Below, one piece after another: positions 1-62,761 of a DNA stretch of 62,761 bases. The DNA comes from Chrysochromulina tobinii. Lineage: Eukaryota. The DNA lies in NCBI GenBank assembly GCA_001275005.1, contig JWZX01002709.1, positions 1-62,761 of the forward strand. The letters are read 5' to 3'. Position 1 is the stretch's first letter, and each line of letters starts with the position of its first letter. Position numbers and translations under genes: made by a program. The notes under the pieces are model-generated. The model worked only from the letters and a program-made list of their open reading frames with translations, was not told the origin of the DNA and searched no databases.

Positions 1-291
1 CAAACTGAGTGATTTACCCAAGGGGGTAGGGGAGGGATTAATATCTGGATTTGCACCCCTTCCTCATACCCTGATTTCAAACTGAGTGCGTGTGTGTCCC
101 GGTTCCCCCCGGTGTCTTTTTACCGGTATCTGTGGAAGAGTGAGTTGTGAACGTGATCACTCTCCCCACCACCGTCCCCATCGCCCATGGCAGACACCAC
201 ACGCACCGTCCCCGCCGTCCTGCCGCAGCCCGCGGGCGAGGACGACCGCTCGCGCTCTCCTTGCTTCCAGTGCTTCCATACCCATCACACT

Positions 292-594
292 CACGTTGTA
301 TCGTTGTGTCGTTGTATCTCGTTGTATCTCGTTGTATCGTGGTGTCGTTGTATCTCCGTGTATCTCGCCGTCCTGTTGTATCGTTGTGTCGTTGTATCTC
401 GTTTGTCCTGTTGTATCGTTGTATCGTTGTTTATCTCCTTGTATCTCGCCGTCCTGTTGTATCGTTGTGTCGTTGTATCTCGTTTGTCCTGTTGTATCGT
501 TGTATCGTTGTTTATCTCCTTGTATCTCGTTGTCCTGTTGTATCGTTGTGTCGTTGTATCTCGCCGTCTCGTTGTATCGTTGTGTCGTTGTATA
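292..594. repeat. Degenerate GTTGTATC/GTTGTGTC microsatellite with an ~81-bp higher-order period
   Basis: GTATCTCG-led blocks recur at 360, 441 and 522; all overlapping ORFs are low-complexity translations of the repeat. Confidence 0.9.
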
Positions 595-618
595 ACGTCC
601 GACCGACATGACTGTGGC

Positions 619-1509
619 TCACCACGCGATCTGCGACGAGCCAGCGGCGATCTGCGACGAGCCAGATGCGATCTGCGACGAGCCCGCGGCGCGGGCCGCC
701 TCCTCTGCTGCCGCCTCGAAGGCATTTTCGGGCTTGGAGACGGGATTCGTGTCCGTGTGCACGACGGGAAGCTTATCTTGCGGCGCGCCACACGCCACCT
801 CGTCGCGCTGGTATGGGTTGCTCATCTGGAAACGCTGGTATAGGTCGCTCATCTGCGCGGCGCAAGACGTCTCGCCTGCACGCCGGTAGCCTGCTGCTGC
901 GGGAGAGGGCGCCTGAGCGTTGCGCAGCCCCTTGATCTCCCATGGCAGCGGCGCAGGAGGACCCGCGAGCGGCTCGAGTGCAGACTCGATGGCGAAGACG
1001 GCATCGATGGTCTCTTCGTAGACCAAGCTGAAGGCATCGCGGGCCCGCGAGGTCGTGCCTGCATCCAAGGCCACTTCCGAGCCCGCCGTCGAGCTGCCGC
1101 CACCACCGTGACCAGCATCGCTTCCAGCACCACCGCCATTGCCATTCTGCCCGACTCTTGACTCTTGCCTTGGATGCAGGCACGGCCTCGCGTGGCTGCC
1201 TCCAAGGTCGTGCCCGAGTCTGAGACGATTTTCGGGCTGCGATGAAGTATGTTCCTTTCGTAGCAGATCAGTGAAAATCATCGCTGCGTGTGCCGTGCCT
1301 CGATCGATGATCCTAGGAGCACGGCTCACGGTGGAGACGACGAACGAATCCACATGAGGCGGCCCTCCCGCTTGCATTGCAAAGCGGCGAGCGGCGAGGG
1401 GTCGCAGACGCGGTGCGGGAACGGGGCCAGCAGCAGCTGTACGGCACCATGACCTGCCGCGACTCTGCGATCCGGAAAAATAATCTCCGAGATTCTGTGG
1501 ACTTTGCAC
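619..1509 (-). CDS. Hypothetical protein (true start uncertain)
   Basis: 296-aa ORF with a plausible globular segment (RDAFSLVYEETIDAVFAIESALEPL) and a C-terminal SSQIA repeat; no recognisable domain. Confidence 0.3.
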   Translation of the reverse strand: MQSPQNLGDYFSGSQSRGRSWCRTAAAGPVPAPRLRPLAARRFAMQAGGPPHVDSFVVSTVSRAPRIIDRGTAHAAMIFTDLLRKEHTSSQPENRLRLGHDLGGSHARPCLHPRQESRVGQNGNGGGAGSDAGHGGGGSSTAGSEVALDAGTTSRARDAFSLVYEETIDAVFAIESALEPLAGPPAPLPWEIKGLRNAQAPSPAAAGYRRAGETSCAAQMSDLYQRFQMSNPYQRDEVACGAPQDKLPVVHTDTNPVSKPENAFEAAAEEAARAAGSSQIASGSSQIAAGSSQIAW

Positions 1510-1686
1510 CGCGGTGCGTCCCCGTGGTTGGCTGGGGGACCGTGGGGGGCACGCTTTAGCCTCTCATGTTCTCTTACATGTACCGTATACAATCATGGCA
1601 CCGCGCGCATCTTATCCGGGCGTGGTTTTGGTCTTTCGTCTTTGTACAAGTATTCAACGTCTTCCGCTGCGTCTTCTCCTTGCGTT

Positions 1687-2364
1687 TCAAAAGGGCATCT
1701 CTTGACGGGCGTAGTAGCACATTGCCGTGATGAAAAAGAGGATGAGGAAGACGGTGAAGTTACTCAGCGGCTGTCGCTCATCATCCTCAAAATCCGCGAG
1801 ATAAATCTCGAGCTCCACATGCGAGTCGCCCGGCACGTCATTCATCCCTCTCTCCCGGAAAGCGTAGCAAGGGAGGGACGTGACGGTGCAGAGCTCTCCT
1901 GCCTGCATCGTGGCGACTGTACTGTCGAACATGATGGGGCATCGCAACGGGACATCACCCAGGTTGAAGGCCTGACGCAGAGCGAGCCGACCTGCAGGCT
2001 CACGCTTCACAAGCTGGCGCTGGCCGATGATGTTGAAGATCATGCCAGCGCCGGCCTGAGCTCCGTTTGTCACTCGGACCTCGTATTCGATTCGGACGAG
2101 CTGCCCTGCCGTAGGCGTCGGCCCGCGGCCTTGCCGCATGATGGTCTTCGTGAGGCCAGGTAGAATCTGAACGGTCTGGCCTTCCTTCGATGGCGCTTCC
2201 TCGGAGGACGAGTCCTTTAGGACTTGCTTGCGCTGCGTGAGGACGGAACGCTCGACATTCAGAGCGGCGCGCTCGGCAGCGACGGCGGCGCGCTCGGCAG
2301 CGAGCACGGCGCGCTCGTCCTCGATACTGGTTGACATAATTGGCAAATTGGCCTCGTGGCTCAT
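1687..2364 (-). CDS. FKBP-type peptidyl-prolyl isomerase-like protein with N-terminal coiled coil and C-terminal membrane anchor
   Basis: GLTKTIMRQGRGPTPTAGQLVRIEY...FDSTVATMQAGELCTVTSLPCYAF...VPGDSHVELEIYL matches the FKBP pattern; hydrophobic tail FTVFLILFFITAMCYY. Start taken at ATG 2364. Confidence 0.75.
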   Translation of the reverse strand: MSHEANLPIMSTSIEDERAVLAAERAAVAAERAALNVERSVLTQRKQVLKDSSSEEAPSKEGQTVQILPGLTKTIMRQGRGPTPTAGQLVRIEYEVRVTNGAQAGAGMIFNIIGQRQLVKREPAGRLALRQAFNLGDVPLRCPIMFDSTVATMQAGELCTVTSLPCYAFRERGMNDVPGDSHVELEIYLADFEDDERQPLSNFTVFLILFFITAMCYYARQEMPF

Positions 2365-2575
2365 GATCGCTTTTTGGAGAGCAGCCGTGATCGCTTTTTG
2401 TAGTGAGCAAGTGAGACGTCGCGACAATTGTTGAGCATGTTGCGGTGGGCTCGTCGAGATGCAAAATCCGTCACGCGGGCGTTTTCTGCGATTCTGACTT
2501 TCTGATACGCCCTGACTTCGTCGAAGGAATCCAGGCGTCGACCGTGGTTGGGGACCTCTCCACCGACCACACCTG

Positions 2576-3196
2576 ATGGCGAAGGGCAAATGCTTGAAAG
2601 GCTGCATCAACCCGGAGGAAGGTCTGCACCACTGGCGATGCCCGAACTATGCCGAGGCGGACAAGGTGCGAGAGAGCCTCGCATCCGTAGACGATGACGA
2701 GGTCAGAGCCGCGCACAGCGCAAAACGCGCAGCGGCGCGCGAGGCGAACTTTCGAGCTTGTAACGAGCTCAAGGCGCGAGCTTATGACGAGCAGAGTGGC
2801 CAAGTGTACCGGCCTTATGACGACGCGGGTGGCCGCAACTCCGAACCGATACCGATGGACTCTTCGAAGCCCCTTGAGTACCGAGGAGCGTTGCCCGGAA
2901 CCGGAGGCGACAAGGAGATGTACGAGCGGTTCCTGGCCGACCGGCGCTACGAGACCCGGCAGGGGTTCTGCGGATGGATGCCCATCTTGACCGTACTCGT
3001 CGCCGTGGCGTGGTGTGCTGCGACGGTGTATCTGAATGCGACGTATGGGAATCCGAGCGAGGTGCTCCTAGGGAAGCTGGTGACGATGCTGACAGGCGAG
3101 GCGTCCGATGGCGAGGTTGCGCCTGCTGACGGCGGGCCCTTGGGTTCAGACGACGTTCAGTCGGACCCAGAGGGCGTTCGGTTGGACTCAACGTAG
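2576..3196 (+). CDS. Hypothetical single-pass membrane protein
   Basis: ATG-initiated 206-aa ORF of normal composition, Cys/His N-terminal motif, one TM segment (ILTVLVAVAWCAATVYL); divergent from the FKBP gene. Confidence 0.6.
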   Translation: MAKGKCLKGCINPEEGLHHWRCPNYAEADKVRESLASVDDDEVRAAHSAKRAAAREANFRACNELKARAYDEQSGQVYRPYDDAGGRNSEPIPMDSSKPLEYRGALPGTGGDKEMYERFLADRRYETRQGFCGWMPILTVLVAVAWCAATVYLNATYGNPSEVLLGKLVTMLTGEASDGEVAPADGGPLGSDDVQSDPEGVRLDST

Positions 3197-4272
3197 GAGG
3201 TGCACTTGCCGAATGGCAACTGCCCGGTGACCAAACTCTTCGACATGCACATGATGGAGCCGCCGGCAGCGGGTACTGCCGCTTTACGCATTTACGGCGT
3301 TTCTTCGCTTTCACTTTGGAGATACGCGCTCACGGCCTGTGTGTGTGGCTCACGGCACACCGCGTTGATCTCTTGACATGGGATGTCAGAGGCGCACGTG
3401 AGTGACGAACACGACCGGCGGCGCGGCGGGACCACGCCCCCCTCGCCGTCACGCCGTGTGAGATAGGACATAGGTGTGCATGTTCGGGGATACAGTCTGA
3501 GCCGCTGGTCGTTTCATTTTAACGCCACACCGTTACGCTTAATACCGGCGGGGTTAGAGCGATCCGGAGAGCGCGGTGAGCGCGCGGGGCGCGGCACGCC
3601 GCGCCGCGTTCGACCGCGCGGGCCGCGGCGCGCCGCGCGGCGCGCGGGCGGGGAGCGGGACGGGCGGCCGACCCCCATATGCCGACCCCGCCGACGTACC
3701 GCTACCGTTGCGACGTACCACGCCATGTCGCGACGTACCCCGGACGCACTCCACCCGGTCCCGGGTCCGCGCTCTCCACGCTCAAAGCGCCCGGGCCCGG
3801 GCCCCGGCCGCGCCGTGCCGACCCCGTGACCGGTGCACGGCCGTAGTTAGGCGATGAGGCGTTCGCGTTCGGCCGGCTGCCGCACACGATACAGACGAGA
3901 GGCGAGGCGTGCTCTATTAACGTTACCTGTTTACTCACACGTGTACACGCACTTGTCCACAACGCTCGGCTCGGCTCAGGGTCGCCGTCTTTCGCGTGGT
4001 CCGCGCGCCGAGATTGTGATTTGCATTGTGTCGCGTCGCATCCATGTCACGACGTTTCAGACACGTCGTTTCTGCACGATTTCGTGTTCCACACGCATCG
4101 CCTGCCCATCGCGCGCCACGCCATCGTCAACGTCTCCGCACGCGCGCGCAGCGTCACCCGTTGCCCTTGGCTCCCAGTTTCCACCCTGGTAACCTACCGG
4201 TGCCCGGATTCGCTCCATCGATGAGGATGCGCCTGCTTCCAAACAGGAGCTCGCTTGCTCCAAATTAGGAGC

Positions 4273-7200
4273 TCACTTGAAGGGAGCGCCCTGCTGGATC
4301 CACTGCTTCCATTTGGCGCCGATCCAACGGTCCGCCTCCGTGAACGTCATGCTCTCCACATCCGGTTCGGGGGAGTTTGTCAGCTGGGACAGCAGCCGCA
4401 AGTTACGCCTCTGCTTGAGGTTGGGCACCTTGACGCCCGCGCACGGAACCTGTGGGGAGATGGCGTCGTGGTGAGCAATTGCACGCTGGGCCATGCGGTG
4501 ACAGACGCAATCAGTGCTCATCAAGGGAGATCGCACCTCGGGCTCGCCGTGGATCGACGAGCAGTGCTGCGCGGGCGGCGAAGCGCTCGCCTTCTGCACC
4601 GCGCCAGCGACGCCCACCGACAGGGCGCGCCGGTGCCGGCGCCTCTCGCCGTGCTCATTGCCGTCGTCATCGCCCTCTTCAATGTCGTCGCCGTCGTCAT
4701 CGCCGTCGTCCTCGACACGATACCCTCCCTCCTGGTAGCCGTGCACGGGCGCCGTCCCGGGCGGCGGGGGGTTCCACGGCGCGGCGGGCTTCGGTGCCTC
4801 GGGCAGATGAAGAGGGCAATCAGCCTCGGGCCGAGGCTTGTCGAGCAGAAGCTCGTCGAAGGAGCCCGCCCACCTGCGCCGATGACAGACGCAATCAGAC
4901 GCAATCAGACGCAATTCGAGGTCCTCAAAGGCCATCGGAGGCCATCAGAGGCAATTTGGACGCAATCAGACGCCATCAGAGGCCATCAGTCCGCTTACGC
5001 GTCGCGCTTGGTGAGGAAGCCAGACAGGTTGAAGAGGTTCTTAACGGTCGCGGGCACCGATGTGAGCTCAAACTGCGAGATCGAAGTGACAGGCAAAAGA
5101 GACACTCATACGTAATCAGACGTAATCAGACGTAATCAGACGTAATCAGACGCAATGCGACGCCATCCGACGCGATGTGACGCCATCAGACGCGATGCGA
5201 CGCCATCCGACGCCATCCGACGCCATCAGAGGGCGTGCACCTGCGAGGTATTGTACGGGCCCTTGGGCGTTTGGAACACGCCGCCCTTGGGCACCATCGG
5301 ACCAATCAGCATAGCCGATGTGCGCAGACCGAGCCTGTGGCAAGAGAGCGGTGGTTGGGCGATCAGAGGGGGCAATCAGAGGGCCATCAGAGGGGGCATC
5401 GAAGGGGGCATCGAAGGGGGCATCAGAGGGCGATCAGAAGGGCCATTCGAGGGCCATCAGAGGGGGCAACGGAAGGCCATAGAGGGCACGCACGCACCGT
5501 CGGAAGTCGAAAGCATTGCCACCCCCCGGGCATTTGTATGGAGGATTCGTGTCCGGTCCAGTCAAGTGGCAGGGCGCCTCATCCGCAGGCACACCCTCCA
5601 TAGGGGGTACCACGTGGTCATAGTAGCCACCAGCGTCGTCGTACGCGACGAAGAGGAGAGTCTTGTTCCAGCCGGGGCCCGCACCTGCCATATTAGGAAA
5701 GCATACGAAATGAGCGTTCGATCGTCTGGCAATTAGAGGGCGATGAGAAGGCAATCAGAGGGCGATGAGAAGGCAATCAGAGGGCGATGAGCTGGTAATT
5801 TGAGGGCGATCAGCGAGTCCACGCACGCAGTGCTTCATAGACGTCCTTGAGAAGGCGCTCGCCTTTGGCAATCAGCATGCAATGAGGGAGGGCAATCAGG
5901 CTAGTCCACGCACGCAGTGCTTCATAGACGTCCTTGAGGAGGCGCTCGCCTTTGGCCACGTCATAGCACGGGTGGTCGCACGCCTGCCATCGAGGGTAAT
6001 CAGCATGCAATGACGTGCCATCGAGGGCAATCATAGTGCCATCGAGGGTGATCAGCATGCAATGACGTGCCATCGAGGGCAATCAGAGGGCAATCAGAGG
6101 GCAATCAGAGGGCAATCGCGAGAGCTGTGGAAGCGATCCGGAGGGCAATCAGAGGGCAATCAGAGGGCAATCAGAGGGCAATCAGAGGGCAATCAGAGGG
6201 CAATCGCGAGAGCTGTGGAAGCGATCCGGAGGGCAATCAGAGGGCAATCAGAGGGCAATCAGAGGGCAATCAGAGGGCAATCGCGAGAGCTGTGGAAGCG
6301 ATCCGGAGGGCAATCATAGGGCAATCAGAGGGCAATCAGTGGTCATCACCTGCAGTGGCGGGAGGAGCCACGAGAGCTGTGGAAGCGATCCGTTGGCCGC
6401 ACGCTGATAAAAGGTCGTCTGAGTGATGCAACGATTGAGCGCGGACGTGAGATCGGGGGAGATCAGGGCGCAATGAGAGGGTACTCAGAGGGTACTCAGA
6501 GGGTACTCAGAGGGTACTTAAAGGGCAATCAGAGGGTACTCCGAGGGTACTCCGAGTTACTCAAGGGAGAGCTGTCGAGCTGCGCCATCATGGACACACG
6601 AAGGCGTCATTGAGATTCTCTGTTACCTTTCTGCATTCAAAATTGGGCATGGTGGCAAGCTCCGAGGCAATCAGCATGCAATGAGGGAGGGCAATCAGGC
6701 GCACTCAGCGCGGCTCGTTCCCCACACCTGCGAGATGAAGCGGTCGATGTGGCGAGCGACACCAGCCATGGCAACGTCCGGGGTGTTGATGGCGGAGGCG
6801 GAGTCAGGGTCGTGCGGATCCTCGCCTGCATGCGATGAGGGAGGGCAATTAGCATGCAATTAGGCGGAGTCAGGGTCGTGCGGATCCTCGCCTGCATGCA
6901 ATGAGGGCAATTAGCATGCAATTAGGGAGGTTGGATCTGGCGCGAGGAGATCGAGGCTGTTGGGAGCTTCCTACCGTGGCAAGGTGTGCCGTCGAGTCCG
7001 CACGTGGAGTTGAGGTAGATCTCGAAGCTCACCTGCGGCCATCGGACGCCATCGGAAGGCAATTAGATGGCAATTAGAAGGCAATTAGATGAGGTAGATC
7101 TCGATTGCCATCGGACGCCATCGGAAGGCAATTAGACGCCATCAGACGCCAGACGTCATCAGACGAGGGAGGGTCGAGACTCACGTTGTGCAATGAGGGA

Positions 7201-8131
7201 GGGCAATCAGCATGCAATGAGGGAGGGCAATTAGCATGCACTGAGGGAGGGTCAAGACTCACGTTGTGCAGCCGCATATTGTCATAGATCGTGAATTGCG
7301 GGAACATGACCGTCGGCCCGAGGCAGTCGTTGTACAGCCCGTTGTGCTGCATGCCGCACGACGTCGCCGATTGGGTGAAGAGATGATTCGGGGACGAGGC
7401 CGACGGGACGGCGGTGTACAACTTGTTGAAGACGCCGAAGTTTTGCGCGATCGCCGATTTGATGGGAATCTGCACGGGAAATCACATCACATCGAGCTCG
7501 ATCAGAGGCGAGCGCATGCAAGCAGACCTCGTGCTCTGCCCGGAGGAGATCCCCTCCTTGAGCAGAAGCCATTCACAGTGGTCATTCACAGTGGTCATTC
7601 ACAGTGGTCATTCCGCACCTGCTCGGGCCCGTACATGGTCGTGGCGACGCCGCCCTCGGTCGCACCGTGCAGCGCGGAGTTGACGTCGCTCTGTTCGGAG
7701 TACGGGTAGATGTGGGGCATCGCGCCCGTCTTGGGGAACTTGCCAGCGAACGTGTCGTACCCCGGCCCGCCCTTGCACACGTAGTCCGCTTTGCCGCACG
7801 TCACCTCAAACGTGCCCTTGCTCGGGTCGGAAGGGTCCTTTGGGAGCTTGTGCCCCTTGATGCCGTCGAAGCCGGGCAGGTCCATGCAGCCGAAGAAGTT
7901 GTCGGCCGCGTGGTTCTCCATGTACAGCACCACGAAGTGGTCGACCTTGTTCTGGCGAGGCGGCGGCGGCCCTCGAACATTGATTTCGCCGAAGCGCATC
8001 TTGGCCTCCTCGAACGAGAGCTTGTGCAGGTCGGCCTTCAGGCGGTTGATTGGGCTGCTGGGGTCATCCTCGCCTCGCGGCTTTGCGCTTGACCAGCCGA
8101 CGAGGAGCAGGATGCTGGCTGCCTTGCGCAT
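4273..8131 (-). CDS. Non-specific phospholipase C / phosphoesterase family protein, multi-exon, signal peptide
   Basis: Exon motifs in order: VDHFVVLYMENH, VPSASSPNHLF, CDHPCYDVAKGERLLKDVYEALRA, WNKTLLFVAYDDAGGYYDHVVPP, FELTSVPATVKNLF, WAGSFDELL; separated by GT-AG repeat-filled introns. Confidence 0.92.
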
Positions 8132-8342
8132 CCTTGGGGCGCCGTCGGCGAAGCGACGATTTTTCAAGTCTCGAAGCGCCTCGTTCTGGGATGCCGAGAA
8201 AACACCGAAGAAGCGGTTTGGCCTCGCGGGACACCACAGGTCGCGTGTCGTGCGCGCTTGCAACTTGACGGTTCGGAATGTGGCCCATAAGGTGTTGTGA
8301 ACTCCAAAATTTGGCATAAACTATTACGAAACTGTCGTGCGA

Positions 8343-10628
8343 ATGTCGGAGTCCTCGCTCAAGTACTACGAGCGCCACAAGACGCTGATCGAGGATGTGA
8401 TAGGGAAAAGCATTGATGAGGCTCTCTCGACACAGCCGGAGAATCCAATTGTCACCATCGCGGCCGCACTGCTCAAGCGGTGCCAGGTGGAGAGTGCAGC
8501 GGATGCCGCCTTGCTCAGGAGCGCGTTCCCGCAGCACCACGCTCGGGGGCCAGACGAGGTCACCGCCAGCTTGGCCGCCCTCGGATTGGATCGGTACGCT
8601 CCTGAGTTGAGAGAGCTCGGGTACGACGATCTGGACTACCTCAAGAATTCGCCCCAGGAGGAGCTTCTGCAGGTCGCAAAGAGGGTTCAAATGCTCGAGG
8701 GTCACGCTGCCAGGTGGGTCAGATCGCTAAGCGGGACTGCGGCGTCGCTCGAAACGGTAGCGCTGGCGCGTTCGGCCTCTAGTGTCGCGGAGCAGGTCAG
8801 AGTTATGCAATTGCAAGCGCCCCCCAACGATGATGAAGAGGGTGAGCGCATCGTTCTCTGGTTCATCAAGGCCGACAAGCTTCGGGGCTGCGATGATCGG
8901 GTGCTGCCAAGGTTCCAGGACCTGCAGAGCCAGAGGCCCGACTGGTTTGTCGAGAAGGAGATCACTCTCGAGGGCGCGTGCGCGCATGAGTACGCGGACG
9001 AAGTGCTTGCCGTCTCGCACCGCTGGGAGCAGCCAGCGGAGCCGGACACGGAGGGCAAACAGTTCGCGGCCATACGTAAGTACGTGCGGGGAAAGCCGGC
9101 CATCAAACTCGTCTGGGTCGACTTTTCGTGCGCGCCACAGAAGGAGCGTACCCCGGCCGAGGAGCTCGTCTTCAAGCGTACCCTGCGCTTCGTCAACCTG
9201 CTCTTTCTCGGCTCGCGGGTCCTCATTCTTTGCGACCTGACCTACATGACCCGCTTCTGGACGCTATTGGAAGCGTGGATCTCGATGCAGATGACGACCG
9301 ACGACGGCCTCGTGCCCGCTCCGCGCGAGAAGCGGCGTTGTGACATTGTGCCCATCCACCTCGCGAGCACAGGCACGGCATCGGAGCTCGAGACCCTGGT
9401 TGCGGACAAGAGCTTGGAGCAGATCTACGCGATGCTCGAGAGCCCGGACATTCACGTGACCAGACAGAAGGACAAGAATACGCAGCTCCCCAAGCTCTTG
9501 GGACTCGACCATCAGGTCAGACTGGTTGTGCGCAAGATGGCGCCGCCGATGCTGACGCTCGCTGGCGGAGCCCGGGGGCCATCGCGTGGTGGTGCGGGCG
9601 TGGGCACGGGCGCAGATGCGCCGGCGCCCTCGAAGGACGAGCGGCTGCAGCGGCTAGTCGAGCAGGTGCGCAGCGGCAGCGCATATGCGGCCGGTGCACT
9701 GGCTGACATGCGCGAAAACGAGTCGCGGGTGGCGATTGCGAGGGCGGGCGGAATCGAGCCGCTCGTGGCGCTGCTCACGGCCCAAGAACCAGCGGCCGGG
9801 GCGGAGGCGGCGCGTGCGCTGCGGAACCTCGCGAACAACACCGAGAACAAGGTCTTGATCGCGCAGGCTGGCGCCGTCGCGCCGCTTGTGACGCTGGTGC
9901 AGAGCGGCACGGATGGCCAAAAGGAGCAGGCGGCGGGTGCGCTGCGGAACCTCGCGGTCAAAAACGCCGAGAACCAGGAAAAGATCGCGAAGGCTGGGGC
10001 CATCACGCCGCTCGTGACGCTGGTGCAGAGCGGCACGGATGGCCAAAAGGAGTACGCGGCGGGTGCGCTGCGGAACCTCGCGTTCAACGCCGAGAACAAG
10101 GTCTTGATCGCGCAGGCTGGGGCCATCGCGCCGCTCGTGACGCTGGTGAAGAGCGGCACGGATGGCCAAAAGGAGTATGCGGCGCGTGCGCTGCGGAACC
10201 TCGCGGATAACAATGCCGAGAACCAGGTCTTGATCGCGCAGGCTGGGGCCATCGCACCGCTCGTGACGATGGTGCAGAGCGGCACCACGGATGGCCAAAA
10301 GGAGAACGCGGCGGCTGCGCTGTTTTTCCTCGCGGACATCGCCGAGAACAAGGTCTTGATCGCGCAGGCTGGGGCCATCACCGCGCCGCTCGTGACGTTG
10401 GTGAAGAGCGGCACGGATGGCCAAAAGGAGTACGCGGCGGCTGCGCTTTTCAACCTCGCTGTCAATGCCGAGAACAAGGTCTTGATCGCGCAGGCTGGCG
10501 CCATCGCGCCGCTCGTGACGCTGAAGCAGAGCGGCACGGCTGGCCAAAAGGAGAACGCGGCGGGTGCGCTGACGAGCCTCGCGCTCAACGACGAGAACAA
10601 GGTCTTGATCGCGCAGGCGGGTGGCTAA
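8343..10628 (+). CDS. Intronless modular protein: Dpy-30/RIIa-like helix pair + SAM + HET(TIR-like) domain + armadillo repeats
   Basis: SAM: DEVTASLAALGLDRYAPELRELGYDDLDYLK; HET motifs LAVSHRW, VWVDFSCAPQ, VNLLFLGSRV, YMTRFWTLLE; about 8 ARM repeats (AAGALRNLA..NAENKVLIAQAGAIAPLVTLV). Confidence 0.88.
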   Translation: MSESSLKYYERHKTLIEDVIGKSIDEALSTQPENPIVTIAAALLKRCQVESAADAALLRSAFPQHHARGPDEVTASLAALGLDRYAPELRELGYDDLDYLKNSPQEELLQVAKRVQMLEGHAARWVRSLSGTAASLETVALARSASSVAEQVRVMQLQAPPNDDEEGERIVLWFIKADKLRGCDDRVLPRFQDLQSQRPDWFVEKEITLEGACAHEYADEVLAVSHRWEQPAEPDTEGKQFAAIRKYVRGKPAIKLVWVDFSCAPQKERTPAEELVFKRTLRFVNLLFLGSRVLILCDLTYMTRFWTLLEAWISMQMTTDDGLVPAPREKRRCDIVPIHLASTGTASELETLVADKSLEQIYAMLESPDIHVTRQKDKNTQLPKLLGLDHQVRLVVRKMAPPMLTLAGGARGPSRGGAGVGTGADAPAPSKDERLQRLVEQVRSGSAYAAGALADMRENESRVAIARAGGIEPLVALLTAQEPAAGAEAARALRNLANNTENKVLIAQAGAVAPLVTLVQSGTDGQKEQAAGALRNLAVKNAENQEKIAKAGAITPLVTLVQSGTDGQKEYAAGALRNLAFNAENKVLIAQAGAIAPLVTLVKSGTDGQKEYAARALRNLADNNAENQVLIAQAGAIAPLVTMVQSGTTDGQKENAAAALFFLADIAENKVLIAQAGAITAPLVTLVKSGTDGQKEYAAAALFNLAVNAENKVLIAQAGAIAPLVTLKQSGTAGQKENAAGALTSLALNDENKVLIAQAGG
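9820..10625 (+). repeat. Near-identical 123-126 bp ARM-coding tandem repeats (~7 units)
   Basis: GAGAACAAGGTCTTGATCGCGCAGGC and GGATGGCCAAAAGGAG recur once per unit with few changes. Confidence 0.95.
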
Positions 10629-10729
10629 CCCCAACGCCAATTGCAAGGTGGCATGGGGGTTAGCCATCCATGCCACCTTGCCAAGGGGCGACCGCTGGTC
10701 GGTCGTGCCTCCGCCGCCGCGCACGTCCA

Positions 10730-10815
10730 TCGGCATATGGGGGCGTCGGCATATGGGAGCGTCGGCATTTGGGGGCGTCGGCATGTGGGGGCATCGGCAT
10801 GTGGGGGCGTCGGCT
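10730..10815. repeat. Short tandem repeat, unit about GGGGGCGTCGGCATNT (~5-6 copies)
   Basis: Directly visible ~16-bp unit downstream of the ARM gene. Confidence 0.8.
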
Positions 10816-11012
10816 CTTCGCGCCGCTCGAGCAGCACGTGCCTGGCTGGCCGTCGTACGTGCGGTGGAGGTCGCTGCTGTGACAGCTTCCGCGTCTCAAA
10901 TGGGGTCATGTAAGTTCTGAGCGGGCAGTAAGAGTGTCGTAGCACCCGGTTCCGCGGGGGGAAAAGTGGCGCTGTGAACGTTCACAGCGCGCTCCATCCA
11001 CCAAAAACGATC

Positions 11013-13503
11013 ATGAGCGGGCTCACGCGCCGTTGCGTCATCCCCGTGCCCGCCGGCGCGAAGCCTGGTCACACGCTGACGGTGCAGACGGATGCGGGAC
11101 TGTTCCAGCTGGCCGTGCCGGCCAAGATCGCGCGCTTGTTTGTCGCCGACCTGCCCGTGCCCGAAGGCTGCGCGCTGCCGCACCTCACGGTGGCGTGGGT
11201 GCGCGTGGGCGGAGCGGATGCACCGGATGCGCCGTGCGAGAAGCCTCCTCGCTCATTCCACGCAGACCACGCGCTTGACCGCGGCGAGGAGGAGGGCGCG
11301 GCCGACGACGGCAACGCCGAGGCCGCCGGCGCGGCGCCCTCCGCCGCGCCACTGCGCGTCACCGTGCACGGCATCCGCACCAACTCCCAAGCGGTCACCG
11401 AGTACTGCGTCAAGGTGTACCGCGAGCTGTCCCGCGGCGAGCAGCGGCCGTTGGGCGAGCACTGGCACCGCTACTCGGCGTTCTCGCAGCTGCACGATCG
11501 TCTCGGCGTCTTCCCAGGCGCCTTCCCCGTCGATAAGAAGCGCTGGGTGCACACGGACCAGGTGCGTCATGGCCGCGGATGGCCTCTCGGATGGCCTCTC
11601 GGATGGCTTCCCTGATGATGACCTCTCGGATGACCTCTCGGATGGCTTCCCTCATGACCTCCCTGATGCCCTCCCTGATTGCCTCCCTCATCAGGTGCAC
11701 GAGCATCGCGAGGCGCAACTCAATCAGTACATGGCGCGGCTGCTCGCTCGATACGAAGCTCTCGCCGCGAAGCAGCGGCTGTACGCGACCGCCGAGGCGC
11801 CCGGGACGGCGCCCCATGAGGCGGATGAGCTACCGGCTGCCCTTCGCGCCTTTTTGGGCGTCGAGGGTGACGAAGCCAAGGTGACGAAACTTGCCTGATG
11901 GCCTGCCTGATGGCCTCGCTGATGGCCTCCCTCATCAGGTGACGAAACTTGCCTGATGGTCTGCCTGATGGCCTGCCTGATTGCCTCACTGATTGCCTCC
12001 CTCATCAGGTGATGAGATGGTTCCTCTGATTGCATCTGATTGCCTCCCTCATCAGGTGATGAGATGGTTCCTCGGCGTCTCTTCGACGAGTTACGAAACC
12101 GGCGGCGGCAAACTCGGCGGTAACGGCGGCAGTCACGGCGAGGTGAAGTGAAGTGTGGAAGCTCATCTCATCTGATTGCCTCTGATTGCCTCACTGGTCG
12201 CCTCACTGATTGCCTCCCTCATCAGGTGAAGTGTGGAAGCTCATCTCATCGCAATGACGCACGAAGTGGGCTGGACTTGCCTAATAAGGTCACGTTCGAG
12301 CGTGGGCCGGACTTGCCTAATAAGGACCCTTCCGAGATCGATACGAGATCGTGGCAAGATCGCCTCTGCTGCTGCCTCCAGCCTACCCAACTGCAAGTCG
12401 CCATGGTTGCTGTGAACATGGGTGCTGTGAACATGGGTGCTGCACCTTCCGACGGCACCGCTGTCACCATCGCACCCGCAGCTACAGGCCGGAGTGCTAC
12501 AGCCAGCGGCCACGCAGGGGCTAAGGGCGGCGCGACCGCTGGTGCTGGGGCTAAGGGCGGCGCAATCGCTGGTGCTGGGGCTAAGGGCGGCGGCACCGCG
12601 GGCGCGGCCAAAGGCGAAGAGCGCGGCAGCGAAGGGCGCGGTGCCCGAGGCGGCGCGGCGCCCGTGACGGCGCCCGAAGGCCACGCGACGGCGCTCGATG
12701 CGGCGAAGCGTTGTAATGAGCGCTTCGATTGGGCGGGCGCGCGCGCCGCTCTCGCGCCATGGACGCACCAGCACGACGCTCGCACCCTCATCGAGCGCAC
12801 CATTTGCAACCTGCAGGTGACGAAACCTTCCTGATGGCCTGCCTGATTGGCCCGCCTGATTGCCTCGCTGATTGCCTCACTCATCGAGCGCACCATTTGC
12901 AACCTGCAGCTCGCCGAGGACGCTGTGGAGGAGCAGCCGCCGGATGGGCGGCGCGCCAAGGAGCGAGCGGCCGAGGCGCTCGAGACGGCGCGGCGCGCGC
13001 TCGAGACGGCGCCCGACGACGCGGCGGCCCATATTTGGTACGGGCAGGCTGTCGGCACGCATGCAAAGGTCTTCGACCCGGGGCTGGGGCAGGGGCGCGT
13101 GTGCAACGTCCTCGTGCAGCACTGGGACCGCGCCGTCGAGCTCGCCCCGCAGGACCCGTTGCCGTACCACCTGCTCGGCTCGTTTGCTTTCCACACGTCG
13201 GCGCTGCCGTGGGCGACCCAGAGCATCGTGCGCACCCTCTCCCCCGGGCTGCGCAAGTTCACAGCGGACGACGCGATGGAGCTGCTTCGTCACTCGGAGG
13301 CGCGCATGCCCTCGCCGCCGAGCCACTACGCCGTCACCAACCGCTCGATGCTGGGCCGGCTCCACCTGCGCAAGGGCCAAAAGGGCGAGGCGCGCGTGTG
13401 GCTCGACAAGGCGCTCGACACGGCGCTCGAGCTCGACAAGGCGCTCGATCGGTCCGCGCAGAAGGCGGCAGACGAGGCCCGCAAGGCGCGCGCGAAGCTG
13501 TGA
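11013..13503 (+). CDS. PX-domain protein with C-terminal RMDN/TPR-like region, multi-exon
   Basis: PX: TEYCVKVY...WHRYSAFSQLHDRL...FPVDKK...REAQLNQYMARLL; C-terminal AHIWYGQAVG...WDRAVELAPQDPLPYHLLGSFAF resembles regulator-of-microtubule-dynamics proteins. Joining into one gene is inferred from GT-AG introns. Confidence 0.7.
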
Positions 13504-13826
13504 GACGAGAGACGTGAGACGAGCTGACGCACCAACTGTCGGCGGTCAAAATTACGGCGTTGGAGCTTGGACGATGACGATTGAAACCGCGTTTAGATGA
13601 TTGTACTGACGTGCCAAAGTAGTACAGCTGTTTAGCTTATAGGAATAGTAAAATCCGTATCGGCTATCGCGCGCACGTTCAATGCATAGCGCTTTTTGGC
13701 AATGGCTGTCCGCAGGCATGTAACCCGAAAGCAAATCCAAAATGCAAACAGGGAGGAACACAACTCCTGAACACTTCACTCTTCAGCACGGCACGCCCTA
13801 AATCTAAAATCGACGCCCGGTATGCG

Positions 13827-16568
13827 CTATGCCTGATAGGGATTGTCCGTCGTGGTGCACAGCTTCTCGCCGCCATTGCAACGGTGGTAGGCGATGACGT
13901 AGTCGATGTGCACGTACTCGGAGTGGAAGAGGACAAACTCGCGGTAGCGCACGATATCCTTGCCCAGCTCGGCGATCAATGAGTGGTGTTCGATTGGTGG
14001 CGTGACGCCCGGAACCGGCGAGAGCTCCCGAAAGCTTTTGGGGAAGATGGGTGTGAGATCGTCCATCGAGGTGGCCTTCTTACCCGTCTGCTGCGTGCGC
14101 ACGGGGTAGCCGAGGGCCGCGCGCACCACGAGAACGTAGAAGACGTCGCCCGGGTGGCGCACGGTTCTGCCGTACAGCCGCTTGTGCAGGTCACTGCTCG
14201 GGTCATACTCGCTGTCGGCTCCGACATACTGATCCGTCTTGCCAACATCCTCCGCGAGGTAGACGCCGTCGCCGAAGGCGGTGCCCGCGCCGGTGCCCGA
14301 GTAGCGCTCGTTCAGGCCCGTGGACAGCAGCCCTAGCAGCCGATCCGGGATGGTGCCATGCAGTAGGATGGCCTCGTTGGCGCCTGCCTTCATGGTGAAG
14401 CCTTCTGCGGCACGAGCCGTCGTCTTCACCGGCAGGCCGGGCACCTTGTCGACATCCTTGCCCTTCTTCTTGAGCCGATCCATCTCCTTCTGAACGCGCT
14501 TCACGCCGGCCGTGTACTTGTCCAGGTTGTCTGGATGATCTACCTTCCACGCGCAGGCAAGCTTCAGCGAGTCATACGGGCCGTACTTTTTCAACACGTC
14601 CTTGCCCTTGCCGAGCCAGCCTGGGTGCTCTGTCTCAAGTAGCGCCTCGAGCGAGCGTCGCACGCTTGCATCGGACGCGAGCAGAGGCCGAAGGGCAAAG
14701 CCGTCCTTCTCCTTCGCCCATTCAGCCCTCTCCTCCACCCAATCCTTCTGGGCTTCTGGTAGTCCAATCCAGGTCATGGCACGGCGAAGCATTGACGGAG
14801 GCCGCCTTCTTCGCTGCGCGGCCTCCTGCGCTGCGGCCTTCTCTGCGGCCGCCTTCTCATCGGCTGCTCTCTTGGCCGCCGCCTCCTTCTCAGACGTCGA
14901 CGTATTCTCCATCTTGCAGCTGGGGGCCTTGGCATACTCCTTGCCATCCCACTCCTCCCAGACCGCGGTCGACTGGTGCGGCAGACTGGCCGACGTATCC
15001 TCCAATCTCATGAAGCCTGCGTCTTTAAAGTCCACATCCTTGCCCTCCTGTACAAACCAGTTGCCATCGGAGCCAACTGCGATCCATTTGTCCGCCGTCG
15101 CATGCTTCCACACCGGCTTCCCGTTGGCTATGCGTTGCGGCCCCAGCAAGTAGGTGCCCAGGCACTCCGTCTTGTGCTCCAGCTCTCCGCAGAGGCTCAA
15201 CGAGGTGGGCACGTCCCCGAAGCACTTGCAGCTGAGGGCCTCCTGCCACTTTATTGCCGTATTATCCCACTCCCCCCAGACCGCGGTCGACTGGTGCGGA
15301 AGACTGGCCGGCGTGTCCTGCGACAAACAGTATTGATAACCGCCCAGATCCTCGCGATCCTGTACCGCCCACTTGCCAAAGGAGGCCCATGCGATCCATC
15401 TGTCCTCCGTCTCATGCTTCCACAACGGCTTCCCGTGAACGTTGTACGATTGCGGCTTCAGCAAGTAGGTGCCCAGGCACTCCGTGTGGAGCTCCAGCTC
15501 TCCGTAGAGGCGCAACGTGGTGGGCACTGGCTCCCTTGGCGCCAAGTCGTGGGCCCAGTTCGCATCGACGCGTGAGCCATAGTGTACTAGCACCACATCG
15601 AGCGGCCAGCCCTGGTACAGATCGAGCGCATGAGAGATCGCATCACGGATCCATTCGTATCGGTTGCCGAAGACGCCTCCGCCGAGCGCCGTCAGGTAGC
15701 ACTTGACGCGCGCGCCTCCAGCTTCTAGGGAGCGTACAGCTCCGACGGCGAGCGTGGCCTCGTACGCAGCGCGCAGCACGAGGCGCGCAAAGGGCTCCCA
15801 GTCGATCTCTGGCGTCCCGCGCGCGTAATTGCAGGGCAGCGCGGACGCGTACACTTGGCACACGCGGTGCTCGAGCGGCGGCGCCACCGAGGTCTCCCAG
15901 TGCACGCCGACGCGCAGTGCGGCCTCGGCCTGCTCGACCAGGTTGGGCTCCGTCCTGAGGCGTGCGGCGAGCTCGGTCAACGAGTCGCGCCCCACCGGCA
16001 TCGCGTAGCCGTTCTGCATGCCCCAGTAGCGTCCGTCGTCGTTGCCGACGGCCACGCCCACCGCCTTCAGGGTGTCAATCTGCACGGGGTGCTGCCCTGT
16101 GTTGCCCTCGTGCTGCACGAGGTAGTTGCGATACACGGTCGCGGCCGGGCACGCGAGCGCACACGCGAAGCCCTGGGTTTTGTCGTTGACATAGATGCCA
16201 ACGCCAGCAGTGGGCGACACGCTGGGGTTCGTCGTCTCGAGGCAGTTGAACTGACTGGCCGCCTGGAAGACTGCACCGGCATTACTCGGCTCGTAGTGTA
16301 GCGGTCCGACGCCCGCCGGCGCGGCAAGGTGCGCGAAACTAAGGCCAGCCGACGGCGCCGCCGCACAGGGTCCGGCGGCCAGCTTGCTGCGCAGTTCGGC
16401 GACAGACGGGCACTCGAAACGCCCAACGAACTGCCTTGGAAACTGCGGAGCGGTCCTGCACACGAGCGTATCGCCATCCATCTGGAAGTGGTTTACGTTG
16501 TCTCCCCACGTGCTGCTCTCGTCGAAGCCGAAGAGGTCACGGAACCACGCTGGCTTCTCGCGCTGCAT
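13827..16568 (-). CDS. Intronless protein: putative macro-like N-terminal domain + two Trp-rich ~100-aa repeats + PARP catalytic domain
   Basis: C-terminal NEAILLHGT, AFGDGVYLAE, YREFVLF give the PARP H-Y-E triad; N-terminal FQAASQFNCLE and ALGGGVFGN; probable start MQREKPAWF at 16568 (ORF open to 16688). Confidence 0.88.
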   Translation of the reverse strand: MQREKPAWFRDLFGFDESSTWGDNVNHFQMDGDTLVCRTAPQFPRQFVGRFECPSVAELRSKLAAGPCAAAPSAGLSFAHLAAPAGVGPLHYEPSNAGAVFQAASQFNCLETTNPSVSPTAGVGIYVNDKTQGFACALACPAATVYRNYLVQHEGNTGQHPVQIDTLKAVGVAVGNDDGRYWGMQNGYAMPVGRDSLTELAARLRTEPNLVEQAEAALRVGVHWETSVAPPLEHRVCQVYASALPCNYARGTPEIDWEPFARLVLRAAYEATLAVGAVRSLEAGGARVKCYLTALGGGVFGNRYEWIRDAISHALDLYQGWPLDVVLVHYGSRVDANWAHDLAPREPVPTTLRLYGELELHTECLGTYLLKPQSYNVHGKPLWKHETEDRWIAWASFGKWAVQDREDLGGYQYCLSQDTPASLPHQSTAVWGEWDNTAIKWQEALSCKCFGDVPTSLSLCGELEHKTECLGTYLLGPQRIANGKPVWKHATADKWIAVGSDGNWFVQEGKDVDFKDAGFMRLEDTSASLPHQSTAVWEEWDGKEYAKAPSCKMENTSTSEKEAAAKRAADEKAAAEKAAAQEAAQRRRRPPSMLRRAMTWIGLPEAQKDWVEERAEWAKEKDGFALRPLLASDASVRRSLEALLETEHPGWLGKGKDVLKKYGPYDSLKLACAWKVDHPDNLDKYTAGVKRVQKEMDRLKKKGKDVDKVPGLPVKTTARAAEGFTMKAGANEAILLHGTIPDRLLGLLSTGLNERYSGTGAGTAFGDGVYLAEDVGKTDQYVGADSEYDPSSDLHKRLYGRTVRHPGDVFYVLVVRAALGYPVRTQQTGKKATSMDDLTPIFPKSFRELSPVPGVTPPIEHHSLIAELGKDIVRYREFVLFHSEYVHIDYVIAYHRCNGGEKLCTTTDNPYQA

Positions 16569-16829
16569 CGGAAATGGCGAGCGCTTGCTGCCTCTCTCCG
16601 TGTGCTTCGCCCACGCTGTGGGACCTCCACACGATAGCAAGGGGATAGAACTAAAGTTCTGCATCTGTAACGGTCTGGTAACGGTCACTTCAGTCGGTCA
16701 GTTTCGTCGCTGTCCCCCCGCGCTACCAAGCTATCATTTAGCTATCATCGCAAAGACAAGGCTCTGATTTTAATCATAACACAGCCTTATTAAAACACAG
16801 CCTTCAGCGCATAGCTTTCATGCGAGATT

Positions 16830-18502
16830 TCAATCGAAAGAACCCACCTCACGCTTGGAGCGCCCGCCTCCCCAGTACTTGCCCGACGAAAGGTCGCCCG
16901 CCTCGACCGCGGCCCACTGCTTTGCATGGTCCTTGATGCTGAGGCCGCGCTCGCGCGCCGCCGCGCTCGACGCCAGCTTGCGCTCCTTCTCGCGCTCGAG
17001 CTGCTCACGCTCGCGCCCCCTCTGTGTGGCACGCTGCCGCTCGTGCTCCGCCTTGAGCTTCGAGTGCAGCACCTGCGGTGACAGTCCGCGCAATCCGCTC
17101 TCTCAGAATGCTCAACAGGAGGGCCCAGGGCTGGCGACTCGGGGCTGGCGAGTCTTTGAGTCCATGGCGAGTCTTTGAGCGCGGCACGTGCCTTCTGGCG
17201 CTGCTCAGCAATCTCGGCGGCAATCAAGAGGCAATGAACGACACTCACCTGCTGGCGCTGCTCAGCAATCTCGGCGGATGAGAGATTGAGCCGGCCGCCG
17301 CCGTCGGGCAGCTTGTCGTACGATGACGCCTCCGCCTCGCGCGGCGGGCGGATCGCATGCTCGATCGCCTCCTCGAGCTCGACTAGTGACACCATCAGCT
17401 GCGGCTTGAGGATGAGCTCTACGTCCTGCGCCGTGCGCCCGTTGCGCGCGACACACTTGACACGCTCCGTCAAGGTGACGTCGGCTCCGCTGCCGCCGCT
17501 CTCAGACTCCGACGACGCTGTCGCAGCGGCCACACGCTGCACCCGCATCTCGAAGGCGGGCACATGCGACGCAACCTGGTGCAGCCGGCCCGGCACGCAT
17601 GTCTTGACCAGGTGACCCTTGCACAGGCGGCGCAGCACGATCTGCAAGCCTTCACAGTGCGTGCTGTGGTTGAGCACAATGCGCCCGTCTCCAACTTGGC
17701 TCGCCTCTTCTGCGCCGTCTTGGGCGCCGTCTCGTGCCGGCTTCACATTCACATTCACATTCACATTCACGCTGCGAGAGGCTGACATGGCGGCGTCGGC
17801 GCTTACGCTTACGCGTGCACGCTGCTCCGCACGTGCGGCGTCGGCAATGCGTGCCTCCGCCTGCTGCGCCGCCTTGACGCGTTTCAGCCGTTCGCGCGCG
17901 GCGTCCGCTGCCAAGCGCAGCGGTATCGTATCTTGCGGATCGAGCGTATGCAGCAGCGGCATGGCCGCAAGCAGCGCCTGCCTGATCTCCTCTACAGACT
18001 CCGCAAAGTCGAGCTGAATCATGAGTAGCACGGGCGCATTCTCTGCGGTGTCCGTCAAATCCTCCGCTGCCCCCGATGCGGGCGGCACCTCAGCTGGCAC
18101 TGTCGTCCTGAGCTCCTCGTACAGAGCCCGATCATGCATGGCCTCGAGAGCTTCGATGTTCGCCTCGGGGTCGGCGAGCAGCTCAAGAAGATACTCAAGG
18201 TCGTCGCGCAACCCGTCGGCGCAGCCTGCCGGGAGCACCTCGCCATCAATCTTGTGGATGATCGTCGCAAGGCGCTCTTCGTGGAACCGGCAACGCTCAA
18301 TCATAGGATCATTATCGCCCAGTAAGGTCGCGCGATCTTGGAAACTGACCACAGTGCTCCTGAGCCACTCTGGCGCGATTCGGTGGCTCTCTTTTGCTGC
18401 CACTACTGCCGTCTTGCGCTGCTCCGCACGGGCTGCTAGCTTCTCCGCCCTAGCACGTGCCTGCTCGGACTGCGAAAGCCGCGACTTCTCGCCGCCTCCC
18501 AT
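16830..18502 (-). CDS. Coiled-coil protein containing a DUF2103-like domain, two exons
   Basis: GRIVLNHSTHCEGL...KTCVPGRL...FEMRV...KCVARNGRTAQDV recalls DUF2103; intron at about 17073-17248 (CAG/GTGAGT ... CGCAG/GTG) joins the last exon VLHSKLKAEH...VGSFD*. Confidence 0.65.
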
Positions 18503-19169
18503 AGAGGAAATGAAGGAGTCGATGATGGAAGTTTCGTAACGAAATAACGAAACATCATGTGGTTTCGAATCGAAATCCGAAGGGAGCGCTACTTTCATGA
18601 AAATGAATGCTCACAACGAAACGCGGGCACGGGGAATTCATCCCGAGCTCGAGGGTAAGTCCACTCACCGCAGTCGAACTCCTCGACCACCGTCATCGGT
18701 CATCCGCTCATTCCATTCTGGTCCCCGTCACCATCCTCCGCTCCTCGTTAGCTCCTCGTCCTCATACCTCATCCTCGCGCTCGCGCTCAGCGCCCTCTTG
18801 TCGCCGCCGCCATCGGCTGCCTCCTTGCCAATGCTCCTTGCTGCCGCCCTTACCGCCGCCACCGGCCGCGCCCTTCTTATGCTTGATCAGCGTATCCTCC
18901 TCGTCGTCGCTCTACTCCTCTTCACAGTCAGAAGGCGCCGTCCTGGGCGTCACCTTATGGCCGCTTGTGCTTCTGTCTGCGCCCACCACGGCGTTCCCTC
19001 TGCCACTGCCACCCTTGGCCTCGCCCTCGACCTCGGCGGCGCCCACACTACCCCTCACCATGGCGCTCACGACAGCGCTTTCGCGAGGGAGACGACGCCG
19101 TGGTGGGCGCTGCCTCGGTGGGGCGCACGGCATGCACATGACAGCGCGCGGCATGCCGTCGTGCTGTTC

Positions 19170-20345
19170 TCAGACGAGTATCGATGGTCCGGAATCTGCT
19201 TTGGCACCAGACGGGGCTGGGGGGGCCTTGGCCGCGCTGTCTTGAGCAGACCCCCACCCCTCGCTGATCGGGCGTGCGAGCGCCATGCCGAGCACCACCG
19301 TAAGCAGCATTAGCATCAGGCCGGGCGCTCCCGGTGCAGCGCCGACGTCAACGAGCAGCGGGCCGGGGCACAGGCCGCTCGCGCCCCATCCGACGCCAAA
19401 GAAAACCGACCCGATCAGCAGCGAGCGATCGACAGGGGGGGGCGACGCCGCTCCCCACACGGTCGCCTCTTGAATGCCCACGCGCGCGGCGACTCGGAAG
19501 GACACGAAGGTCGTAGCGAGCGCTGTGCAGAACAGAACCCAGAGCGTGCCATCGAAGGCGGCGGGACCGAGCGCGCCTAGAACGACACTCGGGCGCACCA
19601 TGCCGCCGATAGAGAGCCCGATCGCGAAGCACCCCCCGCTCCACAGTCCCAAGAAGACCTCCCTGGCAGTCGACTTTTCCGGGAGGAGTGCGAGGCCGGC
19701 GGCGAGCGCGAGCGCCAGGCTGCCGGCGAGCTGGGCGGCAAGCCCGGTGGTCGTGGCCGCTGTAGCACCGATGGGCACGATCGCGATGGGCAGGATGGCG
19801 CCGAGCGTACCGTCACTTGTGATCGTCATGGTGACGTTGGAAATCGTCGTGGTGATGCTTGTGATCGTCATGGTGACGCTGGAAATCGTCGTGGTGATGA
19901 TGGCGGCCACCATAAAGATCGGCACAGCCACGAAAGAGCGATAGGATAGGCGAGAGAGGCCGCATAGGCCGTGGCCGCTGGTGCACCCATTCGCAAGCGC
20001 GGTGCCGATGCCGACGCAGATGCCGGAAAACGCGAGCACTAGCGAGGGAGCTGGCGGAGCCGAAAAGCTTGAAGGCAGCAGCACCTTCATGAGGGCGCCG
20101 CCTGAGAGCAGGCCGCCAGTGAAGGCAATCTTGGAGGTCTCGTGAGGGCCGAGGAGGAGGGCCTTGAGGGCGCCCGAGCAGCCGGCAATACGGCGGGAGA
20201 AGAGCATGTACACACCGCATGCAACGCCGATGAAGAGGCCGCCGATGAAGGCTTCGAGGGGTCGGAAGGTGGACATCGTGCTCGCGGTCGGCTCCCAATC
20301 GCGATGCACATCGGTGATCGTCTCGGATTCGGGGAAGGTGGACAT
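19170..20345 (-). CDS. YeeE/YedE family sulfur-compound transporter, both halves in one polypeptide
   Basis: Motifs RIAGCSG, GTALANGCTSGHGLCGLSRLSYRS, FAIGLSIGGM, FGVGWGASGLCPGP; multiple TM segments. Confidence 0.9.
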   Translation of the reverse strand: MSTFPESETITDVHRDWEPTASTMSTFRPLEAFIGGLFIGVACGVYMLFSRRIAGCSGALKALLLGPHETSKIAFTGGLLSGGALMKVLLPSSFSAPPAPSLVLAFSGICVGIGTALANGCTSGHGLCGLSRLSYRSFVAVPIFMVAAIITTTISSVTMTITSITTTISNVTMTITSDGTLGAILPIAIVPIGATAATTTGLAAQLAGSLALALAAGLALLPEKSTAREVFLGLWSGGCFAIGLSIGGMVRPSVVLGALGPAAFDGTLWVLFCTALATTFVSFRVAARVGIQEATVWGAASPPPVDRSLLIGSVFFGVGWGASGLCPGPLLVDVGAAPGAPGLMLMLLTVVLGMALARPISEGWGSAQDSAAKAPPAPSGAKADSGPSILV

Positions 20346-20815
20346 CGTCCTTGCAATGTCGGTGTAGTTGTCGGTGTCCAGACGCGGCGCGGCTTTTGAC
20401 TCGGTTCGGAGAGGTTACTCTTTTTGCTGTGGAAGCCTGGAGACCAGACAAAAGTACATCATTATAGAAGGGTATACCTCATCCAAATATGTTCAAGTTC
20501 AAAGTTCAATAGGCTTCCATAATGTAGTAACTTGAACATCAAAATATAGAATGCGGCCAGATACTCACCACACCTTCATCTCCGCTGCCCCTTACAGGAC
20601 AGTCGAGTCACCGCAATCTCGAAACCACCCCACTCTCTCACACTCCTCTCCCTCGATGCATGGCCGTGACTGTGCCGTCGTACACGGTTGGTACTGCCAA
20701 AAGGTAGCTGTTTGGCTGAGCGCCAAGAATGAGATCAGTTCGATTGCGTCCAAGATGATGCGTCACAGACCTCGGCGGCCTCTGATGGCTCCTCACCACC
20801 TTTGAGCTTTGTCTC

Positions 20816-23263
20816 TCACCACGTCACTCTCGATCTCGATCTCGATCTCAGCTCGTAATATTGGTAGTGCGAAAGCACAGCGAGGAGCAGGGCCAGCAGA
20901 GATAGCACAGTAAGGAAGCCCCTGAAGCCCCCCTGGCGGCCGTTCCTCATCGCATGCTGGGGGGCGGGGGCGGCCACGGTCGGGAGATCAAGATGAGATC
21001 GAGATCGCGATGAGGAGGAGCAATCAGTGGTCATCAGAGGTCACCAGAGGCAATCACACCTTGAGGGCGGTGGCGTCGACGATCGGCACCAGCTTGCGAC
21101 GGCGTGCATCGAAGGCCGTGCCAGCGCGCATCGAACGGCTCGCGAGCGCGTTGACGAATTCGGCTTGCTCATACTGCGAGTCGGGAAGGGCTCGTGCAAT
21201 CAGAGGTCATCAGAGGCAATTGACGAATTCGGCTTGCTCATACTGCGAGTCGGGAAGGGCTCGTGCAATCAGAGGTAATCAGAGGCAATTGACGAATTCG
21301 GCTTGCTCATACTGCGAGTCGGGAAGGGCTCGTGCAATCAGAGGTCATCAGAGGCAATCAAGAGTAGGACTAGTGCTATCAGAGGTCGTCATGGGCGATC
21401 AGAGCCAATCAGGGTCAGTGAGAGGCAATCAAAGGACTCTCATATGCAATCATGTGGCAACCAGAGGCAACCAGAGGCAATCGGATGTGCACTCAGATGC
21501 AATTGAGAGGGAATCATATGAAATCAGATGCAATCAAGAGGCCATCAGAGGCCATCAGAGGCCATCAGAGCAACTCACCTGCCAATCAGGCAGCGCCTCG
21601 TCCCCGCCGTCGAGCAGCAGCCCCGCGAGCACCTGTGGGAAGAGGAGAGGGCGCCATGGTGAGCACTTGCATGCAAGGCGAGGTCCAGAAGAGGTTCAGC
21701 AGCCCCGCGAGCACCGCGGCTTCCCCGGGGCGTAGCTTGCGCTCGTCGAGCAGGTCGAGGAGCCCGATGGTGGTCCCAGACTCCCTTAGTAGGTGGAGCG
21801 CGGGCGAGTAAGCGAGCCAACCGTTACCTGCCATCAAGGGTCATCAAGGGTCATCAAGGGTCATCAAGGGTCATCCAGGGTCATCAGTGGGTGATACCTT
21901 TGCTGTGCACCTCAGTGGCAATCAAGGGTCATCAGTGGCAATCATGGGTCCTCAGTGGGCATTACCTTTGTTGTGCACTTCAGCTGCTTCGCCGCCGAGG
22001 TCGTCCAGCACGTCGAGGGGAAGCTCGACCTCGGCGTCCGCCTCATTCCAAAACGAGACCGCCGCCTCCTCATCCGTGCACAGGCGCACCTGATGAGGGA
22101 CGAATCATAGGCAATCAGCGGTGATCAGTGCTCATCAGGCGCACCCGAAACACGCGGCAGAGGGCCATCAGCACCCATCGCCCTCTGTCTCCAATCATTC
22201 GCGAAATCAGAGCCCTCCAATCACGTGCGTTGATTGGGTCCTTGATTGGGCCCATCCCGTTAATTGCCTCCAATCACGCGCGCAATCGCCTACCCAAAGC
22301 GCAATCAAGCCGCAATCCAGCCGCAATCAAGCCGGCCTGGTTCCATTCCTTCCCAAGACGTACCACAAGCCGCAGAGCGAACTGCTGCGTCAGTCGGCGG
22401 AGGGCGTTGAGAGCTGCAGCTGCGGCTTGAGGTGTCGGCACGCCCGAATTGGGCGGCGTGGGCGCGCCGTCCGTCATGATGATCAGAAAGCTCACATGCG
22501 CCGAGTGGGTACTAGATCGCGCCGTCGCGAGCGCCTCGAAGCGGGGCCACATTGAGCGAAGGCGCTCGGCGAGGGGCGTGACGCCCTGCGGCGTGACGCG
22601 ACGCAGGAAGATGCGGAGCCGGTCGGCGTCGGCGTCGGTGGCCGTGCACAGAAAGTCCTCGCCCTCGACCGCCGTCTCGCCGCCGCCGCCGCGTGGCGGG
22701 TTGAGGAGATGGAACTCGCACGGCACGCCAGTCGCGATGCCCAGTCGGCATGCGTCGTGGGCGCTGGCACAGATCTCCTCCCAGCGGGTAGCGCTCACGA
22801 GGTGCTCGCCCTTGAGGACGTGGCCATCGACCGAGTTTGTCGAGCCCGAGTTGTCCAGAAGAAAGATCCGGGCGGCCACCTTGTCCGCCTCGGCCATTGC
22901 GATCCGAGCGAGCCCCGGAGGCACGCCCAGTTGGGCTAGGAGAGCGGCCGACGGGTCGCGCCGGCGCCGCTCGACGTGCGGATGCACGACGGCGGGAGCC
23001 TGTGGCTGGGCCGGAGGTGGCGAAAGGGCACGGCGACGCGGCGACGCAGCGGCGCTCGACTCACGCAGGCTCCAGTTGGGCACCTGGCTGCCTGGAGTGA
23101 ACGGGCTGCGGCATAGCGGGCACTTGGCCTCGCGCACACCGTTCACACGCGCCGTAGGGAGGGCGTCGATGCACGCCCCACAGAACGAGTGGCCGCACGC
23201 GGGCAGCAGCGATGCGTCAGTGTAGCGCTCCAAGCAGATCGGGCATGCCATCGGGTCGCTCAT
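20816..23263 (-). CDS. RING finger + von Willebrand A domain protein with C-terminal TM, multi-exon
   Basis: C3HC4 [12 protein letters not shown]...CGHSFCGAC...CPLCR; v[34 protein letters not shown]; last exon [15 protein letters not shown]. Confidence 0.85.
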
Positions 23264-23667
23264 CCGTTCCAGTGTGTTGCTCAGATTCCGAGCGCAGACC
23301 ACGAGCGAGCACGCGAAACATGACGGCGAATGCTCAATTTCGCGTTCGTGCAGGGCTGCCTATACCGTCGGCGCAAACTCCATAATGGGTTTTGCCGGGA
23401 TGCATACGGTAGTCAAGTCAAGTCAAGTCTATACATAAACAACAGACAACCATACAATGTACGGAAGCCTATCGAATGTGCTCCGGAAGCCAGCAGGGGA
23501 GGACGGGAGTCGATGGAGATGGCGGAGGGGAATCCATCTAGAGGTGACACGTCATAAATGCTGACATACGTGCCCTCGGAGAACAAGTAGGTTGACTTGA
23601 CTTGACTTGACTTGACATAACGTAATGGAACATTTCATCTCCGAGGCCTAGTTCAGGGAGGACCGAC

Positions 23668-24708
23668 ATGGAGACGCCCTTCATTTCCGCCGGGCCATCG
23701 CGGCGCAAATGCCTCATCTGTGGCAGTCGCGCGCTGCGCGCCCTCTGGGTCGCCTTTTGCTGCAACACCGTCTTCACCATGTCGCAAGCCTTTGGCTCCA
23801 TCATCTCGAATAGCAAGGCCTTGGGCGCCGACACGGGCACCATGTTTGTCGATTCCGGGACGTACCTCATCAACATCGCGGCCGAGTACTACCGCTCCAA
23901 GGGCGAGAGCTCGGAGCGCACTGCCGCTCTCGTCGACATCTCCGCGTCGGCCATCTCCGTGGTCGCGCTGGCCCTCGTGACCGCCTTCTTTCTTCACGAT
24001 TCCATCACCGCTCTGCAAGAGGAGGACGCCGGCAGTGGGGACGCCGGCAGTGGGGACGCCGATGATGATGTGAACGGTATGGTAGTGACTCTCTTCACCA
24101 CCGCCAACCTCATCATCGACATCACCATGATCGGCTCCATCCTGCTTCGGAACCGCGGCGGCTGGTGGGGCTTGCTCACGTGCAAGTGGCACGTGCGCGA
24201 AGCGGAGGTGACTTCATTTCAGAGCGTCGTGCCAGCCGGCGGACCACCGACTCGCGCGGGCCAGACGGTTCAAACAAATGCGCCGCAGGACGGTACCGTC
24301 GAGGAGAAGATTACCAAAACAGGCGACCTGAACGTAGTCTCGGCGCTCGCGCATGTATGTACCTCTCCGTAGCACCTCTTGATCGCACCTCTTGATTGCA
24401 CCTCTTGACTGCACCTCTGATTGCATGTCTGATTGCCCTTCCGACTGCACCTCTGATGGCCACAGGTACTTGCGGATACACTGCGCACGGTGACGGAGAT
24501 GTCGATGGGCATCCTGGTGTGGGCCGATCCGAAAGTTGACAGCGCCAAAGCGGACAACATCGCGGCCATCCTCGTGTGCACGACCATCCTGGCCATCGCC
24601 ACGTACATCGCGTACGAGACCATCGTACTCATCCGTGAGGAGATTGAGATCAGGAGCAAGCCAGTGCCGGTGCTGACCACGACCTCGATCGTGCTCAGCA
24701 CCCGCTAG
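23668..24708 (+). CDS. Cation diffusion facilitator (cation efflux)-like transporter, exons 23668-24354 and 24466-24708
   Basis: NSKALGADTGTMFVDSGTYLIN and spliced NVVSALAH/VLADTLR match CDF TM2 and TM5 motifs; GT-AG intron keeps frame. Confidence 0.8.
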
Positions 24709-24761
24709 GCGGTTAGTTCGTCGTCGATGCCGGCTGACACCGTGGCGGGACCCTGGGTCGG

Positions 24762-24856
24762 CGCGTCTTCCACAGCGCGTCTTCCACAGCGCGTCTTCCA
24801 CAGCGCGTCTTCCACAGTGCGTCTTCCACAGTGTGTCTTCCACGGTGTGTCTTCCA
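24762..24856. repeat. 14-bp tandem repeat (CGCGTCTTCCACAG, ~6-7 copies) in a 3' flank
   Basis: Directly visible. Confidence 0.9.
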
Positions 24857-25568
24857 GGTGATCAGTGTGTCTACCGAAGACACCCGCCCCGCCGCCGTCG
24901 GACACGACAGTTGCGAGGCGCGAGCTCCACCTCTCTAGTCCGGCCCGCTCGTGCGCATCTTATAGAAGTGTGTACACCGCGTGACCACGACGGCGGCAAA
25001 ACGTACCTCGCTCCTAAACGTAAGGCCACTGTAAACGTAACACATGATGACATTCTCCCACGCGCTCGGAGCGCCACCGTAGCCGAAGGTCCGAACGGAC
25101 TAAAACCCGGGTCGGACCGTGTACACTAGAGGATGCGGTCCGCTACACGCACGAGCGTGCGGCTTTGTGCGGCTCCGCCACGGGCGGCTCCGGCCGCTCC
25201 GCGCCATGCTCCGCTTACTGAGCGCGACGAGACCCTCCACCCATCGGGCGGATAAGCGCATTAACGTATGTAGCGTACTCGGTACTGAGGGCCGCAGTGG
25301 CGGGTCAGGGCGGCGGAGAGTTCCCCCCGCGGGGGGCCCCCGGCCGCTACGTAAAAAACTAAAATTCCCGCTCCCGGCGTGCGAACATCCCATGGAACAT
25401 CCGTCGAGGAACATCTCCGCGGATTCTCGGTGCGAAACAGGACTTGCCTCTACTTGCCTACTTGCGCTAGAGGACCAAGCGCTACCGACTGCTCAAAGTG
25501 GCCCCACCAGGTGTACGACCTAGACCGCTGGACTTGACTTGACTTGACTTGACTTGACTAGGACTTGA

Positions 25569-28500
25569 CTACGGCCTGGCCCCACCATTACGACCACTCC
25601 GCGCTGCGGCGGAGGCGCGCCGACTCAGGGGACGGCTCGCGCGCACCGACGACTGACGATGAAGCGCCGCGGCGGGCGCGGGGCTGCCGTTGGCATGGGC
25701 GTGGGCGTCGTCTCGGGCACCCGTTGGATGCCTCGCGGGGCTCCCGCCGGCGGTGGCGCGCTCATCACGGCGCTCGAGGAGCCCATCACGGCGCTCTGCC
25801 TCGGCGCGTCGGTAGGAGGCGGCGATGAAGGTCAACGGCGGTGCACCCGTCACGGCGCCCACCTCACGCATCCGGATCTGCTCATCACGGCGCCCCTGCT
25901 GCTGTTGCATCTGAAAGGCGGCCGTGGTCCCAGGGGGCAGCTGGAGCACGCGGTCCACGTAATTGGAAGGGGGCGGCGAAGCAGCCCTTCCATTTTGGGC
26001 CGAGGCGTCGTACTGGGCTGGTGCGTCGTACTGGGCATTTGGTGACCGAGGAGAAGCGCCGCCAGCCGGTAGGAGCATTCGTGGGGTCACAGAGACTACA
26101 AACGTATGCGTCTGCGGCTGATGCGGATCGGGCGCGGACACGTACCTGTGGGGTTCGGGCGCCGTGGTGAGCACTTGCATGCAGGGCGGCGGCTGAGGCG
26201 GATCGGGCGCGGACACGTACGTGTGCATCTGGGGCGGCGGCAGGTAGCCACCGAGGGGTGCCGAGTACGTTTTGACGAGCGAGGGTGGATCTCGTGCCCC
26301 GACGCACCTGATGAGTGACGCAATCAGAGAGGCCATCAGAGAGGCCATCAGAGAGGCCATCAGATGCCATCACGAACACTCAGACGCACCCGAGGAGGCC
26401 GCTGATGATGCCGACACCGAAACCACCGCCGCCTCGCGTGGCGCTCTCAATCGCCGGTGGGTGAAGAAACGCCCACCCTACAGATTGCAGCTCTTTCTCG
26501 CGCTGAAAGAGCGCCGTCTTGGTCGCTGCGAGCTCTTCCGCCATCGCACTCAACCGCTCGCGTGACTCATCGAGGGCTTCTCGCACCTGATGAGGGACGC
26601 CATCAGTCGCAATCAGGCTCACTCAGGGCTTCTCGCACCTGATGAGGGACGCCATCAGTCGCAATCAGGCTCACTCAGGGCTTCTCGCACCTGATGAGGG
26701 ACGCCATCAGAGGCAATCAGAGCTCTTCCGCCATGGCATTCGCATTCAACTCAACCGCTCGCGCGCGCGCGCACCTGATGAGAGACGCCATCAGAATCAC
26801 CATCAGAGTGGCAGTCATAGGCAATCAGAGGCAATCAGAGACCATCAGAGAGGCAATCAGTGAGGCAATCAGAGACCATCAGAGAGGCAATCAGTGAGGC
26901 AATCAGAGACCATCAGAGAGGCAATCAGTGAGGCAATCAGAGACCATCAGAGAGGCAATCAGTGCGTACCCATCGGTTCTCCTCATCAGTGAGGCAATCA
27001 GAGACCATCAGAGAGGCAATCAGGGCATACCCATCGGTTCTCCTCGCCCACCTCGTGCGCCTCAGCGCGCGTCAGACGTAACTCCACCTGCGCGCATCCA
27101 AGCACGCATCCAATGCCCGGAAGTCCTCAGCCTTCTTCTTGAGCTCCCAGGCAATCAGAGGCAATCAGAGGCAATCAGAGGCAATTCGAGGCAATCAGAG
27201 GCAATCAGAGGCAATCAGAGGCAATCAGAGGCAATTCGAGGCAATCAGAGGCAATCAGAGGCAATCACCTGAATTGCCGCAAAGTCCTCAGTCTTCTTCC
27301 GAAGCTCCGCCGAGTCGAGCAGGTGCTGCAGCATCGCAGCCTCCTCCAACGGTCGCGCCGAGATGGCGGCGTCAATCATCTCGACGCCGCCGTGGGCGTG
27401 GTTCCAGTGCGTCGGGAGCGGCAGCAGGGGCGAGCGCGGCTGTGGAAGCAGCTCGGGGCTTCGCGCCATCGCGCGGCCTGTGAAGAGCGGACCATTTCGG
27501 TGTGAAGACGCCCCGAGCTGCTCGGGCGAGTGTGAATGCGCCCCGGCGTTGTGCGGTGTGAACGGCGAGTCCGGGGGCCGTGCGGGCGAGCTGCCGCCGG
27601 GCGAGCTGCCGCCGGGCGGCGCGGGTGTGAACAAGGAGCCTCCCGGTGTGAACAAGGAGCCTCCCGGTGTGAACAAGGAGCCTCCCGGTGTGAACAAGGA
27701 GCCGCCGGCTCGACGCCACGCCGTCCGGACCTGATGAGGGAGGTCATCAGAGTGGCCATCAGAGGTCATCAGAGGTCATCAGAGGTCATCAGAGGTCATC
27801 AGAGGTCATCAGAGGTCATCAGAGTGACCATTAGAGGTCATCAGAGGTCATCAGAGGTCATCAGAGGTCATCAGAGGCCAGTACCACCATCCCAGCGCGT
27901 CATCAGAGGCCATCAGAGGCCATCAGAGTGGCCATCAGAGGTCATCAGAGGCCATTACCACCATCCCAGCGCGTCGTAGCCTATGAAGCTCATGCAGCCG
28001 GGTGCCTGTGGCGTCGAGTAGCTCCATCTCAGCATGCTGCAAGTGAGACTGAGCCTCGAGACGAAACGCAAAGCCGTTGGAGCCGTTGGAGCTGCCCGCC
28101 GTCGCGCCCGAGACGGCACCTCCTCCGCCGCAGCCCGGGCTGTGGGAACTCGGTGCGCCCGTGACGGCGCCCCCCTGATGGCCTCCCTGAGTGCCTCTGA
28201 GTGCGCCCGAGACGGCGCCCCCAAGCTCGATGAGAGGCGAGTGGCTGTAGCTGTGGCCACGGTACATGGGTAGGGGATCAGAGCCAATCAGAGCCAATCA
28301 GAGCCAATCAGAGCCAATCAGAGCCAATCAGAGCCAATCAGTGGCAATCAGAGAGTGGCTGTACCTGTGGCCACGGTACATGGGTAGGGGATCCGTGCTC
28401 GTGTCTTTGCCGCGCTGCTGCTGCTGCTGCTGCTGCTGCGGCTGCGGCTGCTGCGGCTGCGAGCTGTCGTGCGCGGGTTTCCATAGGCAGACGAGGAAGA

Positions 28501-31500
28501 GGCGCTCGGAGCCGATCACGAGTCGATCTCCGTGATGAAGTGTGAACGAGCTGCCTGCATGCAGCAGGTCACCGTTGAGCATGCAGAGCGTCCCGTCATG
28601 TAACGCCTCGAGCTGCACCGCTCCTTGGGAGGAGACGGCCTGATGACGGAGGCAATTAGGGGGGCGATTGGAGAGGCAATCAGGGGAGGAGACGGCCTGA
28701 TGACGGAGGCAATTAGGGAGGCGATTAGAGAGGCAATCAGGAGGGACAATCAGGGAGGCGAGTAGGGAGGTGATGAAGCAGGCAATCAGGGAGGCCACGC
28801 ACAAGCACGGCGTGAGGGTCCGCGATGCCCTGCCCGCACAACCAAAAGCTCTCGTCGTTCGCCGGGTCGAAGGTGGCGGCGGCATCAAAGGCTGCTCTCG
28901 AGTTCACAGCTCTCGAGTTCACAAGCGCCTCGTCGCTCAAGGTACCGGTACCGGCCGGGCTACTCATGCAGCCTCCAAAGCAATCCCCCCCACCGCCGCC
29001 GCCTCCCCCTACGCCACCTCCCCCTGCACCGCCTCCCAGCCTCGCAGCGCTCAAGTCGGCGCCTCGTAACCACACGCGATGGCCGGGCAGCGGCAGCGGA
29101 AGGCGAATGGACGGCCCACCTGATGAGGGAGGCAATCAGAGCTCCTCAGACGCAATCAACCGTAGCACCAAAAGAGGAGCGCACCTGCAATCAGAGGCAA
29201 TCGGAGGCAATTAAGAGGTCATCAGAGGTCATCAGTGGCGAATGCAAAGCCCACCCGTCGCCGCGGCCGGTAGGTCGAGCAGATGGGCGTGGTCATCATG
29301 CGCATGCATGATGGACGAGGGCGGCTGCCGTTTCATGTGCACGTCGATCGCGGGACGCCCAAAGGCCGCATCGAGCGCCTCGGTCGGCAGCCCCTGCCAG
29401 CGTACCCGCAACGAAGCACGCTGCGCGAACGCGGCCGTCTGACGAAACTTGAGCTCGGGAGGGCGGCGCTCGTACGCCCAGAGTGCGGCGAGTGCTTTTA
29501 ATTCCTCACGGACGGCGAGGAGCGACACGGCATCGACTTGCACGCGCTCGTCTGCCGTGTCGCGTCGTGCGTCGTCCTGGGCGCCGGGTCGCTCGTCCGC
29601 CGCGTCGTGCCGAGCAGACGAGTCCGCGCCCGTCACTTGGGCGCCGCCCTGGGCGCCTCCCCCCCTAGGCGCCGCCTTGGGCGCCGCCTTGGCGGTGGGC
29701 GCCGTCATGGGCACGTACACGCCTCCCTTATTAGGAGCGTCCGACGCGGCCACGTGGCTGTTCAGCTGCGTGTGCAGGGCGTCGACGCGCCGGCTGGCAC
29801 GTGCGACGGCGGACCAAGCAGCCGGCCGCTGCGGGCGCGGCGCGAGTCGAGGCGCCTTGATTAGAGAGGCAATCAGAGGAGGCCATCAAGAGGAGGCAAT
29901 CAAAGGAGGCAATCAGAGGAGGCCATCAAGAGGAGGCCATCAGAGGAGGCAATCAGAGGAGGCCATCAAGAGGAGGCAATCAAAGGAGGCCATCAAGAGG
30001 CAATTGACGACACTCACCTGCGGGCGCGGCGCGAGTGGAAGCCCCTTGAGCGCGGTGAGGAATCGCAAAGCTGAAACCGCCTCTGAGGCGAGCGCCGTGG
30101 CGGGCGAGAGCGCGGCGAGCGCGACGAGCGCTGTGTTGGGCGCATCCACAGAGGATCCATCAGAGCACAATCAGAGCGCAATCAGAGCACAATCAGAGGT
30201 CATCGGTGGCCATCAGCGGCCATCAGAGGCCATCAGTGGCCATCAGTGGCCATCAGTGGCCATCAGTGGCCATCAGTGGCCATCAGTGGCCATCGATGGC
30301 CATCAGTGGCCATCGGTGGCCATCGGTGGCCATCTCACCTGCACGTCCCTCGAGCGTCTCGCGGAGCAGCTGGAGGAGCGCCGTGTTGGGCGCGCCCCAC
30401 GCGACGCGATGGGCTTCACGCCTCGCGAGGAGCGGCACCGCGCCCGCGACGGCGCTCAGGCTGGAGCCGAGAGCGAGGCCTTCCCTCAGGGAGGGGATCG
30501 AGAGGGACCCGTGGGCATCGACCCTCTCGCCGCCTCCAAGGCAGCCGAAGCAGAGGCGGCACTGCCATTCAAAGTCGCCCGGGCTCTCCTCCTCCTCCTC
30601 CTCGTCGTCGTCGTCCTCGTCCTCGTCCTCGTCGTCCTCGTCGTCGTCCTCGTCGCCGCCGCTGTGTTGGCCGTAGATGGTGCCATTGACCTTGTACGCG
30701 ATCACGCCACCGCTGCCGCCGCCGCCGCCGACGCCTCCACCGCCCCCACCGCCTTCATCGCCATCATCGCCGCCACCTCTCTCGCCGTCTCTGATTGCCT
30801 CTGATTGCCTCTTCGTCAGCCGAACATACAGGAGTGAGTGGGCGCGTGCGGCGCGCGGGTGCAGCGCCGTCGGCCGGACGCTTCGCTGCGCCTCGCCGAG
30901 CTGACGCAGCGCCTCCGCCTGCTCCCAACTGCTCACCGCATGCCAGCAGTCGGACGCAGCTGTGGAGGAGCTCGACGCACCCATTGAGGCACCTTCACCT
31001 TTGGCGAGGTACCCGGCTGCCGCGTCGGCCGCGTTGGCGTCGGCGGACGACCACCACGCGGTGCTGCCGTGCGGTCCGGTGCTGATCGTCAGCGGCACGC
31101 GCGCGTGCTCGTGGTCACGTGGCACGAGCACGTCGAACGCGTGGCCCATGTACACCTCCAGCATGCACAGCTCCACGCTCAGCGACTCGTCCTCGGCCGC
31201 CGCTGCAAAGAGTGCACGTAGCGCGCGCGGCGCGAGCCCCGGCTCGTCGGCGGTGCCATGCAGAGTGTAAGTGCGACCGCCGCCGGTCGGGCCGACCGCG
31301 AGCACCGTGGCGCTGTGGCCACGCAGCGCTGCAGCAACGAGTGGCTCGCCCACGTGCTCCCACACCTCCTCTTGGTCGCCTCGCAGCAAATGGTCGCATT
31401 GGAACTGTCGCCCGGTCGGATGCACGAAGACGCCACCGCTCTCAGTGCAGCTCAACGCCGCCGCGTCCGCTGGCTCGCGCCAGCGGGGCGGTCGCACGCG

Positions 31501-31533
31501 CGCGACCAGCGTTGGATGGTCCAAGGCCTCCAT
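25569..31533 (-). CDS. Divergent kinesin-like protein (motor + FHA-like + coiled-coil tail), multi-exon
   Basis: VARVRPP, QEEVWEHVGEPLV, GHSATVLAVGPTGGGRTYTL, PGLAPRAL, MLEVY, LLRETLEG, LSPA follow kinesin motor order; LNGDLL...LHHGDRLVIG resembles the kinesin-3 FHA. 3' exon joining is less certain. Confidence 0.75.
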
Positions 31534-31744
31534 GAAAAGAGAAGGTCAAAAAGTTTGGGCGCCGCGGTGAGCGCATCGTCAAAACTCAATGTACTTGATG
31601 ATCCCCTACAGACCTGCAGTGCTGCCGCCTTGGGTCAACACCGCGCACACCGCACAGCGGTACATGCCTCTGAACACATGGTACTAGTCGATACTTCTAC
31701 AACACGGCACACACTCATCACTCTCATGAACGGTCGACCTGCAC

Positions 31745-31784
<40 letters not shown>

Positions 31785-31797
31785 GCATGCGGCCCTC

Positions 31798-32501
31798 TCA
31801 GAACTCGGTCGCCTTCCCGACCACCATCTTGATCATCTTCTGTCCGTATGGAATGTACGAAGCCACGTACCAGACGAGGGCGCACCACTCTGCCATGGGG
31901 GGAGGGCGAGGGAGGGTCAGATCGGCACGGGCCATGAGGGAGCGCGCCGCGCGGAGCGCCACAGGGAGAGAGAGGAGGTGCGTGCGTTCGGTCGGCCTGT
32001 CGTTGCGCGCGCACGGAAGAGGCAGCTGATGATCACGACGATGCCCGGTGCGCCCGTGAAAGCGAGCGAGAGCGTGACGATCATCGCGACGATGTAGACG
32101 CCCGTCGCCATTCGTCGATTCGCACGCGTCATGTTCCTCAACTGCCGTTTCGGCCCCATGAGGAAGCTGGTGCTGCACAACGCGACGATGTTGCCAAACG
32201 TGTAGAAGGTGCCGAACGCGGCCAAGTTGCCGGCCCAAAATGAGATGAAGCTCAGGATGCTGATGATGATGCCGACGCAGAAGCAGGCGACGCAGCCCTG
32301 AATGCGCTGTTTCAACGTCAGCCCCGGGAAGCACGTGTCCTTCCCCTGCGCAGTCTCCGCCGTCTCACGCACCGACGCGACGGTGCCGGTTATTCCCGCA
32401 GTTGCGCGCGTCACGTATTGAGGAACCGCCACGCCCGGCTTCTTGGACGTCGATGAGGAGCCGAGATCGAGGGAGGGCAACCACTCTTTCGTCTTCGGCA
32501 T
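31798..32501 (-). CDS. SFT2: SFT2/Got1-family vesicle transport protein, intron 31890-32014
   Basis: LTLKQRIQGCVACF, FYTFGNIVALCSTSFLMGPKRQLRNM, spliced FQWCALVWYVASYIPYG. Confidence 0.88.
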
Positions 32502-33189
32502 CGCGCCCAGCCCCACGGTCCCCACGGCAGGCAATGCCTTCCGCTCCCTGTTCGCCTAGAAGATAGCGGCGCCATGTCGAGCTCTTCCTCTGGTAACATT
32601 TAGGTCCTCTCACCAAATCCTGTCATGCTGTGGGCGACCAGGCACTTTGTTCGGTACATGTATGTCTTCGGTCACCCCCAGATAAAGACTTCATCTAAGC
32701 TGTACACAACTGCTTCTCTACAGCTTGCTCAGAATGTCTCCTCCTGCCGCGCCACCGAAGCCACCGCAGCGCCACGTCCCTTAATCCCTGAGCGCCTTGT
32801 TGCTCTAGGCTGCAGGGCGATCCCACAGACGGGCCGCCACAGACTTCCCTCAGTCCGCCACGACGGAAGTCACGCCGCCGCCGAGCGGACCGAAGTGTGA
32901 AGCGACGCGATGTTTGTACTCGCCCGATGGGCGGCGAGCTCATCGGCATCAGCCTCACCCCCCCCCTCACCCCCTCCCAGGCATCCATGGTCTCAGGCTC
33001 GCCCTCCAGTCTCGTCACCCTCGCAATGATCTCAGCCTCACCCGCTTTTCGAAAGCTGTGGGTTTGGGCTTCATCCACACCACATGCGAGGCCAAAGGAG
33101 GCGAAGCCGCCGTGGGGGCCACGGCTGCATGATTCCCTCCGTCATCAGGCGTGCATCGAGGCAAGGCACCCAGATGCGCCGCGCATGCT

Positions 33190-33953
33190 TCAGACCTCGT
33201 CCTTGGCAGCCTTCATCTTCTTGGGACCTGGCGACGCCGCCTTCAGCATCTTCACCTCCGGCGCCGTCTCCTCTTTGAGCTTCTCGAGCGCGTCCTGGCT
33301 CTCCTTGAACTGCGCCTGCAGGCTCTTGAGCAGCTCATCGTGCGCCGTCTCTGCCGCCTTGAGACGGGTCGAGAGGGCGGCAATCTTGTCGGCACGCGCG
33401 GTGGCGTCCATCGCGATGTACCCGTCGAGCTTGGCCTTCTGCTCCGACGTGCAGTTCTCGATCGTGTCGACGGTGCAGCCTGGGCCGAGCTCGGACGCAA
33501 ACTTCTTGAGCGCAGCGAGGTCGCGGGAGCCCTTGTAGTCCTCGCCTTCGTCGTCGCCCGGCGTGAACGACTTGATTGTCGGAAAGCCTTGCACCCCCTT
33601 CGTGTCACAAAGCGGCTTGCCACCGGCGGTGCAATCCACGTCCGCGATGAGGACGTTGTCAGAGCCTTGGAACTCCGTTGCGAGCGCATCCCAATCTGGC
33701 TTCATCTTCTTGCAGTGTCCGCACCATGGCGCAAAGAACCTGCATGGCAGCAGACGCACAGCACCGTGGAGCAATCAGCATTTGAGTGAGAGGGGGCGCG
33801 CGTGTCTCACTTGTGGGAGCGGGCGCGCGTGTCTCACTTGATGAATGCAGACTTGCCCGAATCGGTCACCTCAGCCTGCCAGTTCTCTGGCGTGAGCTCC
33901 AGGGTGGCGGAGGCCGTGGCGACCGACGCGACGAGGCAGATGCGGGCGAGCAT
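33190..33953 (-). CDS. Protein disulfide isomerase-like thioredoxin protein, intron 33740-33837
   Basis: Signal peptide MLARICLVASVATASA, spliced FIKFFAPWCGHCK, ADVDCT, GVQGFPTIK, C-terminal KDEV (ER-retention-like). Confidence 0.92.
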
Positions 33954-34239
33954 GTTTGCGCGAGTTCTGCGGCTTCGATCGGAAGGTTGCGTCATCAGGA
34001 AATATTCATAGAGGATGACACGTCATGAGAAGTTGAGACAGCGACCTCGCCGGTAAAAGTGTTTTTGAACCGCCCTATGTCACGGTCGGGGTCACCTCAG
34101 ACACCCCACGTTCAAAGGCAAGCCACGGCGGCAGCCCCCAGAGCTCGAGGGCGCCAAAGGGGACGCACGTCTGCAGTCACTGCTCACGTCACTCACTGCT
34201 CCCCCCCACCCCCCATCGCACAAGTCCTCCAGACCCCTT

Positions 34240-36810
34240 TCATGCCCGGCGCCGCTGCGCCATCCAAACGACCGCCACGGCGACCGCCACCGCGCCAAAA
34301 GCGAGCACCCGTCGACGCCCTTCCGCCCCTCGCTGCTCGGCCGCCGCTTTGGCGACGAGCTGCTCGACGTCATCGTCCTGCGGCGCGACAGGCCGCTTTC
34401 ATCAGAAGATGTGCAGCGCGCGACAGGCCGGCTTCGTCAGAATATTCAGGTTTCGTCAGCAGATGCAGCGCAGCAGTGGCGATCCAGTGGCAATCCAGTG
34501 GCAATCAAGTGGCACTGACCTGCGGCTCGACACGCCGCTGCACCTCGCGCACAAAGTCGTACGCGGCGCCCGGCTTCATGATCGGCAACGTGCCGTGACG
34601 AAACACGTCGAGCTTGATCTCGAGCTCGCGTCGGAGATTGTACCACCAGCTCTCGGCGCGCAGCTGCTGCGTGCGCCCGAGGGCGTGCGAGCTGCGCAGC
34701 ACCGGCGTGACCCTTGGGATGCGCATCTGCAATGAGGGGGGCAATCAGCATGCAATGAGGGAGGCAATCAGCATGCGAGCCACGTGACCCTCGGGATGCG
34801 CATCTGCTGGTACATGGCCGCCGTCAGAGGCAATCACGGAGCAATCATTGAGCAATCATTGAGCAATCAAGAAGCCATCGCGGAGCCATCACCTGCTGGT
34901 ACATGGCCGCCGTCGCCTGCATATTCGCATCGGACGGGTCAAACGGCTTGGTGCCCGCCGCGCAGCAGTAGTGCCGTAGGAGGCGAGAGAGCACGCCAGC
35001 ATCCTCCATGGCCATCATGGCGCCCTGCCCGATGTACGGCACCGGGGGGTGCGCTGCGACCGGAACCGGATCCAAATTAGGGACGCCATCCGGATCCAAA
35101 TTAGGGACGCAATCAGAGGGACGTCATCTGGGACGCGCTCAGAGAGGCCATCCGCGTGATGGAATCTGCGAGATGCAATCTGCGAGATGCTCTGCGAGAT
35201 GCAATCTCACCTGCGTCCCCGAGGAGGACGACGCGCCCACACAGGCTCACCCACGTGTCGAGGGGATCCCGCGAGAAGACGCCGAGCTTGATGACGGTCT
35301 CCGCCTGGCGCAGCGGCGCGAGGAAGGCTTCATGCCACCTGATGAGGGAGGCAATCAGAGGCGCACTCAGTGGCAATCAGAGGTCATCGGTGGCGAGAAG
35401 AAGGCGTGAAGAAGGCGATTAGGGAGGCAATCAGCATGCAATGAGGGAGGTAATCGAGGAATTTCGTGGCCATCAGAGTTTCACCCGTCTGCCTCGAGCT
35501 TGGCCGCGAGCGCGACGCACTCCGCTCGTCCTTCGTCCGCTGAGAGCGTGCCTGCATGCAATTAGGGAGCTCATCAGAGCTCATCCGATGCAATCAGAGG
35601 CAATCTCCGCTCGTCCTTCGTCCGCTGAGAGCGTGCCCCAAGCTTCGTCATGAGGGAGGCAATCAGCATGCAATGAGGGAGTTCGTCCGCTGAGAGCGTG
35701 CCCCAAGCTTCGTCATGAGGGAGGCAATCAGCATGCAATGAGGCAATCCGCATGCAATGAGGGAGTTCGTCCGCTGAGAGCGTGCCCCAAGCTTCGTCAT
35801 GAGGGAGGCAATCAGCATGCAATGAGGGAGTTCGTCCGCTGAGAGCGTGCCCCAAGCTTCGTCATGAGGGAGGCAATCAGCATGCAATGAGGCAATCAGC
35901 ATGCAATGAGGGAGTTCGTCCGCTGAGAGCGTGCCCCAAGCTTCGTCAGTCGTCGTGGCGGGAAAGTACAGTTGAAAGATCTGCTCCGCCTCGCCTGATG
36001 GGGGAGGCCATCCGAGGCGCACTCAGAAGCGCAAGCAATCCGTGGCGCACTCAGAAGCGCAATCCGTGGCCATCAATCGCAATCCGTGGCCATTAGTCGC
36101 AATCCGTTCAGGGTTTGACAGATCGGCTCCGCCGCCTCACCGGTGGGATAGAAGCAGCCGTGGCATTTGGTGGTGCGGGAGGAGGGGAAGCAGATGCCGC
36201 GCATTGGGCGCGGGACCTTGGCCGCGCCCATCAGGCACGTGACGCCCGTAAACTCGGCGGCCAGCTTGCCCACAACCGCCTCTCTCACCCTCGACTTGAG
36301 CCCGTCGGCGCCAAAGACGACGCGCACCGTCCGGCTCGTGCCGTCCGCAAAGGTGACGTCGACGGTGCCGTCGGCGCGAGGCTGCACGTGCTCCGTGCGC
36401 ATCTTGAAGTGCACCTTGATGCCCGCCGCCGTCGTCGCGTCGAAGAGCACCTTCTGCAGCCGCCAGCGCCGGATACCGAGGCTTTGCAGCTCGGGGTCGT
36501 CGCTCAGCTCGCTCTCGCGCGCGCATGCCACCTGGGTGCCGTCGTGCCGGTACCATCGCCGGTAGATGTAGTCGTACCCGGACGCGCGCACGGCTGCCAG
36601 CAGCTCGGGCGAAATGTCACGCAGCACGCGCAGGCCGTTGGCGTACAGCCCGACGGCGCCGCCCGCGTTGTTGGTGAACGCGGTCGCCTGCTCGAACACT
36701 TCGATGTCCGCGCCCGAGAGGCCGCAATGCTTGCGCAGCGCGAGCGCGAGGCACAGCCCGCCGATGCCAGCGCCGACAATCAGCACTCGCGGTTGCGCGT
36801 TCGCGTCCAT
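34240..36810 (-). CDS. FAD-dependent aromatic monooxygenase family protein with C-terminal TM anchor, multi-exon
   Basis: VLIVGAGIGGL, FGADGLKSRVR, GRVVLLGDA/AHPPVPYIGQGAMMAMEDA; last exon ...RRRVLAFGAVAVAVAVVWMAQRRRA*. Confidence 0.9.
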
Positions 36811-37004
36811 CCTTCCTGAGTTTCGTCAGTGCCGAAGAATCGAATCCGGCGGCGTGAACGTTAACACGACAGACGCGACAACCGTTGCTACGGCACTGTG
36901 AAGGGAGCGCACGGTGTTTCACGAATTTGCAGGTTTTCCGTATGTTTCTTCAGACACATGTGTCCCGCATACCATCACACAACTTGGCCTCTGCACAGAA
37001 GCGC

Positions 37005-40000
37005 TCAGTCCGAGTCCAAGTCGATGACATCCTCCGGCTTGGGCTTCGGCTTCGCCTTCTTCCGGGGCGCAGCCGCTGGCGCCATGACGGGCGCGGCACC
37101 GGCGGCTGACGCGGCGGCTGGCGCGGCGGCTGGCGCAGCTGCGGGTGGGGGCCTGGGCGCCGTGTCGGGCGCGGGGCGCTTGCGAGCAGCGCTCGCGGAC
37201 GCCGACGCGCCGCCCGCGCCCACGACGGCGCCCGGTCCCTCGGGCGCCAGCCCGAACGAGCCCGCGCCCACGACGGCGCCCGGTCCCTCAGGCGCCAGCC
37301 CGAGCGAGAGCCTTCGTTTGGGAAGGTCCACAGCGAGCACCTGATGAAGGAGGCAATCAGAGGTCATCAGAAGTAATCAGAGGTCATCAGAGGTCATCAG
37401 AGGTCCACAGCGAGCACCAGGAGGGATAGGGGCATGCCCACGCAGGCATGCTCGAGGGGATCAGACACGCGTCCACCGCCCGCTGTGCGCATCTGCGAGA
37501 GAGAGAGAGAGGAGCACACGGTCGTGAGAGGCCCTCAGAGCGTAATCAGAGCGTAATCAGATCGAAATCAAAGCGTAATCAAAGCGCAATCAGAGCGTAA
37601 TCAGTCACCTGCGAGACATGCAGTAGCCCATCGTCTTTGAGCCCCACGTTGACGAAACAGCCAAAGGGCGTGATATTCCGCACGACTCCCTCAAGCCTCT
37701 GCCCGAGGACCAAATCGGCCAAAGTTTGCAACGAGGAGCCCAGCAACAACGGTCCGGGCAGCTCCTCACGAGCGTCGCGTTGGGCAGCCGTCAGCGCCTC
37801 GAGGAGCTGCATGAGGGCGAGCTCGCCCACGCCGCAGGCAGCCGCCAGCGCAGTGCGACCACTTGGTGTGGCCGCGCGCCGCAGCCCTAATTGCCCTAAT
37901 TGCACTAATTGCACTAATTGCCCGGATTGCCCTGATTGCCCACTGGGGGTTACATCTCGTCCGACGAGATCGTGCCCTAATTGGGCAAGCAGCCGACGGC
38001 ACGCTTCGTATGATTCGGGATGGACGGCGGTCGCATCGAGTGGCTCTGCCGCGTCGAGGCCCAGCCGAAGGAACCCGGCCGCCTGTTCAAATGATTGGGG
38101 TCGCAATCAGAGGCAAGCAGGGGCACTCAAAAGCACTCAGGAACGGTCAAACGATTTGCACTTGAACGGCCGCCTAATGGCAATCGGGAGGTGATCGAGA
38201 GGTAATCACCTGCTCGTGTGTCCAAATGATTGGGGTCGCAATCAGGAGGTCATCAGTGGCAATCGAGAGGTGATCGAGAGGTAATCACCTGCTCGTGTGT
38301 CCAAATGATTGGGGTCGCAATCAGAGGCAAGCAAAGGCCATTAGGTCGTGAGGCTCATTTAGGGCAGCCACCTGTTCAAAGGTCTTGGGGCCGATTCCCT
38401 TGATGGACCGCAGGGAGGCGCGTGAAGTGAAACCGCCGGCAGGCCGCGCCGCGACGATGGCGGCCGCTCGGGAGGCGTTGAGGCCGCCAATGTGCATGAG
38501 GAGGCTGGTTGAGGCTGTGTTGAGGTCCACACCTACGTGGCACACCGCCGACTGCACCACCTGCGCCGGGGGTAGTGGGGGGTCGGGGGACTGAGCGGGG
38601 CGAGTCGGGGGACTGGGGGGTGGTCGTGGGACTGGGGGGGGAGTCGGGGGACTGGCGAGGTGAGGGGGGTGGAAGTGGCGAGGTGAGGGGGGTGGAAGTG
38701 GCGAGGTGAGATGGGTGGGACTGGCGAGGTGGGGGAGGCCATCAATGCTCATCAGTCGCAATCAGCATGGAAGCTCTCCTGTGCCAACTCAGCGTCGAGC
38801 AGCTTGGGCGGCAGGTCATGTTGGTACAGCCCCACTCCGAGGGATTTGGGATCAACTCGGACGAGCTCCGCCATGGGGTCCTGTGAATGTGAACGCAGGC
38901 CATCAGTGGTCATCAGAGGTCATCAGAGGTCATCAGAGGTCATCAGAGGTCATCAGGGGTCATCAAAGGTCAACAGAGGACATGAGATCGCTCACCTGCA
39001 GCCGGCGAGCGAGCGAAGCTGCGCCGATCGCCGCTGGGTCGAGTGTCGGGTCTGCCACCTGCATGCAATGAGGGAGGCAATCAGCATGCAATGAGGGAGG
39101 CCGATCGCCGCTGGGTCGAGTGTCGGGTCTGCCACCTGCATGCAATGAGGGAGGCAATCAGCATGCAATGAGGGAGGCAATCAGCATGCAATGAGGCAAT
39201 CAGCATGCAATGAGGGAGGCAATCAGCATGCAATGAGGGATGCAATCAGCATCCCACCTGGGCCGCCGCAGTCACGGACAGGACCGATGCCCCAGCCTCA
39301 TGCACCACGCTCAAGCGCACGTGCGAAAGAGAAGGGTCCGCACGTACCTGATGAGGGAGGCAATCAGACGTATTCGGAGGTCATCAGAGGCCATCAGAGC
39401 TCATCAGAGAAGGGTCCGCACGTACTGCCGCCGCCACCACCTCAACAGTCTCGTGGTTCGCAGTGAGGGAGGCAATCAGCATGCAATGAGGGAGGCAATC
39501 AGCACCTACTGCCGCCGCCACCACCTCAACAGTCTCGTGGCTCGCAGTGAGGGAGGCAATCCGCATGCAATGAGGGAGGCAATCAGCACGTACTGCCGCT
39601 GCCACCACCTCAACCGTCTCGTGGCTCGCAGTGCCATCGCCAACGGCCACCACGCTCACTCGATGCTCCTTGATCCATTCTCGTAGCGTACGCTCGGCGC
39701 TGGCTCGCTCGCCGTGCGGCGGGTGGGCCATGATCACGCCGTGGGCGCGTACCTGCATGCAATGAGGGAGCTCATCAGAGCTCATCAGAGGCCATCATTG
39801 CTCATCAGAGGCAATCAGAGCTCATCAGAGGCAATCAGAGCTCATCAGAGGCAATCAGAGCTCATCAGAGCTCATCAGAGGTCATCAGAGCTCATCAGGG
39901 GCCATCAGAGGCGCACACCCGTCCCTCGGCGTCGATGACCGCCAGCTTGCAGCCGGAGCGGTAGCCCGGGTCGACGCCCAAGATGACGCATCCACGCACG

Positions 40001-41824
40001 GGCCGTTGGAGGAGCAGTGCACGCAGATTCGATGAGAAGACCTTCGCAGCTTGCATCTCAGCTTCGTCAGTCATCCGCCGCCGAAGCTCGCGCACCTGAT
40101 GACGGAGGCCATCAGTGGCCATCAGTGGCCATCAGTGGTCATCAGTGGCAATCAGGCTCAATCAGGGCTCTCGCACCTGATGAGGGACGCCATCATTCGC
40201 CATCAGGCGCAATCAGGCTCAATCAGGACTCTCGCACCATGGCCGGCTGCAGCAGCCGAGTGAACGCGTCCGCGACCGCCGCCTCGAGGAGTGAGGCGCG
40301 CTCACCACGGCGCTCCTCCGTACGTGGGAGGGCGGCGGCCTCGAGGCAGCGAAGGGCTCGATTGCGATCTGGCACGCTCACCTGATGACGGAGGCCATCA
40401 GCGTCACTGAGCTTCGTCACTCCGAAGGCTGTGACGTGGCTTAGGCGGAGCGGACGGACCGGATGGCAATCAGAGCTCATCAGGCGGATGGCAATCAGAG
40501 CTCATCAGGCGGATGGCAATCAGAGCTCATCAGACGGATGGCAATCAGAGCTCATCAGACGGATGGCAATCAGAGCTCATCAGGGGGATGGCAATCAGGC
40601 ACTTTTATGATGAGGATGGCCATCAGGCACTCCCATTCGTACTCAGGCGCACACCCACCGTGACTCGGATGGCCTTCCGCGCCTCGTACCTGATGAGGGA
40701 GGCAATTAGACGTAATCGGAGGTCATCAGAGGCTATCAGAGCTCATCGGATGGCCTTCCGCGCCTCGTACCGATTGATGGCGAGCACGCGGTGAGCGGGC
40801 AAGCTGCTCGCGCGCACGCTCAGACCGATCAATGACGAAACCGCGTCGTCACGGGCGCTCGACGCGTTGTCGCGGGCGGTCCCGGAGGAGGGGCGTGAAG
40901 TCGTGGCGCCCGACACGGCGCCCGTCTTGCCGCCGCCGCTCGCACCGCCGCCGCCGCCACCGCCGCCGCCGCCGCCCTCAGCGGTTGCATGCTTGCTCGG
41001 CGCCCGACACGGCGCCGAAGCGGCCACGCTCAAAAGTCGCGTGGCGCCAAAAGTACTCTCGCAGCGACGCGCGGGCGGCGGGGTTCTCGCTCACCTGAGG
41101 AGGGATGCGGATCCCGTAGTACTTAGTGGCATGCACTCAGTCGCATGCACTCAGTCGCATGCACTCGGTGGCATGCACTCGGTGGCATGCACTCGGTGGC
41201 AATCAGCGTGCATCAGCATCAACAAGAGCCAATCAGCACCAATGCGCCAATCAGCGGCCATCAGAAGCAATCAGCGGCACCCAGAGGCAATCAGCGCCAA
41301 TCAGCGGCCACCAGCGCCCAGCAGTCGCTCACACGCTCGGCAAGCAAATGGATCACGCCGCCGCAAGTGCCCTGCTGGACGCGATCGCCGGCGTCGAAGG
41401 CGCTCCGAATCTCGGCGTCCGAGATCGACGAGTGCAACCAGATGCGCTCAGCGAGCGGCGCGAGGCCGCGTGCTCGCGCGGCTTCCGCCAGGGTGCCTCG
41501 CGACTGCTTGAACGGTGCGTGCAGGTCGTCTAGCGTGCACAGGTCCGACGCATCGCGCACAGCCTGCAGCGCTGCTGGCGGAGCGTCCGCCTTCTCCAAC
41601 GCACGCAGCACCGTCTGCCGCCGGTCCTCCAAGGCGGCGTGCTCACGAAGCGCGGCGCGCACGGCGTTCACCTGCCGCTCGTCCATGCCACCCGTCAAGT
41701 CAGAGCGATACCGCACGATGAATGGAACCGTCGCGTCCTCGGCCAGAAGCTGCCGCGTCGCCTCGAGCTGCTGTGGGCGTATGCCGAGCGAGGCGGCACA
41801 GCGCGCGAGCCATGCCTCTCGCAT
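37005..41824 (-). CDS. Tex/SRBD1-like S1 RNA-binding protein, multi-exon
   Basis: ATVPFIVRYR, HRVLAINR, ILGVDPGYRSGCKLAVID, SLARRLQ/DPMAELVR, VGVDLNTAS, GIGPKTFEQ, LDATAVHPESY, GVVRNITPFGCFVNVGLKDDGLLHVS. Confidence 0.93.
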
Positions 41825-42057
41825 GTTGGGCGGCGAACCCGCGCGCCTCTCTAGTGGCGGCGCGTGCGGGAGCGGCAGGCTAGGCCGACGAGCGATCAGG
41901 TGTGAATGGTTACCATTTGCTGTGAAAACGACAGCGGTCCCGCGGGTCCCCCCGCAAAAACAGTGTGGGGGAGCCGGGACACCCGTGGTCTGTGTGTCTG
42001 CGTGAAGCAAAAACGGGTCGACACACAATACGCTCATGCGAGCGCTAACCCTAACCC

Positions 42058-42300
42058 AGGCCGAGAAGTGGCGGATGTCCTTAGCGGTGATCGAGTCGAT
42101 CACGAAGAGGGAAGAGCAAGCCCTGGAGCTTGCGGCCAGGGGAGATTATTGACAAACTCGAGCGTCGCCATCTGCTTCCTTGTCGAGGACGAGAACGCCT
42201 GCCACGTGATCCGCCTGTCGGTCGCGTAGACGTCGGGGTTGAGAAGGACCTTGATGCCCCGATAGACCTTGCCCACGTGCGTCGGCAGGCTGCCCAGTGC
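42058..42300 (-). pseudogene. Remnant of an NAD:arginine ADP-ribosyltransferase (R-S-E class ART) domain
   Basis: Manual translation from 42300: ALGSLPTHVGKVYRGIKVLLNPDVYATDRRITWQAFSSSTRKQMATLEFVNNL, +1 frameshift, PGRKLQGLLF, 7-nt duplication, VIDSITAKDIRHFSA, then lost. YRG and FSSST motifs are present; the catalytic ExE is absent; no start codon. Confidence 0.85.
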
Positions 42301-45300
42301 TATGTCGTCGGCAGCTTCTGGCCGCCATTGCAGCGGTGGTAGGCGATGACGTAGTCGATGTGCACGTACTCGGAGTGGAAGAGAACAAACTCGCGGTAGC
42401 GATCGATCACCTGGCCCAGCTCGGCGATCAGCGAATGGTGGCAGATTGGTGGCGTGACGCCCGGCACCGCCGAGAGCTCACGGAAGTTGACGGGGAAGAT
42501 GAGCGCACCATTGTCCATCGAGGTGGCCGTCTGGCCCGGTTGCTGCGTGCGCACGGGGTAGCCGAGGGCCGCGCGCACCACGAGAACGTAGAAGACGTCG
42601 CCCGGGTGGCGGAAGGTTCTGCCGTACAGCCGCTTGTGCAGGTCACTGCTCGGGTCGTACGCGCTGTCGGCACTGACGTACTGATCCGTCTTGCCAACGT
42701 CCTCCGCGAGGTAGACGCCGTCGCCGAAGGCGGTGCCCGCGCCGGTGCCCGAGTAGCGCTCGTTCAGGCCCGTGGACAGCAGGTGGAACAGCCGATCTGG
42801 GTTGGTGCCATGCAGGAGGATGACCTCATTGCAAGCCTCCGAGGGGGTGAGGCCGCGCACGCGATCGGTCTTCACGGGCAGGCCGGGAACGAAGGAGACA
42901 TTCTTGCCCTTCCTCTCGAGCAGCTCGAGCTCCTGCTGCACGCGCTTCACGCCGGTCGTGTACTTGTCCAGGTTGCGTGGATGGTCGACCTTCCACGCAC
43001 ACGCGAGCTTCAGCGAGTCGTACGGGCCGTACTTTTTCGACACGTCCTTGCCCTTGCCGAGCCACTCTGGGTACTCTGTCTGGAGCAGCGCCTCAAGGGA
43101 GCGTAGCAAGCGTGCATCGGTCTCCGGCCGGAGAGCCTGGAGGGCGAAGCCGTCCTGCTCCAGTGCGAGACGAGCCTTGTTCTCGGCGGCCGGCTGTCCG
43201 CGCAGCGACCCAACAGCAGGCGCGGCTAGAGATGGCGGGGGAGGTGGTGGGACAGGGCCGGAGATGGTGAGGCTCGCAGCGATAGCCGCAGCAAGCTGAG
43301 CGTCTTCAACCTCTTGCAGCGCCTCGGATTCCTGCTGACTCCTCTCCGCCTGCTCCTTGACACGCTGCTCCTCGAGAAAGCGCGCGCGCACCGAAGGCGC
43401 ATCGCGCAGCAGTTGCAAGACCTCATTCTGATCCTGGGCCGGCTTCTTCACCATCCCCGACGAGAAACCAACCTGGACGAGATCGAGCACGCCGCTCACG
43501 TCGGCGCCATGCTGGATGAGGAGCCGGAGCATTTTGGGCTGAGCGAGCGCGCCGAAGCGCTGCACCAGGCGGATGCCGTGATGATCGGTCGCATTAGCAC
43601 GCGCGCCTGCCTCGAGCAGCGCGGCGCTTTGGGCTTCGTCACCACGTATCATCGTGCGAATGAGCACCGGGTCACCATCGTGATCGAGCTGGTTTGGGTC
43701 CGCCTTTGCCTTGAGCAGCATCCGAAGGCACTCGACGTTGCGCGGGCTCGGGTCACAGGTGGCCAGCATCAGCGGCGTGCCGCCTTTGCCATTGGGCTGC
43801 TCCACATTCCCCTTTGCCTCAATAAGTAGCTTGAGCAGCGGAGGGTTCGCTTCCTGCGCTGCCCAGCTCATCGGGTGCGCGCCACGGTGGTCCATACGAC
43901 CGATGGTGGCCGTGGCGCCCGCCTTGAGCAGCAGCGCCGCCGCCTCGATCGATCCCTTTTTAGAGACAAACCCGAGTGGGCTCTCGCCATCGCGCGGATC
44001 GATGGCATTGACGTCGACCTTGTGCTCGATGAGGATGCGCACGCACTCGAGCTTGACATCTTTCTGGTCTTCCTCGTAACCAAGTGCAAGCATGAGAGGC
44101 GAGCCGCCTTTACCATTCTTCTTCTCGACGTCGGCCTTGGCCTTGCAGAGCAGCTCGAGGATCTTGGGGTAGGCGTCCTGGCACGCCCAGTGCATCGGAT
44201 GCGTGCCTATCCGATCCATCTTATTGATCGTCTGTGCCGCGCCGTGCTCCAACAGTATCTGGACGCACTCGAACGATCCGCCATGCGCCGCGGCATTGAG
44301 CAGCGTGGTACCATCATCTCTTGTATAATTTCCGTCGGCCTTGGCGCCGAGTAGTAGCCTGCAGCACTCGGAATGGTCGGCTATGCATGCGAGCAAGGTG
44401 GGTGGGTCGCCATCGGCGTCAGTCAAGTGGACGTTTGCGCCGTTGGCCAACAGCCACTTGATGGCATCGGTACGATCGCCGAGCACTGCGAAGGCGAGCG
44501 GTGTCATTGACCTCGCGAAGGAGGAAAATTGGTGGGTGTCCACATTGGCCCGGCCCCGGAGCAGCAGCTGAAGGATAGGCAGGTTGAGGTTGGGCTCGAC
44601 GCAGCAGAGCCAACCGAGCGGCGTGCACTCGAGCGGCTCGGTCTTGCATTCCAAGTTGGCACGCGCATTGATGAGCGCCTCGACGCAGCTGCTGTGCGCG
44701 CCACGGACCGCCGCAAATAGCGGCGTGTACCGCTCCTCGTCCACCGCCTCCAGGCTGGCGCGGTGCTCGAGGAGCAGCTGCACGCACACAACGAATCCGT
44801 TTCGCGCAGCCACACCAAGGGGGCTCAGCTCCCCTCTTGGCTGGATTTGTACGTCGGCCCCACGATCAAGGAGCAGCCGAGTGCACTCGAGCGACCCAGC
44901 ACGGCACGCGTGCCACAGCGGCGACGCCCCCGAAGCGTCCCGCACATTTGGGTTGCACTCGGGACTATTGAGTAGCGCCTCAAGTCGCGTGACTGACTTG
45001 GCCGCGGCCATGAAGATATCGTTGAGGTCGCCGGTGACGATCTCGAGCCAGCGTGCATCCAAATTCCAAATTCCAGAAGCAGCCTCGTGCGCCATGCGCG
45101 CCAACTGGAGCATCTGCAACATCGACGCCTTCTGTGCGCGCATGTGCTCTTTCTGGTTCCTGCTGCGGCCGCCGCCCGTCCTAGAACCCGTCACGCCGTC
45201 GTAATCCCCCTTTGCCTCCGGCGGCCGCGGCCGGGTGAGCGTGTCGTGGGGCGGGTCGGGCGCAGCCGCATCGAGAAACAGGAGCCGGCCGGCCGCCATC

Positions 45301-47891
45301 ACGTTCCACGGGTTGCCGTCGTGCGCGGCGGGCTTCTTATCATAGTAGACGCGCACGCATCCGTTTTTGTTCGAGCAGCCGGCGCTCGTGTCGAAGAATC
45401 GGCCCTGCGCCGTCGTCCAGCCCACCACTGTGCCGTAGACGGGGCTGTCGCTCCCGTTTTCAACATCACCGATGTCGAGCACGCGCGTGCCGAGCTCGAG
45501 CCTCGCGTGGGGTGTCTCGCTCTCGAAGATGAAGCCCACGACCCCCAGACTCTGCTGACGACGCCATACAGCCATCTCCGCCGCTGGCGGCGCCAGGTCG
45601 GACACAGAGCTGAATGCCCCGGCGTCCATGATCTGATCCACTGCAGACGCACTTTGCCGCAGGTGGGAGGCCATTTCATCAACGAGTGTCGCATCGAGCG
45701 GCACGCCGGGCAGGTACTCTTCCATGTCCTTTTGCATGCTCATGAAATTGAGCGTGTCAGGGTGCTGATCGCCGAGTGTCGCACGGCAATGCTCGACGAC
45801 CAGCGGCAGCGCTTCGTCGAGCATGCCCTGGGTCGCCAGCAGGGATCCCAGATTGTGGATGGCGGTGAGCGTCTGAGGGTGCCGATCGCCGAGCGTCGCA
45901 CGCCTCGCCTCGAGCGCCTCGCGCAGCAGCGGCTCCGCCTCATCAAGCTTGCCCTGGTCCTGCAGCAGAGTCCCCAGATTGCCAATGGAGGCAAGCGTGT
46001 GAGGGTGCCGATCGCCGAGCGTCGCACGCATCGCCTCAAGCGCCTCGCGCACCAGCGGCTCCGCCTCGTCAAGCTTGCCCTGGTCCTGCAGCAGCGTCCC
46101 AAGATTGTTGATGGAGCCAAGCGTGTCAGGGTGCCGATCGCCGAGCGTCGCACGCCTCACCTCGAGCGCCTTGCGCTTCAGCGGCTCCGCCTCATCAAGC
46201 TTGCCCTGGGCCTGCAGCAGCGTCCCCAGATTGCCAATGGAGGCAAGCGTGTGAGGGTGCCGATCGCCGAGCGTCGCACGCCTCGCCTCGAGCGCCTCGC
46301 GGTACAGCACGCCCGCCTCGTCGAGCTTGCCCTGGTCCTGCAGCAGCATCCCCAGATTATTCATCGAGTCGAGGGTGCGCGGATGCCGATCGCCGAGCGT
46401 CGCACGCCTCGCCTCGAGCGCCTCGCGGAACAGCCCGCCCGCCTCGTCGAGCTTGCCCTGGTCGTTCAGCAGCAGCCCCAGCTGGTTCTGCAGCACCGAC
46501 GTCGCCCGCTCCTCGCGCGGCATGCGCGCCAGCGCCGCGCGGCCCTCGGCCGCGAGCCACTCGCGCAGCGACGCGCACACCGTCGCTGTCACCGCGCCGA
46601 TGCCGCCCTCGAGCTGCGCCACCTCGGCCAGGATGTAGTCGCGGTCCTCGATCATGGTGATCTGCGCGTCGGCCGCGTCGATGCCCGCCACGATGCCCGC
46701 AATCTCGTCAAAGCGCCTCGTCAGCAGCTCCTCGAAGCCGTCCACGTCCGCGGGCGCGAGCACCACGTGCAGCGTCGCGCCTTTGGCGAGCGCCTTGACG
46801 AGCTCGAACATGCACCACGCGCGCGTCATCGCGCCCGGCCCGCGGCGCAACCAACCGGCGGGCGGTGCGCCGCGCTCGGGCAGCAAAAAGGGCTGGTTGG
46901 GCGCGGGCCACTCGGCCGTGAGCGGCGAGCAGTACAGGAGGAGCTCGCCGATGGCCGCCATCGCATCGGCAAACACGTGGTCCGTATCCTCCTTGCGCGC
47001 CGTGTGCTCCTCGCTGCCCCGGGGGTAGCGGCCGGCATCAAACTCGCCCGCGAGCAGCGTCTGCGAGGCCGCAAAGATGTCGATCCACACGTAGCGCGTC
47101 ACGCCGTCGGCGGCCTCGAGCTCGGCCAGCCTGCGCTCGATGGCGTCGAGCATGTCGCCCAGCTTCGTGCCCTCCCACGAGTACGAGAAGAAGGTGGTCG
47201 CGAGGCCGATGAGCGCATCCACCACCTCGCCGCGCGCCTCGGCCGTGAGCGCGAGCGACTCGATGAGCGAGAGCCCCGTCGAGCGCGTGAGCGCGCACAC
47301 GCTCCACTCGAAGCCCTCCTGCTTGATCAGGTCGCCCATCAGCATGCCGAGCGCGCCGCGCGCGCGGTAGAAGCGCCGGATGGCGCGCAGCATCGCTCGG
47401 GTGATGCCGCGCCGGCCGCTCGGCAGGCGGCGCGCGTGCGGGCGCACCGGCACGTCGAGCGTGCCCTTGGGCACGCGCGCCGCTGTGATCGCCTTGCATC
47501 GGCGAGGGAATCGGCGGTGCTGCCAATCGATGTCGCCTGATCGCTGCGGATCGATGTCGAGGAAGCGTCGCCCGCGCCGCGCAAGCGTATCACCATGGAC
47601 TTGGGCATGGCGACGGGCTTGGGCATGGGCGCGGGCGTGGGCAAAGCCACGGGCTTGGGCGTGGGCGCGGGCGCGGGCGCGGGCGTGGGTGCGCCCGCGC
47701 GGCGGGCCAGGTATAACAGAGCTGTATCGTGTGCTGTGCGGGCACTCGATTTGAAGGAACGGGCGGCGGCGAGGGACGCTGCGGAGATGGATCTGGCGAT
47801 GAGCTTGGGGATCTGGGTGCACGAGATGATGAAGATATGCACCACGGAGGTAACCACGAAGAGCCAGAGGCGAGGATTCGTGAGGATCCAA
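42300..47891 (-). CDS. Intronless giant modular protein: HET(TIR-like) + TPR repeats + possible SH3-like insert + ankyrin repeats + UIM + PARP catalytic domain
   Basis: HET FFSYSW, YVWIDIF, MTRAWCMFE (~47200-46560); 42-aa LGDRHPxTL TPRs; >10 ankyrin repeats (~44990-43480); UIM EDAQLAAAIAASL; PARP LLHGT / GVYLAE / YREF. The ORF N-terminus above ~47495 is probably the wrong frame. Confidence 0.92.
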   Translation of the reverse strand: MDPHESSPLALRGYLRGAYLHHLVHPDPQAHRQIHLRSVPRRRPFLQIECPHSTRYSSVIPGPPRGRTHARARARAHAQARGFAHARAHAQARRHAQVHGDTLARRGRRFLDIDPQRSGDIDWQHRRFPRRCKAITAARVPKGTLDVPVRPHARRLPSGRRGITRAMLRAIRRFYRARGALGMLMGDLIKQEGFEWSVCALTRSTGLSLIESLALTAEARGEVVDALIGLATTFFSYSWEGTKLGDMLDAIERRLAELEAADGVTRYVWIDIFAASQTLLAGEFDAGRYPRGSEEHTARKEDTDHVFADAMAAIGELLLYCSPLTAEWPAPNQPFLLPERGAPPAGWLRRGPGAMTRAWCMFELVKALAKGATLHVVLAPADVDGFEELLTRRFDEIAGIVAGIDAADAQITMIEDRDYILAEVAQLEGGIGAVTATVCASLREWLAAEGRAALARMPREERATSVLQNQLGLLLNDQGKLDEAGGLFREALEARRATLGDRHPRTLDSMNNLGMLLQDQGKLDEAGVLYREALEARRATLGDRHPHTLASIGNLGTLLQAQGKLDEAEPLKRKALEVRRATLGDRHPDTLGSINNLGTLLQDQGKLDEAEPLVREALEAMRATLGDRHPHTLASIGNLGTLLQDQGKLDEAEPLLREALEARRATLGDRHPQTLTAIHNLGSLLATQGMLDEALPLVVEHCRATLGDQHPDTLNFMSMQKDMEEYLPGVPLDATLVDEMASHLRQSASAVDQIMDAGAFSSVSDLAPPAAEMAVWRRQQSLGVVGFIFESETPHARLELGTRVLDIGDVENGSDSPVYGTVVGWTTAQGRFFDTSAGCSNKNGCVRVYYDKKPAAHDGNPWNVMAAGRLLFLDAAAPDPPHDTLTRPRPPEAKGDYDGVTGSRTGGGRSRNQKEHMRAQKASMLQMLQLARMAHEAASGIWNLDARWLEIVTGDLNDIFMAAAKSVTRLEALLNSPECNPNVRDASGASPLWHACRAGSLECTRLLLDRGADVQIQPRGELSPLGVAARNGFVVCVQLLLEHRASLEAVDEERYTPLFAAVRGAHSSCVEALINARANLECKTEPLECTPLGWLCCVEPNLNLPILQLLLRGRANVDTHQFSSFARSMTPLAFAVLGDRTDAIKWLLANGANVHLTDADGDPPTLLACIADHSECCRLLLGAKADGNYTRDDGTTLLNAAAHGGSFECVQILLEHGAAQTINKMDRIGTHPMHWACQDAYPKILELLCKAKADVEKKNGKGGSPLMLALGYEEDQKDVKLECVRILIEHKVDVNAIDPRDGESPLGFVSKKGSIEAAALLLKAGATATIGRMDHRGAHPMSWAAQEANPPLLKLLIEAKGNVEQPNGKGGTPLMLATCDPSPRNVECLRMLLKAKADPNQLDHDGDPVLIRTMIRGDEAQSAALLEAGARANATDHHGIRLVQRFGALAQPKMLRLLIQHGADVSGVLDLVQVGFSSGMVKKPAQDQNEVLQLLRDAPSVRARFLEEQRVKEQAERSQQESEALQEVEDAQLAAAIAASLTISGPVPPPPPPSLAAPAVGSLRGQPAAENKARLALEQDGFALQALRPETDARLLRSLEALLQTEYPEWLGKGKDVSKKYGPYDSLKLACAWKVDHPRNLDKYTTGVKRVQQELELLERKGKNVSFVPGLPVKTDRVRGLTPSEACNEVILLHGTNPDRLFHLLSTGLNERYSGTGAGTAFGDGVYLAEDVGKTDQYVSADSAYDPSSDLHKRLYGRTFRHPGDVFYVLVVRAALGYPVRTQQPGQTATSMDNGALIFPVNFRELSAVPGVTPPICHHSLIAELGQVIDRYREFVLFHSEYVHIDYVIAYHRCNGGQKLPTT
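45760..46500 (-). repeat. Near-identical 126-bp TPR-coding tandem repeats
   Basis: GCCGATCGCCGAGCGTCGCACG recurs at 126-bp spacing (45881-46385), with degenerate flanking units. Confidence 0.95.
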
Positions 47892-48331
47892 TGCAGAACT
47901 ATGAGGATAGAGAGCGCGCCGTCCTTGTCGCGGTTGAACGCATTGAAGGCCATCAGCTCCTCGATGAATCTAATGGCCGGATCGATGAAATACCAGCAGA
48001 CGGTGGCACGCGGTTTCGCGCACGGGCTTTGCTTCAGGGCCCCCATCATGCCACCGAGGGAGCAGCTGTGAGAGACAAGCACCCTCGCCGTCTCGCGCGT
48101 CCACTGGGTGCCATGGGCGGTGAGCTCGGCGGGGAAAGCGCCGCCGCCGCTCACGGTGGCTGCTGCCGCAGCAAGCGACGAGTTGTCGCGCTGCGGGGCT
48201 GAAAAACGGGCCCGAGTCGCATCATGGTCGGCTGTGCCGATCAATGGGGTCGAGTCACTGCCTAGGTTCGAGTGTACTGAATCGAGTCGAGTGGTGACCG
48301 TGAAGATCGCGAGGAGAGAGCGGAACGCCAT
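47495..48331 (-). CDS. Probable N-terminal segment of the HET-TPR-ANK-PARP gene in a shifted frame (hydrophobic segments, Pro/Ala linker)
   Basis: Frame MAFRSLLAIF...LWLFVVTSVVHIFIIS...PAPAPTPKP...IRLRGAG...SLADA reads as protein up to 47495, where the downstream frame begins to read as protein (KAITAARV). Confidence 0.5.
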
Positions 48332-48419
48332 TTTTTTCGCGACGGTGCTTCGCGACGGCGTGAGAAGGACCACGAGTTTTCGAACTTTGACCCTCTCCCA
48401 AATTAAACGGGCCGGTATC

Positions 48420-51400
48420 CTAATTTGGTACGCGCTCGTACACGCACAGCTCGGCGAGCGGATGGACCGCCCTTACCGGTATCCGGAGCACACAGCGCCA
48501 GCCGCGCGCGCCGTCCAGAGCGTTGGCACTCGGGTCGGTGGAGCAGTCGGGCGCCGTGTCGGGCGCAACGTCGGACGGCGCCGTACCGGGCGCGAGGTCG
48601 GGCGCCGTATCGAGCGCGGGGTCGGGCGCCGTGCCGGGCGCGCTCACGGGCTCGCCGACGATGCAGCAGAGCGGCGCCTGCGGGTGCCGCGGCGATGGTG
48701 ACGGGCTGATGGGAGCGGTAATCAAGTGGTTCGGGGCTGATGGGAGCGGTACTCAAGTAGTTCGGGGCTGATGAGAGCGGTAATCAAGTGGTCGGGGTGG
48801 AAAGATCGTAGTAAATCGGGCCTCAGGGAGGCTCATGGGGTGGGTAATGAGGGGGGGCTCAGGGGGGGGCTCACCTGCGGGTATGCGCCCAGGTACGCGC
48901 GCCAGGGCGCATTCCGCCCCCAAAAGAAGCAGATCGCACTCTGTGAGGGCTGTGGGATGTTGAAGAGGGCGTCTGGCCGCACGCGCGTCACCTGTGGAAT
49001 GTGGAAGAGGGCTGTGGGATGTGGAAGAGGGCTGTGGAAGAGGGCTGTGGAATGTGGAAGAGGGCTGTGGAATGTGGAATGTGGAAGAGGGCTGTGGAAG
49101 AGGGCTGTGGAATGTGGAAGAGGGCTGTGGATTGTGGAATGTGGAAGAGGGCTGTGGAATGTGGAAGAGGGCTGTGGATTGTGGAATGTGGAAGAGGGCT
49201 GTGGAATGGGGCTGTGGAATAGGGCGTCTGGGCGCACGCGCGGCGTCGTGGTGAGCACTTGCATGCGCGTCACCGAGGAGCAGAAGCGAGGCAGCGAGGC
49301 GTACACCTCCGGGTCGGAGATCACGTCGAGATCGATTGCATGCACGCGCAGCCCGCGCGCCTGCAGCATGGCCTCGAGCGCGCCGTCGCCGCACCTGCCC
49401 ACGGGGGAGAAGCGCCGTGGTGAGCACTTGCATGCGCGCCTGCAGCATGGCCTCGAGCGCGCCGTCGCCGCACCTGCCCACGGGGGAGAAGCGCCGTGGT
49501 GAGCACTTGCTTGCGCGCCTGCAGCATGGCCTCGAGCGCGCCGTCGCCGCATCCTATGCGGACGACCGCGCGGTGACGTGCGGTTGGGCGCCGGGTGAGC
49601 ACTTGCATGCGCATCCTATGCGGACGACCTCGAGGTGGCGTGCGGAGGGGAGGGGGCGCCGTGGTGAGCACTTGCATGCGCACCCGATGCTGACGACCTC
49701 GAGGTGCCGTGCGAGCAAGACGTTAGCGAGCACGTCGGCTTGTGTGGGCGTTGGCCATGCGCACGTACCTAAAGGGGGTGGAGGGGGGGGGGCGCGCGCC
49801 GTGGTGGGCACTTGCATGCGCGCCGAGCCGGCGATGCGCACGTACCGCCTGAGGGCCACGTGGCGGCAGTTTCGTCAAGCGCTCGGTGGGGCTGCTGTGG
49901 GAAGATGCGGCCGTTGGACAGCGACGGTTGCGGCGGCGGTTGCGGCGGTTGCGGCGGCAGCGGAGGCGATGGCGGTTGCGGAGGCGGTGGCAGCGACGGC
50001 GATAGCGGCAGCGGAGGCGATGGCAACGCTGGTGGCGACGCAGGCCAGAGCTCAACACGGCGCTCTGACGTGTCCCGTATCTCGTGGTCCGAGATCGGCC
50101 ATGGCTCAAACGGACGTGCCCAGAACGGCGCGTCCACGGGCGGCATCGCGCGCTCGTCGAATGCATGCACGCTCGTGCTGCTGAACGCGTACCTAATGAG
50201 GGAGGCAATCAGGCAGGCCATCAGTGGCAATCAGAGGCCATCAGAGGGGCTCGCGCACCTGATGAGGGAGGCAATCAGACGTCATCAGAGGGGCTCGCGT
50301 ACTCGTAATTGGACGGCTCATCAAGCCACGGATCGCAATCAGACGTCATCAGAGGGGCTCGCGCACCTGATGAGGGAGGCAATCAGACGTCATCAGAGGG
50401 GCTCGCGTACTCGTAATTGGATGGCTCATCAAGCCACGGATCGCACGGCCGCTCCCGCACGAACGATCCGCTCAACACGGCGCGCGCCACGTGGCACCAC
50501 CCGGTCGCGCCGTATTGAGCGCGCTCGGTGTGGAAGGGCGGCGCGCTCACGAGCGCTTCGAACGAGTTTCCTGATGAGGGAGGTTATGAGGGAGGTTCAT
50601 CAGGGAGGTCATCAGGGAGCTCATCAGGGAGCTCATCAGGGAGGTCATCACGAGCGCTTCGAACGAGTTCCCTGCCACGACGACGCGTCGCAGGAGTACT
50701 CAGAAGGTACTCATCCTAGGCAATCAGAGGCAATCAGAGGCAGTCAGAGGCACTCCGAGGCATACCAATGACGACCACGCGCGACAGCTGATGAGCTCCC
50801 CAATTAGCGGCGAGGAGATTCGCGTACAGCTGGCGCGTGCAGTGCGGCAGGTAGCAGAGGCAGCGGCGACCCTCGACTCGCACGCGCCCCTCGTCATTGT
50901 GTGCGGGCACGCTCCCGCCACGGCGGCGCACGCAGCGCACTTCCGCCTCCACCATCACTGGATCGTAGACCATCAACGGAAGCGGCTCGTCAGATGCCGA
51001 TGCATGCGCGGAGCCGTTGGCGGAGCTGTCGAAGGCCGCCGATGCATGCGCGGAGCCGTTGGCGGAGCTGTCGAATGCATGCGCGGAGCCGTTGGCGGAG
51101 CTGTCGAAGGCCGCCCGCTGCCTGAGCTCGTCACGGAGCAGCAGCATGAGGGCAAATTGATAGCGCGCGGCGCGGCTACTCGCAAAGTGGCCGACGCCGA
51201 GGCAGAGCAACGAGTCGATCGCCGGCGCCCCGACGGAGACGGAGCGCACGTACGCGATCAGCTGCTGGGCGAATGCGGCTGCGCGCAATTCGGCGACGGC
51301 CGCGTCGAGGCGCTGGTCTAGGATCTCATCGTCGGCCGCCGATGAGTCGCCGCTTGGAGCCGCACGAGCGTTCCCTATTAGGTTTGCACGAGCGCCATTC

Positions 51401-51597
51401 GCAGTCACGAGACCTTCCTCTCGTGGCGGCCGCGTGGGTGGACCGCGGCCGCGGCGCTTGGACACGATGGTGAATCCACCTGCGCGCATGCGGTCCTCGT
51501 GCGAGCCGGCCATCGCTCGCTCGGGCGGGTCTTCATCATGCTCGTGCTCGTGCTCGTCGTCGTCGGGGGTGGTCGCGACCTGAGTGGCTCGCGGCAT
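48420..51597 (-). CDS. SRR1-domain protein apparently continuing into a SAM-methyltransferase-like domain, multi-exon
   Basis: SRR1: LCLGVGHF, ARYQFAL, VYDPV, YLPHC, LYANLLAANW, VVIG/NSF, YAFSSTSVHAF; then Pro linker and WPTPT...IGCGDGALE...VHAIDL...CFFWGR. Confidence 0.72.
48945..49220. repeat. GTGGAAGAGGGCT / GTGGAAT compound tandem repeat filling an intron
   Basis: Directly visible; the unit resembles the adjacent exon sequence. Confidence 0.9.
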
Positions 51598-51959
51598 TTC
51601 ACAAGGAAGGCCTGCTCAACACCAAACACAGAAGACAACGAAAGGTTCACACAGGCACGAGGCATGAGAGTCACACCAATCTTGCGTTCTGAAACACACG
51701 TGCTCATGATCATCATGGACCCTCCGATAGGACTCTTCAGACTCTGGCGCCGCCGTCCGCTGCCCTAAATGCATGTGTGAAGAGAGGTCTACTTTGGGCG
51801 CGCGATCCTCATGCGCCGTAGAGCCTCCATGTCTATCCCCATAGCGAGTCTCCTTCTCCATAGCGGAGTTGCTCCTCGCCCTCGACGTGGCCATCTCAGG
51901 GCCATCTCTCGGAGCTATCTCGCGATCTCGGAGCTATCTCGCGATCTCGGAGCTATCTC

Positions 51960-53014
51960 TCAGTTCGTCTCCTTCGCCATCGCTTTGGCGTCCTTCCCCT
52001 TGAGATTGCCCTTGCTGATGACCCTCACGATCTTGTACCCCCAGAAGAGCTGCAGGCCGGTCAGCACGATGGACGCGAACGCCAACCACGAGAACGCCCC
52101 AGCTGACACGCGCACGTCGCCCGACACGTACACGGCGTACAGGTCGGGCCAGAGCCTCATGATCATCAGCAGCGGGAAACAGACGCAGCGGACGAAGAGG
52201 AAGGAGAGCGCGAAGACGATGCGGCAGACCTCGTTGATCGCATTGTGCAGCGGGTCCTTGAGCAGCGACGGGAGCCCGCGGTACAGGTCCACGGCCACCA
52301 ACGGCACTGACGAAACCAAGAGGGCCTCGCATGAGTGGCAATCAGCGGTCATCAGTGGTCATCACCTGACGAAACCAAGAGGGCCTCGCAATCAGAGGTC
52401 ATCAGAGGTCATCAGTGGTCATCACCTGACGAAACCTCGACGACGGCGAAGAAGAACACGGAGTAGTACGTGCACCACGGGCCGCCGTTGGCCGCGGCGA
52501 CGAGCGCCGTAGCGAGCGCGAAGCTGTGGTGCAGCAGGTGCTCTGTCTTGCACACCTCCTTCTCGAGCGCCGTCACCGTCAGGTCATAGAGCTGGAAGCC
52601 TGCCATGAAGCGCGTCAGGTGCCACCCGATCGTCACGACGTTGTACAGCCGCTCGCTCGCGTTGGCGTGTGCGAGCTCCTGCATCTCAGCGTCAGAACAG
52701 AAGGCCACCAGACCATGGAATGCGGCGTACGTGAACGGGACGAGGATCACGAGCTGGTGCGCGACCAGCCCGGGCATCATCGCACACTTTGCCAGCGTAG
52801 ACGTCTCAGGTCGATGATGGCGAAAGCTGGTGAGAACGGCTCGTATCAAGACGTGCGCCGCGAGCAAGCCGAAGGCCCATTGGTACACCACCGGATCCTC
52901 CAGCACGCCAAGGCCGGTGGGCCCGATTGGCGGCGTCAGAGGCGGCGACGGCACCTTCTTTCCGAAATGCATCTTCGTTGCGATCTTGTCGGGCCAACAT
53001 GAAAGATTCTCCAT
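51960..53014 (-). CDS. TLC (TRAM/LAG1/CLN8) domain membrane protein, intron 52307-52425
   Basis: FMAGFQLYDL, HLLHHSF, FFFAVVEVSS/VPL, FALSFLFVR, GLQLFWGYKI. Confidence 0.88.
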
Positions 53015-53161
53015 TTTCACAATTGAGTTCACGAACGGTTCTGGCTCGTTCTCGCCGGCCCCTTCGAACACAACCCGGGCATGCAAGTCTACACGACTTT
53101 TCGAGGAAACTTGATGTAAGGGGCAGGTCCCAGCCCCTTGCTTGATGCGAGTCACCGAGAC

Positions 53162-55090
53162 ATGCGCTTCTTCGCACTTTCGGCGACGTTGGGCGCCTGT
53201 GCGCTGCTGCTCTTGAACAGCTACGGATCGGGGATCAGGATCCCTGACGGCCTCGGCAGCCCGGTCGCATGGCCAGCTGCCGTGGAGGCTCTCTCGGGGG
53301 CAGCACGCAGCAGCAGCAGCATCAGCACTGACGACATTGATCGCGGCCCTGCTCGACAACCCTCGACAGCCCTGCTCGATGCGCTGTCGCTCGAGCGATG
53401 CGACCAGCTCTTCGTAGACGGCGGCAGCAATTTGGGCGAGGCCGTCGACGCCTTCCTCGCTGGCACCTTTTTCACGTGCGCGACGACGGGCCCGGATCGG
53501 ATCTACCGCACCGACTGGCGGTCGCTGAGCAAGCCGCAGCGACAGGCGCGCATGGCGGCGCTCGCGTCTCCCCGAGGGTTCTGCATCCGGTCGTTTGAGC
53601 CCGCTCCCGCGCTGCTTCCGCCGCTCCGCTTGCGCGAAGCCACCCTACGAGCACTGGGCATCGACGTGCGATTCGTGCACGGCGCCCTGGTGGACGCGAC
53701 GACGACGGCCAGTGCCAGTGCCAGCGAGCGACGCGAGGTGGTGACTTACAGCGGCCATCCGCAAGGCGAATCGTTGACGAGCCTGTTCCGCTTCAACGAC
53801 ATCCACTTGGCCCCTGGTGGTCTCGTCAAGCCGCAGCAGCTCTCTGCGCGCATGGTCGACGTGCCCACGTAGGATGATGACACTGAGTGCCTCTCTCATC
53901 AAGCCGCAGCAGCTCTCTGATTGCCTCTCTCATCAAGCCGCAGCAGCTCTCTGCGCGATTGGTCGACGTGCCCACGTAGGATGATGACACTGAGTGCCTC
54001 TCTGATTGCCTCTCTGAGTGCCTCTCTGATTGCCTCTGTGCGCGAATGGTCGACGTGCCCACGTGCACTGATGTTCTCTGATGGCCTCTGATGGCCTCTG
54101 ATGACCTCTGATAACCTCTGATGGCCTCTGATGGCCTCTCTCATCAGGTACGATCTCGTCGAGGTCCTCGAGCGCATGCGCCGGCACAACGCGAGCGCCG
54201 TCGTGGCGGTGCGCTTGGACGTCGAGATGATGAACGCTGATGACCTCTGATGACCTCTGATGATGAGCGCTGATGATGAGCGATGATAAGCGCTGATGAG
54301 CTCTGATGACCTCATTCATCAGGTGCGCTTAGACGTCGAGGGAGCCGAATACGCGATGCTCGAGGCGTTGACGCGCCGTCCCGAGCTCCTCTGTTTCGTC
54401 AGCTTCGTCTTCGTCGAGTTCCACCACAGCGCCACGCCTGAGCAGCGCGCTCGGCTGACGCGCTATCGCCTCGACGAGCAGGTATGTGTGCCGCGGATGA
54501 CCTCTGATGACCACTGATGACCGCTGATGGCCTCTCTGATTGCCTCTGACCTCTCTAATTGCCTCTCTCATCAGGTCTTCGAGCGGCTCAAGGAGCGAGT
54601 GCATGCGGTGATGAAGCGACCGGGCTGCCGGTTACAGCTCTGATGGCGTGCTGATGGCATCTGATTGCCTCCCTCATCAGGTAATGGAGCGGCCGGGCTG
54701 CCCGCTACAGCTCTGATGGCGTGCTGATGGCATCTGATTGCCTCCCTCATCAGGTGATGGAGCGGCCGGGCTGCCCGCTACAGCTCTGATGGCGTGCTGA
54801 TGGCATCTGATTGCCTCCCTCATCAGGTGATGGAGCGGCCGGGCTGCCCGCTACAGCTCTGATGGCGTGCTGATGGCATCTGATTGCCTTCCCTCAGGTA
54901 ATGGAGCGGCCGGGCTGCCCGCTACAGCTCTGATGGCGTGCTGATGGCATCTGATTGCCTCCCTCATCAGGTGATGGAGCGGCCGGGCTGTCGGTTACAG
55001 CTCTACTGGCGCTCGTTTTGGGCATCGTGTGGCGACCAGCAGCGCTTCGAGTGGCGCGACTCCGAGCAGGCCACCCGACCAGCGCCGTGA
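53162..55090 (+). CDS. FkbM-like methyltransferase with signal peptide, multi-exon
   Basis: LFVDGGSNLGE, IRSFEP, VRLDVEGAEYAML, FVEFHH; last exon VMERPGCRLQLYWRSFWASCGD...*. Confidence 0.78.
54608..54970 (+). repeat. ~73-bp tandem array forming an intron (exon-start copy + stop + CCCTCATCAG acceptor), 5 units
   Basis: Unit GTGATGGAGCGGCCGGGCTGCCCGCTACAGCTCTGATGGCGTGCTGATGGCATCTGATTGCCTCCCTCATCAG. Confidence 0.92.
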
Positions 55091-55599
55091 TGAGCGTCAC
55101 ATAGGAGCGCCGTGACGAGCGCGCCGCGGCCACTTGAGGGAGGAGACGCAGCACTCGGCCTCACTGGCCACTGGCACACTGCCCGCTCCCACGTCCCGGC
55201 GACTACCCATACGAATACCAGCAACTATAGGATCTTTAGTTGGCCTTGTTCTCCCACCGCTTTAAGTTTTTAGTACCGTACTGGTGTAACCATGTTCGAA
55301 ATATGTCTTTCGCGTTCCGTTCACCCGGACCGTAGAGAAGCAATCTCTAACGCCGCGGCAGCGACCATACATTCGAGATATGTGCACACGTAACCAGCAT
55401 GCCCCTCGCCCTGCTCCCCTCTTGTTACGCTTACGGCCTTGCCCCAGATCCCGAGTGTTCGAGCACCGCCGCCTTCCCCAACCCCATGCCAGAGACTTGG
55501 GAGGTTTTCCCTTCGGGGCCAGTCCTTATACTTTACTCTTAAGGAGGCAGTTACGAAGATAGGTGGCAGCTATAAGTAAGTTCTGAAGTAACTGCTTGC

Positions 55600-56637
55600 A
55601 TGCAACGTGAATATCCGTGCATGAAGAAATCCGTGCAGACGCGCGCGGCCGCGCGCGCCGCCCGCGCCGCGCCGTCCTTCTCGACATCTATGAAGGAAGA
55701 AGCACGCGATCCGCGCCACTCTGCCGCGGTGGAGCCTACCAGACTTCTGTTCTTCGAGCTCGGTGAAGACGAGCTGCTGCACATCACTCGATTTGTGCCG
55801 GCATACGAGCGCGTTCACAAGCTGCGGCTGGTCTCGCACGCGATGGCCGGCCTCGTTCGCACCGTCGGCCTGCGCCATCTGGTGCTTCAGGACACCTGTA
55901 CCGATCCCCCCCGCTGGCTGAGCGATGGGCTCGTCCTTTCGGTAGGCTGGCTCCGGAAGAAGCCGATGACGCCCACCTCCACTGCCGCCGCAAATCTCCG
56001 CTCCGGAGCGGACAAATTCGTCGACCCGCGGCTCGCGCAGTACGAGGTCTTCCGGCCGCAGGTGCTCACGCTGGCTCCCTTGCTGAGCGTGATCGAACAC
56101 CCGGCGCGTACCCTGCCCTTCGCCAAGCCCTACTCCCAGATGCTCCCCAGTGTGAAGACCATCTACTTCGCGAGCTATTCCGACGTGTCGAACTGTTCTA
56201 CACGCGTCTGCCCTTTGGGGCGCATCCCAGCCAGCTTCACGTATGCGCAAGTGCTTTCCGAGATGCGCAGCTGGACACCGCCCGAGGCCGCATTAGCACA
56301 GCTCGGGGAGCGCGCGCCACCCGATCACCTCGCCCTCATGGTACCGGTTTCCGAACTTGGCTGCCGCTGCGGCCAGCCGTCGCAGTTCAAGTGCGCGAGC
56401 GGCACATGCCTGACACAGTGCTGCGCCAAGTGCAGCCCCGCCTTTCGTGAGCTCGGCCCGTGCGGTGCATGCGAGGCGTACGTGTGCTATGGCCATAGCG
56501 CGGTATGCACCGAATGCGGCGAACGCTACTGCGTCGACTACTGCGAGGGCACGCTCTGCATGGCGAACATAGTTTTCTGCTCTTTCTGCTTGCAGCCTCT
56601 GTGCCAGGATTGCATCGCGCATCACGATTGCAAATGA
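55600..56637 (+). CDS. Hypothetical protein with F-box-like start and Cys-rich C-terminus
   Basis: LFFELGEDELLHITRFV resembles an F-box; about 20 Cys in CxxC pairs in the last 100 aa. Confidence 0.6.
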   Translation: MQREYPCMKKSVQTRAAARAARAAPSFSTSMKEEARDPRHSAAVEPTRLLFFELGEDELLHITRFVPAYERVHKLRLVSHAMAGLVRTVGLRHLVLQDTCTDPPRWLSDGLVLSVGWLRKKPMTPTSTAAANLRSGADKFVDPRLAQYEVFRPQVLTLAPLLSVIEHPARTLPFAKPYSQMLPSVKTIYFASYSDVSNCSTRVCPLGRIPASFTYAQVLSEMRSWTPPEAALAQLGERAPPDHLALMVPVSELGCRCGQPSQFKCASGTCLTQCCAKCSPAFRELGPCGACEAYVCYGHSAVCTECGERYCVDYCEGTLCMANIVFCSFCLQPLCQDCIAHHDCK

Positions 56638-57377
56638 CTGAGAGTGTCGGCAACCTACCGGTACATAAGTCCGATCTCATGGCCGGGGAGGGCGGTAGGG
56701 GGGCGGTAGGGGGGCGGCCATACTCTCCCGGTAGGGAGGCGGCCATACTCTCCCCCGCGGGGGACGTGAGGGTGGTCGTGACCAAGTGGTAGTGGCTCAT
56801 GTCGAGGTGGTGGTGCTCGTCGTGGCTGACCCTCTATGGGGGCCGGCCGCGCTCTCCCTACCTGTGGGGAAGGGTGCAGGGAGGGTTCAGTTTCGGTTCG
56901 TTGGTTCTTTGTTGCCGGTTCGTGAAAGTACATGTAGTTCGTTTAAGACATCTAGAGACAGATCATGAGCTCCGCGAGAGAGATCATGATTCATGTCTCC
57001 GATGCCGGCAGCACTCCCACCGTGGTGTCGATCCGAGCAGGACGTGATGTTGAAAAAAAGATGTGTGGGCGGCTTGCTTCTTCTTGATGTCGTCTGCCCG
57101 CGTGTGAATAGAGCGTGGCATGCGGTGTCGACCCCCCTCGTGGGTTCTGCTCCGCTGCGACTCGCGACGAAGTGCTGCGCCAGTTCAGTTCAGTTGCTGA
57201 ACTGAACTGAACTGAACTGCGCCACTTCGTTTGAGATTTTGAGCGGACTACCTCTCACTCGTCTGGAACCAAAACGGAAGCGCAAGCGCGCGCATGTACG
57301 CGCTTCAGTCCAAATTTGGTCTCAAAAACCCCGTTGCCAAATGCAGCGAATAAACCCCGCTGCGACCACACAAGAAA

Positions 57378-58964
57378 ATGCTGCTGCAGGTCCTGTCGCT
57401 TGTGCTGGGCGTGGCGCTTCAAGACAACGCGGCGCTGCAAACGAATGAGGCGCTCCACGCGCAGCCAGCGGCGGAGACTTCCGGCCGCGCAGAGGTCCTC
57501 GTCCTTGTCTCCGACCACGGGAGCGGCACGACCAACTTTGGGGACATTCTCAACACGCACCCGTGCATCCTGGACGTTGGCGAGCCCTTCGGTTCAGGGT
57601 ACATGCTGTGGACGACATACTCTCAACCCGCCGAATGCGCTGCGCAGAATCTAACCGATCACCCTGCCATGTTCGATGCGGACAACGGCAAGCTCGAGCA
57701 CGCCGACAATCCGAAGATGACGAGGGAGATCAACGATGTTCTCACGCGACAGGAGTGGAACAAAGGGGCGGATAAGGTCTACTATAACATTGACTCGCGC
57801 TCACTCTACGTGAACCTCACCTACAACCTCGCCGAGTACTTTGTGCGTATCCGCGACCTCGTCTGCGCCCACGTGCCCGCGTCAGCACGCGACTTGTGCC
57901 CGGCGGCAAACTGCTCGATCATGCTCAAGATGTTCCCCGTGTACGTCGACGGCGATACGGTGATCGATCACACCCCGAGTCCGGGCCACGCCGCATGCCA
58001 GGCCGCACAGAACGTCAAGGCGATGAAGGCCTGGAAGGACGCGCTGCACTCGTTTGAAATGGACCCGAAGGTGGCCACGTTGAACTTCGAGCGCAACGAG
58101 CTGGACAGGCAGTTCTCCAACTTTCACCGCTTCACATCGATTGGCACCGAGTTCGACTGCAGTTATCCACGGCCCACCCCGACGTTCGCCGTCGAGGCTC
58201 GTGGCCATACCCAACTCCAGCTGCAGGCCGAAAGCTGCTGGGCACACCCTCAAAAGTGCAGATTGCATCGATGGCCTCTGATTGCGTCTGATTGAATCTC
58301 CACCGAGCTCCTGTGATCGGGCTCTCGATGGCCTCTGATTGCGTCTGAGTGCGTCTGATTGCCTCCCTCATCAGGTGCATTAATGAGGCTCTCGATCTCA
58401 TCGGCCTCGACGCGCGGGCGATGCCTAATTCGAGTGAGTACATAGGCTTGCATGTGATTGAATTTGATTGCATGCGTGATTGCGTGCGCTGAGTGCATGA
58501 TGAGTGAATGTGCTCATCAGGTGAGTACATGGAAAAGTCGGCCTCTGAGGACGTCTGGTGGCTGCCTGATTGTGTCTGAGTGCTGCTGATTGCCTCCCTC
58601 ATCAGGTGAGTACATGGAAGAGTCGGCCACAGCTCATGCCCATCTGATTGCATGTGATTGCATGTGATTGCCTCCCTCATCAGGTGAGTACATGGAAGAG
58701 TCGGCCACAGCCCATGCCCATCTGGGCCCCGATAGCGGCAACTGCGAGACCAACCCCACAGGCACCTTCGTTCACACGAACGGCGATAACGTGGCGTTGG
58801 TCCCAGCTGATGCCACCTCGGTCCACCACCACTTGCTGCCGCCGCCTGCGCCGGCACCGCACTATTCCGCGCCGCCGCTGCCGCACCATGCTCCCCCTCC
58901 CCATGTTTTACCCCATGCTGAGGATAGCTTAGAGGATAGCGGCCTGCAGAGTCGTCATGCATAG
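57378..58964 (+). CDS. Secretory-pathway sulfotransferase-like protein, tandem copy 1, multi-exon
   Basis: Signal peptide; VLVSDHGSGTTNFGDILNTHP...GEPF resembles the 5'-PAPS-binding loop; ERNELDRQFS resembles the 3'-phosphate motif. Confidence 0.7.
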
Positions 58965-59277
58965 CAGCATGCATACCACCAGCGCGGACGAGGGGGCGAG
59001 CAATGGTTGCGTGATGTGTTCTCTTTAGACCACTAGACGCCTCGTTGACAATTGGTTTAGGATGAACTTCTCTTTGACCGGAGCCGACCGGACGTCTCAC
59101 CCGAAGAAGCGGCGGTGGACTCTTGGGTTTGGTGGTCTCTCTTTTCGCACCCGACCTCTGACCAAGACGCAGGACGCATGCTTGCGTGGCCCTCCGTCAC
59201 GCGCAACAGTACCAAATTAGGTCACAAAAACCCCGTTGCCAAATGCAGCGAAGAAACCCCGCTGCGAGTCGAGAAAA

Positions 59278-61494
59278 ATGCTGCTGCATTTCCTGTCGCT
59301 TGTGCTGGGCGTGGCGCTTCAAGACAACGCGGCGCTGCAAACGAATGAGGCGCTCCACGCGCAGCCGCTGCTCGCACCAACGGCGGAGCTGTCGACTTCC
59401 AGCCGCGCGGAGGTCCTCGTCCTCGTCTCCGACCACGGGAGCGGCACGACCAACTTTGGGGACATTCTCAACACGCACCCATGCATCCTGGACGTTGGCG
59501 AGCCCTTCGGTTCAGGGTACATGCTGTGGTCGACCTTTGCTACACCCGCTGAATGCGAGGACAAAACCCGTCACCCTGCCATGTTCGATGCGGACAACGG
59601 CAAGCTCGAGCACGCCGACAATCCGAAGATGACGAGGGAGATCAACGATGTTCTCACGCGACAGGAGTGGAACAAAGGGGCGGACAAGAAGCACTTCGAA
59701 ATTGACTCGCGCTCGCTCTACGAGCATCTCGAGTATAACCTCGCCGAGTACTTTGTGCGCATCCGCGACCTCGTCTGCGCCCACGTGCCGACCGACGTGT
59801 GCCCGGCGGCCGAGTGCTCGATCATGCTCAAGATGTTCCCCGTGTACGTCGACGGCGATACGGTGATCGATCACACCCCGAGTCCGGGTCACGCCGCATG
59901 CCAGGACGCACGGAACGTCAAGGCGATGAAGGCCTGGAAGGACGCGCTGCACTCGTTTGAGCAGGTGTGTGATATGAACATGCTGATTGCCGAGCTGATT
60001 GCGCCAGAGGACTCGATAGCGGTGATGACGAGCTGATTGCGCCAGAGGGCTTGATTGCTGTGATGACGAGCTGATTGCGCCAGAGGACTCGATAGCGGTG
60101 ATGACGAGCTGATTGCGCCTGAGGACTTGATTGCTGTGATGACGAGCTGATTGCGCCAGAGGACTTGATTGCTGTGATGACGAGCTGATTGCGCCTGAGG
60201 ACTTGATTGCTGTGATGACGAGCTGATTGCGCCAGAGGACTTGATTGCTGTGATGACGAGCTGATTGCGCCAGAGGACTTGATTGCTGTGATGACGAGCT
60301 GATGGCCAGCTCGAGCGCCCCTGTTGATCGTAGAAAGATTGTGCGTCTGAATTGCGCGATGCTGTCCGATGTCCCTTCTTATCGAATGGCCCTTTTCATC
60401 GAATGGCCCTTCTCATCGAATGGCCCTTCTCGTCCTCTCTCTCTCAGAACCCGAAGGTGGCCACGTTGAACTTCGAGCGCAAGGAGCTGGACAGGCAGTT
60501 CTCCAACTTTCACCGCTTCACACCGATTGGCACCGAGTTCGACTGCAGCTATCCACGGCCCACCCCGACCTTCGCCGTCGAGGCCGTCAAGCATACGCAA
60601 CTCCATCTGCAGGCCGAAACCTGCTGGGCACACCCTGAAAAGTGCATCTCCTGATTGTCTCCTGATTATCTCCCGGCCGAGCTCTCGACCGACCTGTCGA
60701 CGGCGGTCTGAGGGCGTCTGGTGGCTGTCTGATTGTGTCTGGCTGTCTGATTGTGTCTAAGTGCTGCTGATTGCTTCCCTCATCATCAGGTGCGTTGACG
60801 ACGCTCTGAAGCTCCTCGGCCTCAACGAGAAAGGGATGCCGAATTTGGGTGAGTCTCTGATTGCATGTGATTGCATGTGATTGCATGCTCTGAAGCTCCT
60901 CGGCCTCGACGAGAAAGGGATGCCGAATTTGGGTGAGTCTCTGATTGCATGTGATTGCATGTGATTGCATGTGATTGCATGCTCTGAAGCTCCTCGGCCT
61001 CGACGAGAAAGGGATGCCGAATTTGGGTGAGTATCTGATTGCATGTGATTGCATGTGATTGCATGCTCGAGTGGGATGCCGAATTTGGGTGAGTAGTACA
61101 TCTGATTGCATGGAATTGCATGCTGATTGTATGCTGAGTGAGTAGTACATCAAGCGTGCACCTGATTGCATTCGGATTGCATGCTGAGTGTATGCTGAGT
61201 GCACGCGATTTCTCGCTGATTGCATGTGTGTGGCATGTGATTGCCTGCCTCATCACAGAAAAGTACCTCGACGAGGGACGGCACAACCATCTGGCCCCCG
61301 ACAGTGGCAACTGCGACACCTACCCCAAAGGCACCTTTGTTCACACGCCCGGCGACCACGTGGCGTTGGTCCCAGCACATGCCACCTCGGTCCACCACCA
61401 CCTGCTGTCACCGCCTTCGCCGGCACCGCACCACGCTGTGCAGAGCAGCCATGCGAGTGTGCAGAGCAGCCTGCATCGCAGCGGCTTCCAATAA
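59278..61494 (+). CDS. Secretory-pathway sulfotransferase-like protein, tandem copy 2, multi-exon
   Basis: Long exon stretches identical to copy 1 and a similar upstream region; extra intron 59965-60447. Confidence 0.7.
59992..60300 (+). repeat. 38-bp minisatellite (~8 copies) inside the copy-2-specific intron
   Basis: Unit GAGCTGATTGCGCCAGAGGACTTGATTGCTGTGATGAC. Confidence 0.92.
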
Positions 61495-62509
61495 GGGAGG
61501 GGAGCTGCGGGTGACGATCTCGCGCTCGATCTCGATCTCGCGTGGAGCCCCAAAGTTGGGGCGCGCCGAGATGAGCGCGAGGCGCCTGCTGTGTCGAAGC
61601 TGAATGCAGAGTCTCGACGCAACGCCCAGGGTGCCCGCGACGGCGCCATCGGTGCCAAGACGGCATCGGCCGAGATGCCCAAGACGACGCTCTCTGAGGA
61701 GGAGCTGCGGCCGCCCACCACGTGCACCAACCACCCTTTGCTACGAAGTAACTTCGGACGTCTTTGACTCGGCTGCTTGAGATCGCTCTGAGATCGCAGT
61801 TCCACACGGGCGCCACTTTGCATGTCGTTACGGGCAGCAACGAACGAACGGGAAAACGCATGGGGGTAGGGAGGGGAAGAGGCCCGAGGGCGGTGCCCGC
61901 GACGACGCGTGGTTTGGTAAGGTTTGGTAGAGTGCCGCTGTACACAGCTTCCGAGCGTTTCGCTGTACAGCTCTGTAGGTAGCGAGTCCTCCGGTGTGGT
62001 TTAGAGAATTCTTCGGTTTATTCTGAGAGGGAGTCTGGGAGTTTTTGAAAATGTACGGTTCGTATCACAACATGTTGAGTCATGAGACATGACTTTATTT
62101 CTGACGCTGCGTGATGTCTGATGACGACGGTGTTCGGTTTAAGTTCGGTTCACAGGACCGCGCTGTCTCATGCGGCGCGCTCGCGTCCCCCTGCCCCCTC
62201 TCGTCTCTGCGCTCTCAGGCCGCACTCCGCTCCCCGTGCGCCCCCTGTCCGCGATCTGAAGCACCTCCGTCCCCAAGGCCGACTACAGAGGTACAGACCC
62301 ACGATGCAGTAGCCCTCTGTCATCATCACTCCCGCCCCCCCTCCGCCACGCCCTAATGTGCACGCCCCGCCTCGCCTCTGCCGCCTGGCCGCCCTCCGCG
62401 CTCGCGCTCCGCTCCCGCTCCTGCGCGCGCCCCCTGTCCGCGCTCTCATGCACCTCCCTCCTGACTGCACCCCAGCCACACACAGCGACCCTCATCATCA
62501 GCCCCCTGC

Positions 62510-62761
62510 TCACGCCGTCCATCTCATCAGGTGGTGTCCATGCAGGGACCTGGCAGCATCTTCCTCCTGTGAGAGCACCACTGCGCAGCGGCGCGTCTCA
62601 GGGTGCTCCGGCCCGAGGACGGTCCTCATGCGCTCGAGGGCCGCTTGCAGCGGGCTGAGCCCTCCGCCTGCCGCGCACTCGAGCCGGGCGTGGACGGCCT
62701 CGAGCATCAGCGTCGTGTCCACCGTCGGGCCCAGCGCCGCACGCGCCGTGCTGAGCACGCG
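62510..62761 (-). CDS. 3' end of a TPR-like protein running off the window edge
   Basis: RMRTVLGPEHPETR resembles the LGxxHPxT TPR motif; only ~80 aa visible. Confidence 0.4.
   Translation of the reverse strand, partial: RVLSTARAALGPTVDTTLMLEAVHARLECAAGGGLSPLQAALERMRTVLGPEHPETRRCAVVLSQEEDAARSLHGHHLMRWTA

What the first reader, a model, noticed from the sequence alone, without database searches (positions are those of the whole stretch)
8343..48331. Candidate NLR-like, NAD+-consuming defence system with shuffled sensor repeats and swappable ADP-ribosylation effectors
Seen: three long intronless genes among intron-rich neighbours reuse one parts list: HET-like domains (twice), near-identical superstructure repeats (ARM; TPR, plus divergent ANK), the same PARP cassette (twice), a putative macro-like domain and an ART remnant. 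Established: fungal NLRs couple HET effectors to highly conserved, hypervariable TPR/ANK/WD repeats; HET is a distant TIR relative; TIR, PARP and ART domains consume NAD+ in antiviral and cell-death pathways. Inference: an algal immune repertoire lacking the NACHT/NB-ARC switch and diversified by module recombination, possibly against giant viruses. I do not recognise these architectures as described.
Basis: partly seen in the sequence, partly recalled or inferred. Interest (0 to 1): 0.92.

Follow-up and report, generated by a model that had tools for sequence, protein, structure and literature searches.

The report
Algal mix-and-match NAD+ defence gene kit
This alga builds many genes from swappable parts (variable binding repeats, predicted TIR-like domains, and predicted ADP-ribose writer and eraser enzymes) that likely form an NAD+-based defence kit, although the largest gene here is frameshifted and probably an assembly chimera.

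Summary
Mostly real; the interpretation needs correcting. Relatives point to a Chrysochromulina-type haptophyte. Its HET-like domain folds TIR-like (pLDDT 96; top match a TIR, Z only 7.7), with a Glu invariant in 93 of 93 aligned sequences. Gene B is a PARG-like macrodomain + two beta repeats + an H-Y-E PARP; the macrodomain's closest sampled relatives are giant-virus proteins. Gene C is frameshifted. Two other assemblies join its TPR-ANK-PARP part to a different, broken HET-like domain, so its four-module form and the clustering are probably assembly joins. No ART remnant was found. The two HET-like domains are distant families, not one reused part. Across relatives, near-identical HET or PARP modules carry different partners, and repeat variation sits at a few helix positions. 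No NACHT/NB-ARC: these are not NLRs. Best reading: a dispersed, recombining NAD+/ADP-ribose conflict toolkit (about 55%). No activity, infection response or target is shown. New variant of a known kind.

The parts
8343..10628 (+). Gene A, 761 aa, single ORF: short helical N-terminus, SAM, HET-like/TIR-fold domain, ARM repeats
   Evidence: identical protein on 14 contigs
8550..8735 (+). SAM domain
   Evidence: phmmer vs PDB best E 4.7e-4; 9 of 10 listed hits are entries I recall as SAM domains; homologous to the SAM region of P0028, which carries PF00536
8871..9536 (+). HET-like domain A, predicted TIR-like fold; invariant Glu at about 9270-9272
9690..10625 (+). About 7 ARM repeats, conserved framework with a few hypervariable positions
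12655..13500 (+). RMD1-like TPR module present in about two copies; ambiguous assembly joint between the gene A side and the gene B side
13827..16568 (-). Gene B, 913 aa (945 aa from the ATG at 16664): macrodomain, two beta repeats, linker, PARP
   Evidence: 945-aa form identical on 10 contigs; RNA-library contigs with 0 differences over parts of 14301-15580
15570..16562 (-). PARG-like macrodomain of an unnamed family shared with bacteria and giant viruses
14946..15527 (-). Two copies of a ~104-aa repeat of unknown family, also tandemly repeated in other PARP-cassette proteins
   Evidence: no Pfam hit at E<=0.1, no PDB hit
13827..14712 (-). PARP cassette with H-Y-E triad
47339..48331 (-). 5' ORF of gene C (hydrophobic N-terminal module, Pro-Ala linker); out of frame with the rest
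47488..47498 (-). Frameshift at the boundary between the N-terminal module and HET-like domain C
   Evidence: not resolved by laid contigs
46570..47489 (-). HET-like domain C, distant relative of A; conserved Glu at about 46803-46805
   Evidence: fold not predicted
45735..46490 (-). Six 42-aa kinesin-light-chain-type TPRs; repeat type switches at about 46257-46282 (suspected chimeric joint)
45000..45735 (-). Unassigned middle region
   Evidence: no Pfam hit at E<=0.1
43470..44970 (-). Divergent ankyrin repeats
42300..43205 (-). Second PARP cassette with H-Y-E triad
62510..62761 (-). C-terminal capping module of a fourth, HET-C/TPR-family gene cut by the window end
   Evidence: 100% identical over 83 aa to the end of P0083

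Best explanation
These genes are members of dispersed, recombining gene families in a probable haptophyte alga that likely act as an NTPase-free, NAD+-using defence kit: variable ARM/TPR repeats would sense a foreign ligand, a predicted TIR-like HET domain would then cleave NAD+, and a swappable PARP cassette would ADP-ribosylate targets, with a PARG-like macrodomain predicted to read or erase the mark. Shown: the domain content, multicopy status, module swapping, clustered repeat variation and conserved putative catalytic residues. Inferred: for gene A a SARM1-like logic, in which SAM supplies the oligomerisation that NACHT/NB-ARC gives in NLRs and ARM gates it. Also inferred: membrane anchoring through acylated N-termini in many relatives, a writer-plus-eraser (self-limiting) logic in gene B, and giant viruses as the opponent. 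Gene C as assembled is probably not a working four-module protein.
For: HET-A: pLDDT 96.3; best structural matches are TIR domains (SpbK Z 7.7, rmsd 3.2, 107 aligned; RUN1 Foldseek probability 0.93); 8 of 93 aligned sequences hit PF06985 HET at E<=0.1; Glu in 93 of 93 and, for HET-C, 48 of 50. Partners of HET-A among 70 long relatives include GBP, WD40, LRR, HEAT, ANK, ROC-COR, TIR_2, C-type lectin, trypsin and PARP. PARP-cassette relatives (48) are fused to ARM, TIR_2, ANK, kinase, dynamin-like, Macro and others; one exact 28-mer retrieved 14 stretches forming 6 distinct loci. Identical HET-A cores carry unrelated N-termini (P0012/P0017, P0015/P0016). Probable alleles are mosaics: gene A has 0 differences in residues 1-165 but 26 in HET and 41-45 in ARM; five of seven gene B variants have 0 differences in the beta repeats and linker but 18-30 in the macrodomain. 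Variation is concentrated at 7 of 37 ARM positions and about 8 of 42 TPR positions with helical spacing; TPR variable sites have pN 0.37 against pS 0.23, the rest 0.04 against 0.10. The macrodomain is PARG-like (E 6.7e-5; Z 14.5). It groups with two giant-virus proteins (SH-aLRT 100, quick tree), one of which also carries Macro and PARG_cat_microb domains. Its bacterial relatives sit near NAMPT, NADAR, KptA and NrtR genes in 4-7 of 80 loci each. TIR genes rise in virus-infected and resistant cells of another haptophyte (PMC12489294).
Against: No enzymatic, infection or target data. The TIR match is middling (Z under 8, no Foldseek hit at E<=0.001; nucleoside deoxyribosyltransferases follow at Z 6.2-6.4). 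The window's own HET domains do not hit PF06985, and HET is not among the 25 families shown for HET-C relatives. How HET domains kill is unknown even in fungi (PMC10890737, PMC10197012). The four window ARM repeats tested show no excess of pN over pS at the variable sites (0.37 vs 0.36), and PARP paralogs have pN/pS of 0.54-0.94, i.e. weak constraint; pairwise counts on recombining repeats are not independent. Several copies are damaged: gene C frameshift; the alternative 5' HET-like domain in L088/L092 has a stop at the Glu position; gene B's macrodomain departs at two positions invariant in 80 of 80 relatives. A non-immune-looking RMD1-like module is also duplicated with different 5' partners. 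Short-read assemblies can fake swaps and repeat-number differences. The macrodomain tree is a quick tree with a long stem and no other eukaryotic relatives sampled.
Confidence: 0.55

Rival explanations
1. Assembly-level rival, compatible with the best explanation: the HET-TPR-ANK-PARP gene and the 40-kb cluster are products of misjoining at repeats. The TPR-ANK-PARP gene really follows a different, broken HET-like domain, and gene A need not neighbour gene B.
For: L088 has 0 differences from window 42001-45600; L088 and L092 carry 12 and 10 TPRs of one type and a different 5' end, while the window switches repeat type after repeat 2. RNA contigs of two studies leave the window at 46570 with the L088-type sequence (loose ends of 12 and 255 letters, matched). 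GC3 steps from 0.90 to 0.79 across the joint. L095 joins gene B to another left flank through the duplicated RMD1-like module. Both flanks of gene C are at similar single-copy depth in X1/X3, which argues against two half-depth haplotypes (depth is a rough guide only).
Against: No contig shown spans either joint, so a real recent recombination between paralogous TPR arrays is not excluded. L088 and L092 disagree with each other on repeat number, and L101 differs from the window inside the PARP, so these assemblies also err or differ.
Confidence: 0.65
2. General genome fluidity: this alga duplicates and fuses domains genome-wide by gene conversion and ectopic recombination, and most chimeras are neutral or decaying, with no dedicated defence role.
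For: Broken copies, weak constraint on PARP paralogs, the RMD1-like duplication, odd fusion partners such as kinesin, helicase and 3HCDH, and little RNA-library cover of either HET domain.
Against: Invariant Glu across 93 diverse HET-A sequences; variation confined to a few repeat positions on a conserved framework; recurrence of immunity-type partners; the same HET-C/TPR layout in Prymnesium parvum.
Confidence: 0.2
3. Non-immune NAD+ signalling: SARM1-like metabolic or stress sensing, programmed death or DNA-damage signalling, with the repeats binding the cell's own proteins or metabolites.
For: Gene A has SARM1's domain types, and SARM1 is an NMN/NAD+ sensor (abstract starts). ANK + PARP resembles tankyrase, the best PDB sequence match.
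Against: Housekeeping sensors do not need hypervariable, length-variable repeats or many recombining copies.
Confidence: 0.13
4. Same biochemistry, different opponent: self/non-self recognition between algal cells, or control of bacteria, as for fungal HET proteins.
For: Fungal HET domains act in allorecognition, often outside NLRs (PMC10890737, PMC10197012). No relative of HET-A, HET-C or the PARP cassette was found in viral contigs.
Against: The macrodomain link points to giant viruses; no cell-fusion incompatibility in haptophytes is known to me (recalled, not searched).
Confidence: 0.12

Closest known systems
Fungal NLRs with HET effector and highly conserved TPR/ANK/WD repeats (PMC4986451)
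   Same: HET-like domain; 42-aa kinesin-light-chain-type TPRs with high internal conservation, length variation and a few hypervariable sites
   Different: No NACHT/NB-ARC; ARM repeats, SAM and PARP added; unicellular alga
Fungal non-NLR HET proteins, e.g. het-B BH (PMC10890737)
   Same: HET fused directly to a variable specificity domain without an NTPase
   Different: Specificity domain is a lectin fold, not ARM/TPR arrays; true PF06985 members; allorecognition shown genetically
SARM1 (ARM-SAM-SAM-TIR NADase; domain order recalled)
   Same: Gene A has ARM, SAM and a TIR-like domain with a conserved Glu
   Different: Order SAM-HET/TIR-ARM, one SAM, hypervariable multicopy ARM array, no orthology shown; probably convergent
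Tankyrase and macro-PARPs (PARP9/14/15)
   Same: ANK + PARP (gene C), macrodomain + PARP (gene B), H-Y-E triad
   Different: PARP is a distinct clade used as a swappable cassette; the macrodomain is of an unnamed bacterial/giant-virus family; no SAM found between ANK and PARP
Ectocarpus ROCO-LRR and NB-ARC-TPR candidate receptors (PMC3341825)
   Same: Algal, fast birth-and-death, shuffled and diversifying repeats, proposed immune role without functional proof
   Different: There each repeat is an exon and an NTPase is present; here the genes are intronless and whole enzyme modules are swapped
TIR genes induced in Gephyrocapsa huxleyi during EhV infection (PMC12489294)
   Same: Haptophyte, TIR-type domains with a conserved Glu, antiviral context
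   Different: Defined by Pfam TIR families; a text search of that paper gave 0 hits for PARP, ADP-ribos-, armadillo and tetratricopeptide

Membership tests
NLR (STAND receptor) | Central NACHT or NB-ARC NTPase | tested here: not met
   No such Pfam family and no Walker A pattern in A, B or C; none in 70 long HET-A relatives or in the precomputed domains of 96 HET-C relatives
NLR (STAND receptor) | N-terminal effector plus C-terminal superstructure repeats | tested here: met
   HET-like + ARM (gene A), HET-like + TPR (gene C family)
NLR (STAND receptor) | Highly conserved repeats with hypervariable sites | tested here: met
   85-86% nucleotide matches; variable sites. Positive selection itself is only suggestive for TPR and not seen for ARM
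HET domain (PF06985) | Match to the Pfam model | tested here: not met
   Window domains give no hit at E<=5; 8 of 93 HET-A alignment members hit weakly, best E 7.5e-4
HET domain (PF06985) | Three conserved blocks ending in the Trp...Glu helix | tested here: met
   Conserved columns; the equivalence to HET blocks rests on my recall of the motif and on the description in PMC4986451
TIR-type NADase | TIR (flavodoxin-like) fold | tested here: inconclusive
   HET-A: TIRs rank first but Z 7.7 and Foldseek E 6e-3; HET-C not folded
TIR-type NADase | Conserved catalytic Glu | tested here: inconclusive
   Glu invariant (93 of 93; 48 of 50); its superposition on the TIR catalytic Glu was not checked residue by residue
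TIR-type NADase | NAD+ cleavage on self-assembly | not testable with these tools
SARM1 | ARM, SAM and TIR-like domains in one chain | tested here: met
SARM1 | Order ARM-SAM-SAM-TIR | tested here: not met
   Order is SAM-HET-ARM
SARM1 | Allosteric NMN/NAD+ site in ARM | not tested
   none
PARP / ARTD | PARP catalytic domain with H-Y-E triad | tested here: met
   PF00644 above cut-off in B and C; residues align with tankyrase; strict patterns find all three in 30 of 48 relatives
Tankyrase | ANK-SAM-PARP layout | tested here: not met
   No SAM family hit in gene C
Macrodomain superfamily | Macro fold | tested here: met
PARG (canonical or microbial type) | Pfam PARG model and Gly-rich...Gln-Glu-Glu signature (signature recalled) | tested here: not met
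   No Pfam hit at E<=5; signature not seen in the translation; works like a PARG-type fold, membership not shown
   No hit; a very decayed remnant in the 150 unscanned short ORFs is not excluded

The most novel reading that the evidence does not exclude
A unicellular alga runs a combinatorial, NTPase-free immune repertoire: hypervariable ARM/TPR sensors are recombined onto TIR-like HET NADases (including a convergent, permuted SARM1) and onto a mobile PARP cassette, in an ADP-ribose arms race with giant viruses that share the same eraser macrodomain family with the host. It would also make HET-type domains testable NADases.
Probability: 0.3. Interest if true: 0.9.

Novelty: new variant of a known kind. 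Interest (0 to 1): 0.66.

Why it matters
Antiviral mechanisms of microalgae are described as underexplored (PMC12489294), and the way HET domains kill is an open question (PMC10890737, PMC10197012). This family offers intact single-ORF candidates (genes A and B) with a clear catalytic-residue test, invisible to Pfam TIR/HET searches yet with 1685 relatives at 50% clustering. If active, it extends NAD+-based immunity and receptor diversification to bloom-forming algae and links it to giant-virus ADP-ribose erasers.

Tried and rejected
No whole genome was held, so no genome-wide count was possible. PADLOC gave one weak irrelevant hit in 8 segments. PHROGs gave one weak hit, on the PARP, in 8 proteins. 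Viral contigs held no relative of the PARP cassette, HET-A or HET-C, and BFVD gave no match at E<=0.001 for HET-A. PDB sequence searches were blank or uninformative for the macrodomain alone, its profile (best E 0.054), the HET-A profile, gene A's N-terminal helices and the beta repeat; the HET-C profile matched through its TPRs only. A Dpy-30/RIIa-like reading of gene A's first 60 residues is only a resemblance and is not claimed. The Atlas lead to MavL-like hydrolases scored 0.81, a lead only; the Atlas gave nothing at 0.9 or above for gene A. No convincing terminal inverted repeats flank the genes (25 of 61 pairs shown for gene C). The five tested forms were: gene C from three internal starts and its 5' ORF, not in the protein collection; this is no evidence either way (four look-ups). 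0 of 96 HET-C relatives carry the middle or PARP module, but that search was limited to 321-1022 aa and cannot see such fusions. Lack of RNA cover over the HET domains is not evidence of silence. Complex prediction for HET-A self-assembly was not available: no verdict. Earlier scan findings: three look-ups returned nothing. Literature searches found no description of these architectures, within an open-access library only; supplements were not read.
Full report
Setting. Named relatives of all three genes come from Chrysochromulina tobinii, C. parva and Prymnesium parvum, so the window is probably from a Chrysochromulina-type haptophyte. No whole genome was held. Neighbouring genes look like housekeeping genes (kinesin, RING, Tex, thioredoxin, Got1, sulphur transporter). 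A short repeat motif typical of this window's introns occurs at 4.7-6.9 per kb between the three genes and at 0-0.44 per kb inside them.

Gene A (8343-10628, +). One ORF of 761 aa, identical on 14 contigs. Residues ~177-400 are HET-like. They do not hit Pfam, but 1685 representatives match at E<=0.001, and 8 of 93 aligned sequences hit PF06985 weakly. The model (pLDDT 96.3) matches TIR domains first (SpbK Z 7.7; RUN1 probability 0.93, E 6e-3), with nucleoside deoxyribosyltransferases close behind: suggestive, not decisive. One Glu is invariant in 93 of 93. About seven ARM repeats follow. In 93 distinct repeats from relatives, 7 of 37 positions vary strongly, spaced as one face of a helix; that this is the binding groove is my inference. 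These are SARM1's domain types in another order.

Gene B (13827-16568, -). Its N-terminal 330 aa fold as a PARG-like macrodomain (pLDDT 92.3; Foldseek E 6.7e-5; Z 14.5). The family has 243 matches in bacterial genomes and 7 in viral contigs, the best at 57% against 48% for bacteria. In a quick tree of 82 rows the algal pair groups with giant-virus-like L081 and L083 (SH-aLRT 100; long stem; no other eukaryotes sampled). The L083 protein also carries Macro and microbial PARG domains. Bacterial relatives lie near PRPP-synthetase-like (7 of 80 loci), NAMPT (7), NADAR (6), KptA (5) and NrtR (4) genes, which supports ADP-ribose handling. The window's allele departs at two positions invariant in 80 of 80 relatives, while other alleles keep them, so it may be weakened. 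Two ~104-aa repeats of unknown family and a PARP with the H-Y-E triad follow. RNA-library contigs match parts of 14301-15580 with no differences; this shows presence in an RNA library, not proven transcription.

Gene C (42300-48331, -). The ORF from 48331 runs out of frame with the long frame near 47494; relatives read through. HET-like domain C is a distant relative of A (hhalign probability 75%, 20% identity), with the Glu in 48 of 50; it was not folded. In relatives it is followed by TPRs and, in 23 of 96 by a strict pattern, by a capping module, whose tail also appears at the window's end as a fourth gene. L088 is identical to the window over 42001-45600. L088 and L092 continue into 12 and 10 TPRs and a different HET-C-family domain with a stop at the Glu position; the window switches repeat type after its second TPR. 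RNA contigs from two studies leave the window at 46570 with the L088 sequence. I put misassembly of this joint at about 65% and real recent recombination at about 35%. A second ambiguous joint lies in a duplicated RMD1-like module between A and B (L095). The cluster should therefore not be read as a locus.

ART remnant. Not found; 150 of 300 short extra ORFs were not scanned.

Shuffling. The PARP cassette occurs at 6 loci among 14 exact matches to one 28-mer. Its 48 relatives carry ARM, TIR_2, ANK, kinase, dynamin-like, Macro and other partners. HET-A partners among 70 long relatives include GBP, WD40, LRR, HEAT, ANK, ROC-COR, TIR_2 and PARP, with no NACHT/NB-ARC. Identical HET-A cores have unrelated N-termini, and probable alleles of A and B differ module by module. 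In laid DNA contigs, module depth is several times that of unique flanks and loose ends fall at module borders; the tool warns that depth is not copy number. All of this rests on short-read assemblies, which can fake some swaps. Selection signals are mixed: TPR variable sites pN 0.37 against pS 0.23, ARM 0.37 against 0.36, PARP paralogs pN/pS 0.54-0.94.

Mechanism. Most likely (55%) a recombining defence kit. A repeat array binds a foreign ligand; SAM or membrane anchoring brings HET domains together (acylation-type N-termini in 11 of 31 HET-A and 19 of 96 HET-C relatives); they cleave NAD+; PARP cassettes with other sensors modify targets; the macrodomain reads or resets the mark. Anatomy and variation are shown; every biochemical step and the opponent are inferred. 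Rivals are neutral genome fluidity (20%), non-immune NAD+ signalling (13%) and a non-viral opponent (12%).

Literature. Seen as passages: PMC4986451 (HET is TIR-related and has homologs in Haptophyceae; hypervariable TPR sites), PMC10890737 and PMC10197012 (non-NLR HET proteins; mechanism unknown), PMC9503650 (macrodomains and TIRs in large DNA viruses), bioRxiv 10.64898/2026.04.20.719644 (protist TIRs are catalytic). Seen as abstract and passages: PMC12489294. Seen as abstract and outline: PMC3341825. SARM1 papers: search listing and abstract starts only. Eight topic searches found no description of SAM-HET-ARM, HET-TPR without an NTPase in algae, or this PARP cassette; the library is open-access only and no supplements were read.

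Verdict. Not NLRs, not one system, and one gene is suspect. But the families are real, undescribed in the searches run, and directly testable. New variant of a known kind; interest 0.66.

Noticed in passing
window 62510-62761 (-): Tail of a fourth HET-C/TPR-family gene; the window ends inside it.
   Followed up: partly
window 47570-47590 (-) and P0082, P0090, P0094, P0098, P0100, P0101, P0104, P0114, P0132, P0153, P0157, P0163, P0164: 13 of 96 HET-C relatives carry a ubiquitin-tail-like motif directly before a Gly-Cys acylation-type motif; possibly a protease-cleaved pro-region that exposes a lipidation site (inference). The window copy lacks the Cys.
   Followed up: partly
window 12655-13500 (+); L095 7900-9200: An RMD1-like TPR module is duplicated with different 5' partners (PX-like in the window, CRAL-TRIO-like in L095; partner names recalled from motifs), so shuffling is not confined to the immune-like genes.
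   Followed up: partly
L083 4938-10253 (+): Giant-virus-like 1772-aa protein stacking this macrodomain family with Macro and microbial PARG domains: a candidate multi-eraser.
   Followed up: partly
L084/L085 4986-5972 (+): The same unnamed macrodomain family as a stand-alone gene in a phage-like contig.
   Followed up: no
L088 8730-10280 (-): The broken HET-like 5' region also repeats a short stretch that lies after the TPRs in gene C, and an ankyrin gene lies further upstream.
   Followed up: no
window 57298-61431: Local duplications: 57298-58057 against 59199-59960 at 88% over 779 nt, plus shorter ones; no Pfam hit in the overlapping ORFs tested.
   Followed up: no
window 16790-18610 (-): Long ORF of unknown family directly upstream of gene B (only weak Pfam hits).
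   Followed up: no
P0046, P0047, P0049: Canonical TIR_2 + PARP-cassette fusions in relatives, one from C. parva.
   Followed up: partly
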